64,000 nucleotides of DNA from Pristiophorus japonicus (taxonomy: Eukaryota), in the NCBI RefSeq assembly GCF_044704955.1, contig NC_091987.1:117490001-117554000 (forward strand), in the 5' to 3' direction. The notes under the pieces were generated by a model that was given only the letters and a program-made list of their open reading frames with translations, was not told the DNA's origin and searched no databases. Below, in pieces: positions 1 through 64,000 of this stretch (the stretch's first letter is position 1; each line of letters starts with the position of its first letter). Both the position numbers and the translations under genes were made by a program.

Positions 1-612
1 TCAAACATGACTTCCCCATTCATAAATCCATGCTGACTCTGCCTGACCGAATTTTGCTTTTCCAAATGTCCTGCTACTGCTTCTTTAATAATGGACTCCA
101 ACATTTTTCCAACCACAGATGTTCGGCTAACTGCGCTATAGTTTCCTGCTTTTTGTCTGCCTCCTTTTTTAAATAGGGGCATTAAATTTGCAGTTTTACA
201 ATATGCTGGGGTCCTCCCCAGAATCCAGAGAATTTTGCTAAATTACAATCAATGCATCTACAATCCCTGCCGCTACTTCTCTTAAGACCCTAGGATGCAA
301 GCCTTCAGGTCCAGAGGATTTATCTGCCTTTAGTCCCATTATCTTACTGAGTACCACCTCCTTAGTGATTGTGATTGTGTTAAGTTCCCCACCCACTATA
401 ACCCCTTGACTATCCACTGTTGGAATATTGTTAGTGTCCTCTACCATAAAGACTGATACAAAATATTTGTTCAGAGTTTGTGCCATCCCCATGTTCCCCA
501 TTACTAATTCCCCAGTTTCGTCCTCTACGCGACCAATATTTATTTTAGCCACTCTTTTTTCCTTTTTATATCCCAATAGAAGCTCTTGCTATCTGTTTTT
601 ATATTTTGTGCT
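1..612 (-). mobile_element. CR1 LINE ORF2 fragment (5'-truncated end)
   Basis: ORF 238..576 with KSSGPEGLHPRVLREVA and AQTLNKYFVSVF motifs; closely similar to 16190-16780 + 21387-21415. Confidence 0.9.
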
Positions 613-1020
613 TACTCACTCTAGGAAAACCATTCAGAATTTCGAACACATCTATTAAAACCCCTCATTCTTCTCTGCTCTAAGGAGGTTTGAATCAATA
701 AGGACTTTCAGCCCATTCGATTTAATCCTATTAAAGTACCAACTGCACTCATTTTCCCATTACTGAATTACTACACACATCATAAAGCTAGAAGTGTTGG
801 ATTGGGAGACTGCGATTCAATCACCTGAGTTTCAGGGCTATACAATCGCTTTACAGTTTATACAATTAAATCAATAACCTAACTTAAGCTGAAAGATTAC
901 TCAGGTACAATGCATATATATATACATGTGCAACATTTAAGTGCAACTGATTGTTGCCTCTGTTAAATGTGATAGGTTTGCTAATCATATCTGATCTAAA
1001 ATCTTGTACAACGTTTACAG

Positions 1021-1068
1021 GCACCATTTCTTCAAATACTGCAGGACCTTCACCATCCAGCAAGACAG
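1021..1068 (+). CDS. Micro-exon type A, 48 nt, (G)TISSNTAGPSPSSKT
   Basis: tttacag|GCACC...AAGACAG|gtactt; phase 1-1, open. Confidence 0.7.
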
Positions 1069-1490
1069 GTACTTGAAAAGTGTTTTCTGAGAATGTGGTG
1101 GTTTAAGTCAGTTGTTTAGAACCAGAGAGAACCATTTGACAAATGATCCAGTGATGCCAATCTCAGCTGCATTAATTGTGAAAGAGCCATTTTGATGTTG
1201 GATGCGTCTCATAGACGTAGGCCTGTGATCGTAGCCTTTAATGTCAACCTTGATGCTGTTATAGGCCTGGTACATTAGCCCCACAATATAATTGCGGGAC
1301 ATTTTCAACTTCAGTGTGGGCGGGGAGTTTGCAGTTGTGGATTGGCCACCTGTTATACACCTCAGCCGATTTTCTTATCCATTAGATTCAGCCGGGTTCT
1401 ATAAAAGACCACATCTCCAGATTATCCCCTGGGCAGCGAAGGCGTAAATTTAACACACCCATCCTAACCACGAGTAATCTTTTTGCTTAG

Positions 1491-1525
1491 AATACCTTTA
1501 CCATCGCTTACATCTCTTGTGACAG
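1491..1525 (+). pseudogene. Dead type C micro-exon
   Basis: Acceptor changed to gcttag (shifted) and internal deletion; 35 nt with a TGA in the spliced frame. Confidence 0.6.
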
Positions 1526-2293
1526 GTAATTGCAAATGGGTGTTGAAGAATTTTTAATTTTGAAAATGACAGCCGTACATTAATGGACAAAGTTTGATTG
1601 TTGTTTACAAGACTGTACAAATTTACTTGTGCTCCGTCTCATTAATGCAAATGATTAACAAATTCTGCCCCCTCTGTTCATTGGCCATCAGCATCTCCAT
1701 TAAGGTGCATAGGGAAGGACTGGACAGATAGAGAACTGGTTTGATCCAATTGTCTTGTCACACGCCCCATATCACTGTTGCTGGAACCTCTGAAAAACAT
1801 CAGTATACTTCTTAATTATATGAAAAGAAACAGTTAACTGCTTGTAAATGGGATGTATTGACACCAGAGGGGGAAACGGTGCATCACAGTGAGTGCATAG
1901 CTTGTAGATGTGTGGAAGAAACTCAGGGTAAAGAGCCGTTCCACAGAAAATCAACAGTGGCACAATTTTAATGGGGGTTAAGATCAAAGATTTAGAATTA
2001 ATATTAAATCTTATGAATCTCTTTGGATTGATTTAAATTCAAAATGGGCTTTAGACAAAAAAAGTCTAAATTTGACTGGGAATAGATGTTTTTATTCATG
2101 GCTGTAGCTTTGTTACAGAAACTATTGGAGAGAATAGTCTGAATATTTTAAACTCATGAAAAATTTAACATTTTACAATATAAACCTCAAGTAGTTCACC
2201 TATGCCATAATCTGTGACCACTTTACAAAATAATGTTGCAGACTGGGTATGGCTGTTCATTGACTGATCTGAAATCTTGTACTTTCCTTACAG

Positions 2294-2341
2294 AAAACAG
2301 CACTGCTGTTAACATGACATCTTCTCCACAGAACACAACAG
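2294..2341 (+). CDS. Micro-exon type B, 48 nt, (E)NSTAVNMTSSPQNTT
   Basis: ctttccttacag|AAAAC...ACAACAG|gtactg; phase 1-1; three N-X-S/T sequons. Confidence 0.75.
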
Positions 2342-3120
2342 GTACTGAAATTGCGCACTTCGAAAATATTCAGTGTATAAGAAAGCTGATGCTGAAATTG
2401 AGTAGTTAAGAACTACAGGAAGCTGCTGATGTGATTTATAATCAAATCATACAGGACAGAAGGAGGCTATTGGGCCCACTCTAACTGTACCGGCTCTTTG
2501 AATGAGCTTTGCAATTAGTCCCACTATTCTGCTCTTTCCCCATAGCCCTGCAAATTTCTCCTTTTCAACTATACAACCAATTCCCTTTTGAAAGTTACTA
2601 TTGAATCAATTTTGCACCACCTTTTCGGGCAGTGCATTTTAAAACTTAGCAACTCACTGCGTAAAAATAATTTCTCTTCAGCACCCCTCGACTGCTTTTG
2701 CTAATTACCTTAAATCCATGACCTCAAGTTACCATGCCTTCTGCAAGAAGAAGCATTTTCACCTTTCTTACTCTGAGAAAACCATTCTTTATATTGAACA
2801 CCTCTATAAAATCTCCTCTTAACCTTCTCTGCTCTAAGAAGGTTTGATTCGGGAAAGATCTTCAGCCCTCATTTGATCTCATGCTATTAAAGTACCCACC
2901 GCAATCATTTTCCCATTACTGAATTACTGCATGCATTATGAAGCAAGAAGTGTTGGATTGGGAGACTGGTATACAATCACCTGAGTTTCAGAGCAATACA
3001 GTCAGTTTAAAGTTTTATACCATTAAATCAAAAACCTAACTTAAGTTGAAATATTAATAATTTACAATGCATGTGCAATATTTAAGTGTATCAGATTGTT
3101 GCTTCTGTTAGATGTGTTAG

Positions 3121-3156
3121 TTAAATTAATCACATCATCTCCAGCAAACAAGACAG
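3121..3156 (+). CDS. Possible 36-nt type A' micro-exon (V)KLITSSPANKT
   Basis: tgttag|...AAGACAG|gtgctg; in frame but weak polypyrimidine tract. Confidence 0.35.
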
Positions 3157-3568
3157 GTGCTGGAAATGCACTTTCTGAGAAAGTGGTGGTTTATGTTAGT
3201 TGTTTAAAACCAGAGCGAACCGCTGGAACGATGATCCGGTGAAGTCAATCTCTGCTGCATGAATTGTGAAAGAGCCATGTTGAAGTTGGACGTAGACCTG
3301 TGATCGCAGCCTTTAAAGTCAGCCTTGATGCCGCTGTGAACCATGGACCTGGGACATTAGCCCCACAATACAATTGGGGGTAATTTGCAACTTCAGCGCA
3401 GTCGGCGAGCTTGTATTAGTGGATTGGCCACCTGTTATACACCTCAGCTGATTTTCTTATCCACTGACTTCGGCCGGTTTCTATAAATTGCCATCGGCAG
3501 ATTATCCCCTGGGCGGTGAAGACGGAAATTTAACACGTCCGTCCTAACCACTAGTAATCTTTTTGCAG

Positions 3569-3616
3569 AGAATACCTTCACCATGACTCCCACATCAACT
3601 ACATCTCTTGTGACAG
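3569..3616 (+). CDS. Micro-exon type C, 48 nt, (E)NTFTMTPTSTTSLVT
   Basis: ctttttgcag|AGAAT...GTGACAG|gtaatt; phase 1-1. Confidence 0.7.
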
Positions 3617-4035
3617 GTAATTGCAAATGGGTGTTTGAGAATTTTACATTTTGAAAATGACAGCCGTACATTAATGGACAAAGTTTGATTGTTGTTTACG
3701 AGACTGTATGAATGTACTTGTGCTCCATCTCACCAATGCTGAATGATTGTCAAAGTCTGCCCCCTCTGTTCATTTAGGTGCAAAGTGATGCACAGGGAAT
3801 GACTGGACAGAGAGAGAACTGGTCAGATCCAATTGTCTTGTTACACGCCGCATATCACTGTTGCTGGAACCTGTACAAAACATCAGTATATTTCTTAATT
3901 ACACAAAACAGAGCAATCAGCTGCTTGCAAATGGCATGTATTGCCACCAGAGGAGGAAACGGTGCATCACAGTGTGTGCATAGGTTGTAGATGTGTGGAA
4001 GAAACTCAGGGTAAACAGCTGCTCCACAGAACATT

Positions 4036-5410
4036 GGCCCCAAGTTTCCACATGATTTGCTCCTGATTTTTCGGAGCAACTGCTGTAGAACGGAGTATTT
4101 TAGAAATCGGAATTCTCGTCATTTAGTTAGTTAGAACAGTTTCACTTTGGAACAGAATTTTTTTTTCAAAAGGGGGCGTGTCCGGCCACTTACGCCTGAT
4201 TTCAAAGTTTCGTGAGTGAAAACTTACTCCAAACTAACTTAGAATGGAGTAAGTGAAGATTTTTGTCCGCTCGAAAAAACCTTGTCTACACTTTAGAAAA
4301 TCAGGTGTAGGTTACAAATTAGGTGTAGGGAACGAGGTGGGGTGGGGGGGGGGGGGGGAGGGGGGGAAGGGAAGTCATTAAATTCTACAATCAATCCTTA
4401 GTTATATTTATACAAATAAATCCAACCTGAATAAAAATTTATAAGCAAAGAAAAGATTAAATAAACCATGTTCCTACCTGTGTGAAATAGCATCAGCCTT
4501 CGAGCTGCAGTGCTTGAGGCAGGCCTTCATTCTCTTCGTGGCTGGCCGCGAAGAAGCAGCACCGGACGGACCCGAGGCCATTCGACCATGAGATATCAGC
4601 GGCGTCAGTGGCTGGCCGGCAGCCGAAGAATCAGCAGTGGACCGACGTGAGGCCTTTCGGCCATAGGATATCAGCGGCGTCAGTGGCTGGCCGGCAGCCG
4701 AAGATACAGCAGCAGCCTTCGAGCTGTGAGGGGGACGGAGGCCATTTGGACAGGGAGAGGCAGCCACATCGACAGTTTTATATTTAAATTTGCAGAATGG
4801 GTGCTGCATTGTCAACACCACATATTATGCAATGATTTGCCATCATTGTTCTTGGTGGACGTTGATCCATTGCAAAGTTGAATTGGCACTCTTACTTCTC
4901 CAAACACACAGTCCTTAATTTGCATGCACCATTGCAGCACCGGTTCTGCAAGTTTAGCAGTGAAAAGCTGAACTCACTGATTTCAGCAGGTGATTTATTC
5001 AGCAGTGCTGCTAAAAGCATTCCCTCACACACAGAAATATCAAAAAAAAAATTACAAGCCTTTGCAGGGGTCCAAGAAACAAATCTTCACTTTTTCTGCA
5101 GTATTTAAAAAAATGGCCGAGTGCCAATGTTTGTGTGAGACTGCGCGTGCGCGCACGCTCCAACGCGCACGCGCAGGGTTGCCGGCACCACGAAGGCTAA
5201 TTTAAATTGTACCCGCCCCCTGCTACTTAGAAAATCGGCGCGAGTGTTAGGCTCCGCCCCCTGCTGCGAAGAGCGCGCCGCGCCAAGCAGACATCGAGCT
5301 TCAAGGAGCTCGAGAATATCGGATTTTTTTTTAGGCGCAGTTTTCAGCGCGAAAAACAGGTGTCCAGCTCGGAGGTGCGCTGTTTTTGCCGCGGCACGAA
5401 ACTTGGGGCC
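4036..5410. mobile_element. Non-autonomous PIF/Harbinger-like TIR element
   Basis: TIR ggccccaagtttc / gaaacttggggcc, flanked by att/att; absent from other units; internal ~76-bp tandem duplication at 4540-4710. Confidence 0.8.
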
Positions 5411-5760
5411 ATTGAGTGGCACAATTTTAATGCGGGTTAAAATCAAGCACTTAGATTTAATATTACATTTTATGAAATTGGTTCTGTTTGGGATGATTTA
5501 AATTCAAATGGGCTTTAGACAAAAAAAGTCTAAATTTGACTGGGAATAGATGTCGTTTTTATTCATGGCTGTAACTTGGTTACAGAAACTGTTGGAGGGA
5601 ATAGTCTGAATCTATTAAACGCATGAAAAATGTTACATTTTACAATATATTCCTTAAATCATTCATCTGTGCCATAATCTGTGGACACTTTACAAAATAA
5701 TGTTGCAGACTGGGTGTAGATGTTCATTGTCTGATCTGAAATCTTGTACTTTCTTTATAG

Positions 5761-5808
5761 GAAACATCACTACAGTTAACGTGACATCTTCTCCACAGAC
5801 CACAACAG
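5761..5808 (+). CDS. Micro-exon type B, 48 nt, (G)NITTVNVTSSPQTTT
   Basis: ttctttatag|GAAAC...ACAACAG|gtactg. Confidence 0.75.
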
Positions 5809-6626
5809 GTACTGAAATTGTGCTCTTTGAAAATATTCAGAACAAAGAAAGCTGATACTGAAATTGAGTAGTTAGGAACCACAGGAAAGTGCTGATGTGA
5901 TTTACATCAAATCACACAGGATAGAAGGAGGCTATTCGGCCCATTGTGCTTGTGCCGGCTCTTTGAATGAGCTTTCCAATTAGTCCCACTACTCTGCTCT
6001 TTCCCCATAGCCCTGCAAATTTCTCCTTCTCAAGTATACAAGCAATTACCTTTTTAAAGTTACCATTGAACCACCTTTTCAGGCAGTGCATTCTAGACCA
6101 TAACAACTCGCTGTGTAAAAATAATTTCTTCTCAGCTTCACTCAAGTACTGTTGCTTATTACCGAAAATCCATGACCTCGTAACCAGCCCACCTGCCAAT
6201 CGAAGCATTTTCTCCTCACTTACTCTAGAAAAAGCATTCAGAATTTCGAACACATCTATTAAAATTCCTCTTAATCTTCCCTGCTCTAAGGAGGTTTGAA
6301 TCGAGAAGGACTTTCAGCCCAATCCATTTAATCCTACTAAAGTACCAACTGCACTCACTTTCACATTACTGAATTACTACACACATCATAAAGCTAAAAG
6401 TGTTGGATTGGGAGACTGGGATTCAATCACCTGAGTTTCTGGGCTATACAATTGCTTTACATTTTTATACTGTTAAATCAATAACCTAACTTAAGCTGAA
6501 AGATTACCCAGGTACAATGCATGTATATAAATGTGCAACATTTAAGTGTAACTGATTGTTGCTTCTGTTAGATTGTAATAGGTTTGCTAATCACATCTGA
6601 TCTAATATGTTGTACAATGTTTACAG

Positions 6627-6674
6627 GCACCTTTTCTTCAAATACTGCAGGATCGTCACCATCTAACAAGACAG
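6627..6674 (+). CDS. Micro-exon type A, 48 nt, (G)TFSSNTAGSSPSNKT
   Basis: tttacag|GCACC...AAGACAG|gtactg. Confidence 0.7.
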
Positions 6675-7084
6675 GTACTGGAAATGTGTTTTCTGAAAAT
6701 GTGGTGGTTTAAGTCAGTTGTTTAGAACCAGAGAGAACTGTTTGAGCAATGATCCAGTGATGCCAATCTCAGCTGCATGAATTGTGAAAAAGCCATTTTG
6801 AAGTCGGATGCGTCTCATAGACGTAGACCTGTGATCACAGCCTTTACTGTCAACCTTGATGCTGCTATGGACCTGGGACATTAGCCACACAATACAATTG
6901 TAGGACATTTTCAAATTCAGTGCAGGCAGGAAGCTTGCAGTCGTGGTTATACACCTCAGCCGATTTTCTTATCTATTGGGTACTGCCGGGTTCTATAAAA
7001 GGCCACTTCTCCAGATTATCCCCTGGGCGGCGAAGGTGTAACTTTAACACATCCGTCCTAACCTCTAGTAATCTTTTTGTTTAG

Positions 7085-7130
7085 AATAGCTTTACCATAA
7101 CTCCCACATTGCCTACATCTCTTGTGACAG
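7085..7130 (+). pseudogene. Dead type C micro-exon
   Basis: Original gcag acceptor lost (gtttag, shifted by 2 nt); 46 nt with an immediate TAG in the spliced frame. Confidence 0.6.
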
Positions 7131-7899
7131 GTAATTGCAAATGGGTGTTGGAGAATTTTACATTTTGAAAATGAGAGCCGTACATTAAGGGACAACGTTT
7201 GATTGTTGTTTACGAGACAGTACGAATGTACTTGTGCAACATCTCACCAATGCTGAATGATTGACAAGTTCTGCCCCCTCTGTTCATTGGCCATCAGCAT
7301 CTCCATTTAGGTGCACAATGATGCACAGGGAAGGACTGAACAGAGAGAGAACTGGTCAGATCCAATTGTCTTGTCACACGCCCCATATCACTGTTGCTGG
7401 ATCCTGTGACAAACATTAGTACATTTCTTAATTACACAAAACAAAGTAGCCAACTGCTTGCAAATGGCATGTATTGCCACCAGAGGAGGAAACGGTGTAT
7501 CACAGTGAGTGCACAGATTGTAGATGTGTGGAAGAAACTCAGGGTAAACAGTTGTTCACAGAACATTATCAGTGGCACAATTTTAATGCGGGTTAAGATG
7601 AAAGACATAGAATTAATATTAAAACTATTAAATTGGTTCTGTTTAGGATGATTTAAATTCAAAAAATTCTAAATTTGAGTGGGAATAGATGCTGTTTTTA
7701 TCCATGGCTGTAATTCTGTTGCAGAAACTGTTGGATGGAATACTCTGACTCTTGATAACTCATGTAAAATTTAACACTTTACAATATAAACCTCAAGTAG
7801 TTCACCTATGCCATAATCTGTGGACACTTTACAAGATAATGTTGCAGACTGGGTGTGGCTGTTCATTGGTTGATCTGAAATCTTTTACTTTCTTTACAG

Positions 7900-7947
7900 A
7901 AAACAGCACTATTGTTAATGTGACATCTTCTCCACAGACTACAACAG
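7900..7947 (+). CDS. Micro-exon type B, 48 nt, (E)NSTIVNVTSSPQTTT
   Basis: ttctttacag|AAAAC...ACAACAG|gtcctg (weaker donor). Confidence 0.65.
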
Positions 7948-8357
7948 GTCCTGAAATTATGCTCTTTGAAAATATTCAGAACAAAGAAAGCTGATGCTGA
8001 AATTGAGTAGTTAGGAACCACAGGAAAGTGCTGATGTGATTTATCGTCAAATCATACAGGACAGAAGGAGGCTATTCGGCCCATTGTGCAGGCTCTTTGA
8101 ATGAGCTTTCTAATTAGTCCCACTATTCGGCTCTTTCCCCATAGCCCTGCAAATTTCTCCTTTTCAAGTGTACAAGCAATTAGCTATTGAAAATTAGTAA
8201 TGCATCAGCTTCCACCAACTTTACAGGCAGTGCATTCGAGACCATAACAGCTCGCTGCATAAAAATATTTTCTCCTCAGCTTCCCTCAAGTGCTGTTGCT
8301 TATTACCTAAAATCCATGACCTCAAGTTACCAGCCCTCCTGCCAATCGAAGCATTTT

Positions 8358-9563
8358 AAGAACATAAGAACATAAGAAATAGGAACAGGAATAGGCCATA
8401 TGGCTCCTCGAGCCGCTCTGCCATTCAACCATTCATGGCTGATCTGATCGTGGACTCAGCTCTACTTCCCCACCCGCTCCACATAATCCCTTATCTCCTT
8501 ATCGTTTAAGAAGCTGTCTATTTCTGTCTTAAACTTATTCAATGTCCCAGCTTCCACGGCTGCAGCGAATTCCACAGATTCACAACCCTCTGAGAGAAGA
8601 AATTTCGCCTCATCTTTGTTTTAAATGGGCGGCCCCTTATTCTAAGATCGTGCCCGCTAGTTCTAGTCTCCTCCATGAATGGAAACATCCTCTCTGCATC
8701 CAACTTGTCAAGCCCCCTCATAATCTGATACGTTTCTATAAGATCACCTCTCATTCTTCTGAATTCCAATGAGTAGAGGCCCAACCTACTCAACCTTTCC
8801 TCATAAGTCAACCCCCTCATCCCCGGAATCAACCTAGTGAATCTTCTCTGAACTGCCTCCAAAGCAAGTATATCCTTTAGTAAATATGGAAACCAAAACT
8901 GCACGCAATATTCCAGGTGTGGCCTCACCAATACATCGTATAGCTGTAGCAAGACTTCCCTGCTTTTATACTCCATCCCCTTTGCAATAAAGGCCAAGGT
9001 ACCATTGGCCATCCTGATCAGTTGCTGTACCTGCATACTATCCTTTTGTGTTTCATGCACAAGTACCCCCAGGTCCCGCTCTACTGCAGCAATTTGCAAT
9101 CTTTCTCCATTTTAAATAATAACTTCCTCTTTGATTTTTTGCTGCCAAAGTGCATGACCTCACACTTTCTAACATTATACTACATCTGCCAAATTTTTGC
9201 CCACTCACTTAACCTGTCTATGACCTTTTGCAGATTTTTTGTGTCCTCCTCACATGTTGCTTTTCCTCCCATCTTTGTATCATCAGCAAACTTGGCTACG
9301 TTACACTCAGTCCCTTCTTCCAAGTCGTTAATATAGATTGTAAATAATTGGGGTCCCAGCAATGAACTCTGCAATGAACTAGTTACTGGTTGCCAACCAG
9401 AAAATGAACCATTTATCCCAACTCTCTGTTCTCGGTTAGTTAGCCAATCCTATATCCATGCTAATAAATTACCCCCAACTCCGTGAACTTTTATCTTGTG
9501 CTGTAACCTTTTATGTGGCACCTTGTCAAATACCTTCTGGAAGTCCAAATACACCACATCCAC
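8358..9563 (-). mobile_element. CR1 LINE 'A', 3' part (host of nested insertions; resumes at 11084-11120, 16170-16779 and 21387-21415)
   Basis: (aagaacat)n tail at 8358; ORFs with [20 protein letters not shown] and VNLWNSL. Confidence 0.9.
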
Positions 9564-11083
9564 CAAATACACCAAATAATTCTCTGGACTCTGGGGAGGT
9601 ACCAGCGGATTGGAAAGCAGCTAATGTAACGCCTCTGTTTAAAAAAGGGGGCAGACAAAAGGCAGGTAACTATAGGCAGGTTAGTTTAACATCTGTAGTG
9701 GGGAAAATGCTTGAAACTATCATTCAGGAAGAAATAGTGGGACATCTAGATAGGAATAGTGCAATCAGGCAGACGCAGCATGGATTCATGAAGGGGAAAT
9801 CATGTTTAACTAATTTACTAGAATTCTTTGAGGATATAACGAGCATGGTGGATAGAGATGTACCGATGGATGTGGTGTATTTAGATTTCCAAAAGGCATT
9901 CGATAAGGTGTCACACAAAAGGTTACTGCTGAAGATAGAGGTACGCGGAGTCAGAGGAAATGTATCAGCATGGATAGAGAATTGGCTGGCGAACAAAAAG
10001 CAGAGTGTCGGGATAAATGGGTCCTTTTCGGGTTGGAAATCTGTGGTTAGTGGTGTGCCACAGGGATCAGTGCTGGGACCACAACTGTTTACAATATACA
10101 TAGATGACCTGGAAGAGGGGACAGAGTGTAGTGTAACAAAATTTGCAGATGACACTAAGATTAGTGGGAAAGTGGGTTGTATAGAGGACACAAAGAGGCT
10201 GCAAAGAGATTTGGATAGATTAAGCGAATGGGCGAAGGTTTGGCAGATGGAATACAATGTCGGAAAGTGTGAGGTCATCCACCTTGGGAAAAAAAACAGT
10301 AAAAAGGGAATATTATTTGAATGGGGAGAAATTACAACATGCTGAGGTGCAGAGTGACCTGGGGGTCATTGTGCATGAATCCCAAAAAGTTAGTTTGCAG
10401 GTGCAGCAGGTAATCAGGAAGGCGAATGGAATGTTGGCCTTCATTGCGAGAGGGATGGAGTACGAAAGCAGGGAGGTCCTGCTGCAACTGTATAGGGTAC
10501 TGGTGAGGCCGCAGCTGGAGTACTGCATGCAGTTTTGGTCACCTTACTTAAGGAAGGATATACTGGCTTTGGAGGGGGTACAGAGACGATTCACTAGGCT
10601 GATTCCTGAGATGAGGGGGTTACCTTATGATGATAGATTGAGTAGACTGGGTCTTTACTCGTTGGAGTTCAGAAGGATGAGGGGTGATCTTATAGAAACA
10701 TTTAAAATAATGAAAGGGATAGACAAGATAGAGGCAGTGAGGTTGTTTCCACTGGTAGGGGAGACTAGAACTAGGGGGCACAGCCTCAAAATACGGGGGC
10801 GCCAATTTAAAACCGAGTTGAGAAGGAATTTCTTCTCCCAGAGGGTTGTGAATCTGTGGAATTCTCTACCCAAGGAAGCAGTTGAGGCTAGCTCATTGAA
10901 TGTATTCAAATCACAGATAGATAGATTTTTAACCAATAAGGGAATTAAGGGTTACGGGGAGCGGGCGGGTAAGTGGAGCTGAGTCCACGGCCAGATCAGC
11001 CATGATCTTATTGAATGGCGGAGCAGGCTCGAGGGGCTAGATGGCCTACTCCTGTTCCTAATTCTTATGTTCTTATGTTCTTA
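9564..11083 (+). mobile_element. CR1 LINE 'B', 5'-truncated, RT domain with one frameshift
   Basis: ORFs 9458..10345 and 10257..10982 ([27 protein letters not shown]); ttcttatg tail; 'acatccac' on both sides. Confidence 0.92.
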
Positions 11084-11120
11084 CATCCACTGGTTCCCTT
11101 TCATCCACCCTGTCCGTTGC

Positions 11121-14100
11121 ATCATTACACCGTTTTGGGTACTGTTGGGGGAGATGATCCATTAGGGGAAGGCAGCAGCAGCCAAGTTCATGGCACCATG
11201 GTTGGCTCTGCTGCACAGGAGGACAGGAAAAAGAGTGGGCGAGCTATAGTGATAGGGGATTCTATTGTAAGAGGAATAGATTGCCGATTCTGCGGCTGCA
11301 AACGAGACTCCAGGATGGTATGTTGCCTCCCTGATGCAAGGGTCAAGGATGTCTCGGAGCAGCTGCAGCACATTCTGGAGAGGGAGGGGGAACAGCCAGT
11401 TGTCGTGGTGCATATAGGTACCGACGATATCGGTAAAAAATGGGATGAGGTCCTACAAGCTGAATTTAGGAAGCTAGGAGTTAAATTAAAAAGTAGGACC
11501 TCAAAGAGAATAATCTCAGGATTGCTACCAGTGCCACGTGCTAGTCAGAGTCGGAATCACAGGATAGTTCAGATGAATACGTGGCTTGAGGAATGGTCCA
11601 AGGAGGAGAGATTCAAATTCCTGGGGCATTGGAACCGGTTCTGGGGGGAGATGGGACCAGTACAAACCGGACGGTCTACACCTGAGCAGGACTGGAACCT
11701 ATGTCCTAGGCGGAGCGTTTGCTAGTGCTGTTGGGGAGGGGTTAAACTAATATGGCAGGGGTATGGGAACCTATGCAGGGAGGCAGAGGGAAGTAAAAAG
11801 GGGGCAGAAGCAAAAGGTAGGAAGGAGAAAAGCAAGAGTGGAGGGCGGAGAAATCAAGGGCAAAAATCAAAAAGGGCCACATTACAACATATTTCTAAAA
11901 GGACAAGGAATGTTAAAAAAACAAGCCTGAAGGCTCTGAGTCTCAATGCGAGAAGCATTTGTAATAAGGTGAACGAATTAACTGCGCAGATAGCTGTTAA
12001 GGGTATGAAGTTATTGGGATTACGGAGACATGGCTCCAGGATAACCAAGGCTGGGAACTCAACATCCAGAGCTATTCCATATTTAGGAAGGATAGACAGG
12101 AAGGAAAAGGAGGTGGGGTAACATTAATGGTTAAAGAACAGGTAAACACAAAGGAAAGGAAGGACATTAGCGTGGATGATGTGGAATTTATATGGGTAGA
12201 GCTGCAAAACACCAAAGGGTAGAAAACGTTAGTGGGAGTTGTGTACAGACCACCAAACAGTAGTAGGAAGGTTGGGGATGGCATCAAACAGGAAATTAGG
12301 GATGCGTGCAATAAGGGTACAGCAGTTATCATGGGTGACTTTAACCTACATATTGATTGGGCTAACCAAACTGGTAGCAATACTGTGGAGAAGGATTTCC
12401 TGGAGTGTATAAGGGATAGTTTTCGAGATCAATATGTCGAGGAACCAACTAGAGAGCAGGCCATCCTAGACTGGGTCTTGTGTAACGAGAGAGGATTAAT
12501 TAGCAATCTGGTCGTACGTGGCCCCTTGGGGAAGAGTGACCATAATATGGTAGAATTCTTCATTAAGATGAAGAGTGACACAGTTAATTCAGAGACTAGG
12601 ATCCTGAACTTAAAGAAAGGAAACTTCGATGGTATGAAACTTGAGTTGGCTAGGATAGACTGGCGAATGATACTTAAAGGGTTGACGGTGGATAGGCAAT
12701 GGCAGACATTTAAATATCACATGGATGAATTACAACTACTGTACATCCCTGTCAGGCATAAAAATAAAACAGGAAAGGTGGCTCAATCGTGGCTAAGAAG
12801 GGAAATTAGGGATAATGTTAAATCCAAGGAAGTGGCATATAAATTGGCTAGAAAAAGCAGCAAACCTGAGGACTGGTAGAAATTTAGAATTTAGCAGAGG
12901 AGGATGAAAGGCTTAATTAGGAGGGGGAAAATAGAGTATGAGAATAAGCTTGCAGGGAACATAAACATAGAAACATAGAAACATAGAAAATAGGTGCAGG
13001 AGTAGGCCATTCAGCCCTTCTAGCCTGCACCGCCATTCAATGAGTTCATGGCTGAACATTCAACTTCAGTACCCCATTCCTGCTTTCTCGCCATACCCCT
13101 TGATCCCCCTAGTAGTAAGGACCTCATCTAACTCCTTTTTGAATATATTTAGTGAATTGGCCTCAACAACTTTCTGTGGTAGAGAATTCCACAGGTTCAC
13201 CACTCTCTGGGTGAAGACGTTCCTCCGCATCTCGGTCCTAAATGGCTTACCCCTTATCCTTAGACTGTGACCTCTGGTTCTGGACTTCCCCAACATTGGG
13301 AACATTCTTCCTGCATCTAACCTGTCTAACCCCGTCAGAATTTTAAATGTTTCTATGAGGTCCCCTCTCATTCTTCTGAACTCCAGTGAATACAAGCCCA
13401 GTTGATCCAGTCTTTCTTGATAGGTCAGTCCCGCCATCCCGGGAATCAGTCTGGTGAACCTTCGCTGCACTCCCTCAATAGCAAGAATGTCCTTCCTCAG
13501 GTTAGGAGACCAAAACTGTACACAGTACTCCAGGTGTGGCCTCACCAATGCCATGTACAACTGTAGCAACACCTCCCTGCCCCTGTACTCAAATCCCCTT
13601 GCTATGAAGGCCAACATGCCATTTGCTTTCTTAACCGCCTGCTGCACCTGCATGCCAACCTTCAATGACTGATGTACCATGACACCCAGGTCTCGTTGCA
13701 CCTCCCCTTTTCCTAATCTGTCACCATTCAGATAATAGTCTGTCTCTCTGTTTTTACCACCAAAGTGGATAACCTCACATTTATCCACATTATACTTCAT
13801 CTGCCATGCATTTGCCCACTCACCTAACCTATCCAAGTCGCTCTGCAGCCTCACAGCATCCTCCTCGCAGCTCACACTGCCACCTAACTTAGTGTCATCC
13901 GCAAATTTGGAGATACTACATTTAATCCCCTCATCTAAATCATTAATGTACAGTGTAAACAGCTGGGGCCCCAGCACAGAACCTTGCGGTACCCCACTAG
14001 TCACTGCCTGCCATTCTGAAAAGTACCCATTTACTCCTACTCTTTGCTTCCTGTCTGACAACCAGTTCTCTATCCATGTCAGTACACTACCCCCAATCCC

Positions 14101-16169
14101 ATGTGCTCTAACTTTGCACATCAATCTCTTGTGTGGGACCTTGTCGAACGCCTTCTGAAAGTCCAAATATACCACATCAACTGGTTCTCCCTTATCCACT
14201 CTACTGGAAACATCCTCAAAAAATTCTAGAAGATTTGTCAAGCATGATTTCCCTTTCACAAATCCATGCTGACTTGGACCTATCATGTCACCTCTTTCCA
14301 AATGCACTGCTATGACATCCTTAATAAAACTGACTGCAAAAGCTTCTATAGATATGTGAAGAGAAAAAGATTAGTGCAGACTTATGTAGGTCCCTTGCAG
14401 TCAGAATCAGGTGAATTCATAATGGGGAACAAAGAAATGGCAGACCAATTGAACAAATACTTTGGTTCTATCTTCACTAAGGAAGACACGAATAACCTCC
14501 CGAAAATACGAGGGGACTGAGGGTCTAGCGAGAAGGAGGAACTGAGGGAAATTCTTATTAGTCAGGAAATGTTGTTAGGGAAACTGATGGGACTGAAGGC
14601 CGATAAATTTCCAGGGCCTGATAGTCTGCATCCTAGAGTACTTAAGGAAGTGGCCCTAGAAATATTAGATGCATTGGTGGTCATTTTCCAAAATTCCATG
14701 GACTCTGGATCAGTACCTATGGATTGGAGGGTAGATAATGTAACCCCACTTTTTAAAAAAGGAGGGAGAGAGAAAACAGGGAATTATAGACCCGTTAGCC
14801 TGACATCGGGTGGGGAAAATGCTGGAATCAATTCTTGAAGACGTAATAGCAGCGCATTTGGAAAGCAGTGACAGGATCGGTGTCCAAGTCAACATGGATT
14901 TATGAAAGGTTGACAAATCTTCTGGAGATTTTTGAGGATGTAACTAGTAGAGTGGATAAGGCAGAACCAATGCATATGGTGTATTTGGACTTTCAAAAGG
15001 CTTTTGACAAAGTCCCACACAAGAGATTAGTGTGCAAAATTAAGGCACATGATATTGGGGGTAATGTATTGACTTGGATAGAGAACTGGTTGGCAGACAG
15101 GAAGCAAAGAGTGGGAATAAATGGGTCCTTTTCAGAATGGCAGGCAGTGACTAGTGGGGTGCCGCAGGGTTCAGTGCTGGGACCCCAGCTATTTACAATA
15201 CACATTAATGATTTGGACGAAGGAATTGAATGTAATTTCTCCAAGTTTGCAGATGAAACTAAGCTGGGTGGCAGTGTGTGCAGTGCGGAGGATGCTCAGA
15301 GGCTGCAAGGTGACTTGGACAGGTTAAGTGAATGGGCAAATTCATGGCAGATGCAGTATAATATGGATAAATGTGAGGTTATCCACTTTGGTGGCAAAAA
15401 CACGAAGGCAGATTATTATCTGAATGGTGATAGATTTGTAAAAGGGTAGGTGCAATGAGACTTGGGTGTCATGGTACATCAGTCACTGAAGGTAGGCATG
15501 CAGTTACAGCAGGCAGTAAAGAAATCAAATGGCATGCTGGCTTTCATGGCGAGAGGATTTGAGTATCGGAGCAGGGAGGTCTTGCTGCAGTTGTACAGGG
15601 CCTTGGTGAGACCACACCTTGAGTATTGCGTGCAGTTTTGGTCTCCTAATCTGAGGAAGGAAGTGCTTGCTATTGAGGGAGTGCAGCTAAGGTTCACCAG
15701 GCTAATTCCCGGATGGCAGGACTGACATATGAAGAAAGACTGGATCGGCTAGACTTATAATCACTGAAATTTAGAAGAATGAGAGGGCATCTCATAGAAA
15801 CATATAAAATTATGACGGGTCTGAACAGGTTAGATGCAGGAAGAATGTTCCCGATGTTGGGAAAGTCCAGAACCAGAGGTCACAGTCGAAGGATAAGGGG
15901 TAAGCCATATAGGACCAAGAAGACGAGAAACTTTTTCACCCAGAGAGTGGTGAACCTGTGGAATTGTTGTTAAGTCCAGTTCGTTGGATATATTCAAGAG
16001 GCAGTTAGATGTGGCCCTTACGGCTCAGGGAATCAGTGGGTATGGAGAGAAGGCGGGAGTGGGGTACTGAAGTTAAATGATCAGCCATGATCATATTGAT
16101 TATCGGTGCAGGCTCAAAGGGCCGAATGGCCTGCTCCTGCACGTATTTTCTATGTTTCTTTTGTTTCTT
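11121..16169 (+). mobile_element. CR1 LINE 'C', near full length and decayed (ORF1 SGNH esterase, APE endonuclease, RT)
   Basis: IVIGDSIVRG (ORF1), YRPP / MGDFN / SDH (APE), [10 protein letters not shown] (RT); ttctatgt tail near 16150. Confidence 0.92.
12966..14323 (-). mobile_element. CR1 LINE 'D', 5'-truncated with uninterrupted RT ORF, nested in CR1 'C'
   Basis: 413-aa ORF 13066..14307; (catagaaa)n tail; splits the host sequence gggaacataaa|aactgactgc. Confidence 0.93.
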
Positions 16170-16779
16170 TCCTCAAAGAACTCCAGCAAATTTGTCAAAC
16201 ATGACTTCCCCTTCATAAATCCATGCTGACTCTGCCTGACTGAATTTTGCTTTTACAAATGTCCTGCTACTGCTTCTTTAATAATAGACTCCAACATTTT
16301 CCCAACCACAGATGTTAGGCTAACTGCTCTATAGTTTCTTGCTTTTTGTCTGCCTCCTTTTTTAAATAGGAGCGTTACATTTGCAGTTTTCCAATATGCT
16401 GGGACCTCTCCAGAATCCAGGGAATTTTGCTAAATTACAACTAATGCATCCACAATCCCTGCCGCTACTTCTCTTAAGACCCTAGATTGCAAGCCATCGG
16501 GTCCAGGGGATGTATCTGCCTTTAGTCCCATTATCTTACTGAGTACCACCTCCTTAGTGATTGTGATTGTGTTAAATTCCTCCCCCGCTATAGCCCTTTG
16601 GCTATCCAATGTTGGAATATTGTTAGTTTCCTCTACCGTAAAGACTGATACAAATTATTTGTTCAGAATTTCTGTCATCTCCATGTTCCCCATTACTAAT
16701 TCCCCAGGCTTGTCCTCTAAGGGACCAACATTTACTTTAGCCAATCTTTTCCTTTTTATAGCCCTATAGAAACTCTTGC
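16170..16779 (-). mobile_element. CR1 LINE 'A', 5' continuation
   Basis: Continues the RT sequence interrupted at 11120 (cctcaaagaactccagc...); paralogous to 1-590. Confidence 0.88.
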
Positions 16780-19700
16780 TATTGTGTTCCTAACACAGAT
16801 GAGACTGCACACAGGGAGGTTAAAGTAACAGTGACCTCAGTCTTTATTAAGACACTCCAGAGAGAGGAATAGGCCTTAGGGGTCGGCTTATATACAGTGC
16901 TCCCAAGGGATGCTGGGATCCCTTGGGACTTCAGGGGATGCGCTCCCTGGTGGCGGAACATGGAAGTGCATGCTTTACAGATACACAACATCATTCCCTG
17001 CCAAAGTCAAAGTGAAAACTATTTACAAGGTGAGGCGGTCGGGAGCCTTTCTTTCCCTGGTGGACCGTCTCGGTACAAATGTCTGTTCTGGTGTGTTGGC
17101 TGTGCCCTCGCTGGGCTGGCATGTTGTTGGCCCTGCAGGGCTGCTGGGTGAGCCTGGCCTTGCTGGGCTGTTGGGCGTGATGGGTTCGATTTCCTGGTCC
17201 GGAGTGGTGTCGTTGATCATTTGGGTGTGTGTTGTGGGCTTGAAAAAGGTGGTGTCTGCTGTGGGTTGTTCAGGGCAGTCTGTGAACCACAGCCTCGTTT
17301 GGTCCAGATGCATTCTACAAATTTGTCCATTGTCTAGTTTGACTACAAACACCCTACTCCCTTCTTTAGCTATCACCGTGCCCGCGATCCACTTGGGACC
17401 ATGTCCATAGTTTAGCACATACATAGGGTCATTCAGATAAATTTCCCGTGACACAGTGGCGCAGCCATCATTTACATTTTGTTGCTGCCGCCTGCTCTCT
17501 ACCTGATCATGCAGGTTGGGGTGAACCAGCGAGAGTCTGGTTTTAAGTGTCCTTTTCATGAGCAGCTCAGCCGCGGGCACCCCTGTGAGCGAGTGGGGTC
17601 TCGTGCGGTAGCTGAGCAGTACTCGGGACAGGCGGGTTTGGAGTGAGCCTTCTGTGACTCATTTAAGGCTCTGTTTGATTGTTTGTACTGCCCGTTCTGC
17701 CTGCCCATTGGAGGCTGATTTAAACGGGGCCGAGGTGACATGTTTGATCCCATTGCGGGTCATGAATTCTTTAAATTCGGCACTGTTGAAACATGGCCCA
17801 TTGTCACTGACCAGTATGTCAGGCAGGCTGTGGGTGGTAAACATGGCCCTCAGGCTTTCAATGGTGGCGGTGGTGGTGCTTCCCGACATTATTTCACATT
17901 CAATCCATTTTCAAAAAGCATCTACCACCACCAGGAACATTTTACCGAGAAACGGGCCTGCATAGTTGACATGGATCCTCGACCATGGTCTGGAGGGCCA
18001 GGACCACAAACTTAGTGGTGCCTCTCTGGGCGCGTTGCTCAACTGAGCACACACACTGCATTGCCTTACACAGGACACTAAATCAGAGTCGATACCAGGC
18101 CACTACCCGTGAGATCTGGCTATCGCTTTCATCATTACTATACCCGGGTGTGTGCTGTGAAGATCTGAGATGAACATCTCCCTGCCCTTTTTGGGTAGCA
18201 CTACGCGGTTACCCCACAACAGGCAGTCTGCCTGAATGGACAGCTCATCCTTTCGCTGCTGGAACGGCTTGATTACCTCTTGCATTTCAACGGGGATGCT
18301 GGCCCAGCTCCCATGCAGTACACAGGTTTTTACTAGGGACAGCAGAGGATCTTGGCTGGTCCAAGTCCTAATCTGGCGGGCCGTGACAGGTGATTTATCA
18401 TTTTCAAATGCTTCCATGACCATCAACAAGTCCGCGGGCTGCGCCACCATCAACAAGTTTGCAGGTTGCGCCATTTCCACCCCCGTGGTGGGCAATGGTA
18501 GCCGACTGAGAGCATCCGCACAGTTCTCGGTGCCTGGCCTGTGGCGGATGGTATAGTTATACGCTGATAGCGTGAGTGCCCACCTTTGTATGCAGGCTGA
18601 GGCATTAGTATTTATCCCCTTGTTTTCAGCGAACAGGGATATGAGGGGCTTGTGATCGGTTTCCTGCTCAAATTTGAGGACAAACAGGTACTGATGCATT
18701 TTCTTTACCCGGAACACACACGCTAATGCCTCTTTCTCAATCATGCTGTAGGCCCTCTCGGCCTTAGACAAGCTCCTGGAGGCATAGGCGACAGGTTGCA
18801 ACTTCCCCGCAATGTTAGCTTGTTGTAATACACACCCGTCTCCGTACGACGACGCATCACATGCTAGCACAAGTCTTTTACACGGGTTATACAATACAAG
18901 CAGCTTGTTGGAGCATAAAATGTTTCTGGCTTTCTCAAAAGCAATTACTTGTTTTTTTCCCCATATCCAGTTCTCACCTTTACGCAATAACACATGTAGG
19001 GGCTCTAAGAGGGGGTTAACCCTGGTAGGAAATTACCAAAATAGTTGAGGAGTCCCAGGAACGACCGCAGCTCCGTGATGTTCTGTGGCCTAGGCGCGTT
19101 CCTGATAGCCTCTGGTCTTGGCGTCTGTGGGCGAAATGCCGTCCGCCACGATCTTTCTCCCCAAAATTCCACTTCTGTTGCCATGAAGACGCATTTTGAC
19201 CTCTTCAGCCACAGCCCTACATGATCCAGGCGCTGGAGAACCTCCTCCAGGTTTTGTAGGTGCTCGACAGTGTCCTGACCTGTGACCAATATGTCGTCCT
19301 GAAAAACCACCGTGCGTGGTACCGACTAGAGTAGGCTCTCCATGTTTCTCTGGAAGATTGCTGCAGATGACCAAATTCCAAATGGGTATCTATTGTAGAT
19401 GAACAGTCCCTTGTACGTGTTGATGCAGGCGAGGCCCTTCGAAGACTCCTCCAGCTCCTGCGTCATGTAGGCCGAAGTCAGGTCGAGCTTGGTGAACGTC
19501 TTGCCTCCTGCCAGTGTCGCAAATAGGTCGTCTGCCTTTGGTAGCGGGTATTGGTCCTGTAGCGAGAAACAATTAATAATTACTTCATAATCGCCGCAAA
19601 CCCTGACCGTGCCATCACTTTTGAGTACTAGAACAACGGGCTGGCCCACTCGCTGAATTCCACTGGGGAGATGATGCCCACGCGTTGCAGCCTGTCCAGC

Positions 19701-21386
19701 TTGATTTCCACCTGCTCCCTCATCATGTGAGGTACCGCTCGCACCTTGTGGTGAATGGGTCGTGCCTCTGGGACCAAGTGGATCTGCACCTTCGCCCTGG
19801 AAAAGTTTCCAATGCCTGGCTCAAAAAGGGAAGGAAATTTGTTAAGAACCTGGGTACATGAGGCCTCATCGACATATGATAGCGCTCGGAAGTCATCCCA
19901 GGTCCAGCGGATTTTGCCCAGCCAGCTCCTTCCAAGCAGTGTGGGGCCATCGCCCAGGACAATCCAGAGTGGCAGTTCGTGCACCGTGCCCTCGTAGGTG
20001 ACCTTGTCCATGGCACTGCCCAGGACAGTGATGAGCTCTTTGGTGTACGTTTCCAGTTTCGTGTGGATGGGGCTCAGGGCTGGTCTGAGTGCCTTGTTGC
20101 ACCACAGTCTCTCAAACATCTTTTTACACATGATGGATTGGCTAGCGCCAGTGTCCAGTTCCATGGCTACGGGTAAGTCATTCAATTTTACATTTAGCAT
20201 TATAAGTGGACATTTCGTTGAAAATGTATGCACCCCGTGTACTTTAGCATCTGCCTCCTCTCTCTGAGGCTCAAAATTGCTTTGATCCACCATGGACCAA
20301 TCTTCCTCTGCCACGAGGTGGTTAGCAGGTTTTGCAGAGCTTGCAGCTCGTCTGCAAACTCGTTGGAGGTGCCCCATTGTTCCACAGCTCTTGCAAACAT
20401 ACTCTTTGAAGCAGCATGAATAGGCTGAATGGAAGCCTCCACAACGCCAACAAGGTGTGAATTGCCTTGCATTCATCCTTTGTTGCGGACTCTGAGTCAT
20501 CTGGGTCACCTGAGGCCTGCTGGCAGTTGTAGACTCGTGGTTTCTGTCCTGTACATTTCTGCTCGCAAACACAGTTCCAGTTAATTTATCAACATTGCTA
20601 GCACTTGTGTGCTGAGAGATTTGTTTGGTGTTATCACTGGTGGACATAAACGCCTGTGCTATCGCAATGGTCTTACTGAGGGTCGGTGTCTCTACAGTCA
20701 AAAGTTTTCGTAGGATGGTCTCGTGGCCAATACCCAGTACAAAAAAGTCTCTGAGCATCTGCTCCAAGTAGCCATCAAACTCACATTGTCATGCAAGTTG
20801 CCTTAGCTCGGCGACATAGCTCACCACTTCCTGACCTTCAGATCGCTGGCATGTGTAGAACCGATACCTTGCCATCAGCATGCTCTCCCTCGGGTTAAGA
20901 TGCTCCTGAACCAGTGAACACAGCTCCGCATATGACTTATCTGTGGGTTTCACCGGAGCCAGAAGATTCTTCATGAGGCTGTCGGTTGGTGTCCCGCAGA
21001 CCGTGAGGAGGGCCGCTCTCCTTTTTGCAGCGCTTCCTTCTCCATCCAGCTATTTGGCTACAAAGTACTGGTCTAGCCATTCGATATAGGCTTCCCAGTC
21101 CTCAACCTCCGAGAACTTTTCCAGGATGCCCACAGTTTGCTGCATCTTTGCGTTGGATTCGTATACTCGTCGCCAGTTATTGTGTTCCTAATGCAGATGA
21201 GACTGCACACAGGGAGATTAAAGTCACAGTGACCTGAGTCTTTATTAAGACAATCCAGAGTGAGGAACAGGCCTTAGGGGCCGGCTTATATACAGTGCTC
21301 CCAAGGGATGCTGGGATCCCTTGGGATTCAGGGGATGTGCTCCTTGTGGCACAACATGGGAGTGCATGCTTTACAGATACACAACA
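16780..21386 (-). mobile_element. Ty3/Gypsy LTR retrotransposon (Mag-like), full structure, frameshifted gag-pol
   Basis: LTRs 16780-16990 and 21178-21386; TSD cttgc; PBS tggcgacgag; two zinc knuckles, ELDTGAS protease, FQDD RT, LACDAS RNase H and SDNGPCF integrase in PR-RT-RH-IN order. Confidence 0.95.
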
Positions 21387-21820
21387 CTTGCTATCTGTTT
21401 TTATATTTTTGTGCTTACTCTAGAAAAACCATGCAGAATTTCGAACACATCTATTAGAATTCCTCTTAATCTTCTATGCTCTAAGGAAGTTTGAATCGAG
21501 AAGGACCTTCATCCCATTTGATTTACTTCTATCAAAGTACCAACTGCACTCATTTTCCCATTATTGAATTACTACACACATCATAAAGCTAAAAGTGTTG
21601 GATTAGGAGACTGGGATTCACTCATCTGAGTTTCAGAGCGATACAATTGCTTTACAGTTTTATACTATTAAATCAATAACCTAACTTAAGCTGAAAGATT
21701 ACTCAGGTACAATGCATATATATACATGTGCAATATTTAAGTACAACTGATTGTTGCTTTTGTTAAATGAGATAGGTTTGCTAATCACATCTGATCTAAT
21801 ATCTTGTACAATGTTTACAG

Positions 21821-21868
21821 GCACCATTTCTTCAAATACTGCAGGATCTTCACCACCTAACAAGACAG
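21821..21868 (+). CDS. Micro-exon type A, 48 nt, (G)TISSNTAGSSPPNKT
   Basis: tttacag|GCACC...AAGACAG|gtactg. Confidence 0.7.
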
Positions 21869-22264
21869 GTACTGGAAATGTGTTTTCTGAGAATGTAGTG
21901 ATTTGTTTAGAACCAGAGAGAACCGTTTGACCAATGATCAAATGATGTCAATCTCAGCTGCATGAATTGTGAAAGAGCCATTTTGAAGTTGCATCTGACT
22001 CATAGATGTAGACCTGTGATCGCAGCCTTTGCTGTCAACCTTGAAGGCGTTATGGGCCTGGGACATTAGCCCCACAATACAATTGCGGGACATTTTCAAC
22101 TTCAGTGCAGGTGTGGATTGGCCACCTGTTGTACACCTCAGCCGATTTTCTTATCCATTAGACTCAGCTGGGTTCTATAAAAGGCCACTTCTCTAGATTA
22201 TCCCCTGGGCGGCGAAGGCGTAAATTTAGCACATCCATCCTAACCACTAGTAATCTTTTTGCTT

Positions 22265-22312
22265 CGAATATCTTTACCATAACTCCCACATTGCCTACAT
22301 CTCTTGTGACAG
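22265..22312 (+). pseudogene. Dead type C micro-exon
   Basis: Acceptor reads gcttcg (no AG); donor gtcatt. Confidence 0.6.
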
Positions 22313-22901
22313 GTCATTGCAAATGGGTGTTGGAGAAATTTTAATTTTGAAAATGACAGTCGTACATTAATGGACAAAATTTGATTACTGTCTTCTTGAC
22401 AGTTTGAATGTACTTGTGCTCCATCTCATTAATGCAGAATGATTGACAAATTCTGCCCCCTCTGTTCATTGGCCATCAGCATCTCCATTAAGGTGCACAG
22501 GGAAGGACTGGACAGATAGAGAACTGGTTTGATCCAAGTGCCTTGCCACCCGTCCCATAGCACTGTTGCTCAAACCTCTGAAAAACATCAATATGCTTAA
22601 TTACACAAAAAGAAACAGTCAACTGCTTGCAAATGGGATTTATTGACACCAGTGGGGGAAAAGGTGCATCACAGTGAGTGCATAGGTTGTAGGTGTGTGG
22701 AAGAAACTCACGGTAAACAACCGTTCCACAGAACATCATCAGTGGCACAATTTTAATGGGGTTTAAGATCAAAGATTTAGAATTATTATTAAATCTTATG
22801 AATTTGGTTCTGTTTGGAATGATTTAAATTCAAAATGGGAATTATACAAAAAAAGTCTAAATTTGACTGGGAATATACATTTTTTTCATGGCTGTAACTT
22901 T

Positions 22902-24256
22902 GCACCCAAATTTCCGCAACCCCTTTTTCTGGCGCACTCTCCCGAGATGTGCCGACTTTGTGTGCCCAAAACAGCGCCAAAAAACTTACTAACAATTCTG
23001 TCCACTTTGTTGTGTGTCCCGGGTCCTGGTGCAGCATTTCTTGTGGAGTGGGGGGCAGAGCTACAGCCCTGTGCCGAAAACAGTAGCGGCAGTTGTCTGC
23101 ATGTGCAGTAGAGCATTCGTGCATGTGCAGTAGAGCATTCGTGCATGCGCAGTAGCTCCTCCCATGATTGTGATGATGATGTCTGCAGCATGGGACCCAA
23201 CGCATCCCGCCTCTATCCTGGGCCGAGTGGCCTGACGCACAGGCCGGCCTCTGCCTTCCCACGCTGAGGGCTACAAGAAACACATTGGTCGGGGGAAGAG
23301 TTTCCATTGGGGGCGGGGGAAGAGTTTTGATCAGCGGGGGGCAGGGGAAGAGTTTTGATATGGGGGGGGAATAGTTTTGATCGGAGCGGGGGAAGAGTTT
23401 TAATCGGTGGTGGGGGAGAAGAGTTTTGATCGGGGTTTGGGGGGGGAGACAGAATCTTCAAAGATTTTCCAGTACTTTAATATCTAGATATCTTTACGAA
23501 AAATTCCCTATCTGCAGTACCTTACATCTCACTTACTACTGCATAGAATTCTAAAATTATACTAATTATCAGAGTCACATTACGCAAAGCTGAACACCAA
23601 AATTTAAGTTTATATTTTGAAATACTTTTTTTGTTAAGTCTAACATTTTAAATTTCTAAACCTAGTCAGGGCAATTCTTTGGTGCTGCAGAAGTCAAAAT
23701 CCAGTGTGATGTGATGCCGCACACGAATTCATTAGGCGAGAGCGTTGGTGCTCTTGATCTATTATTTACAAAGAAAACCCTCCCCTTGCTTAAGTGGCCC
23801 CTATTCTTCAGCCTTCATTACAAGATCATTTTTATTCTTGTAAAAACCCCATACTTAGTTTAATCAGGCTGATAGCACCTACACCATGTCCAGTCTTGCT
23901 TCTTGGGATTTAAAAAAAAACTAGCATTCCTATCATAACACTGTCATTTGGAGGCTTCCTGCGCTGATTTCTTAACTCTTCGCAAGGGTTTTCTTTGCGG
24001 CCACAAGTGGCTACATACACTGGCCTAAGTTAGTTTGGAGCAACTATTAGCTATCTAAACTGGCTTAAATGGCGAAAACAGGCGTAAGTGGCTGGTAAAC
24101 GCCCCCTTTTGAAAAAAAAACGAAACTAAAAAAAATCCTAACTAACTCACGTACGTTGTCGCAAATTAAATGTGCAGAATGTGGATTTTTAACATACTCC
24201 AGAAAAATCAAGTTGCTCCAAATAAAATGGAGCCACTCCTGGCCAAATTTGGGCCC
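22902..24256. mobile_element. Non-autonomous PIF/Harbinger-like TIR element
   Basis: Imperfect TIR gcacccaaattt / aaatttgggccc, flanked by ttt/ttt; shares 'taagttagtttggag' with 4036-5410 in the opposite orientation; internal ggggaagagttttgatc repeats at 23290-23460. Confidence 0.75.
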
Positions 24257-24441
24257 TTTGTTACAGAAACTGTTCGAGGGAATAATCTGAATATATTAAA
24301 CTCATGAAAAATGTCACATTGTACAATATAAACCTCAAGTAGTTCACCTATGTCATAATCTGTGGACACTTTACAAAGTAATGTTGCAGACTGGGTGTGG
24401 CTGTTGATTGTCTGATCTGAAATCTTGTACTTTCCTTACAG

Positions 24442-24489
24442 AAAACAGCACTACTGTTAACATGACATCTTCCCCACAGAACACAACAG
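24442..24489 (+). CDS. Micro-exon type B, 48 nt, (E)NSTTVNMTSSPQNTT
   Basis: ttccttacag|...ACAACAG|gtaatg. Confidence 0.75.
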
Positions 24490-25331
24490 GTAATGAAATT
24501 GAATTCTTTGAAAATATTCAGAGTATAAGAAAGCTGATGCTGAAATTGAGTAGTTAAAAACCACACGAAACTGTTGATGCGATTTATTGTCGAATCGTAC
24601 AGGACAGAAGGAGGCTATTGGGCCCATTGTACCTTTGCCGGCTCTTTGAATGAGCTTTCCACTTAGTTCCACTACTCTCCTCTTTCCCCATAGCCCTGCA
24701 AATTTCTCCTTTTCAACTAGACAATGAATTCCCTTTTGAAAGTTCCTATTCAATCACCTTCCACCGCCATTTCAAGCAGTGCATTCTAGACCATAACAAT
24801 TCGCTGCGTAAAAATAATTCTTCCTCAGCTCCCGTCGAGGCTGTTGCTAATTACCTTAAATCCATGACTAATTATTGCCCCTCCTGCCAGTAGAAGCTTT
24901 TTGACCAACTCACTCTATCAAAATGATTCAGAATTTTGAACACGTCTATTCAATCTCCTCTTAGTCTTCTCTGCTCTATGGAGGTTTGAATCGAGAAGGA
25001 CCTTCAGCCCATTCGATCTCATCCTATTAAAGTACCAACTGCACTCATTTTCCCATTACTGAATTACACATCATAAACCAAAAGTGTTGGATTGGGAGAC
25101 TGCGATTCAATCACCTGAGTGACATTGTTTCTATTCATGGCTGCAATTTTGTTGCAGAAACTGTTGGAGGGAATAGTCTGAATTGAGTAAACTCATGAAA
25201 AATTTAACATGTTACAGTATAATCTTTAAATCGTTCATCTGTGCCATAATCTGTAGACACTTTACAATGTAATGCTGCAGACAAGGTGTGGCTTTTGATT
25301 GTCTGATTGAAATCTTATACTTTCCTTACAG

Positions 25332-25376
25332 AATACATCACCACTGTTAATGTGACATCTCCACAGTACACAACAG
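25332..25376 (+). CDS. Micro-exon type B, 45 nt, (E)YITTVNVTSPQYTT
   Basis: ttccttacag|...ACAACAG|gtactg; in-frame one-codon deletion. Confidence 0.7.
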
Positions 25377-25673
25377 GTACTGAAATTGCGCTCTTTGAAA
25401 ATATTCAGAATATAAGACACCTGATGCTGTAATTGAGTCGTTAGGAACCACAGGAAAGTGCTGATGTGGTTTATCGTCGAATCATACAGGTCAGAAGGAG
25501 GCTATTGTGCCCATTGTGCCTGTGCCGGCTCTTTGAATGAGCTTTCCAATTAGTCCCACTACTTTGCTCTTTCCCCACAGCCCTGCAAATTTCTCCTTTT
25601 CAACTATACATCCAATTCCCTTTTGAACGTTACTATTGAATCAACTTCCACCACCTTTTCAGGCAGTGCATTC

Positions 25674-28600
25674 TGTTATGTTCAGAGTAACTCCACAAGA
25701 CTGTATGCTGTAAGGTCAAACTGACATGACCTTAGTCTCTTTAATCAAACTCCAGAGTGAAAAATCAGCAGGGCAGACAACCTTTTATACTTGCTTGCAC
25801 GAGGTGTGCAGGTGACCCTTGGGTCTCCAACAGGTGCTCCCCCGGTGGCAAGTCTTACACTATTATAAAGTTTACATATATAACTTCACTCCCCCCCAAA
25901 AAAATCTTAGATACAAGTTGAGGTGATCAGGGGCTATTCATTCCCGGGTTGATCACCTGAATTGAAGTCCTGGCATGAGTGAGTTGGTCGGATCATTGCT
26001 GCACTGCAGCACGGCTGATCTGATTGGACTGTCGGGCATGGTGGGTTCATCCTCGTGATTGACAGCGAGATCAGTTGCTGGTTGGGTGTGTGCGGGTGGA
26101 TCAATGATGGTAATGTCCTCTTCAAACTGTTCTTGGTTGTCAGTGATTTGTAGTTTGGTGTGATCCACATGTTTTCTGCACGTTTGTCCATTCAGAAGTT
26201 TGACAACAAACACTCTATTCCCCTCCTTGGCTAAAACAGTGCCAGCAACCCATTTGGGACAATGACCGTAATTAAGAACAAATACAGGGTCATTAACCTC
26301 AATGTCATGCGATATAGCCGTGCAATCGTGGTATATGTTATGCCGGTGATGCCAGGTTTCTAAATGATCATTGAGATCCAGGTGGACTAAGGAGAGCCCT
26401 GGTTTTGACTGCTCTCTTCATTAACAATTCTGCCGGGAGAACCCTGGTAAGTGATTGGGGTCGTGTCCGGAAGCTGAGCCGAACCCGAGGTAACCGGGTC
26501 TGCAGGGAACCGTCCGTCACACGTTTCAAGCTCTGCTTGATAGTTTGGACTTCCCATTCCGCTTGACCATTGGATGCGGGCTTAAATGGGGCAGACCTAA
26601 TATGTTTGATGCCATTGTGGGTCATCAACTCGTTGAATTCTGAGTTGGTGAAACATGGTCCATTGTCACTAACAAGGATGTTGGGGAAACCATGGGTAGC
26701 GAACATGGCCCGGAGGCTTTCAATGGTGGCAGTGGACGTACATGATGACATTATTACATATTCAATCAATTTAGAGTAAGCGTCCACTGCTACTAGGAGG
26801 AGGATTTCCTGGAGTGTATTGGGGATGGTTTTGTAGACCAATATGTCGAGGAACCAACTAGAAGGCTGGCCATCCTAGACTGGGTGATGTGTAATGAGAA
26901 AGGACAAATTAGCAATCTTGTTGTGTGAGGCCCCTTGGGGAAGATTGACCATAATATGGTAGAATTCTTTATTAAGATGGAGAGTGACATAGTTAATTCA
27001 GAGACTATGGTCCTGAACTTAAGGAAAGGTAACTTCGATGGTATGAGACGTGAATTGGCTAGAATAGACTGGCGAATGATACTTAAAGGGTTGACGGTGG
27101 ATAGAGAATGGCAAACATTTAAAGATCACATGGATGAACTTCAACAATTATACATCCCTGTCTGGAGTAAAAATATAACGGGGAAGGTGGCTCAACCGTG
27201 GCTAACAAGGGAAATTAAGGATAGTGTTAAATCCAAGGAAGAGGTATATAAATTGGCCAGAAAATCAGCAAACCTGAGGATTGGGAGAAATTTAGAATTC
27301 AGCAGAGGAGGACAAAGGGTTTAATTAAAAGGGGGAAAATAGAGTATGAGAGGAAGCTTGCTGGGAACATAAAAACTGACTGCAAAAGCTTCTATAGATA
27401 TGTGAAGAGAAAAAGATTAGTGAAGACAAACGTAGGTCCCTTGCAGTCAGAATCAGGTGAATTTATAATGGGGAACAAAGAACAGGCAGACCAATTGAAG
27501 AAATACTTTGGTTCTGTCTTCAGTAAAGAAGACACAAATAATCTTCTGGAAATACTAGGGGACCGAGGGTCTAGCGAGCAGGAGGAACTGAAGGAAATCC
27601 TTATTAGTCAGGAAATTGTGTTAGGGAAATTGATGGGATTGAAGGCCGATACATCCCCAGGGCCTGAATACTTAAGGAAGTGGCCCTAGAAATAGTGGAT
27701 GCATTGGTGATCATTTTCTAACAGTCTATCGACTCTGGATCAGTTCCTATGGACTGGAGGGTAGTTAATGTAACACCACTTTTTAAAAAAGGAGGGGGAG
27801 AGAAAACAGAGAATTATAGACTGGTTTGCCTGACATCAGTGGTGGGGAAAATTTTGGAATCAATTATTAAAAATGAAATAGCAGCGCATTTGGAAAGCAG
27901 TGACAGGATCAGTCCAAGTGAGCATGGATTTATGAAAGGGAAATCATGCTTGACAAATCTTCTAGAATTTTTTGAGGATGTAACTAATAGAGTGGACAAA
28001 GGAGAACCAGTGGATGTGGTGTATTTAGGCTTTCAAAAGCTTTTGACAAGGTCCCACACGATAGATTGATGTGCAAAATTAAAGCACATGGTATTGGGGG
28101 TAATATATTGATGTGGATTGAGAACTGGTTGGCAGACAGGAAGCAGAGTGTCGGGATAAATGGGTCCTTTTCAGAATGGCAGGCAGTGACTAGTGGGGTG
28201 CCGCAGGGCTCAGTGCTGGGACTCCAGCTATTTACAATATACATCAATGACTTCGATGAAAGAATTGAGTGTAATATCTCCAAGTTTGCAGATGACACTA
28301 GGCTGGGTGGCGGTGTGAGCTGTGAGGAGGATGCTAAGAGGCTGCAGGGTATATTGGACAGGTTAGGTGAGTGGGCAAATGCATGGCAGATGCAGTATAA
28401 TGTGGATAAATGTGAGGTTATCCACTTTGGGGGCAGAATATTATCTGAATGGCAGCAGATTAAGAAAAGGGGAGGTGCAACGAGACCTGGGTGTCATGGT
28501 ACATCAGTCATTGAAAGTTGGCATGGAGTTGCAGCAGGCAGTGAAGACGGCAAATGGCATGTTGGCCTTCATAGCTAGGGGATTTGAATATAGGAGCAGG

Positions 28601-31600
28601 GAGGTATTACTGCAGCTGTACAGGGCCTTGGTGAGGCCTTACCTGGAATATTGTGTTCAATTTTGGTCTCCTAATCTGAGGAAGGACGTTCTTGCTATTG
28701 AGGGAGTGCAGCGAAGGTTCACCAGACTGATTCCTGGGATGGCAGGACTGACATATGAAGAGAGACTGGGCCTGTATTCACTGGAATTTAGAAGAATGAG
28801 AGGGGATCTCATAGAAACATATAAAATTCTGACGGGACTGAACAAGTTAGATGCAGGAAGAATGTTCCCGATGTTGGGGAAGTCCAGAAGCAGGGGTCAC
28901 AGTTTAATGTTAAGGGGTAAGCCATTTATGACCAAGGTGAGGAAAAACTTCTTCACTTAGAGAGTGAACCTGTGGCATTCTCTACCGCAGAGAGTTGTTG
29001 ATGCCAGTTCATTAGATATATTTAAGAGGGAGTTAGATATGGCTCTTATGGCTAAAGGGATCAAGGGGCATGGAGAGAAAGCAGGAAAGGGGTACTGAGG
29101 TGAATGATCAGCCAAGATCTTATTGAATGGTGGTGCAGGCTTGAAGGGCTGAATGGCCTACTCCTGTACCTATTATCTATGTTCCTATCTTTCTGTGTTT
29201 CTATCTTTCCAAGAAATGGCCCAGCGAAATCTACGTGGACCCTGGACCAGGATTTGGAGGGCCATGACCACAGACTCAGTGGAGCCTCCCTTGGTGCATA
29301 GCTCAACTGTGAGCAAGTGTTACATTGGTGTACGCATGACCCCAATTCCGAGTCAATGCCGGGCCACCAAACATGCGATCTGGCAATAGCCTTCATCATG
29401 ACTATGCTTGGGTGGGTAATGTGTAGGTCGCGTATAAACGTTTCCCTGCCTTTTTTTGGCAAAACCATGCGATTCCCCCATGGGAGACAATCCAATTGGA
29501 TGGACATTTCATCCTTGCATTGGTAAAATGGCTTAATTTTGTCTTACATTTCCCCGGGGACAGCCGACCAGCTCCCATGAAGGACGCAGTTTTTTACTCA
29601 TGATAGCACAGGGTCCAGGTCCTGATCTGGCGAGCCATGATGGGTGGCCCTTTGCTCTCAAAAGCATCCATTACAAGAAGTAAGTCTGTGGGTTGCGTCA
29701 TTTCCATCTCGGTGGTGGGCAATGGTAGCCGACTGAGGGCATTAGCACAGTTCTCAGTGCCTGGTCTGTGGCGGATTACATAGTCATAGGCAGATAATGT
29801 TAGTGCCCATCTTTGGAGGTGGGACAAAGCATTGGTGTTAATACCTTTGCTTTCTGAAAACAGCGAATTAAGTCATTTGTGGTCCGTTTCGAGCTCGAAC
29901 CAAAGTCCAAATAGATTTTGGTGCATTTTCTTAACCCCGTATAAGCATACTAATGCTTAATTCTCAACCATACTGTAGGCTCTTTCAGCCTCAGATAAAC
30001 TTCTGGACGCATATGCAACCGGTTGCAGTTTGCCTGACACATTGGCTTGCTGTAACACACAACCGACCCCGTACGAAGATGCATCACAAGCTAGTACTAA
30101 ATGTTTACACGGGTCATACAATACAAGTAACTTGTTAGAACATAGCAGATGTCTGGCCTTCTCAAAGGCTGTCTCTTGAGATTTACCCCAAACCCAGTCA
30201 TTACCCTTACGTAACAATAAATGCAAAGGTTCCAGCAAAGTGCTCAACCCAGGTAGAAAGTTACCAAAATAGTTGAGGAGTCCCAGGAACGAACACAGCT
30301 CCGTCACATTCTGTGGTCTGGGTGCATTCTTGATGGCCTCTGTCTTTGAGTCCGTGGGTCTGATGCTGTCTGCCGCAATCTTTCTCCCTAAAAATTCGAT
30401 CTCTGGCACCAGGAAAACAGATTTGGAGCGTTTCAGCCTGAGTCCCACTCTGTCCAGTCGCTCTTCTAGGTTGTGCAAGTGTTCGGTGATGTCACGACTT
30501 GTGATCGGGATGTCGTCTTGGAACACAATGGTGCGTGGAACCGATTTCAGCAGACTCTCCATGTTCCTCTGGAAGATGACAGCAGCCAAGCGAATCCCAA
30601 AATGGCATCTGTGGTATATGAACAGTTGTTTGTGCGTGTTGATGCACGTCAATCTTTTCGAAGATTCATCCAGCTACTGTTTCATGTAAGCAGAAGTTAG
30701 ATCGAGCTTGGTGAACGACTTCCCCCCTGCCAGCGTTGCGAACAGGTCCACCGCTCTGGTCCTGTAACGAGACTCGGTTGATCATTACTTTGTAGTCTCC
30801 GCAGATTCTGACCGTGCCATCGCTTTTCAACACTGGAACAATTCCAGTGGCCCACTCATTGGACTCGACTGGCGATATAATTCTCTCGCGTTGAAGTCTG
30901 TCCAGTTCGATCTCGACTTTTTCCCGCATCATATATGGAACTGCTCGGGCCTTGTGATGAACAGGCCATGCATCAGGGATTAGATGGATCTGCACTTTTG
31001 CGCCTGTGAAGTTGCCGATGCCTGGCTCAAATAGCGACGGAAATTTGTTTAGCTCTTGAGCGCACGAGGCGTCATCCACCGAAGACAGCGCTTTGATGTC
31101 GTCCCAGTTCCATCGGATCTTTCCTAGCCATCTTCTGCTGAACAGTGCTGGGCCATCGCCTGATACAATCCACAGTGATAAATCATGCACAGCTCCATCG
31201 TATGATACCTTCACTGCCGCACTGCCAACAACTGGTATGAGCTCTTTGGTGTAAGTGCGCAGCTTTGTATGAATCGGGCTTAGTTTTGGCCTTTGTGCCT
31301 TGTTGTCCCACAGTTTCTCAAAAGCCTTCTGGCTCATAATTGACTGACTCGCCCCCGTGTCCAATTCCATGGAAACTGGAATGCCATTTAATTTGACTTT
31401 CAACATTATCGGAGGGCCTTTGGTGGTGAAGGTGTGTACCCCATACACTTCCTCTTCAGACTCGGGTTGAGTTGCCTCTCTTACTTGCTCAGCGTGATCC
31501 ACGCCGGATCGGTCATCTTCTGCCGGCTCTGCCACGTGGTGAATCGCAGCACGTCTGCACATTTGCTGGAGATACCGCATTGTTCCACAGCCTTTGCACA

Positions 31601-32587
31601 CATAGTGCTTGAATCGACATTGAAGGGCTCTATGATTACTCCCGCAGCACCAACATGGTGTTAATAGATTCGTATTCACGCCCCACAGCGGACTCTGAGT
31701 CATCCTAGGTCTGGCCTCTGCAGGCGTGTAGGCCCTGCCATGTACAGTTCTGCCTGCTGAAGGCGTTATTTTATGCACAGTACTTGCCGGTGAGCATCGA
31801 TACTGAGAAGATATCTGCTTAGTATTATCGTTCGTGGACATGAAAGCCTGGGCTATCGTGATGGCCTTGCTCAGATCTAGGGATTCGGCTGACAGCATTT
31901 TGCGAAGAATGACCTCGTGGCCAATTCCAAGCATGAAAAAGTCCTGCAACATTTCCCCCAAAAGTCCGGCAAATTCGCACGGTCCCGCAAGGCATCTTAG
32001 GTCGGCGACATAGCTCGCCACGTCCTGGCTCTCGGAGCAGTGGTGCATATAAAAGCGATACCTGGCCATTAAGACGCTCTCCTTGCAACTTGAGACGTTC
32101 CCGAACCAGCATGCATAACTCTGCCTATGCCTTGTCCATTGCTTTCGTCGGTGCTAGCAGATTTTTGATGAGGCCATATATCGTGGACCCACAAATGGTG
32201 AGGTGAGTCGCCCTGCGCTTGACCGCATTACTGTCTGTACCCAGCTCGTTGGCCATGAATATTGGTCAAGATGCTCAACGAAGGCTTCCCAATCATCACG
32301 CTCAACAATCTCTCAAGAATACCAACAGCAGCCATAACCGCGTGAAAGTTCGTGATCTGTTACTCGTCGCCAATTGTTATGTTCAGAATAACTCCACAAG
32401 ACTGTGTGTTGTAAGCTCAAACTGATGTGACCTTAGTCTCTTTAATCAAACTCCAGAGTGAAGAATCAGCAGGGCAGACAACCTTTTATGCTTGATTGCA
32501 CGAGGTGTGCAGGTGACCCTTGGGTCTCCAACAGGTGCTCCCCCTGGTGGCAAGTCTTACACTATTATAAAGTTTACATACATAACA
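25674..32587 (-). mobile_element. Second Ty3/Gypsy LTR retrotransposon (related family, different LTR), decayed
   Basis: LTRs 25674-25885 and 32375-32587; TSD cattc; PBS tggcgacgag; ORFs 30666..32069 (gag/PR), 29957..30652 (RT/RH) and 26368..26841 (IN). Confidence 0.95.
26796..29204 (+). mobile_element. CR1 LINE nested in the integrase region of Gypsy 2
   Basis: Broken ORF2 pieces at 26935-28960; decayed ttctatgt tail near 29175-29204. Confidence 0.92.
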
Positions 32588-33076
32588 CATTCTAAACCTT
32601 AACAACTCACTGCGTGAAAATAATTCCTTCTCAGCTCCCCTCGAGTGCTGTTGCTAATTACCTTAAATTCATGACCTCAAGTTATCGCCCCTCCTGCAAT
32701 AAAAGTATTTTCTCTTACTTACTCGAGAAAAAAACATTCAGAATTTTGAACACATCTATTAAATCTCCTCTTAATCTTCTCTGCTCTAAGGAGGTTTGAA
32801 TTGAGAAGGACCTTCAGCCCATTTGATCTCATCCTATTAAAGTACCAACCGCACACATTTTCCCATTACTGAATTACTACACGCATCATGAAGCAAGAAG
32901 TGTTGGATTGGGAGACTGGGATTCAATCAGCTAAGTTACAGGGCAATATAATTGATTTACAGTTTTATACTATTAAATCAAAGACCTAACAGGCTAAAAT
33001 AGTAATCATGTACAATGCATGTATATACGTGCAATATTTAAGTGTATCTGATTGTTGCTTCTGTTAAATATGTTAG

Positions 33077-33112
33077 TTTCGCTAATCACATCATCTCCAT
33101 CAAACAAGACAG
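33077..33112 (+). CDS. Possible 36-nt type A' micro-exon (V)SLITSSPSNKT
   Basis: tgttag|...AAGACAG|gtgctg; weak acceptor. Confidence 0.35.
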
Positions 33113-33538
33113 GTGCTGGAAATGCACTCTCTGAGAATGTGGTGGTTTATGTTAGTTGTTTAAAACCAGAGAGAACCGCTGGAATGATGATACAGTGATG
33201 CCAAGCTTTGCTGCATGAATTGTGAAAGAACCATGTTGAAATTGGATGCGTTCCATAGACGTAGACCTGTGATCGCAGCCTTTAATGTCAACCTTGATGC
33301 CGTTGAGAACCATGGGCCTGGGATATTAGCCCCATAATACAATTGGGGGTAATTTGCAACTTCAGTGCAGTTGGCGAGCTTGCAGTAGTGGATTGGCACC
33401 TGTTATACACCTCAGCCGATTTTCTTATCCATTGGATTCGGCTGGGTTCTATCAAAGGCCACTTTGCCAGATTATCCGCTGGGCGGTGAAGATGGAAATT
33501 TAACATGCCCGTCTTAACCACTAGTAATCATTTTGCAG

Positions 33539-33586
33539 AGAATATCTTTACCATAACTCCCACATTGCCTACATCTCTTGTGACAG
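33539..33586 (+). CDS. Type C micro-exon with GC donor, (E)NIFTITPTLPTSLVT; non-canonical or dead
   Basis: ttttgcag acceptor intact, 48 nt open, donor gcaatt instead of gtaatt. Confidence 0.35.
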
Positions 33587-34065
33587 GCAATTGCAAATGG
33601 CTATTTGAGAATTTTATATTTTGAAAATGACAGCCGTACATTAATGGACAAAGTTTGATTGTTGTTTACGAGACTGTACGAATTTACTTGTGCTCCATCT
33701 CATCAATGCAGAATAATTGACAAATTCTGCCCCCTCTGTTCATTGTCCATCAACATCCCCATTAAGGTGCACAATGATGCACAGGGAAAGACTGGACAGA
33801 AAGAGAACTAGTCAGATCCAATTGTCTTGTCACACGCCACATCCCACTGTTGCTGGAACCTCTGAAAAACATCAATATACTTCTTAATTACATAAAAAGA
33901 AGCAGTCAACTGCTTGCAAATGGCATGTATTGACACCAGAGATGGAGACGGTGCATCATAGCGAGTGCACAGTTTGTAGATGTGTGGAAGAAACACAGGG
34001 TAAACAGCCATTACACAGAATGTCATCAGTGGTGCAATTTTAATGGGGGTTAAGATCAAAGACTC

Positions 34066-37000
34066 GGGGCTTGACTTTCCATTATTTTTGCATCGATTCC
34101 GCCCATGTAAAGTCCATTTTAATGCTGAGATGAGGTATAACGCCCAGATATCGCCCATTTAGCAACAAAATGGAAACTAACGCCCATGTATCGCTCACTT
34201 AACGCCCAGCATTACTTTCGTCATGTACTTAATGCCGAGAATTAATAATAGCGCCGGTCCAGTTTTTTTTGCCGTAAAGTTCAGAATGGGCGAAACTAAT
34301 GCCCATAATATCGCCGAGTGTTACTTTTGGCACTTCATCCATATCCGAAAATATCGCTCACCGAAAAATATGTTGAGAAAAAGTTGCTCTCACCTGAACT
34401 AAACCCAACGGTATGGACGTCATTTTGTAAATTGGAGGTCGGTTCATATAAAAGGCTGCTTTAATTTCTGGGGAGTTTTGATGTACTCAGGAGGTCATTT
34501 AAGGTGATTTGAACATCTGAGCAAACATCTTATCATACTGTGGATGATTTGAATTTATTTTAAGTGTTTTAGTAGGTAAATTTATTGTTTGTGAACAATA
34601 GGTATAATACTAATTGTTATTGTAATGGGGCCTGTAATTTTTCAGCCTGTCTTGATGACTACACACATGCTGCAGGATAGAGATGGCAGAAGGTATATTC
34701 AAGAGCATTATGTGCCCAGTCAAAGAGGTGGCAGACTGAGGAGGAGGACGAGAACTTACACCCCACATATATACAGGGAGAAGCGGTCTTATCTGAGACA
34801 ATGCGCAACAAGGTTATGTGAAATAAAAAACATTTAATGAGAACATTTGTATAAAATCATAATTATAGCTGTAAAAAACACCCCACCCCACCCCACAACA
34901 AATTTATATAATTCATTAAACTTTTAACCTTTCCAACAAAACTTCATAAACATAGAACACAAATGCAAAAAAACAAGGTACCATCCTCCCCCTTCCCCCA
35001 AACCCCCCGACAAAATAGCAACCACAACATAAAAATACTGTGACCAGTACAACTCCTGCGGTCATGCACCTGACTTTCCTTCCCGTCCCCCCCTCCCCCG
35101 CTTCTCCTCCCCACCTCTACCCCTTTCCCTTCCCCTCCTGACTCCAAGCCACCTTGCTGAGGAGCTCCTCAGGCGCTGCTTCATTGGGGAGGATGACGGC
35201 AGAACCGCTGGTTTACTGAATATAGGAGAGGATGGTCCCGAGGTGGGAACATGCTCCAAGCCAGTCACAAGACCTTCCTCCTGGCTCTCGTGTTGTTGGC
35301 AATGGGGACGCGGCACCTTGGGGTGCAGCGCCACGCTCCGGTACCACTGGGAGCCCTCTGGCACCAGTGTTCCTGGCCATCACCTCCGGGGCCTCCGCCA
35401 TCCACGGTACATACTCGGTCATGGTGGCGGACATGCTGGCCAGCTTTTGGGATATGCCACCCATTGTCTGGAGGATCTGCTGACCTTTTTTAACACTCCT
35501 CCTGGATAAGTATACCATGTCCCCGCTCAGATCTGCCGCTCATGGAGCAGTCCTGCTGCATCGAACCAACCTCCGCAGGGTCAGCGCCATCATGGAGACT
35601 TGGGGTGCCCTGTGGCAGGGTGCTTGGGCCTGCTACCTCCACAGTGGAGGGGGACATGACCGCAGGAACACCAGATGTCATCGGGGTTGCATAGATGATG
35701 GAGCTTGTCGATGCAGGCTCCTCAAAGTCAGCACTGTCATCAGTGGAGAAGGCACCCTGAAGCTCCATGGGTGAGATTCAGGGCTCCTCAGCACCATATT
35801 GACAATCCCCCAGTGAAGCAACTACCGGATTCTTGCCTCAGTGGTGTTGCATGTGGCTGCACTGCTGGCTGAGCTACAAAACATAAATGAGGTTATTAGA
35901 GGAGAAGGGGGTGCTAGGGTCACAAGATGATTCAAACGCTACACACAGCATATGCACGACAAAAGCACCACTGCTATCAACATCATCACAGACATCACAT
36001 TTCATGAACATGACCAAATTCTGCATTACAATGATTTTCATGAGGCCATCATTATTTAGATAACACTTTTATCAATCATCTATCATATATAAATGTTCGG
36101 ATATGACTGAGTGTGGCATCTATTGAATTTACGTCATGCAATGGTGTAAACTTTACTCACATGGCATCACATCAGGCTCTGCTGCTGCTTGCATGGCCGA
36201 CCGGGGGTGGCTCCCCACTAGTGCCAGCACCCGCTCCTCGATGTCTGAACTCGCTGATGACAGGTGGTCCTCCACCTGTGCGCCGCTGCTCGGCCCTATT
36301 ATTCGAAAGCTTCTGCAGAAAGTAACAACAGCTTGACTTGGCATGAGATCATTGCATGAGATCATCGCTAGGTACTGTCACAGAGACTGATACAACACAT
36401 AACTGACAGATGTAATCATGATTATTACGATAATTATAATTATTTACCTAAAGACGTACACTGTAAACACAGGCTTTGAGTAAAACATTTGCGGTATAAG
36501 TGCAAGACATCACATCTGATTTTAATCACTCATTACACTTACAATTCAAATTATATAAATAAATAAGTAAATGTAAATAAATGTAATACTCTGGCGGATC
36601 TGACAAGGTCGTTCCAGCGCTTGCAGCACTGGTTGCCCTCAGGCACCTTGTGTGTCGCCAATGAGACCACCTCAGCTATGTCAGCCCAAATTAACTGGTA
36701 TACCTTTGGGATGGGCTTCCCATGCCCACCCTGGGTCAATTGACTCCAGCATGACTCCACCTCCTGCAGGAGGGAGGCATTTGTCTCGTCAGAGAATCTC
36801 CGAGCTCATTTTCATCCTCCCACTTCCAGTTTCTCACCTACCTCACTGCTCTCGCCAGCATCCTCACCCTTCACATTGTGCTGTCGCCTCCGCCATGCCT
36901 TCCATTTAATTATATTTTTTTCCCCAAATCACCATGCAAACAAAGTTATTTGTGCTCTCAATTCTTTTTACTGCTGCTAAATCTCTTTTCTACCTCGCAT

Positions 37001-37347
37001 AACAGCCAAACAACCATACAACACACCCACACGCTTTCAGTTCCTCTTTGCTCCCTCTCACTCTCTCTCCTCTTCTGCGCATGTATTGATGACCCCTGAC
37101 CTGAAACGTGGAAAACGACCATTGCCATGGCGTTGCTATGCACGCTGACATTTTACGGCAGAAGGGCAAAAAATTTACCGCTAACGCCCATTTCACATCA
37201 CTCCCGATAATGCCCATTTTATAAAGTGGAAAGTTGGGGTTTTGAAACTGGGCGATAATCCGGCGATCTCAAAACCCATAATAAATGCCAATGCTGGAAA
37301 TAATGCCCATTTTTGGATGATCTGCACAATAATGAAAAATCTAGCCT
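34066..37347. mobile_element. Internally deleted PIF/Harbinger transposon: transposase N-terminal stub (+) and decayed, intron-containing Myb/SANT-like gene (-)
   Basis: Imperfect TIR gggcttgactttcc / gaaaaatctagcc. Minus-strand WADIAEVVS...QCCKRWNDL (36590-36760) can splice to KLSNNRAEQRRTGGG (about 36312 down). Plus-strand stub 34625-34795 ends YREKRSYL. Confidence 0.8.
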
Positions 37348-37658
37348 TTAGAATTAATATTAAAAGTTATGAATTTGGTTCTGTTTGGGATGATTTAAAT
37401 TCAAAATGGGCTTTAGACAAAAAAAGTCTAAATTTGACTGGAAATAGACATTGTTTTTATTCATGGCTGTAACTTGGTTGCAGAAACTGTTGGAGGGAAT
37501 AGTCTGAATCTATTAAATTCATGGAAAATGTTGCATTTTACAATATAAACCTCAAGTAGTTCACCAATGCCATAATCTGTGGACACTTTACAAAGTAATG
37601 TTGCAGACTGGGTATGGCTGTTGATTGTCTGAACTGAACTCTTGTACTTTCCTTACAG

Positions 37659-37706
37659 AAAACAGCACTACTGTTAACGTGACATCTTCCCCACAAAACA
37701 CAACAG
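37659..37706 (+). CDS. Micro-exon type B, 48 nt, (E)NSTTVNVTSSPQNTT
   Basis: ttccttacag|...ACAACAG|gtactg. Confidence 0.75.
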
Positions 37707-38557
37707 GTACTGAAATTGCGCACTTTGAAAATATGCAGTGTATAAGAAAGCTGATGCTGAAATTGGGTAGTTAAGATCCATAGTAAACTGTTGATGTGAT
37801 TTATCGTCGAATCATACAGGACAGAAGGAGGCTATTGAGCCCAATGTACCTGTGCAGGCTCTTTGAATGAGCTTTCCAATTAATCCCACTACTCTGCTCT
37901 TTCCCCATAGCCCTGCAAATTTCCCCTTTTCAAGTATACATTCAATTCCCTTTTGAAAGTTACTATTCAATTACCATTTACCACCTTTTCAAGCAGTGCA
38001 TTCTAAACCTTAACAACTCGCTGCGTAAAAATAATTCTTCTTCAGCTCCCCTCGAGTGCTGTTGCTAATTACCATAAATCTATGACCTCTAGTTACTGCC
38101 CCTCCTGCCAGTAGAAGCTTTTTGACCTGCTTACACTATCAAATGATTCAGAATTTTGAACACATCTATTTAATCTCTTCTTAGTCTTCTCTGCTCTATG
38201 GAGGTTTGAAACAAGAAGGACCTTCAGCCCATTCGATCTCATCCTATTAAAGTACCAACCGCACTCATTTTCCCATTACTGAATTACTACACACATCATA
38301 AGGCTAAAAGTGTTGACTTGGGAGACAGGGATTCAATCACCTGAGTGACATTGTTTCTACTCATGGCTGTAATTTTGTTGCAGAAACTGTTGGAGGGAAT
38401 AGTCTGAATCGAGTAAACTCATGCAAAATTTAACATGTTGCACTATAATCCTTAAATCGTTCATCTGTGCCATAATCTGTGGACAGTTTACAATGTAATG
38501 CTGCAGACAAGGTGTGGCTTTTGATTGCCTGATCGAAATCTTGTACTTTCCTTACAG

Positions 38558-38602
38558 AATATAGCACCACTGTTAATGTGACATCTCCACAGTACACAAC
38601 AG
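38558..38602 (+). CDS. Micro-exon type B, 45 nt, (E)YSTTVNVTSPQYTT
   Basis: ttccttacag|...ACAACAG|gtactg; same codon deletion as 25332. Confidence 0.7.
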
Positions 38603-39355
38603 GTACTGAAATTGTGCTCTTTGAAAATATTGAGAATGTAAGACACCTGATGCTGAAACTGAGTAGTTAGGAACCACAGGAAACTGCTGATGTGATTTTT
38701 CATCGAGTCATACAGGACAGAAGGAGGCTATTCAGCCCATTGTGCCTGTGCCGGCTCTTTGAATGAGCTTTCCAATTAGTCCCACTGCTCTGCTCTTTCC
38801 CCATAGCCCTGCTAATTTCTCCTTTTCAAGTGTATATCCAATTCCCTTTTGAAAGTTACTATTGAATCAGCTTCCACCACCTTTTCAGGCAGTGCATTCT
38901 AAACCTTAACAACTCGCTGCGTAAAAATAATTTCTCCTCAGCTCCCCTCGAGTGCTGTTGCTAATTACCTTAAATCCATGACCAGAAGAAGCATTTTCAC
39001 CTTACTTACTCTGGGAAAACCATTCTTTATATTGAACACCTCTATAAAATCTCCCTTTAATCTTATCTGCTCTAGGCAGTTTGAATCGATAAGGACCTAC
39101 AGCCGATTTGATCTCATCGTTTAAAGTACTAACTGCACTCATTTTCCCATCACTGAATTACTACACTCACCATCAAGCTAAAAGTGTTGGATTGAGAGAC
39201 TGTGATTCAGTCACCTGAGTTTCAGGACAATACAGATTTACAGATTTATACTATTAACTCAAAAACCTAACTTAATGTGAAATATTAATCATGTACAATG
39301 AATGTATATGCAACCTTTAAGCATATCTGATTGTTGCTTCTGTTAAATGTGTTAG

Positions 39356-39391
39356 TTTCACAAATCACATCATCTCCATCAAACAAGACAA
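39356..39391 (+). CDS. Possible 36-nt type A' micro-exon (V)SQITSSPSNKT
   Basis: tgttag|...AAGACAA|gtgctg; both splice sites weak. Confidence 0.25.
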
Positions 39392-39792
39392 GTGCTGCAA
39401 ATGCACTTTCTGCGAATGTGGTGGTTTATGTTAGTTGTTTAAAACCAGAGAGAACCGCTGGAACGATGATCTGGTGAAGTCAATCTCTGCTGCATGAATT
39501 GTGAAAGAGCCGTAGACGTAGACCTGTGATCGCAGCCTTTAATATCAACCTTGATCCCGTTGTGAACCATGGGCCTGGAACATTAGTCCCATAATACAAT
39601 TGGGGGTCATTTGTAAATTCAGTGCAGGCGGGGAGCTTGCAGTCATGGATAGGCCACCTGTTATACACCTCAATTTCCTTATCCATTGGATTTGGTCGGT
39701 TTCTATGAAAGGCCACTTCTCCAGATTATCCCCTGGGCAGCGAAGACGGAAATTTAACACATCCGTCCTAACCACTAGTAATCTTTTTGCAG

Positions 39793-39840
39793 AGAATACC
39801 TTTACCATAACTCCCACATCATCTACATCTTTTGTGACAG
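39793..39840 (+). CDS. Micro-exon type C, 48 nt, (E)NTFTITPTSSTSFVT
   Basis: ctttttgcag|AGAAT...GTGACAG|gtaatt. Confidence 0.7.
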
Positions 39841-40406
39841 GTAATTGCAAATGGGAATTTCAAATTTTGAAAATGACAGTCCTACATTAATGGACAAAAT
39901 TTGATTGTTGTTTACGAGTCTGTACGAATGTATTTGTGCACCAATGCAGAATGATTGACAAATTCTGCCCCCTCTGTTCATTGGCCATCAACATCCCCAT
40001 TAAGGTGCACAAAGATGCACAGGGAATGACTGGACAGAGAGAGAACTGGTCAGATCCAATTGTCTTGTCACACAACCCATATCACTGTTGCTAGAACCTG
40101 TGAAAAACATCAGTATACTACTTAATTACACAAAACAAAGCAGTCAGCTGCTTGCAAATGGCATGTATTGACACCAGAGGGGGAAATGGTGCATCACGGT
40201 GTGTGCATAGGTTGTAGATGTGTGGAATAAACTCAGGGTAAACAGCCGTTCCACAGAACATCATCTGTGGCATAATTTTAATGGTGGTTAAGATCAGCGA
40301 CTTGGAACTAATATTAAAACTTATGAAATTTGCAATGTTTGTGCTGATTTGAATTCAAAATGGGCTTTAGACAAAAAAAGTCTAAATTTGATTGGGAATA
40401 GACATT

Positions 40407-41128
40407 GGGCTCAATTATCCCCAGTGATTTGCGCTGTTTTTTTTTGAGCAGGCTGCCTTTTTTGTCCTAAGTTTAAAAAAAAAACAGTTGCCCCAATCAA
40501 TTTGCACCAGCGTAACTGAGTTAGTAATGATTTTTTTAGGTTAGTATTTTTTTCAGGTGAAGGTGGTGTAACCTGCCACCTGTGCCAATTCTGGCCATTT
40601 AGGCAAGTTTCACCAGCTGAGAATTACTCCAGTTCTGCTTAGGCCAGCGTATGTGGCCTGTGTAGAAAAATCTTCTGGAGAGTTAAGAAAATCGGCGCAA
40701 GTAAGTAAATCAATGCAGCAGTTGTCCAGAGAGAGACAGGGAGACAGAGAGACAGAGTGACAGAGAGACCGATTCGGGCAGCGGACCGGGGAGGCCATTT
40801 GGGATCGGACCTTTGGCTGGGGACATTGGAGATAAGTTGCTGCAATACATTTCACTGTGTTTTTAAGTTGATGCAATGTGTTTTAATGTGTTGCGAGCTG
40901 GCTGTATGTTTCACTTTGCAGCCTCAGCTCACATTGTGTCCCTTGTTACCATGGTAGCCCGATCTTTCTGGCTCCACCCCCAAAACTAAAGGACAGGTTT
41001 GACCACGCCAAAATGAAGAAATCCAACGGGGAAATTTAGAACATTTTTTTTGGCGTACTTGGGCCCCCAAAACATGAGCATAACTCTTCAAGTACGGCAA
41101 AAAAATAGCTTTGGGGAAAATTGAGTCC
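40407..41128. mobile_element. Non-autonomous PIF/Harbinger-like MITE
   Basis: TIR gggctcaattatcccca / tggggaaaattgagtcc; flanks att/gtt; absent from other units. Confidence 0.8.
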
Positions 41129-41319
41129 GTTGTCTTCATTCATGGCTGTAACTTGATTGCAGAAACTGTTGGAGGAATAGTCTGAATCTATTAAACTCAT
41201 GAAAAATGTAACATTTTACAATATAATCCTTAAATCCTGCATCTGTGCCATAACCTGTGGACAGTTTAAAACATAATGTTGCTGACAGGGTGTGGCTGTT
41301 CATTGTCTGAGGCTTACAG

Positions 41320-41367
41320 AATACATCACTACTGTTAATGTGACATCTTCTCCACAGAACGCAACAG
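41320..41367 (+). CDS. Micro-exon type B, 48 nt, (E)YITTVNVTSSPQNAT
   Basis: ggcttacag|...GCAACAG|gtactt; polypyrimidine tract partly deleted. Confidence 0.55.
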
Positions 41368-42142
41368 GTACTTAAATTTCGCTCTTTGAAAATAATCTGA
41401 ATATAAGAAATCTGATGCTGAAATTGAGTGGTTAGGAACCACAGGAACCTGCGGGTCATCGAGTCATACAGGGCAGAAGGAGGGCAATGCAGCCCATTGT
41501 GCCTGTGCCAGCTCATTGAATATGCTATTCAATTAGTCCCACTAGTCTGCTCTTTCCCCATAGCCCTGCATGTTTCTCATTTTCAAGTGTACATCCAATT
41601 ACCTTTTCAAAGTTACTATCGAATCAGCTTCCACCACATTTTCAGGCGTTGCATTCTAGATCATAACAACTCACTGCGTGAAAATAATTCCTCCTCAGCT
41701 CCCCTCGAGTGCTGTTGCTAATTACCTTAAATTCATGACCTCAAGTTACCGCCCCTCCTGCAATAGAAGTATTTTCTCTTACTTACTCTAGAAAAAACAT
41801 TCAGAATTTTGAACACCTCTATTAAATCTCCTCTTAATCTTCTCTGCTCTAAGGAGGTTTGAATTGAGAAGGACCTTCAGCCCATTTGATCTCATCCTAA
41901 TAAAGTACCAACCGCACTCATTTTCCCATTGCTGAATTACTACACACATCATAACGCTAAAAGTGTTGGATTGGGAGACTGGGATTCAATCATCTGAGTT
42001 TCAGGGCAATACAATCGATTTACAGTTTTATATTATTAAATCAAAAACTAACTTAAGGTGAAATATTAATCATATACAACGCATGTATATACACATGCAA
42101 TATTAAAGTGTAACTGATTGTTGCTTCTATTAAATATGTTAA

Positions 42143-42179
42143 TTTCACTCAATGACATCTTCTCCACCAAACAAGACAG
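42143..42179 (+). pseudogene. Dead type A' micro-exon
   Basis: Acceptor position reads tgttaa and donor reads cag|atactg. Confidence 0.6.
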
Positions 42180-42585
42180 ATACTGGTAATGCACTTTCTG
42201 AGAATGTGGTGATATAAGTTAGTTGTTGAAAACCAGAGAGAATTGCTGGAATGATGACCCAGTAATTCCAATCTCAGTTGAATCAATAGTGAAAGTTGAA
42301 GTTGGATGCATCTCATAGACGTAGAGTGTGATTGCAGCCTTTTATCTCAACCTTGATGCTGCTGTGAACCATAGGCCTGGGACATTAGTCCCATAATACA
42401 ATTGGGGGTCATTTGCAAATTCAGTGCAGGTGAGGAGCTTGCAGTAGTGGATTGGCTACCTGTTATACACCTCAGCCGATTTTCTTAGCCACTAACATTG
42501 GCTGGGTTCTTTAAAAGGCCAGATTATCTCCTGTCATTTTCAAAATTTAATATGTCCATCCTAACCATTAGCAATCTTTTTGCAG

Positions 42586-42624
42586 AGAATACCTTTACCA
42601 TAATTCCCACATCTCTTGTGACAG
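42586..42624 (+). CDS. Micro-exon type C, 39 nt, (E)NTFTIIPTSLVT
   Basis: ctttttgcag|...GTGACAG|gtaatt; in-frame 9-nt deletion. Confidence 0.65.
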
Positions 42625-43376
42625 GTAATTGCAAATGGGTATTTGAGAATTTTAAATTTTGAAAATGACAGCCGTACATTAATGGACAAAGTTTGATTGT
42701 TGTTTACGAGACTGTATGAATGTACTTGTGCTCCATCTCACCATGCAGAATGATTGACAAATTCTGCCCCCTCTGATTATTGGCCATCTGCATCTCCATT
42801 AAGGTGCACAATGATGTACAGGAAAACTGGTCAGATCCAATTATCATGTCACTGTTGCTGGAATCTCTAAAAAACATCAAAATACTTCTTAATAACACAA
42901 AAAGAAGCTGTCGATTGCCTGCAAATGGATATATTGACACCAGAGGTGGAATCGGTGCATCACAGTGAGTGCATAGGTTGTAGATGTGTGGAAGAAACTC
43001 AGGGTAAACAGCCGTTCCACAGAACATCATCAGTGGCGCAATTTTAATGGGGGTTAAGATCAAAGACATAGAATTAATATTAAATCTTATGAATTTGGTT
43101 CTGTTTGGAATGATTTAAATTCAAAATGGGCTTTAAACACAAAAGTCTAAATTTGACTGGGAATAGACATTGTTTTTATTCCTGGCTGTAACTTGGTTAC
43201 AGAAACTGTTGGAGAGAATAATCTGAATATATTAAACTCATAAAAAATTTAACATTTTACAATATATTCCTTAAATCCTTCATCTGTGCCATAATCTGTG
43301 AACACTTTACAAAGTAATGTTGCAGACAGGTTGTGGCTGTTGATTGTCTGATCGAAATCTTGTACTTTCCTTACAG

Positions 43377-43424
43377 AAAACAGCACGACTGTTAACATCA
43401 CATCTTCTCCACAGAACACAAAAG
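43377..43424 (+). CDS. Micro-exon type B, 48 nt, (E)NSTTVNITSSPQNTK (last of the array)
   Basis: ttccttacag|...ACAAAAG|gtactg. Confidence 0.75.
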
Positions 43425-43521
43425 GTACTGAAATTGCGCTCTGAAAATATTCAGAGTATAAGAAAGCTGATACTGAAATTGAGTAGTTAGGAACCACAGG
43501 AAACTGCTGATGTGATTTGTC

Positions 43522-44010
43522 GTCGAATCGTACAGGACAGAAGGAGGCTATTCAGCCCATTGTGCCTGTACAGGCAATTTGAATGAGCTTTCCAATTAGT
43601 CCCACTCTGCTCTTTCCCCATAGCTCTGCAAATTTCTCCTTTTCAACTATACAACCAATTCCCTTTTGGAAGTTACTATTCAATCAGCTTCCACCACTTT
43701 ATCTGACAGTGCATTCTAGACCATAACAACTTGCTGTGTAAAATAATTTCTCCTCAGCTTCCCTTTGAATGCTGTTGCTAATGACGTTAAATCCATGACC
43801 TCCATTTACCGCCCCTCCTGCCAGTAGAAGCATTTTCTCCTAATTTATTCTAGCAAATCCGTTCTAAATTTTGAATACCTCTATTAAATCTCCTGTTAAT
43901 CTTCTCTGCTCCAAGGAGAAGAATCCCAGTTTGTCTAGTCTCTCCACATAATTGAAATCCCTCATTCCTGGTCCAAGGTTAAATTCCCTTCACAGTAATG
44001 GTGATCATAA
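43522..44010 (-). mobile_element. Old CR1 3' fragment; truncated copies follow every type B exon
   Basis: Similar to the CR1 3' end at 58670-59190; the ORF-track translation of the 5912..6253 copy resembles the CR1 C-terminus. Confidence 0.75.
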
Positions 44011-44369
44011 TGCTATCGGATTGTCATAAAACGCAAATGATTCACTAATTTCCTATAGAGAAAAAAATCTTCTGTCCTTACCTGTTCTGGCCTATATGTT
44101 AGTGCAGTCCCACAATGATGTGGTTGACTCTTAACTGCCCTCTGAAATGGCATTCAGTCGATTTAAACCACGACAAAAACTATAATAAGCATAAAATTAG
44201 AGGTAACGGGCAGAGAATGAGCTTCCTGGACTTGAGCGAGGGATTTCAGTTATGCGGAGATACTAGAGAAAGTGGGATTTCCCTCTAATTAGTTTTGGCA
44301 CCGTTAAATGCTGTTTGGGCCATTTAAAATATCACACACGAAAAGGCGTCGTGTGTTCCCTAGAACGCA

Positions 44370-44721
44370 TTGACCACCCGACATCGACCTAGGCATCGGA
44401 TACGGACACGGCAAAGGCACATCCAGCCCAGTCGACCCTGCAAAGTCCTCCTCACTAACATTTGGGGACTTGTGCCAAAATTGGGAGGGGCTGTCCCACA
44501 GTCTAGTCAAGCAACAGCCTGACATAGTCATACTCACAGAATCATACCTTTCAGCCTATGTCCCAGACTCCTTCATCATCATAGAAACATAGAAACATAG
44601 AAACATAGAAACATCATCCCTGGCTATGTCCTGTCCCACCGGCAGGACAGACCCATCAGAGATGGCGGCCCTGTGGTATACAGGTGGGTAGCAGTGGCTC
44701 TGGGAGTCCTCAACATTGACT
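44370..44721 (+). mobile_element. LINE fragment (APE endonuclease N-terminus; family uncertain)
   Basis: Translates in part as KQQPDIVILTESYL...IPGYVLSHRQDR..GG; interrupted by (catagaaa)4. Confidence 0.6.
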
Positions 44722-47700
44722 CATAGAAACATAGAAACACAGAAAATAGATGCAGGATTAGGCCATTCGGCCTTTCGAGCCTGCACCACCATTTAATATG
44801 ATCATGGCTTCAATACCCCATTCCTGCTTTCTCTCCATACCCTTTGATCCCTTTAGCCATAAGGGGCACATCTAACCCCCTTTTGAATATATCTAACGAA
44901 CTGGCCTCAACAACTTTCTGTGGTAGAGAATTCCACAGGTTCACAATTCTCTGAGTGAAGACGTTTCTCCTCATCTCAGTCCTAAATGGCTTACCCCTTA
45001 TCCTTGGAGTGTGACCCTGCTTCTGGACTTCCACAACATCAGGAATATTCTTCCTGCATCCAACCTGTCCAAAACCGTCAGAATTTTAGATGTTTCGATG
45101 AAATCTCCTCTCATTCTTCTAAATTCCAGTGAATATAAGCCTAGTCAATCCAGTCTTTCCTCATATGTCAGTCCTGCCATCCCGGGAATCAGTCTGGTGA
45201 ACCTTCGCTGTACTCCTTCAATAGCAAGAATGTCCTTCCTCAAATTAGGAGATCAAAACTGCACACAATACTCAAGGTGTGGTCTCACCAAGGCCCTGTA
45301 CAACTGCAGTAGGACCTCCCTGCTCCTATACTCAAATCCCCTCGTTATGAAGTCCAACATGCCATTTGCTTTCTTCACCGCCTGCTATACCTGCACGCCT
45401 ACCTTCAATGACTGATGTACCATAACACCCAGGTCTTGTTGCACCTCCCTTTTTACTAATCTGTCACCATTCAGATAATAATCTGCCTTCCTGTTTTTGC
45501 CACCAAAGTGGATAACCTCACACTTATCCACATTATTCTGCATTTGCCCATTCACCTAACCTGTCCAAGTCCCTCTGCATCCTCCTAGCATCCTCCTTGC
45601 AGCTCACACTGCCACCCAGCTTAGTTTCATCTGCAAACTTGGAGATATTACATTCAATTCCTTCATCCATATCATTGATGTATATTGTGAATAGCTGGGG
45701 TCCCAGCACTGAACCCTGCGGCACCCCACTAGTCACTGCCTGCCATTCTGAAAAGGACCCGTTTATTCCCACCCTTTGCTTCCTGTCTGCCAACCAGTTC
45801 TCTATCCATGTCAATACATTACCCCCAATACCATGTGCCTTAATTTTGTACACTAATCTCTTGTATGGGACCTTATCAAAAGCCTTTTGAAAGTCCAAAT
45901 AAACCACATCCACTGGTTCTCCCTTAACCACTCTACTAGTTACATCATCAAAAAACTCTAGAAGATTTGTCAAGCAGGATTTCCCTTTCATAAATCAATG
46001 CTGACTTGGACCGATCCTGTCACTGCTTTCCAAATGCGCTGCTATTACATCTTTAATAATTGATTCCAACATTTTCCCCACCACCGATGTCAGGCCAACC
46101 GGTCTATCATTCCCTGTTTTCTCTCTCCTTCCTTTTTTGAAAAGTGGGGTTACATTAGCTACCCTCCAATCCATAAGAACTGAACCAGAATCCATGGAAT
46201 GTTGGAAAATGACCATCAATGCATCTACTATTTCTAGGGCCATTTCCTTAAGTACTCTGGGATGCAGACTATCAGGCCCTGGGGATTTATCGGCCTTCAG
46301 TCCCTTCAATTTCCCTAACACCATTTCCTGACTAATAAGGATTTCCCTCAGTTCCTCCTTCTCGCTAGACCCTCGGTCCCCTAGTATTTTCGGGAGGTTA
46401 TTCGTGTCTTCCTTAGTGAAGAAGCAAAGTATTTGTTCAATTGGTCTGCCATTTCTTTGTTCCCCATTATGAATTCACCTGATTCTGGCTGCAGGGGACC
46501 TACATTAGTCTTCACTAATATTTTTCTCTTCACATATCTATAGAAGCTTTTGCAGTCAGTTTTTATGTTCCCTGCAAGCTTACTCTCATACTCTATTTTT
46601 CCCCTTCTAATTAAACCCTTAGTCCTCCTCTGCTGAATTCTAAATGTCTCCCAGTCCTCAGGTTTGCTGTTTTTTCTGGCCAATTTATATGCCTCTTCCT
46701 TAGATTTAACACTATCCCTAATTTCCCTAGTTAGCCAAGGTTGAGCCACCTTCCCCGTTTTATTCTTACGCCACACAGGGATGTACAATTGTTGTAGTTC
46801 ATCCATGTGATATTTAAATGTCTGCCATTGCCTATCCACCGTCAACCCTTTAAGTATCATTCTCCAGTCTATTCCAGCCAATTCACGTCTCATACCGTCA
46901 AAGTTTCTTTCTTTAAGTTCAGGACCTTAGTCTCTGAATTAACTGTGTCATTTTCCATCTTAATGAAGAATTCTACCATATTATAGTCACTCTTCCCCAA
47001 GGGGCCCCGCACAACCAGATTCCTAATTAATCCTCTCTCATTACACAAGACCCAGTCTAGGATGGCCTGCTCTCTAGTTGGTTCCTCGACATATTGGTCT
47101 CAAAAACCATCCCTTATACACTCCAGGAAATCCTCCTCCACCGTATTGCTACCAGTTTGGTTAACCCAATCAATATGTAGATTAAAGTCACCCATAATAA
47201 CTGCCGTACCCTTATTGCATGCATCCCTAATTTCCTGTTGATGCCATCCCCAACCTCCGTACTACTGTTTGATGGTCTCTACACAACTCCCACTCACGTT
47301 TTCTGCCCTTTGGTGTTTCACAGCTCTACCCATATAGATTCCACATCATCCACGCTAATGTCCTTTCTTACAATTGCGTTAATCTCCTCTTTAACCAGTA
47401 ATGCTACCCCACCTCTTTTTCCTTCCGGTCTGTCCTTCCTGAATATTGAATACCCCTGGATGTCCACAGCCTTGGTTACCTTGGAGCCATGTCTCCGTAA
47501 TCCCGATAATATCATATCCGTTAACAGCTATCTGCGCAGTCAATTCATCCACCTTATTATGAATGCTCCTCGCATTGAGACTCAGAGCCTTCAGGCTTGT
47601 TTTTTTGCACTCTTTGTCCTTTTAGAATTATGTTGTAATGTGGCCCTTTTTGATTTTTGCCCTTGATTTCTCTGCCCTCCACTCTTGCTTTTCTCCTTCC

Positions 47701-49078
47701 TACCTTTCGCTTCTGCCCCCTTTTTACTTCCCTCTGCCTCCCTGCATAGGTTCCCATCTCTCTGCCATTTTAGTTTAAACCCTCCCCAACAGCACTAGCA
47801 AACATTCCGCCTAGGACATCGATTCTGGTCCTGCCCAGGTGCAGACCATCCGGTTTGTACTGGTTCCACCTCCCCCAGAACCAGTTCCAATGTCCCAGGA
47901 ATTTGAATCTCTCCCCCTTGGACCATTCCTCAAGCCAAGTATTCATTTGAGCTTTTCCTACTCTGACTAGCACGTGGCACTGGTAGCAATCCTGAGATTA
48001 TTATCTTTGAGATCCTACTTTTTAATTTAAATCCTAGCTCCCTAAGTTCAGCTTGTAGGACCTCATCCCATTTTTTAACCTATATCGTTGGTACCTATAT
48101 GTACCACAACAGCTGGCTGTTCACCCTCCCCCTCCAGAATGCACTGCAGCTGCTCCGAGACATCCTTGACCCTTGCACCAGGGAGGCACCATACGATCCT
48201 GGAGTCTCGTTTGCGGCCACAGAATCGCCTATCTATTCCCCTTACAATAGAATCCCCTATCACTATAGCTATCTCACTCTTTTTCCTGCCCTCCTGTGCA
48301 GCAGAGCCACCCATGGTGCCATGGACTTGGCTGCTGCTGCCTTCCCCTGATGAACCATCTCCCCCAACAGTACCCAAGGTGGTGTATCTGTTTTGGAGGG
48401 AGATGACCGCAGGAGACCCCTGTACTACCTTCCACTGCTCTGCCTGATGGTCACCCATTCCCTATCTGGCTGTGTAACCTTTACCTGCGGTGTGACCAAC
48501 TCAACAAATGTGCTATTCATGACATCCTCAGCATCGCGGATGCCCCACAGTGAATCCATCTGCAGCTCCAGTACTGCAATGTGGTCTGTCAGGAGTTGCA
48601 GCTGGATACACTTCCTGCACATGTACTTGTCAGGGACACTGGAAGCGTCCCTGACTTCCCACATAGCACAGGAGGAGCATGACTCGGGTTGGGCTCTCCT
48701 GCCATGACTTAACCCTTAAATTAACCTATTTGGTAACAACGCCAAAGGTTTCTTACTGATAAGAAAAGAAAAAGATTAAATACTCACCAATCCACCAGCC
48801 AATCACTTACCCGCTTGACTGTAACGTCACACTTCGATTTCTTTTTGCTTCTTTGCTTACCTGCTCCAGCTGGCTTCTCCCGCCTTCTGGGCCCCTTTTA
48901 TGGGCCTCGCTGCTCCCAACCTGCTCCGCTGCGACATCCGCTGCTTCTCCCGCCTTCTGGGCCCCTTTCATGGGCCTCACTGCTCCCAACCTGCTCCGCT
49001 CCAACCTCCGCTGTTTCTCACGCCTTCTGGACCCCTTTTATGAGCTTCGCTGCTCCCGACCTGCTCCGCTCTGACCTC
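44722..49078 (-). mobile_element. Full-length decayed CR1 LINE (5'UTR, ORF1 zinc finger + SGNH esterase, ORF2 APE-RT)
   Basis: Tail at 44722; RT 45533..45991; IVIGDSIVRG in 48075..48458; CxxC motifs near 48600-48680; ATG at 48705; ~70-bp tandem repeats at 48870-49075. Confidence 0.93.
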
Positions 49079-49251
49079 CATTTTCATTTAAGTGATATTT
49101 TTGGAGCAGTAACACTTATTTATTATGTGATTAGTTTGTGAAGGGGACTTCTAATTTTACTTTGATCTATTGAAAATATTATTAGATAATGGAACTGCTG
49201 TGGGATATGTTATAAAATTCCTTCATCATTCCACTCTCTTTTTAATCTCAG

Positions 49252-49435
49252 AAAATGCACCAGAGACCACAACCAGCCAAGAGTTGAATGGAACTAACGT
49301 GGCTTCACTGGTGTCCCAACTGGATACTATTTTCGATATGGAGAGTATAGACGTGAAGCAAGCAACAACATTCATTAACATTATAAACAACCTTCTCAAT
49401 GCCTCCCCTGCCGCTGTTGCTCCATTTTCCGCAAG
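49252..49435 (+). CDS. ADGRG2: Adhesion GPCR exon, start of GAIN subdomain A: ENAPETTT...NNLLNASPAAVAPFSAR
   Basis: tttaatctcag|AAAAT...GCAAG|gtaatt; 184 nt, phase 1-2; resembles ADGRG2 'SRLLHSPPDMLAPLAQR' (recalled). Confidence 0.88.
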
Positions 49436-49444
49436 GTAATTTAG

Positions 49445-49790
49445 AATGACAACAACAACTTGCTTTTATAAAAGCTCCTTTCACATAGTAAAACATCCTA
49501 TGCGCTTCACAGGAACGTTAGCAAGCCAAATTTGGCACTGAACCATGTAAGGAAATATTAGAACAGGTGGCCAAAAGCTTGGTCAAAGTGATGGGTTTTA
49601 CGGAGCATCATAAAGGAGGAGAGAGAGAGGTAGCGAGTTGAAGAGGTTTAGGGATGGAATTCCAGATCTTGGGGCCCAGGCAGGTGAAGGCACAGACACA
49701 AATGGTGGGGTGAAGGAAGTCAGGATGCACAGGAGGCCAGAATTGGAGGAAGGCAGGAAGGTTGCAGGAGGTTACAGAGATAATGAGGGG
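49445..49790 (-). mobile_element. Decayed L2-like LINE 3' fragment
   Basis: 'aacttgcttttataaaagctcctttcacatagtaaaacatcctatgcgcttcacagg' resembles L2-type 3' ends; recognition only, no ORF. Confidence 0.4.
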
Positions 49791-50459
49791 TATCTATTGA
49801 ACTGTGTGAGTAGGAATCTATTTTATTCATGGACGAAGGCCTCAATATTTATGGGGAGGTAGGAAGAGAGAGGCAGGCAGGTTTGCTAGCTCCCTATATA
49901 TCTGAAAGGGGGCGGTCCTGAAAAATTAAACTGCCCGACTGCTGGCAATCTTGAAAGGCTGGCTGGGTGCCGGGTGGGAAAGTTTGTGGCACAAGGGGAC
50001 AATCCCCAGCAATCGAGAAGATTGGGGGGGGGCAATGACAACCAGGAGAGAGGGAGGGTGAGATTGCAGGGGGCATGAGAAATCGCAACAGGGAGAAGAG
50101 ATCAAGTCAGGTTTGCTTGAGGGGCCGAGGTAGCTCTTCTACTCTCCCTGGCCCACACTCAGTACTGGAAAAGCGCTTACCTGCAGGATCCGGTAGCTCC
50201 CGCCTCCCTTCAGCTGCCAGGTTTCCTGAGCCCTGGGAAACGGGCGTTTTTATTTGTAACACCTAAAAGCTCTGATTGGGTCCCCTTGATCACATGACTG
50301 ATTGCTGATTGGTCCCTATGGAGGATAAAACACACCCAGCAGCTTCTCTGGAATGTATAATTAGAACCGTCCTGCCTCCGTAATCAGCGACTTTGCAAAT
50401 TGTAATTCAAGCCATTCTGACTGCCGACTACGGACAGAATAGCACTCACTCTCACAGGT

Positions 50460-50890
50460 TAAGACCTTCTCCACCACCCCAAACAAATTCCTGCCCCACA
50501 CCCCTCATCCAAGTTTCTGACCTAATCCCCCCTAGCCCAAGTTCCTGACCTAATCCCCGACCCCAAATTGCTGACATACTCCTATCCACCCCCCTGACCC
50601 CCCGCCACCAGGTCAGAGTTCCTGGCCAAGTAATCCCCCCCAGCCCAAGTTCCTGATGTAATCCCCTGCCCTCCCAGCTCAAGTTGCTGACCTACTCCCT
50701 ACCCCCAGCACAAGTTTGTGACCTAATCACCTGCCATCGCCCAAGTTCCTGATGTTGTTCCGCGCCCCTGCAGCCGTGCCCCCCCGCCCCCGGCGCCCCC
50801 ACTCCCCCAGGTTCCTGACCTTCATCCCCTTCCCAAGTTGCTCCCCCACGGATTCATGCTCTTCTCCCCCAACAAGGTCCTGAACTTCTC
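50460..50890. repeat. C-rich minisatellite (ccaagttcctgacctaatcccc)n, degenerate
   Basis: About ten imperfect copies visible. Confidence 0.8.
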
Positions 50891-51139
50891 ACCCCCCCTC
50901 CCCTTGCCATAGAGGGGTCATTGTGTGTGTGTCACGAATTGTTAACAGCTTTATTGGGTATGAAGTAAATAGTGACCGTGTCGTGACTTCTGGATTTTGT
51001 CCCGTCTTGCCATCTGGATCACACTCTCCATAATCTATCATAAGGTGATCCCTTTTGATCTGGATCACATTCTTCTGCCATCCCCACTGTGCTCTCTGTA
51101 CACTTTACCCCCCCCACCCCCCGAATTCCTGACCCCCGA

Positions 51140-51600
51140 TTCACCCCTCTCCCTCCCTCCGATGTCCCCTCTCTCTCTGATCCCCCTGCATCTCTCTCTC
51201 TCTCTCTCTCTCCGGCCCACTGTCTCTTTCTCTCCCCTCTCTCTGCATCTCCCCTCTCTCTCTCTCTCTCTCTCTTCTTTCTCTCTCCCCTCCCTCTCTC
51301 TCCCCTCCCTCTCTCTCCCCTCCCTCTCTCTCCCTCTCTATTTCCCCCAATCTCTCTCCCCCTCTCTTTCCCCCCCTCTCTCTCCTCTCTCTCTTTCCCC
51401 TCTCTCTGACACCACTCTCTCCATTCTCTCCCCTCTCCCTCTCTCCCCCCTCTCTCCGACACCTCTCTCTCTCTCTCTCCCCTCTCTCCCCCTTTCTCTC
51501 CCTCTCTCTTTCTCCCCTTTCTCTCTCTCCCCTCTCTCTTTCTCCCCTTTCTCTCTCTCCCCTCTCTCCAGCCCCTCCCTCCCCTCTCTCTGATCTCCCT
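51140..51600. repeat. (CT)/(CCT) polypyrimidine low-complexity tract
   Basis: ~450 nt almost pure C/T. Confidence 0.95.
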
Positions 51601-52689
51601 TTCGATCCCCTGTACAGCGTGGGCCATGCTGCAACTGCAACTGTGGGATACTGCGCATTCGCAGCCGGACCTCGGTGACATCACACATGCGCATTAGGGG
51701 ATGGGGCACGCATGCACAAAAAGGGGCGAGGCAGACCGTACACGTGCACAGAAGGATGGAAAAATGTTGTTGCAGATAATCTCTCCGCTGGGAAACCTGG
51801 CCCACAGCCGTTAAATTCAAATAGCTGTCAAAATCTGAGGAAAGCAGCCTCATTAACATATTCTAATCAGCAACCTGTCACTCCAGAGCAGGTTGCTCGG
51901 TTGCCCCCAAACCCACCATGATTAAACCGGATGTAGACACGTTTGCAGCAGGTTGGGTCGGATCACACCTTTTTTAGCAATTTAACCCCCCCATCCCCAC
52001 CCCCACTGACCCCTCCTACCCATCGTGGTAAATTCCACCCGAGGTATCTATTGAACTTTGTGAGTAAGATTTAATGCAAGGGTGATTAGATCTCTATCCA
52101 TGATGATGCCTACCAATGTAAGCATCTTCCCTGTGAAGAGTTTGCTTCCCCAATAATGAATGTGTTCAATAATCCTGTGTATAAACATTGGAGAAGTAAC
52201 TTTAACATACAAAGTTTAGAGCTAAAAAATGTTTAGCGATTGACAATAACAGAAAACTTCATTCACTCAAAAAGAGACAGAGCAGTTGAGATTAATGGCA
52301 TTTGCCTATTCCTAAAATTGCTATTTTCTCAATTTAAAGAGACACTGACATGTTTACAATGCTGCAATTAGTGAATAAAGGGGCTGCCAACCGAAATGAG
52401 GAACTCAACACATTGCCCTACTCAGTGACTCCGTGGCACTGTGTGTTGGTGCAATCGCTCAGCGTGTCATGCTGCCAATATATATAATTGAATTCTTGAC
52501 TTTTTTCTAAATTCAATTATTTCTAAGCTGGCATAATGCTCTTCGCTGGGCATCGAATTTTGAATTGGGGCAGACTAAACAGATTGTAGCTATACCTGTC
52601 TTCATCTCAGGCAGCCCATGGTACATTCTAAGAGCTGATGGGCTGACTATTGGGATTGGTAAGGACGTGGTAACAAGTCCGTAGAAAAT

Positions 52690-53921
52690 CACAATATGAT
52701 TAGGCAGAGTCAACATGGTTTTATGAAAGGGAAATCATGTTTGACAAATCTATTAGAATTTTTTGAGTGTGTAATTAACAGGGTAGATAAGGCAGAACAA
52801 GTGGATGTAGTAAAATTGGATTTTCAAAAGGCATTCGATATGGTGCCACACAAGAGGTTGTTACAGAAGGACTCATGGATTGGGGGTAATATACTAGCAT
52901 GGATTGAGGATTGGTTAGCAGACAGAAAACAGAGAGTAGGAATTAATGGGTCATTCTCGGGATGGCAGGATGTAGCTAATGGATCAGTACTTGGGCCTCA
53001 GCTATTTACAATTCGTATCAAGATGAGGGGACCGAGTGAAATATATCCAAGTTTTCTGATGATATAAAGCTAGGCAGGAAAGTAAGCTGTGAGGAGGACA
53101 CAAAGAGGCTGCAAAGAGATATTGACCCATTATGTGATTGGGCAAGAAGGTGGCAGATGGAGTATAATGTGAGAAGTGTGAATTGTCTACTTTGGAAGGA
53201 AGAATGGAACGCAGAATATTTTTTTAAAAGGCGAGAGTCTAGTAAATGTTGGTATCCAGAAGTATATGGGTGTCCTTATACATGAAAGTGAATATGCAGG
53301 TATAGCAAGCAATTAGGAAGGCAAATTGTATGAGCCTTTATCGCAAGGTATTTGGAGTATGAGAGTAAGGACGGCTTGCTCCAATTATATAGGGCTTTGG
53401 AGTGCTGTGTATAATATTGGTATCCTTACCAAAGGAAGGATATACTTGCCTTAGAGGAGGTGCAACAAAGGTTCACTAGACTGATTCCTGAGATGAGAGG
53501 GCTGTTATGATGAGAGATTGAGCAGATAGGACCTATATTCTCTGGAGTTTCCAAGAGTGAGAGGTGATCTCATTGAAATGTATAACATTCTTAGAGGCCT
53601 TGACAGGGTAAATGCTGAGATGTTGTTTCCCCTGGCTGGAGAGTCTAGAACTAGGGGCAATAATCTCAGAATAAGGGATCAGTCATTTAGGACTTAGATG
53701 AGGAGAAATTTCTTCACACAGAGGGTTGTGAATCTTTGGAATTCTCTACCCAAGAAGGTTGTGGATGCTCAGTCGATGATTGATATAGATAAATTTTGGG
53801 GCACTAGGGGAGTTGAGGGATATGGGATTAGGGCAGGAAATTGGAGTTGATGAAGTTCAGCCATGATCTTATTGAATGGTGGTGCAGTCTCGGTGGGCCA
53901 TATGGCCTACTTCTGCTCTTA
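52690..53921 (+). mobile_element. Old, heavily decayed CR1 3' fragment
   Basis: [18 protein letters not shown] and LDFQKAFD; the rest of its ttcttatg tail is at 57041-57060. Confidence 0.88.
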
Positions 53922-56900
53922 TAAGAACATAAGAACATAAGAATTAGGAACAGGATTAAGCCATCTAGCCCCTCGAGCCTGCTCCGCCATTCAACAAGAT
54001 CATGGCTGATCTGGCCGTGCACTCAGCTCCACTTACCCGCCCGCTCCCCGTAACCCTTAATTCCCTTATTGGTTAAAAATCAATCTATCTGTGATTTGAA
54101 TACATTCAATGAGCTAGCCTCAACTGCTTCCTTGGGCAGAGAATTCCACAGATTCACAACCCTCTGGGAGAAGAAATTCCTTCTCAACTCGGTTTTAAAT
54201 TGGCTCCCCCGTATTTTGAGGCTGTGCCCCCTAGTTCTAGTCTCCCCGACCAGTGGAAACAACCTCCCTGCCTCGATCTTGTCTATCCCTTTCATTATTT
54301 GAAATGTTTCGATAAGATGCCCCCTCATCCTTCTGAACTCCAACGAGTAAAGACCCAGTTTACTCAATCTATCATCATAAGGTAACCCCCTCATCTCCGG
54401 AATCAGCCTCGTGAATCGTCTCTGTAACCCCACCAAGGCTAGTATATCCTTCGTTAAGTAAGGTGACCAAAACTGCACGCAGTACTCCAGGTGCGGCCTC
54501 ACCAATACAGTTGCAGAAGGACCTCCCTGCTTTTGTACTCCATCCCTCTTGCAATGAAGGCCAACATTCCATTCGCCTTCCTGATTACCTGCTGCACCTG
54601 CAAACTAACTTTTTGGGATTCATGCACAAGGACCCCCAGGTCCCTCTGCACCGCAGCATGTTGTAATTTCTCCCCATTCAAATAATATTCCCTTTTACTG
54701 TTTTTTTTCCCAAGGTGGATGACCTCACACTTTCCGACATTGTATTCCATCTGCCAAACCTTAGCCCATTCGCTTAACCTATCTAAATCTCTTTGCAGCC
54801 TTTCTGTGTCCTCTACACAACCCGCTTTCCCACTAATCTTTGTGTCATCTGCAAATTTTGTTATACTACACTCTGTCCCCTCTTCCAGGTCATCTATGTA
54901 TATTGTAAACAGTTGTGGTCCCAGCACCGATCCCTGTGGCACACCACTAACCACTGATTTACAACCCGAAAAGGACCCATTTATCCCGACTCTCTGCTTT
55001 CTGTTCGCCAGCCAATTCTCTATCCATGCTAATACTCCGCGTACCCTTATCTTCTGCAGTAACCTTTTGTGTGGCACCTTATCGAATGCCTTTTGAAAAT
55101 CTAAATACACCGCACACATCGGTACACCTCTATCCACCATGCTCGTTATATCCTCAAAGAATTCCAGTAAATTAGTTAAACATGATTTCCCCTTCATGAA
55201 TCCATGCTGCGTCTGTTTGATTGCACTATTCCCATCTAGATGTCCCGCTATTTCTTCCTTAATGATAGTTTCAAGCATTTTCCCCACTACAGATGTTAAA
55301 CTAACCGGCTGATAGTTACCTGCCTTTTGCCTGCCCCCTTTTTTAAACAGAGGCGTTACATTAGCTGTTTTCCAATCCGCTGGTACCGCCCCAGAGTCCA
55401 GAGACTTTTGGTAGATTATAACAAATGCATCTGCTATAACTTCCGCCATCTCTTTTAATACCCTGGGATGCATTTCATCAGGACCAGGGGACTTGTCTAC
55501 CTTGAGTCCCCTTAGCCTGTCCAGCACTACCCCACCTAGTGATAGTGATTGTCTCAAAGTCCTCCCTTCCCACATTCCTGTGACCAGCAATTTTTGGCAT
55601 GGTTTTTGTGTCTTCCACTGTGAAGACCGAAGCAAAATAATTGTTTAAGGTCTCAGCCATTTCCACATTTCCCATTATTAAATCCCCCTTCTCATCTTCT
55701 AAGGGACCAACATTTACTTTAGTCACTCTCTTCCGTTTTATATATCGGTAAAAGCTTTTACTATCCGTTTTTATGTTTTGCGCAAGTTTACCTTCGTAAT
55801 CTATCTTTCCTTTCTTTATTGCTTTCTTAGTCATTCTTTGCTGTCGTTTAAAATTTTCCCAATCTTCTATTTTCCCCCTAACCTTGGCCACCTTATATTC
55901 ATTGGTTTTTAATTTGATACTCTTCTTTATTTCCTTGGTTATCCACGGCTGGTTATCCCTTCTCTTACCGCCCTTCTTTTTCACTGGAATTTATTTTTGT
56001 TGAGCACTATGAAAGAGCTCCTTAAAAGTCCTCCACTGTTCCTCAATTGTGCCACCGTTTAGTCTGTGTTCCCAGTCTACTTTAGCCAACTCTGCCCTCA
56101 TCCCACTGTAGTCCCTTTTGTTTAAGCATAGTACACTTGTTTGAGACACTACTTCCTCATCCTCAATCTGCATTACAAATTCAACCATACTGTGATCACT
56201 CATTCCGAGAGGATCTTTTACTAGGAGATTGTTTATTATTCCTGCCTCATTACACAGGACCAGATCTAAGATAGCTTGCTCCCTTGTAGGTTCTGTAACA
56301 TACTGTTCTGAGAAACAATCCCGTATGCATTCTATGAATTCCTCCTTCAGGCTATCCCGTGCGATTTGATTTGACCACTCGATATGTAGGTTAAAATCCC
56401 CCATGATTACTGCTGTTCCTTTTTCACACGCCTCCATTATTCCCTTGATTATTGCCTTCCCAACTGTGAAGTTATTATTTGGGCGCCTATAAACTACACC
56501 CACCAGTGACCTTTTTCCCCTTACTATCTCTAATCTCCACCCACAATGATTCAACATTTTGTTCATTAGAGCCAATATCGTCTCTCACAACTGCCCTGAT
56601 ATCATCCTTTATTAACAGAGCTACCCCACCTCCTTTCCCTTCTTGTCTATCTTTCTGAATCGTCAGATACCCCTACATGTTTAATTCCCAGTATTGGCCA
56701 CCCTGCAACCACGTTTCTGTAATGGCCACCAAATCATACCCATTTGTAATGATTTGTGCCGTGAATTCATTTACTTTATTTCGAATGATGCGTGCATTTA
56801 GGTAGAATGTTTTAATACTAGTTTTTAAACCATGATTTTTAGTTTTGACCCCTCCTGTAGCTCCTTTACATTCAGTGGCCCTTTTTGTTTTTTGCCTTGG

Positions 56901-57040
56901 GTTTCTCTGCCCTCCACTTTTACTCATCTCCTTTCTGTCTTTTGCTTTTGTCTCCTTTTTGTTTCCCTCTGTCTCCCTGCATTGGTTCCCATCCCCCTGC
57001 CATGTTAGTTTAACTCCTCCCCAATAGCACGAGCAAACAC
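53922..57040 (-). mobile_element. CR1 LINE (ORF2 nearly complete, few frameshifts), same subfamily as 9564-11083
   Basis: ORFs 55991..56575 (APE), 55478..55984, 54499..55635 (RT) and 54080..54505; (aagaacat)n tail. Confidence 0.93.
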
Positions 57041-57317
57041 TCTTAGTTCTTATGTTCTTATTACTCCAGCCCATCCTGAGAGAGGGTGTGTTCAACTCTC
57101 TGTCTCTTTCAATATCTTAAAAAATGTGCAATGAAGTTAAATAGCATCCTTAGATGGAATCAGGGTATATAAATATGAGCAAAAGGACCAAGATGCTTCT
57201 TTGAGAAGACAGTCCTATAAGTGATAGATTACCACTAGAATCTATTTCAACCTCTCTCTCTGCCCTCTTCAACACAAACCATTCTTCCAGCTGCTAATGG
57301 AACTTGTTCTTTATTAG

Positions 57318-57474
57318 GATAATAGAGATTCTGGAGCAGATCGGGCTGACGCTGAATTTTACAACTGATTCAGTAAACATCACCTCCTCTTCTTTGGCTC
57401 TGGCTGTGAGCACAGTCAACGCGACTGGTTTCAATGGGGCAGACTTCAGCATCAGCAACATCACCAACCTGCAG
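57318..57474 (+). CDS. ADGRG2: GAIN exon: IIEILEQIGLTLNFTTDSVNITSSSLALAVSTVNATGFNGADFSISNITNLQ
   Basis: ctttattag|G...CTGCAG|gtagca; 157 nt, phase 2-0; matches ADGRG2 'IGLQLNF...TSPSLALAV..VNA' (recalled). Confidence 0.92.
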
Positions 57475-57531
57475 GTAGCACAGACCCAAACTTTCCATCT
57501 TGTTTGTCAATGCAGTTGTTTGGAATTTATT

Positions 57532-58315
57532 GGGCTGGATTTTGCTTTAAAAATAATGGTGAGGCTAACAGTGTTCACCGTTATTTACATGGAAATCGGA
57601 CAGCAACTTCCGGCGAACACATATGCGCAGTGAAATGTGGAAATCCAGAAGGTGCTGTCCAAGATGTCCTGCTCCTCTAAAAGCTTCCCAAAATCGGCAT
57701 CTCGTTGTCTGACTTACCATTAAAATGCATTGAACGCCATGAAGTTCCTGTACTTACCTCATAGATATGGACTAAATTGCCCAAAAAAGTTATGGATTGT
57801 CCATTCCAGTGTAAGTTTTCTTTTATGGGCATGATAAGTCTAAATTACTGCCAAACAACCTCTCTGGCACTGACAATTTACTTTTACAAGTATGGACTCT
57901 CATCCCTTCAGATTTTAATTATCATTGGAAATTAAAATATAAAGGCATGTAAATAAAATGTTTTCTTTGTTTTTATTTCCGTCTCTTATATCTCTCTCTT
58001 AATCTAATCTTTCTTTCCCTCTCTTTATTTCACTTTCTGTCCATGATTTGACATTGAATTCAATATTCTAATTGACACTGCCTGATCAGACACTGTGCTG
58101 TTCATTAATGATTCTTCAATCTGATTGGTTAAGGAGATACACAGTTGCCTGCCCTGTTCGCACAGGTCCCAGGTGTCCAGTAGAGGACGCTGTGCTTTTT
58201 GGATGGGTGGCTGATGGGAACTTCCAGTACAAAAGTCCCTAAAAAGTCTATGGGCAAGTGCAACTGTAATCAACGACTGGCACATTTGTTCACCACTCAG
58301 AGCAAAATCTGGCCC
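57532..58315. mobile_element. PIF/Harbinger-like MITE
   Basis: TIR gggctggattttgct / agcaaaatctggccc; att on both flanks. Confidence 0.8.
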
Positions 58316-58414
58316 ATTGTCTGACATGTAGGATGCAAAGTATTCCAGGCACCGAATATATATCTCCAATAAAACGCCATAACATTACCTTGACAATTCT
58401 TCAGATTATGTATA

Positions 58415-58525
58415 CTTCTTCCAGTTCTGACGCAATATCTTCGACCTGAAACAGGAACTCTGTTTCTCTCTCCACAGATGCAGCCTGGCCTGAGTATTTC
58501 CAGCATTTTCTGTTTTTACTTCACA
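58415..58525 (+). mobile_element. Short Penelope-like terminal fragment
   Basis: Reverse complement of the motif at 61720-61815; family assignment is by recognition only. Confidence 0.45.
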
Positions 58526-58669
58526 TTATATAGTTTGTTCCCGTGACTGCTCAGAATTTGGAACTTGTAATTTAATTTTATGGATAGATTTGACAGAATA
58601 ATTTCCCAAACGTTCCAAGATGGCAGATATACTGACAGATATTATAACTTCCTGATTCAAAGTGAAATA

Positions 58670-59190
58670 GACTCATAGAATAGTACAGCACAGGTGGAGG
58701 CCATTCGGCCCATCGAGTCTGGACCAGCTCTTTCGAAGAGCAATCCAGTTAGCCCCATTCCCCCGCTCTTTCCCCATATCCTTGCAATGTTTTTCTCCTT
58801 CAAGTATTTATCCAATTCCCTTGTGAATGCTATAATTGAATCTGTATCCACCACCCTATCAGCGAGTGCATTCCAAATCCTATTGCGTAAAAACGTTTTT
58901 CTTCATGTTGCTTCTGGTTCTTTACACTTTAACTCTGTGCCCTCTCGTACACTTCAGCCATTAGAAACAGTTGCTCTTTATTTATTCTATCTAAATCCTT
59001 CATGATTTGAAACATGTCCATCAAATCTCCTGTTAGCCTTCTCTGCTCCAAGGAGAACAAGCCCAGCTTCTCTAGTCTATCCATGTAACTGTAATCGCTC
59101 ATTCCTGGTACCGTTCCAGTAAATCTCTTCTGTACCCTCTTCAAAGCCTTCACGTCCTTCCTAAAATGTGGTGCCCAGAATTGTACACAC
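58670..59190 (-). mobile_element. CR1 3' fragment
   Basis: CVQFWAPHFRKDVKALKRVQKRFT...LGLFSLEQRRL. Confidence 0.85.
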
Positions 59191-59856
59191 TGGCCCTGAA
59201 TTTGCGGTGGGTAACAACAGTGAATGAACAGCATTCGCTGTTATTATCCCTTTGAAACTGCCCGTAACTTCAGGATTTAGAGCAATCGCATCCTAATGCG
59301 GAAATCCTAAAGTTGCAGTCAGCCATTCACTGCTCCAACACTGGCTGTGCTGAGGCCCCACCCCCACCCCAGCACTCAGTGTAATCAAGGAACTCAGTGA
59401 AACTGATGACAACTTTAGCTTTTCTGCAGTAATACCGCTGTTAAATACCCCATTAAAAGTTAGGCCTGGTGGATTAGGTGTAACTGAATTTTTAACAGTT
59501 TATTTATTGCTAAACAAATGTTATGGCCCTGAAAAAATAATTTTAATTTTACAGAATTTCAAATTTCTCTATTCAAATAAAAATTATAATTTTTAAGAAA
59601 CTTTAAAAAATATATTTTTTTTTGAAGTTTGCTCATATTTATTTCAGGTTTACCTTTTGTCCAAGTGAGAGCCCCAATCTTTGTTTTGCTCTCTATAACA
59701 TTTTTATAAAGTCAAAATAAAAGCACTTCTTCACTTCCTGGTTCCCTGGCTGTGAAAACAGAATATTTTTTAAATGGTGAGAAATTATTAAATATTGGTG
59801 TTCAGAGAAATATAGGTGTCTTCGTACAGGAAACACAGAGAGTTAGCATGCAGGTA

Positions 59857-60467
59857 TGTGGACCATGTACAGTAGACACCTCAAGTTGCTGGAGAAATAC
59901 CACCAACACTATCTCCGCAAAATCCTACAAATCCCCTGGGAGGACAGACGCACCAACATTAGCGTCCTCGACCAGGCCAACATCCCCAGCATTGAAGCAC
60001 TGACCACACTTGATCAGCTCTGCTGGGCAGGCCATATAGTTTGCATGCCAGACACGAGACTCCCAAAGCAAGCGCTCTACTCGAAACTCATCCACAGCAA
60101 ACGAGCCAAAAGTGGGCAGCAGAAACGTTACAAGGAAACCCTCAAAGCCTCCCTGATAAAGTGCAACAACCCCACTGACACCTGGGAGTCCCTGGCTAAA
60201 GACTGTCCTCAGTGAAGGAAGTGCATCTAGGAGGGCGCTGAGCTCCTCGAGTCTCGTCGCCGAGAGCATGCAGAAATCAAGCGCAAGCAGCGGAAGATGC
60301 GTGCGGCAAACCAGACTCCCCGCCCACCCTTTCCTTCAACCAATGTCTGTCCCACCTGTGACAGAGACTGTGGTTCTCGTATTGGGCTGTTCAGACATCT
60401 AAGAACTCATGCTAAGAGTGGAAGCAAGTCTTCATCCATTCCGAGGAACTGCCTATGATGATGATGA
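59857..60467 (+). mobile_element. RTE-clade LINE 3' fragment
   Basis: LRKILQIPWEDRRTN, WAGHIVCMPDTRLPK, C-terminal CxxC...HxxxH, (atg)n tail. Confidence 0.85.
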
Positions 60468-60741
60468 CAGCAAACAATAAGGAAGGCAAATAGCATGTTG
60501 GCCTTTATTGCATGGGGGCAGGAAGTCTTGCAACAATTGTACAGGGCTCTGGTGAGACCACACCTGGAGTACTGTGCACAGTTTTGGTCTCCTTATCTAT
60601 ACTTGCCTTAGAGGCGATACAACAAAGGTTCACTAAATTGATTGCTGGGATGAGAGGGTTGTCCTATGATGAGAGATTGAGTAGATTGGGCCTACACTCT
60701 CTGGAGTTTAGGAAAACGAGAGGTGAGCTCATTGAAACATA

Positions 60742-61134
60742 CAGGTTGGACCTCTCTGGTCCGGTCCCCTTGGGATCTGACCAGTGCCAGAACAGAGAAT
60801 TTTCCATACTACGGGAGGTCACTCACAGACATGTGCGTGCTGGCAGCCTTTGGGTGGCTCCCTCAGCACTCGCGCACACACACTCACTGACTAACAGCCG
60901 CTCCAGCCAACCGTCGAACACACTCACTAACTGACAGCCGCCCCAGCAAATCGCCAAACATACTCACTGACTGACAATCCCTCCAGCCAATCGCCGAACA
61001 CACTCACTGACTGACAGCCACTCCAGCCAATCAAAATGTTTTTTTAATAAATCCTCCTCTCCCTCAGTCCCAGCTAATGCCGAACCATGGATGTTTCCGG
61101 ACCAGAGAGTCCCGGACCAAAAAGTTTCAACCTG
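60742..61134. mobile_element. Tc1/mariner (pogo/Tigger-like) MITE
   Basis: ta|caggttgga...ttcaacctg|ta (TIR plus TA duplication); four ~40-bp internal tandem repeats at 60875-61030. Confidence 0.8.
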
Positions 61135-61162
61135 TATAAGATTCTGAAGTGGATTGACAGGG

Positions 61163-61375
61163 TTTGAACTGGCATTCACTGACTGAAAGGGCGGTGGAGG
61201 CAGATTCAATTGTGACTTTCAAAAGGCAATTGGATAAGTACTTGAAGGAAAAAAATTGGAGGGTGGTTAGTGGGACCAGCTAAAGTGCTCTTGCAGAGAG
61301 CCGGCACAGGCTCGACGGGCCGAATGGCCTCCTTCTATGCTGTAACCATTCTATGATTCTATTCTATGATTCTAG
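61163..61375 (+). mobile_element. Very short CR1 3' insertion
   Basis: FKRQLDKYLKE-type end with (attctatg)n tail; splits the host gacagggt|...|ctagatgctgag. Confidence 0.7.
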
Positions 61376-61719
61376 GCTAGATGCTGAGAGGTTATTTCCC
61401 CCTGGCTGGAAAGACTAGAATGAGAGGCATAGTCTCAGGACAAGGCGTCAGCCGTTTAAGACTGAGTTGAGGAGGAATTTCTTCACTCAGCGGGTTGTGA
61501 ATCTTTGGAATTCTCTACCCCAAAGGACTGTCGATACTGAATCGCTGAGTATATTCAAGGCTGAGATATAGATTTTTGTACTCTAGGGGAATCAAGGGAT
61601 ATGGAGATCAGGCGGAAAAGTGGAGTTGAGGTGGAAGATCAGCCATGATCTTACTGAATGGCGGAGCAGGCTCGAGGGGCCGCATGGCCTACTCCTGCTC
61701 CTAATTCTTATGTTCTTAT

Positions 61720-62137
61720 ATAAAAACAGAAAATGCAGGAATTACTCAGCAGGTCAGGCAGCAACTTTGACTCTGTTTCTCTCTTAATGTTTCAGGTTGA
61801 TGACCTTTCATCAGGACTAGAAAATGTTACAGATGTAACAGGTTTTAAGCAAGTACAGCAGCAGGGAAAGAAAGGAAGGAAGGAAGGAAGGAAGGAATTT
61901 TGAGTGTAGTCACTGTTGTAAAGAACAAAATGGAAGGTCTGTGATAGAGTGGAAGGCTGGAGTGATTGAATGAGAAAAAGTAAAAGAGGGTGGTCATGGG
62001 ACAAGTAAAGAATCAAAAGATGGGTCTAGAAGAGGTGTAAATGGGAATAGCACAATCAGCACCTGGTGTCCGAATAAATGAGGGCAGAGGTTATGATCTG
62101 AAACTGTTGAACTCAATGTTGAGACTGAAAGACTGAA
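61720..62137 (-). mobile_element. Penelope-like fragment inserted in a CR1 tail
   Basis: aaaaacagaaaatgcaggaattactcagcaggtcaggcagc motif; the ttcttatg tail resumes at 62138. Confidence 0.45.
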
Positions 62138-62441
62138 TGTTCTTATGTTCTTATGTCTGGCACAATCTGCCAGGTAACATAGTCGAGAACAGTGTGAGGA
62201 GAGCGCAAAGGCATTTGGGAGTTAGGATGGAATGAGTTGGATGGGAAATGGTGCAAGCACCTTTAGCTGCATGTGCTCCTTCCTGCCTGATCTTTCAGTA
62301 TTCGCTGCACCGAGACAATCCAACAGCCCCAGGCGGACCTGGCAAAATCTACCCCTCTTTCCCTTCCTTCACCATTTATTAGGAAAAAACAAAGAAATTT
62401 GTCTCTAATATTCTGTGTAACTGTTCTGTTTCATTCTTAAG

Positions 62442-62585
62442 GTCTCGCTGGATGAAGGCTCTCCTCAAGCCGGTTTTGCAGCTATCAAGCTTCCACCTTC
62501 CCTGTTGAACAATCTCATGCCAGAGGACAAGGACAGAGCTTCGAGAATGCAATTCACTTTCTTTGAAAAACCTACACTTTTCCAG
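62442..62585 (+). CDS. ADGRG2: GAIN exon: VSLDEGSPQAGFAAIKLPPSLLNNLMPEDKDRASRMQFTFFEKPTLFQ
   Basis: cattcttaag|GTC...TTCCAG|gtagaa; 144 nt, phase 0-0; matches ADGRG2 'LPSSLMNNL...ASRVQFNFFETPALFQ' (recalled). Confidence 0.93.
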
Positions 62586-63039
62586 GTAGAATTCCAACTG
62601 TTGATTTTGTTAGCTTTTCTTTTAATAGATTACACTGCACCCTCAAGAAGTTTAAACATTAATATAAATGCTGGGGGTATAGGTGCGGAAGAGGTTGGAC
62701 TCAGACATTTTGGCCCAGAATATCCAGGAGACTTGCACCATTGGAAAGGCACAACTGTGGCGTGGGTTTGTTTTACATGATAAAACTCTGAAGAAATGAT
62801 GGCGCAAGTTATGCCATTATTCACGTTGTGCCATACTTTCCAGGGACTTCTCCGCTGCTCAACCAATACCCTTTCCGAAACCATACAGATTTGATCTTCA
62901 TGGCTCTGCAATCAAGTCACTGGCGGATTACCAATTTCCTAGCCAATTTTCTTGTTATTGATCAGGGTGCAATGCACCATTTTGTGTCTAGCTTTATTGT
63001 CCTCCTTGTTTTTAATGAGTATGTGTCCTTTGTTATCAG

Positions 63040-63165
63040 GATTCCAGCATTGCGAATACATCTGTCTTGAACAGTTTCATCGTCGCATCCAGCGTTGCCG
63101 ATCTCAGCATCAGTAACTTGACGGATCCAGTCCGAATCATGTTTAAGAACATTGAGCCCAATCAG
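63040..63165 (+). CDS. ADGRG2: GAIN exon: DSSIANTSVLNSFIVASSVADLSISNLTDPVRIMFKNIEPNQ
   Basis: ttgttatcag|GAT...AATCAG|gtattg; 126 nt, phase 0-0; matches 'LISYVISSSVANL..NLT..V...KHINPSQ' (recalled). Confidence 0.93.
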
Positions 63166-63469
63166 GTATTGCTGAGATCTGTGGGTGCTCTTCAGTACAC
63201 ACAAATATTGGGCACTCACTCACTGTTCAATAGTATGTGGTCATTTACTGCATCCAATAATGAGGAACATGATTCAAAAACTATGTTAAGAAAGCCTATT
63301 TGCAGATAGCAGTGCAGTTGCACAAGGTGGTAGGGCACGTGTTTATATTCTGGACTGGTCAGTGGCAAATGAAGTTCAATATGGACAAATGCAAAGTACT
63401 GTTTATTGGAAGTTAAACAGGAGGAATGTGTACTCTGTGGTGGGGATGAATTTTCCAGGGGGATGTTTG

Positions 63470-63790
63470 TTTAATTCATTCATGGGATGTGGGAGTCACT
63501 GGCAAGGCCAGCATTTATTGCCCATCCCTAATTGCCCTTGAGAAGATGGTGGTGAGCCGCTGCCTTGAACCGCTGCAGTCCATGTGGTGAAGGTTTTCCC
63601 ACAGTACTGTTAGGGAGGGAGTTCCAGGATTTTGAGCCAGCGACGATGAAGGGACGGCGATATACTTCCAAGTCAGGATGGTGTTTGACTTGGAGGGGAA
63701 TGTGGAGATGGTGGTGTTCCCATGCACCTGCTGCCCTTGTCCTTCTAGGTGGTAGAGGTCCCGGGTATGGGAGGTGCTGCCAAAGAAGTC
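63470..63790 (-). mobile_element. LINE 3' end (CR1/L2-group C-terminus)
   Basis: SKSWNSLP...LQRFKAAAHHHLLKGN* followed by a short 3'UTR. Confidence 0.7.
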
Positions 63791-64000
63791 TTTGCTGAAA
63801 GAGACCTAGGGGAATCACCATTTGAGGTGACAAAAAACATAGCAAATATGATCTTGAGGTATAACATCAAATCAGTTGTGATTGACTCTTCAGACATAAC
63901 ACCACACCTGGAGTATTTAATGCTGTTGTAATCACTGCCACATCAGTGAGCCATGCAGGTCTTTGAGGAGGGCAGTGGAAAATAATTAGGATGCTAATTG

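Follow-up and report, generated by a model that had tools for sequence, protein, structure and literature searches.

Tandem-duplicated symmetric micro-exons encode the predicted stalk of ADGRG2 in the shark Pristiophorus japonicus

The DNA of Pristiophorus japonicus analysed here (a stretch of 64,000 nucleotides, referred to as the window) carries, as judged from sequence comparison, the stalk-coding part of an elasmobranch ADGRG2 gene. The stalk is encoded by an array of small symmetric exons, and we favour, with modest confidence, the view that these were amplified in tandem, specify a glycosylated spacer and are mostly included, the key variation lying in the cassettes on the pentraxin side. 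A preliminary description had proposed fifteen such exons in the window, bounded by AG and GT, phase 1-1 and stop-free; all three properties were confirmed at every site. Twelve of the exons measure 48 nt, two 45 nt and one 39 nt, and when joined they yield, as claimed, 705 nt, 235 codons and 21 N-X-S/T sequons, with Ser and Thr making up 47% of the product.

Gene identity and extent of the array

The encoded protein comprises, in this order, a signal peptide, a pentraxin domain, the stalk, the GAIN region and a 7TM domain. In isoform X3, Pfam places a secretin-like 7TM domain (PF00002, E 9.6e-53) after a GPS motif (PF01825, E 2.3e-13), and the exons for both were located at this locus, following the last GAIN-region exon in Table 1 and extending up to about 46 kb to the right of the window, which identifies the product as an adhesion GPCR. 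The GPS sequence, CNHL/THFGILL, fits the consensus of a cleavable GPS, H-L/T. That the receptor is ADGRG2-like, as first proposed, was borne out by a comparison of one 7TM exon at three loci, by whole-protein scores and by the names of the matches. The best PDB matches of this exon were ADGRG2 for the present locus, ADGRG6 for that on C9 and ADGRG4 for that on C6, and the present copy scored 154.9 bits to ADGRG2 versus 145.4 and 137.4 bits to the other two. The whole protein scored 699 bits to ADGRG2 and 576 to ADGRG6, and the non-chondrichthyan rows among the best 120 matches were all named ADGRG2 or GPR64 by at least one source, except for three unnamed or hypothetical proteins. The three-locus comparison also ruled out an identity as ADGRG4 or ADGRG6, at which the pentraxin domain and some database names had hinted. 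The first GAIN exon (49252..49435) is entered in phase 1, as had been stated; by itself, its 60 aa gave no Pfam match and ADGRG6 in PDB at E 0.16, so that the gene is not identifiable from this exon alone.

PDHA1 exons lie about 176 kb upstream, on the opposite strand. In human the two genes are placed head to head, an order for which a literature search found no supporting paper; a PHKA-type C-terminal match on C11 is 36 Mb off and not adjacent. A hidden shark exon for the Cys-rich segment of amniote ADGRG2 was searched for, and none was found in 384 kb: four amniote queries gave a best tblastn E of 0.057, in a search that a strongly diverged or many-exon version could escape, and blastp gave no match at E 1 among proteins P0001-P0123. 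The shark stalk contains zero Cys. The Cys-rich segment is a trait of amniote members, not a criterion of orthology. Pentraxin-headed ADGRG2 occurs in cartilaginous fish and reptiles, suggesting that the head was lost in mammals.

The array had been suspected to continue to the left of the window, and it in fact reaches about 120 kb further in that direction. Between the pentraxin exon, which ends in phase 1, and the GAIN exon, we catalogued 32 symmetric stalk exons of 30-96 nt, every one a multiple of 3 and open in phase 1. About two thirds of them fall into three related types, A, B and C, that stem from tandem duplication. With all exons symmetric, any subset keeps the frame, as had been argued. 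In isoform X1, the stalk is 46% Ser+Thr and has 33 sequons. The pentraxin head and the more variable 5' cassettes lie outside the window. Twelve of the 15 window exons match public isoform proteins letter for letter and encode the Ser/Thr- and sequon-rich sequence that had been claimed; calling the array hidden, however, was an overstatement, as these exons were already in automated annotation.

As a chance control, we used a pattern of yAG, pyrimidine-rich, 39-48 nt, AG/GT, open and at least 45% S/T/P. In the array region of 90 kb, this pattern, which was modelled on these exons and misses the one at 6627, had 25 matches on the + strand and 2 on the - strand, but none on either strand of a downstream control of 90 kb and an upstream control of 74 kb. 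The 15-exon set is far beyond chance. As their donors depart from the consensus, a strict splice-site scan recovers only 5 of these 15 exons, and the exon calls rest on homology and isoform mapping instead. Donors of A and B exons are weak, scoring -3.4 to 2.3 against a simple consensus matrix; weak donors are common in cassette exons.

Table 1. Features of the window, in window coordinates; models are those of the 19 isoforms considered
Feature	Position	Strand	Remark
Type A stalk exon, 48 nt, phase 1-1	1021..1068	+	18/19 models
Degenerate type C copy, mutated acceptor, 11-nt deletion	1489..1525	+	
Type B stalk exon, 48 nt	2294..2341	+	18/19 models
Type A remnant, truncated (acceptor and 5' half deleted)	3136..3156	+	
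Type C stalk exon, 48 nt	3569..3616	+	17/19 models
Type B stalk exon, 48 nt; all 48 nt shared with copy 19 kb upstream	5761..5808	+	18/19 models
Type A stalk exon, 48 nt	6627..6674	+	16/19 models
Degenerate type C copy, mutated acceptor	7083..7130	+	
Type B stalk exon, 48 nt, weak donor GTCCTG	7900..7947	+	17/19 models
Type A stalk exon, 48 nt	21821..21868	+	19/19 models
Degenerate type C copy, mutated acceptor	22265..22312	+	
Type B stalk exon, 48 nt	24442..24489	+	19/19 models
Type B stalk exon, 45 nt (3-nt deletion)	25332..25376	+	19/19 models
Type A remnant, truncated	33092..33112	+	
Type C copy, AG acceptor, GC donor	33539..33586	+	Absent from models
Type B stalk exon, 48 nt	37659..37706	+	19/19 models
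Type B stalk exon, 45 nt	38558..38602	+	18/19 models
Type A remnant, truncated	39371..39391	+	
Type C candidate exon, 48 nt; splice sites resemble used 3569 copy	39793..39840	+	0/19 models
Type B candidate exon, 48 nt; 17-nt deletion upstream of acceptor	41320..41367	+	0/19 models
Type A remnant, truncated, donor lost	42159..42179	+	
Type C candidate exon, 39 nt (9-nt deletion)	42586..42624	+	0/19 models
Last type B stalk exon, 48 nt	43377..43424	+	19/19 models
Tandem exon-plus-intron units, B-A-C order, ~76-91% identical, retroelement-interrupted	585..43972	+	~40 kb further left
First post-stalk exon (GAIN region start), 184 nt, phase 1 entry	49252..49435	+	100% identity to UniRef ADGRG2-like isoforms
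GAIN-region exon	57318..57474	+	Limits from exact protein match and flanking AG/GT
GAIN-region exon	62442..62585	+	
GAIN-region exon	63040..63165	+	

Duplication, decay and selection

The stalk exons evidently arose by tandem duplication of exon-plus-intron units, with dead copies left behind. Besides the 15 exons, the window holds eight degenerate copies: four truncated A, three C with a mutated acceptor and one C with a GC donor. Two of them, at 1489 and 7083, have an AG two bases downstream together with a GT that is intact; the resulting exons, of 35 and 46 nt, would shift the frame, and AG/GT alone is thus no proof of a useful exon. Each of the 4 live A copies precedes a C whose acceptor is mutated; after each of the 6 truncated A copies, the C that comes next has its CAG intact. 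The deletion boundary is the same in all six truncated A units, which, together with one further unit, form a group at 100/99 support. By these comparisons, two ancestral kinds of unit, one with a live A and a dead C, the other with a truncated A and an intact C acceptor, were amplified and interleaved. The tree of B units resolves little of the branching order, with 4 of its 12 inner branches starred; that it pairs copies -21019 and -20625 is an artefact of overlapping input, and this pairing was discarded. A B-unit query placed all 15 matches at one place on C11, with no second haplotype, a result that has no bearing on other individuals. In Pristiophorus, Scyliorhinus and Heterodontus, the nearest neighbours of modules lie within their own species (0.92-0.95 versus at most 0.74), and modules are, by this measure, homogenised within lineages. 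Since every exon is symmetric, no frameshift would follow when a unit is gained or lost, skipped or killed, and the array would turn over by unequal crossing-over and gene conversion.

Among the 13 used B exons, whose pairs are not independent, divergence is 0.134 in the exon versus 0.153 and 0.115 in the flanks, 0.072 at the acceptor and 0.031 at the donor, and pN/pS is 0.52. Selection on A and C exons was not detectable, with pN/pS of 0.95 and 1.14 on 4 and 3 copies. Gaps in the flanks are multiples of 3 in 163 of 587 cases; gaps in exons are very few, of 3 and 9 nt in AG/GT copies and of 11 nt in a dead copy, and frame-preserving indels were dropped as evidence of selection because these events were too few to count. 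Selection would appear weak, and to act on composition and splice sites, not on exact sequence.

Isoform models, other elasmobranchs and alternative readings

The inclusion counts rest on automated protein models (UniRef/RefSeq-type) of 19 out of at least 24 numbered isoforms. Most of the variation among them sits in unique 5' cassettes, and none of the 19 includes the exons at 39793, 41320 or 42586. For the other species, micro-exon structure was deduced from indel sizes. A long stalk is kept in the longest models of 12/12 elasmobranchs, with 17-57 sequons; its length differs between species, as anticipated, from 280 to 687 aa. Nine of nine sharks have 9-19 B-like modules per stalk, compared to at most 2 in 100 shuffles. 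Of the 96 distinct isoform indels in ten elasmobranchs, 93 are located in the stalk, and 48 of these 93 measure 10-18 aa. Within 30 aa of the pentraxin domain, 8 of 13 species have an R-x-x-R motif in some models and lack it in others, and 4 of the 13 have it in no model examined; in the present shark it reads RKSRR, only a minimal fit to the furin consensus. Skipping of unique, unambiguous post-pentraxin cassettes recurs in 8 species.

A regulated combinatorial ruler, with which cell types would pick subsets of repeat exons and so set stalk length and glycan density in a CD45-like manner, seems unlikely to us. The symmetry of all exons, the weak A and B donors and the isoform numbering, up to X24 here and X44 in Chiloscyllium plagiosum, would suit it, as would the single cassettes of 13-17 aa that drop out along the whole stalk in models of other species; the absence of exon 39793 from the models, despite splice sites like those of a used copy, could mean tissue-restricted use. 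However, only four of the 19 isoforms (X5, X13, X16 and X24) skip an in-window exon, five of the 12 used exons are present in all 19, no isoform shows more than two separate deletions against X1, and the modelled stalks span only 296-424 aa. Of the tuning initially envisaged, the frame-neutrality of any subset is borne out; combinatorial use has little counterpart in the skipping seen in these models. Near-identical decoy junctions exist elsewhere in the array for X13 and X16, owing to the identity of exon 5761 with its upstream copy, and for X24, the sole large deletion within the repeat, whose decoy shares 19 identical 3' bases; all three junctions could be read mis-mapping.

Mis-mapping of this kind would also feature in a neutral scenario, unlikely in our estimate, in which the array expands and contracts because symmetric exons do no harm, a broad span of stalk lengths serves equally well and the many isoform models reflect low-level splicing errors or alignment artefacts. 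The decoys for X13 and X16, the similar divergence of exons and flanking introns, the eight degenerate copies and three unused candidates next to 12 used exons, and the spread of stalk lengths between species are in line with this scenario. It accounts less well for the sequon-rich stalk retained in all 12 elasmobranchs, the B module in all nine sharks, splice sites more conserved than their flanks, the pN/pS of the B exons and the recurrent skipping of post-pentraxin cassettes. That the segments might be mere coding-like islands in an intronic tandem repeat is barely credible: it is true that they lie within intronic units that were duplicated and that not all AG/GT copies are used, but 12 of 15 recur letter for letter in public proteins, the stalks of other sharks are full of related peptide modules, and controls yield 0-2 such segments versus 25.

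In the reading we prefer, that of a tandem-amplified and mostly included array, the product would be a spacer of about 300-425 aa, unfolded and carrying N- and O-glycans, which keeps the pentraxin head at a distance from the GAIN-7TM unit. Inclusion would be the usual state for most repeat exons, with single cassettes dropping out at some rate. The variation of most weight probably lies in the unique cassettes beside the pentraxin domain, one of which would add or remove a possible proprotein-convertase site, R-x-x-R.

Known systems and implications

Our literature search found no paper on the micro-exon stalk of shark ADGRG2. For human ADGRG2/GPR64, 11 variants and 9 isoforms are described, with splicing concentrated at the N terminus (PMC8834492, in the part available), and rat and koala models contain cassettes of 12-16 aa, single or paired. 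The mammalian gene thus shares short in-frame cassettes in the N-terminal region, but these are few, rat ADGRG2 has no Pfam pentraxin match and the stalk includes the Cys-rich segment, whereas the shark protein has a pentraxin head, 29-32 mostly tandem-duplicated cassettes and no match to that segment. In the sister receptor ADGRG6/GPR126 (S1/S2 isoforms), according to the accessible text of PMC6954182, the insert encoded by exon 6 is Ser/Thr-rich and glycosylated and likewise follows the pentraxin domain; with it, the ectodomain is more open and basal signalling is higher. In mammals, the same region has a furin site within the SEA domain. There, one cassette of 23-28 aa sits beside the SEA domain, while in the shark about 30 cassettes make up the whole linker, with the R-x-x-R motif, a candidate site, on optional exons.

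CD45/PTPRC has an N-terminal region that is O-glycosylated and varies in length through the cell-type-specific inclusion of cassette exons (PMC8380896), and thirteen exons that undergo alternative splicing in the catfish (PMID 15236932), as far as the available portions of both sources go. Its exons A, B and C resemble the array as several frame-preserving exons coding for Ser/Thr-rich N-terminal sequence; CD45, however, is an unrelated phosphatase with proven regulation, whereas in shark ADGRG2 a globular head caps the stalk, the modules are rich in N-glycan sequons, and alternative use is predicted by automated models. In CADM1, whether the ectodomain is shed depends on tiny alternative exons in an O-glycosylated stalk (PMC5385562); its exons are few and not tandemly amplified and ADAM cleavage is juxtamembrane, whereas the candidate site in the shark is distal and of the convertase type. 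The principle is already known from ADGRG2, ADGRG6 and CD45; what is unusual in shark ADGRG2 is the scale.

A bolder extension, which we regard as doubtful, combines a splicing-controlled ruler with a release switch: some 30 exons would set the reach of the pentraxin head, an optional convertase cassette would allow it to be shed, and lineage-specific tandem amplification would reset the range. A glycosylated chain extends by about 0.25 nm per residue. If this extension were true, each exon of ~16 residues would add roughly 4 nm of glycosylated chain, and the ectodomain of a mechanosensitive-type GPCR would have its length under a graded, digital control that is conserved in both sharks and rays. 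Weighing against the novelty of the array are the known principle and the prior automated annotation of its exons; it is nonetheless a clear case of symmetric-exon birth and death. It also bears on how the length and shape of adhesion GPCR ectodomains couple to tethered-agonist signalling, given that in ADGRG6 a single 23-aa cassette already matters for signalling (PMC6954182, in the part available). The locus offers a natural series of stalks in ~16-residue steps on one receptor, together with a candidate cleavage cassette that is optional in the models of 8 species, making both length-versus-signalling and shedding directly testable.

Stalk exons and the units that carry them

The preliminary description had proposed 15 micro-exons coding for the stalk of an ADGRG2-like receptor. 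All of them lie at the places claimed, flanked by AG and GT, stop-free, of phase 1-1 and 48, 45 or 39 nt long; concatenated, they give the expected 705 nt, or 235 codons with 21 sequons. In the 90 kb array region a fixed-pattern scan, its pattern itself shaped on these exons, returned 25 such segments on the plus and two on the minus strand; control regions of 90 kb and 74 kb gave none on either. The pentraxin exon ends in phase 1, and the catalogue from there to the first exon after the stalk (exon 49252) comprises 32 exons, all of phase 1-1 and 30-96 nt long; 29 are present in at least one automated isoform model. Of the 32, seventeen lie left of the window, where the array had been suspected to continue (negative numbers are window-relative, the chromosomal position on C11 being 117,490,000 plus the number). 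Twelve of the original 15 are used in models, but 39793, 41320 and 42586 occur in none of 19; 41320 has lost 17 nt ahead of its acceptor, while the splice sites of 39793 resemble those of 3569, a copy that is used, and 39793 could be a genuine minor exon. It is highly improbable that the segments are not exons at all. The array is a real feature, already covered by automated annotation. A further in-frame C-type copy with AG and GT, at -14081, is in no model seen, and a 96-nt phase 1-1 exon at -57674 to -57579 (L006) appears only in isoform X10, replacing four other cassettes.

The 15 exons, of three related types (A, B and C), are embedded in duplicated exon-plus-intron units that are about 76-91% identical and interrupted by retroelements; eight degenerate exon copies lie within the window. 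The C behind a live A exon has a mutated acceptor in all four cases, whereas in the C behind each of the six truncated A copies the CAG is intact. One deletion boundary is common to all six, which group with the unit at -35398 (support 100/99). From this pairing, the common boundary and the grouping it follows that two ancestral kinds of unit were amplified and interleaved, and that the live/dead pattern consists of inherited states rather than ten independent events. The array, unusual in its scale, has an exon birth-and-death history of which we found no description. In three C copies (1489-1525, 7083-7130 and -5341) the true acceptor is mutated, with an AG two bases downstream and the GT donor kept; if spliced, these would cause a frameshift, which could give a truncated secreted pentraxin-stalk product or decay.

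Among the 13 used B exons, divergence in the exon (0.134) is close to that in the flanks (0.153 and 0.115) and lower at the splice sites (0.072 and 0.031), with a pN/pS of 0.52. No constraint was detected on A and C exons (pN/pS 0.95 for four A and 1.14 for three C copies). As the compared pairs are not independent, these values lend weak support to selection on splicing and composition, not exact sequence.

Features in and around the array
Feature	Position	Strand	Remarks
Two unique cassette exons after the pentraxin exon (L012)	C11 ~117,370,126-117,375,690; -119874 and -114354		36 and 45 nt
Two related LTR-retroelement-like remnants	17939-21104, 29203-32298	-	protease, RT, RNase H domains; 69% identical; inside array
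Many LINE-type reverse-transcriptase fragments	8354-16780, 26158-29215, 44720-48386, 52700-57042	both	break up array and GAIN introns
TC-rich microsatellite	51165-51568		~400 bp; intron following exon 49252

Orthology and stalks in other species

The encoded protein has pentraxin, GPS and 7TM domains, and its coding exons reach from about 153 kb left to about 46 kb right of the window. When the equivalent 7TM exons of the three closest loci of the genome were compared, their best matches were ADGRG2 (C11), ADGRG6 (C9) and ADGRG4 (C6); since, in addition, the top amniote matches bear the name ADGRG2, the shark gene is, judged by these similarities, the ADGRG2 orthologue. PDHA1 lies about 176 kb upstream, head to head with it, which presumably corresponds to the human gene order; a literature search on that order found no paper. 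Orthologues are variously named G2-like, G6-like, G4-like or uncharacterized in databases. Three Amblyraja radiata models named 'mucosal pentraxin-like' (P0097-P0099) correspond to the 5' half of ADGRG2, pentraxin plus first stalk cassettes, and probably result from a split annotation but might represent a secreted form. Elsewhere in the genome (G000), GPS/7TM adhesion-GPCR genes form large tandem clusters on C13 (98.6-112.9 Mb, about 25 GPS matches; 47-56% identity to the shark ADGRG2 7TM exon) and C24 (18.0-20.8 Mb, about 19).

A pentraxin domain and a Ser/Thr- and sequon-rich stalk occur in orthologous models across sharks and rays, the longest stalk per species measuring 280-687 aa (12 species); in other elasmobranchs these stalks presumably share the micro-exon structure. 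A profile built from ten B modules of Pristiophorus japonicus found 9-19 B-like modules in nine of nine sharks (Pristiophorus by construction; shuffles gave at most two), 0-3 in four batoids and none in five amniotes. The closest module matches are within-species in Pristiophorus, Scyliorhinus and Heterodontus. Between close relatives (bamboo and epaulette sharks; white and basking sharks), modules resemble the partner species' more than their own, so that those expansions should predate the respective species splits. Neither the shark locus nor shark proteins matched the Cys-rich segment of amniote ADGRG2. The pentraxin domain is present in turtle ADGRG2, and rat ADGRG2 gave no Pfam pentraxin match. 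Turtle, anole and crocodile models (P0133, P0130, P0217) combine a pentraxin-like head with repeated Ser/Thr-rich cassettes preceding the Cys-rich segment; the mammalian models compared are without the head.

Variation among isoforms

The frame permits any subset of stalk exons, as the preliminary description had argued in proposing combinatorial splicing, but the isoform models (19 of at least 24; X2, X8, X9, X11 and X19 are absent from the set) do not show such use: an in-window exon is skipped in only four of 19, five of the 12 used in-window exons are present in all, and every model has at most two separate deletions relative to X1. A regulated ruler, which that freedom would allow, seems unlikely on these figures. 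In ten species every model was set against the longest one available for that species: of the 96 distinct indels, 93 fall in the stalk, and 48 of these 93 are 10-18 aa long; the set, which clustering at 90% identity biases toward small differences, comprises 110 models (including 16 of 43 from C. plagiosum, 14 of 20 from C. punctatum and 17 of 19 from Pristis) and leaves out P0049, P0106, P0118, P0100 and three Amblyraja fragments.

A reading of the array as neutral turnover combined with noise and mis-mapping is about as unlikely. For the X24 junction there is a decoy whose 19 3' bases are the same, and a copy at -13249 that matches exon 5761 throughout creates decoy junctions for X13 and X16; all three could reflect mis-mapped short reads, or alleles having fewer units. 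Most variation among models lies in unique 5' cassettes, and the uniqueness of those following the pentraxin exon means that mis-mapping does not explain theirs. An R-x-x-R motif, by its consensus a putative convertase site, sits on one or two cassettes directly downstream of the pentraxin domain. In eight of 13 species some models contain the motif and others lack it; a ninth is represented by a single model, which contains it, and in four no model seen does. In Pristiophorus the second cassette carries RKSRR, which six of 19 models lack. Models of seven other elasmobranchs also differ in whether they have an R-x-x-R motif, and the optional motif is a candidate shedding switch.

In human ADGRG2, for which 11 variants are reported, splicing clusters at the N terminus (PMC8834492), and N-terminal variation is reported for 72% of the adhesion GPCRs studied in mouse, Gpr64 among them (PMC6667449), with further reports in PMC11039983 and PMC13197933. 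In ADGRG6, the Ser/Thr-rich cassette encoded by exon 6 follows the pentraxin domain; its presence makes the ectodomain more open and increases signalling (PMC6954182). Similar logic is seen, in the available parts of the sources, in CD45 (PMC8380896), CADM1 (PMC5385562) and catfish CD45 with its thirteen alternative exons. A search for the shark stalk array, in which subscription journals were thinly covered, found no paper; the array is of a kind already known, at unusual scale.

We lean towards the following reading. The stalk exons would form a long glycosylated spacer projecting the pentraxin head, and their symmetry would leave the array free to turn over in evolution; the repeat exons would mostly be included, and the variation that matters would come from the 5' cassettes.
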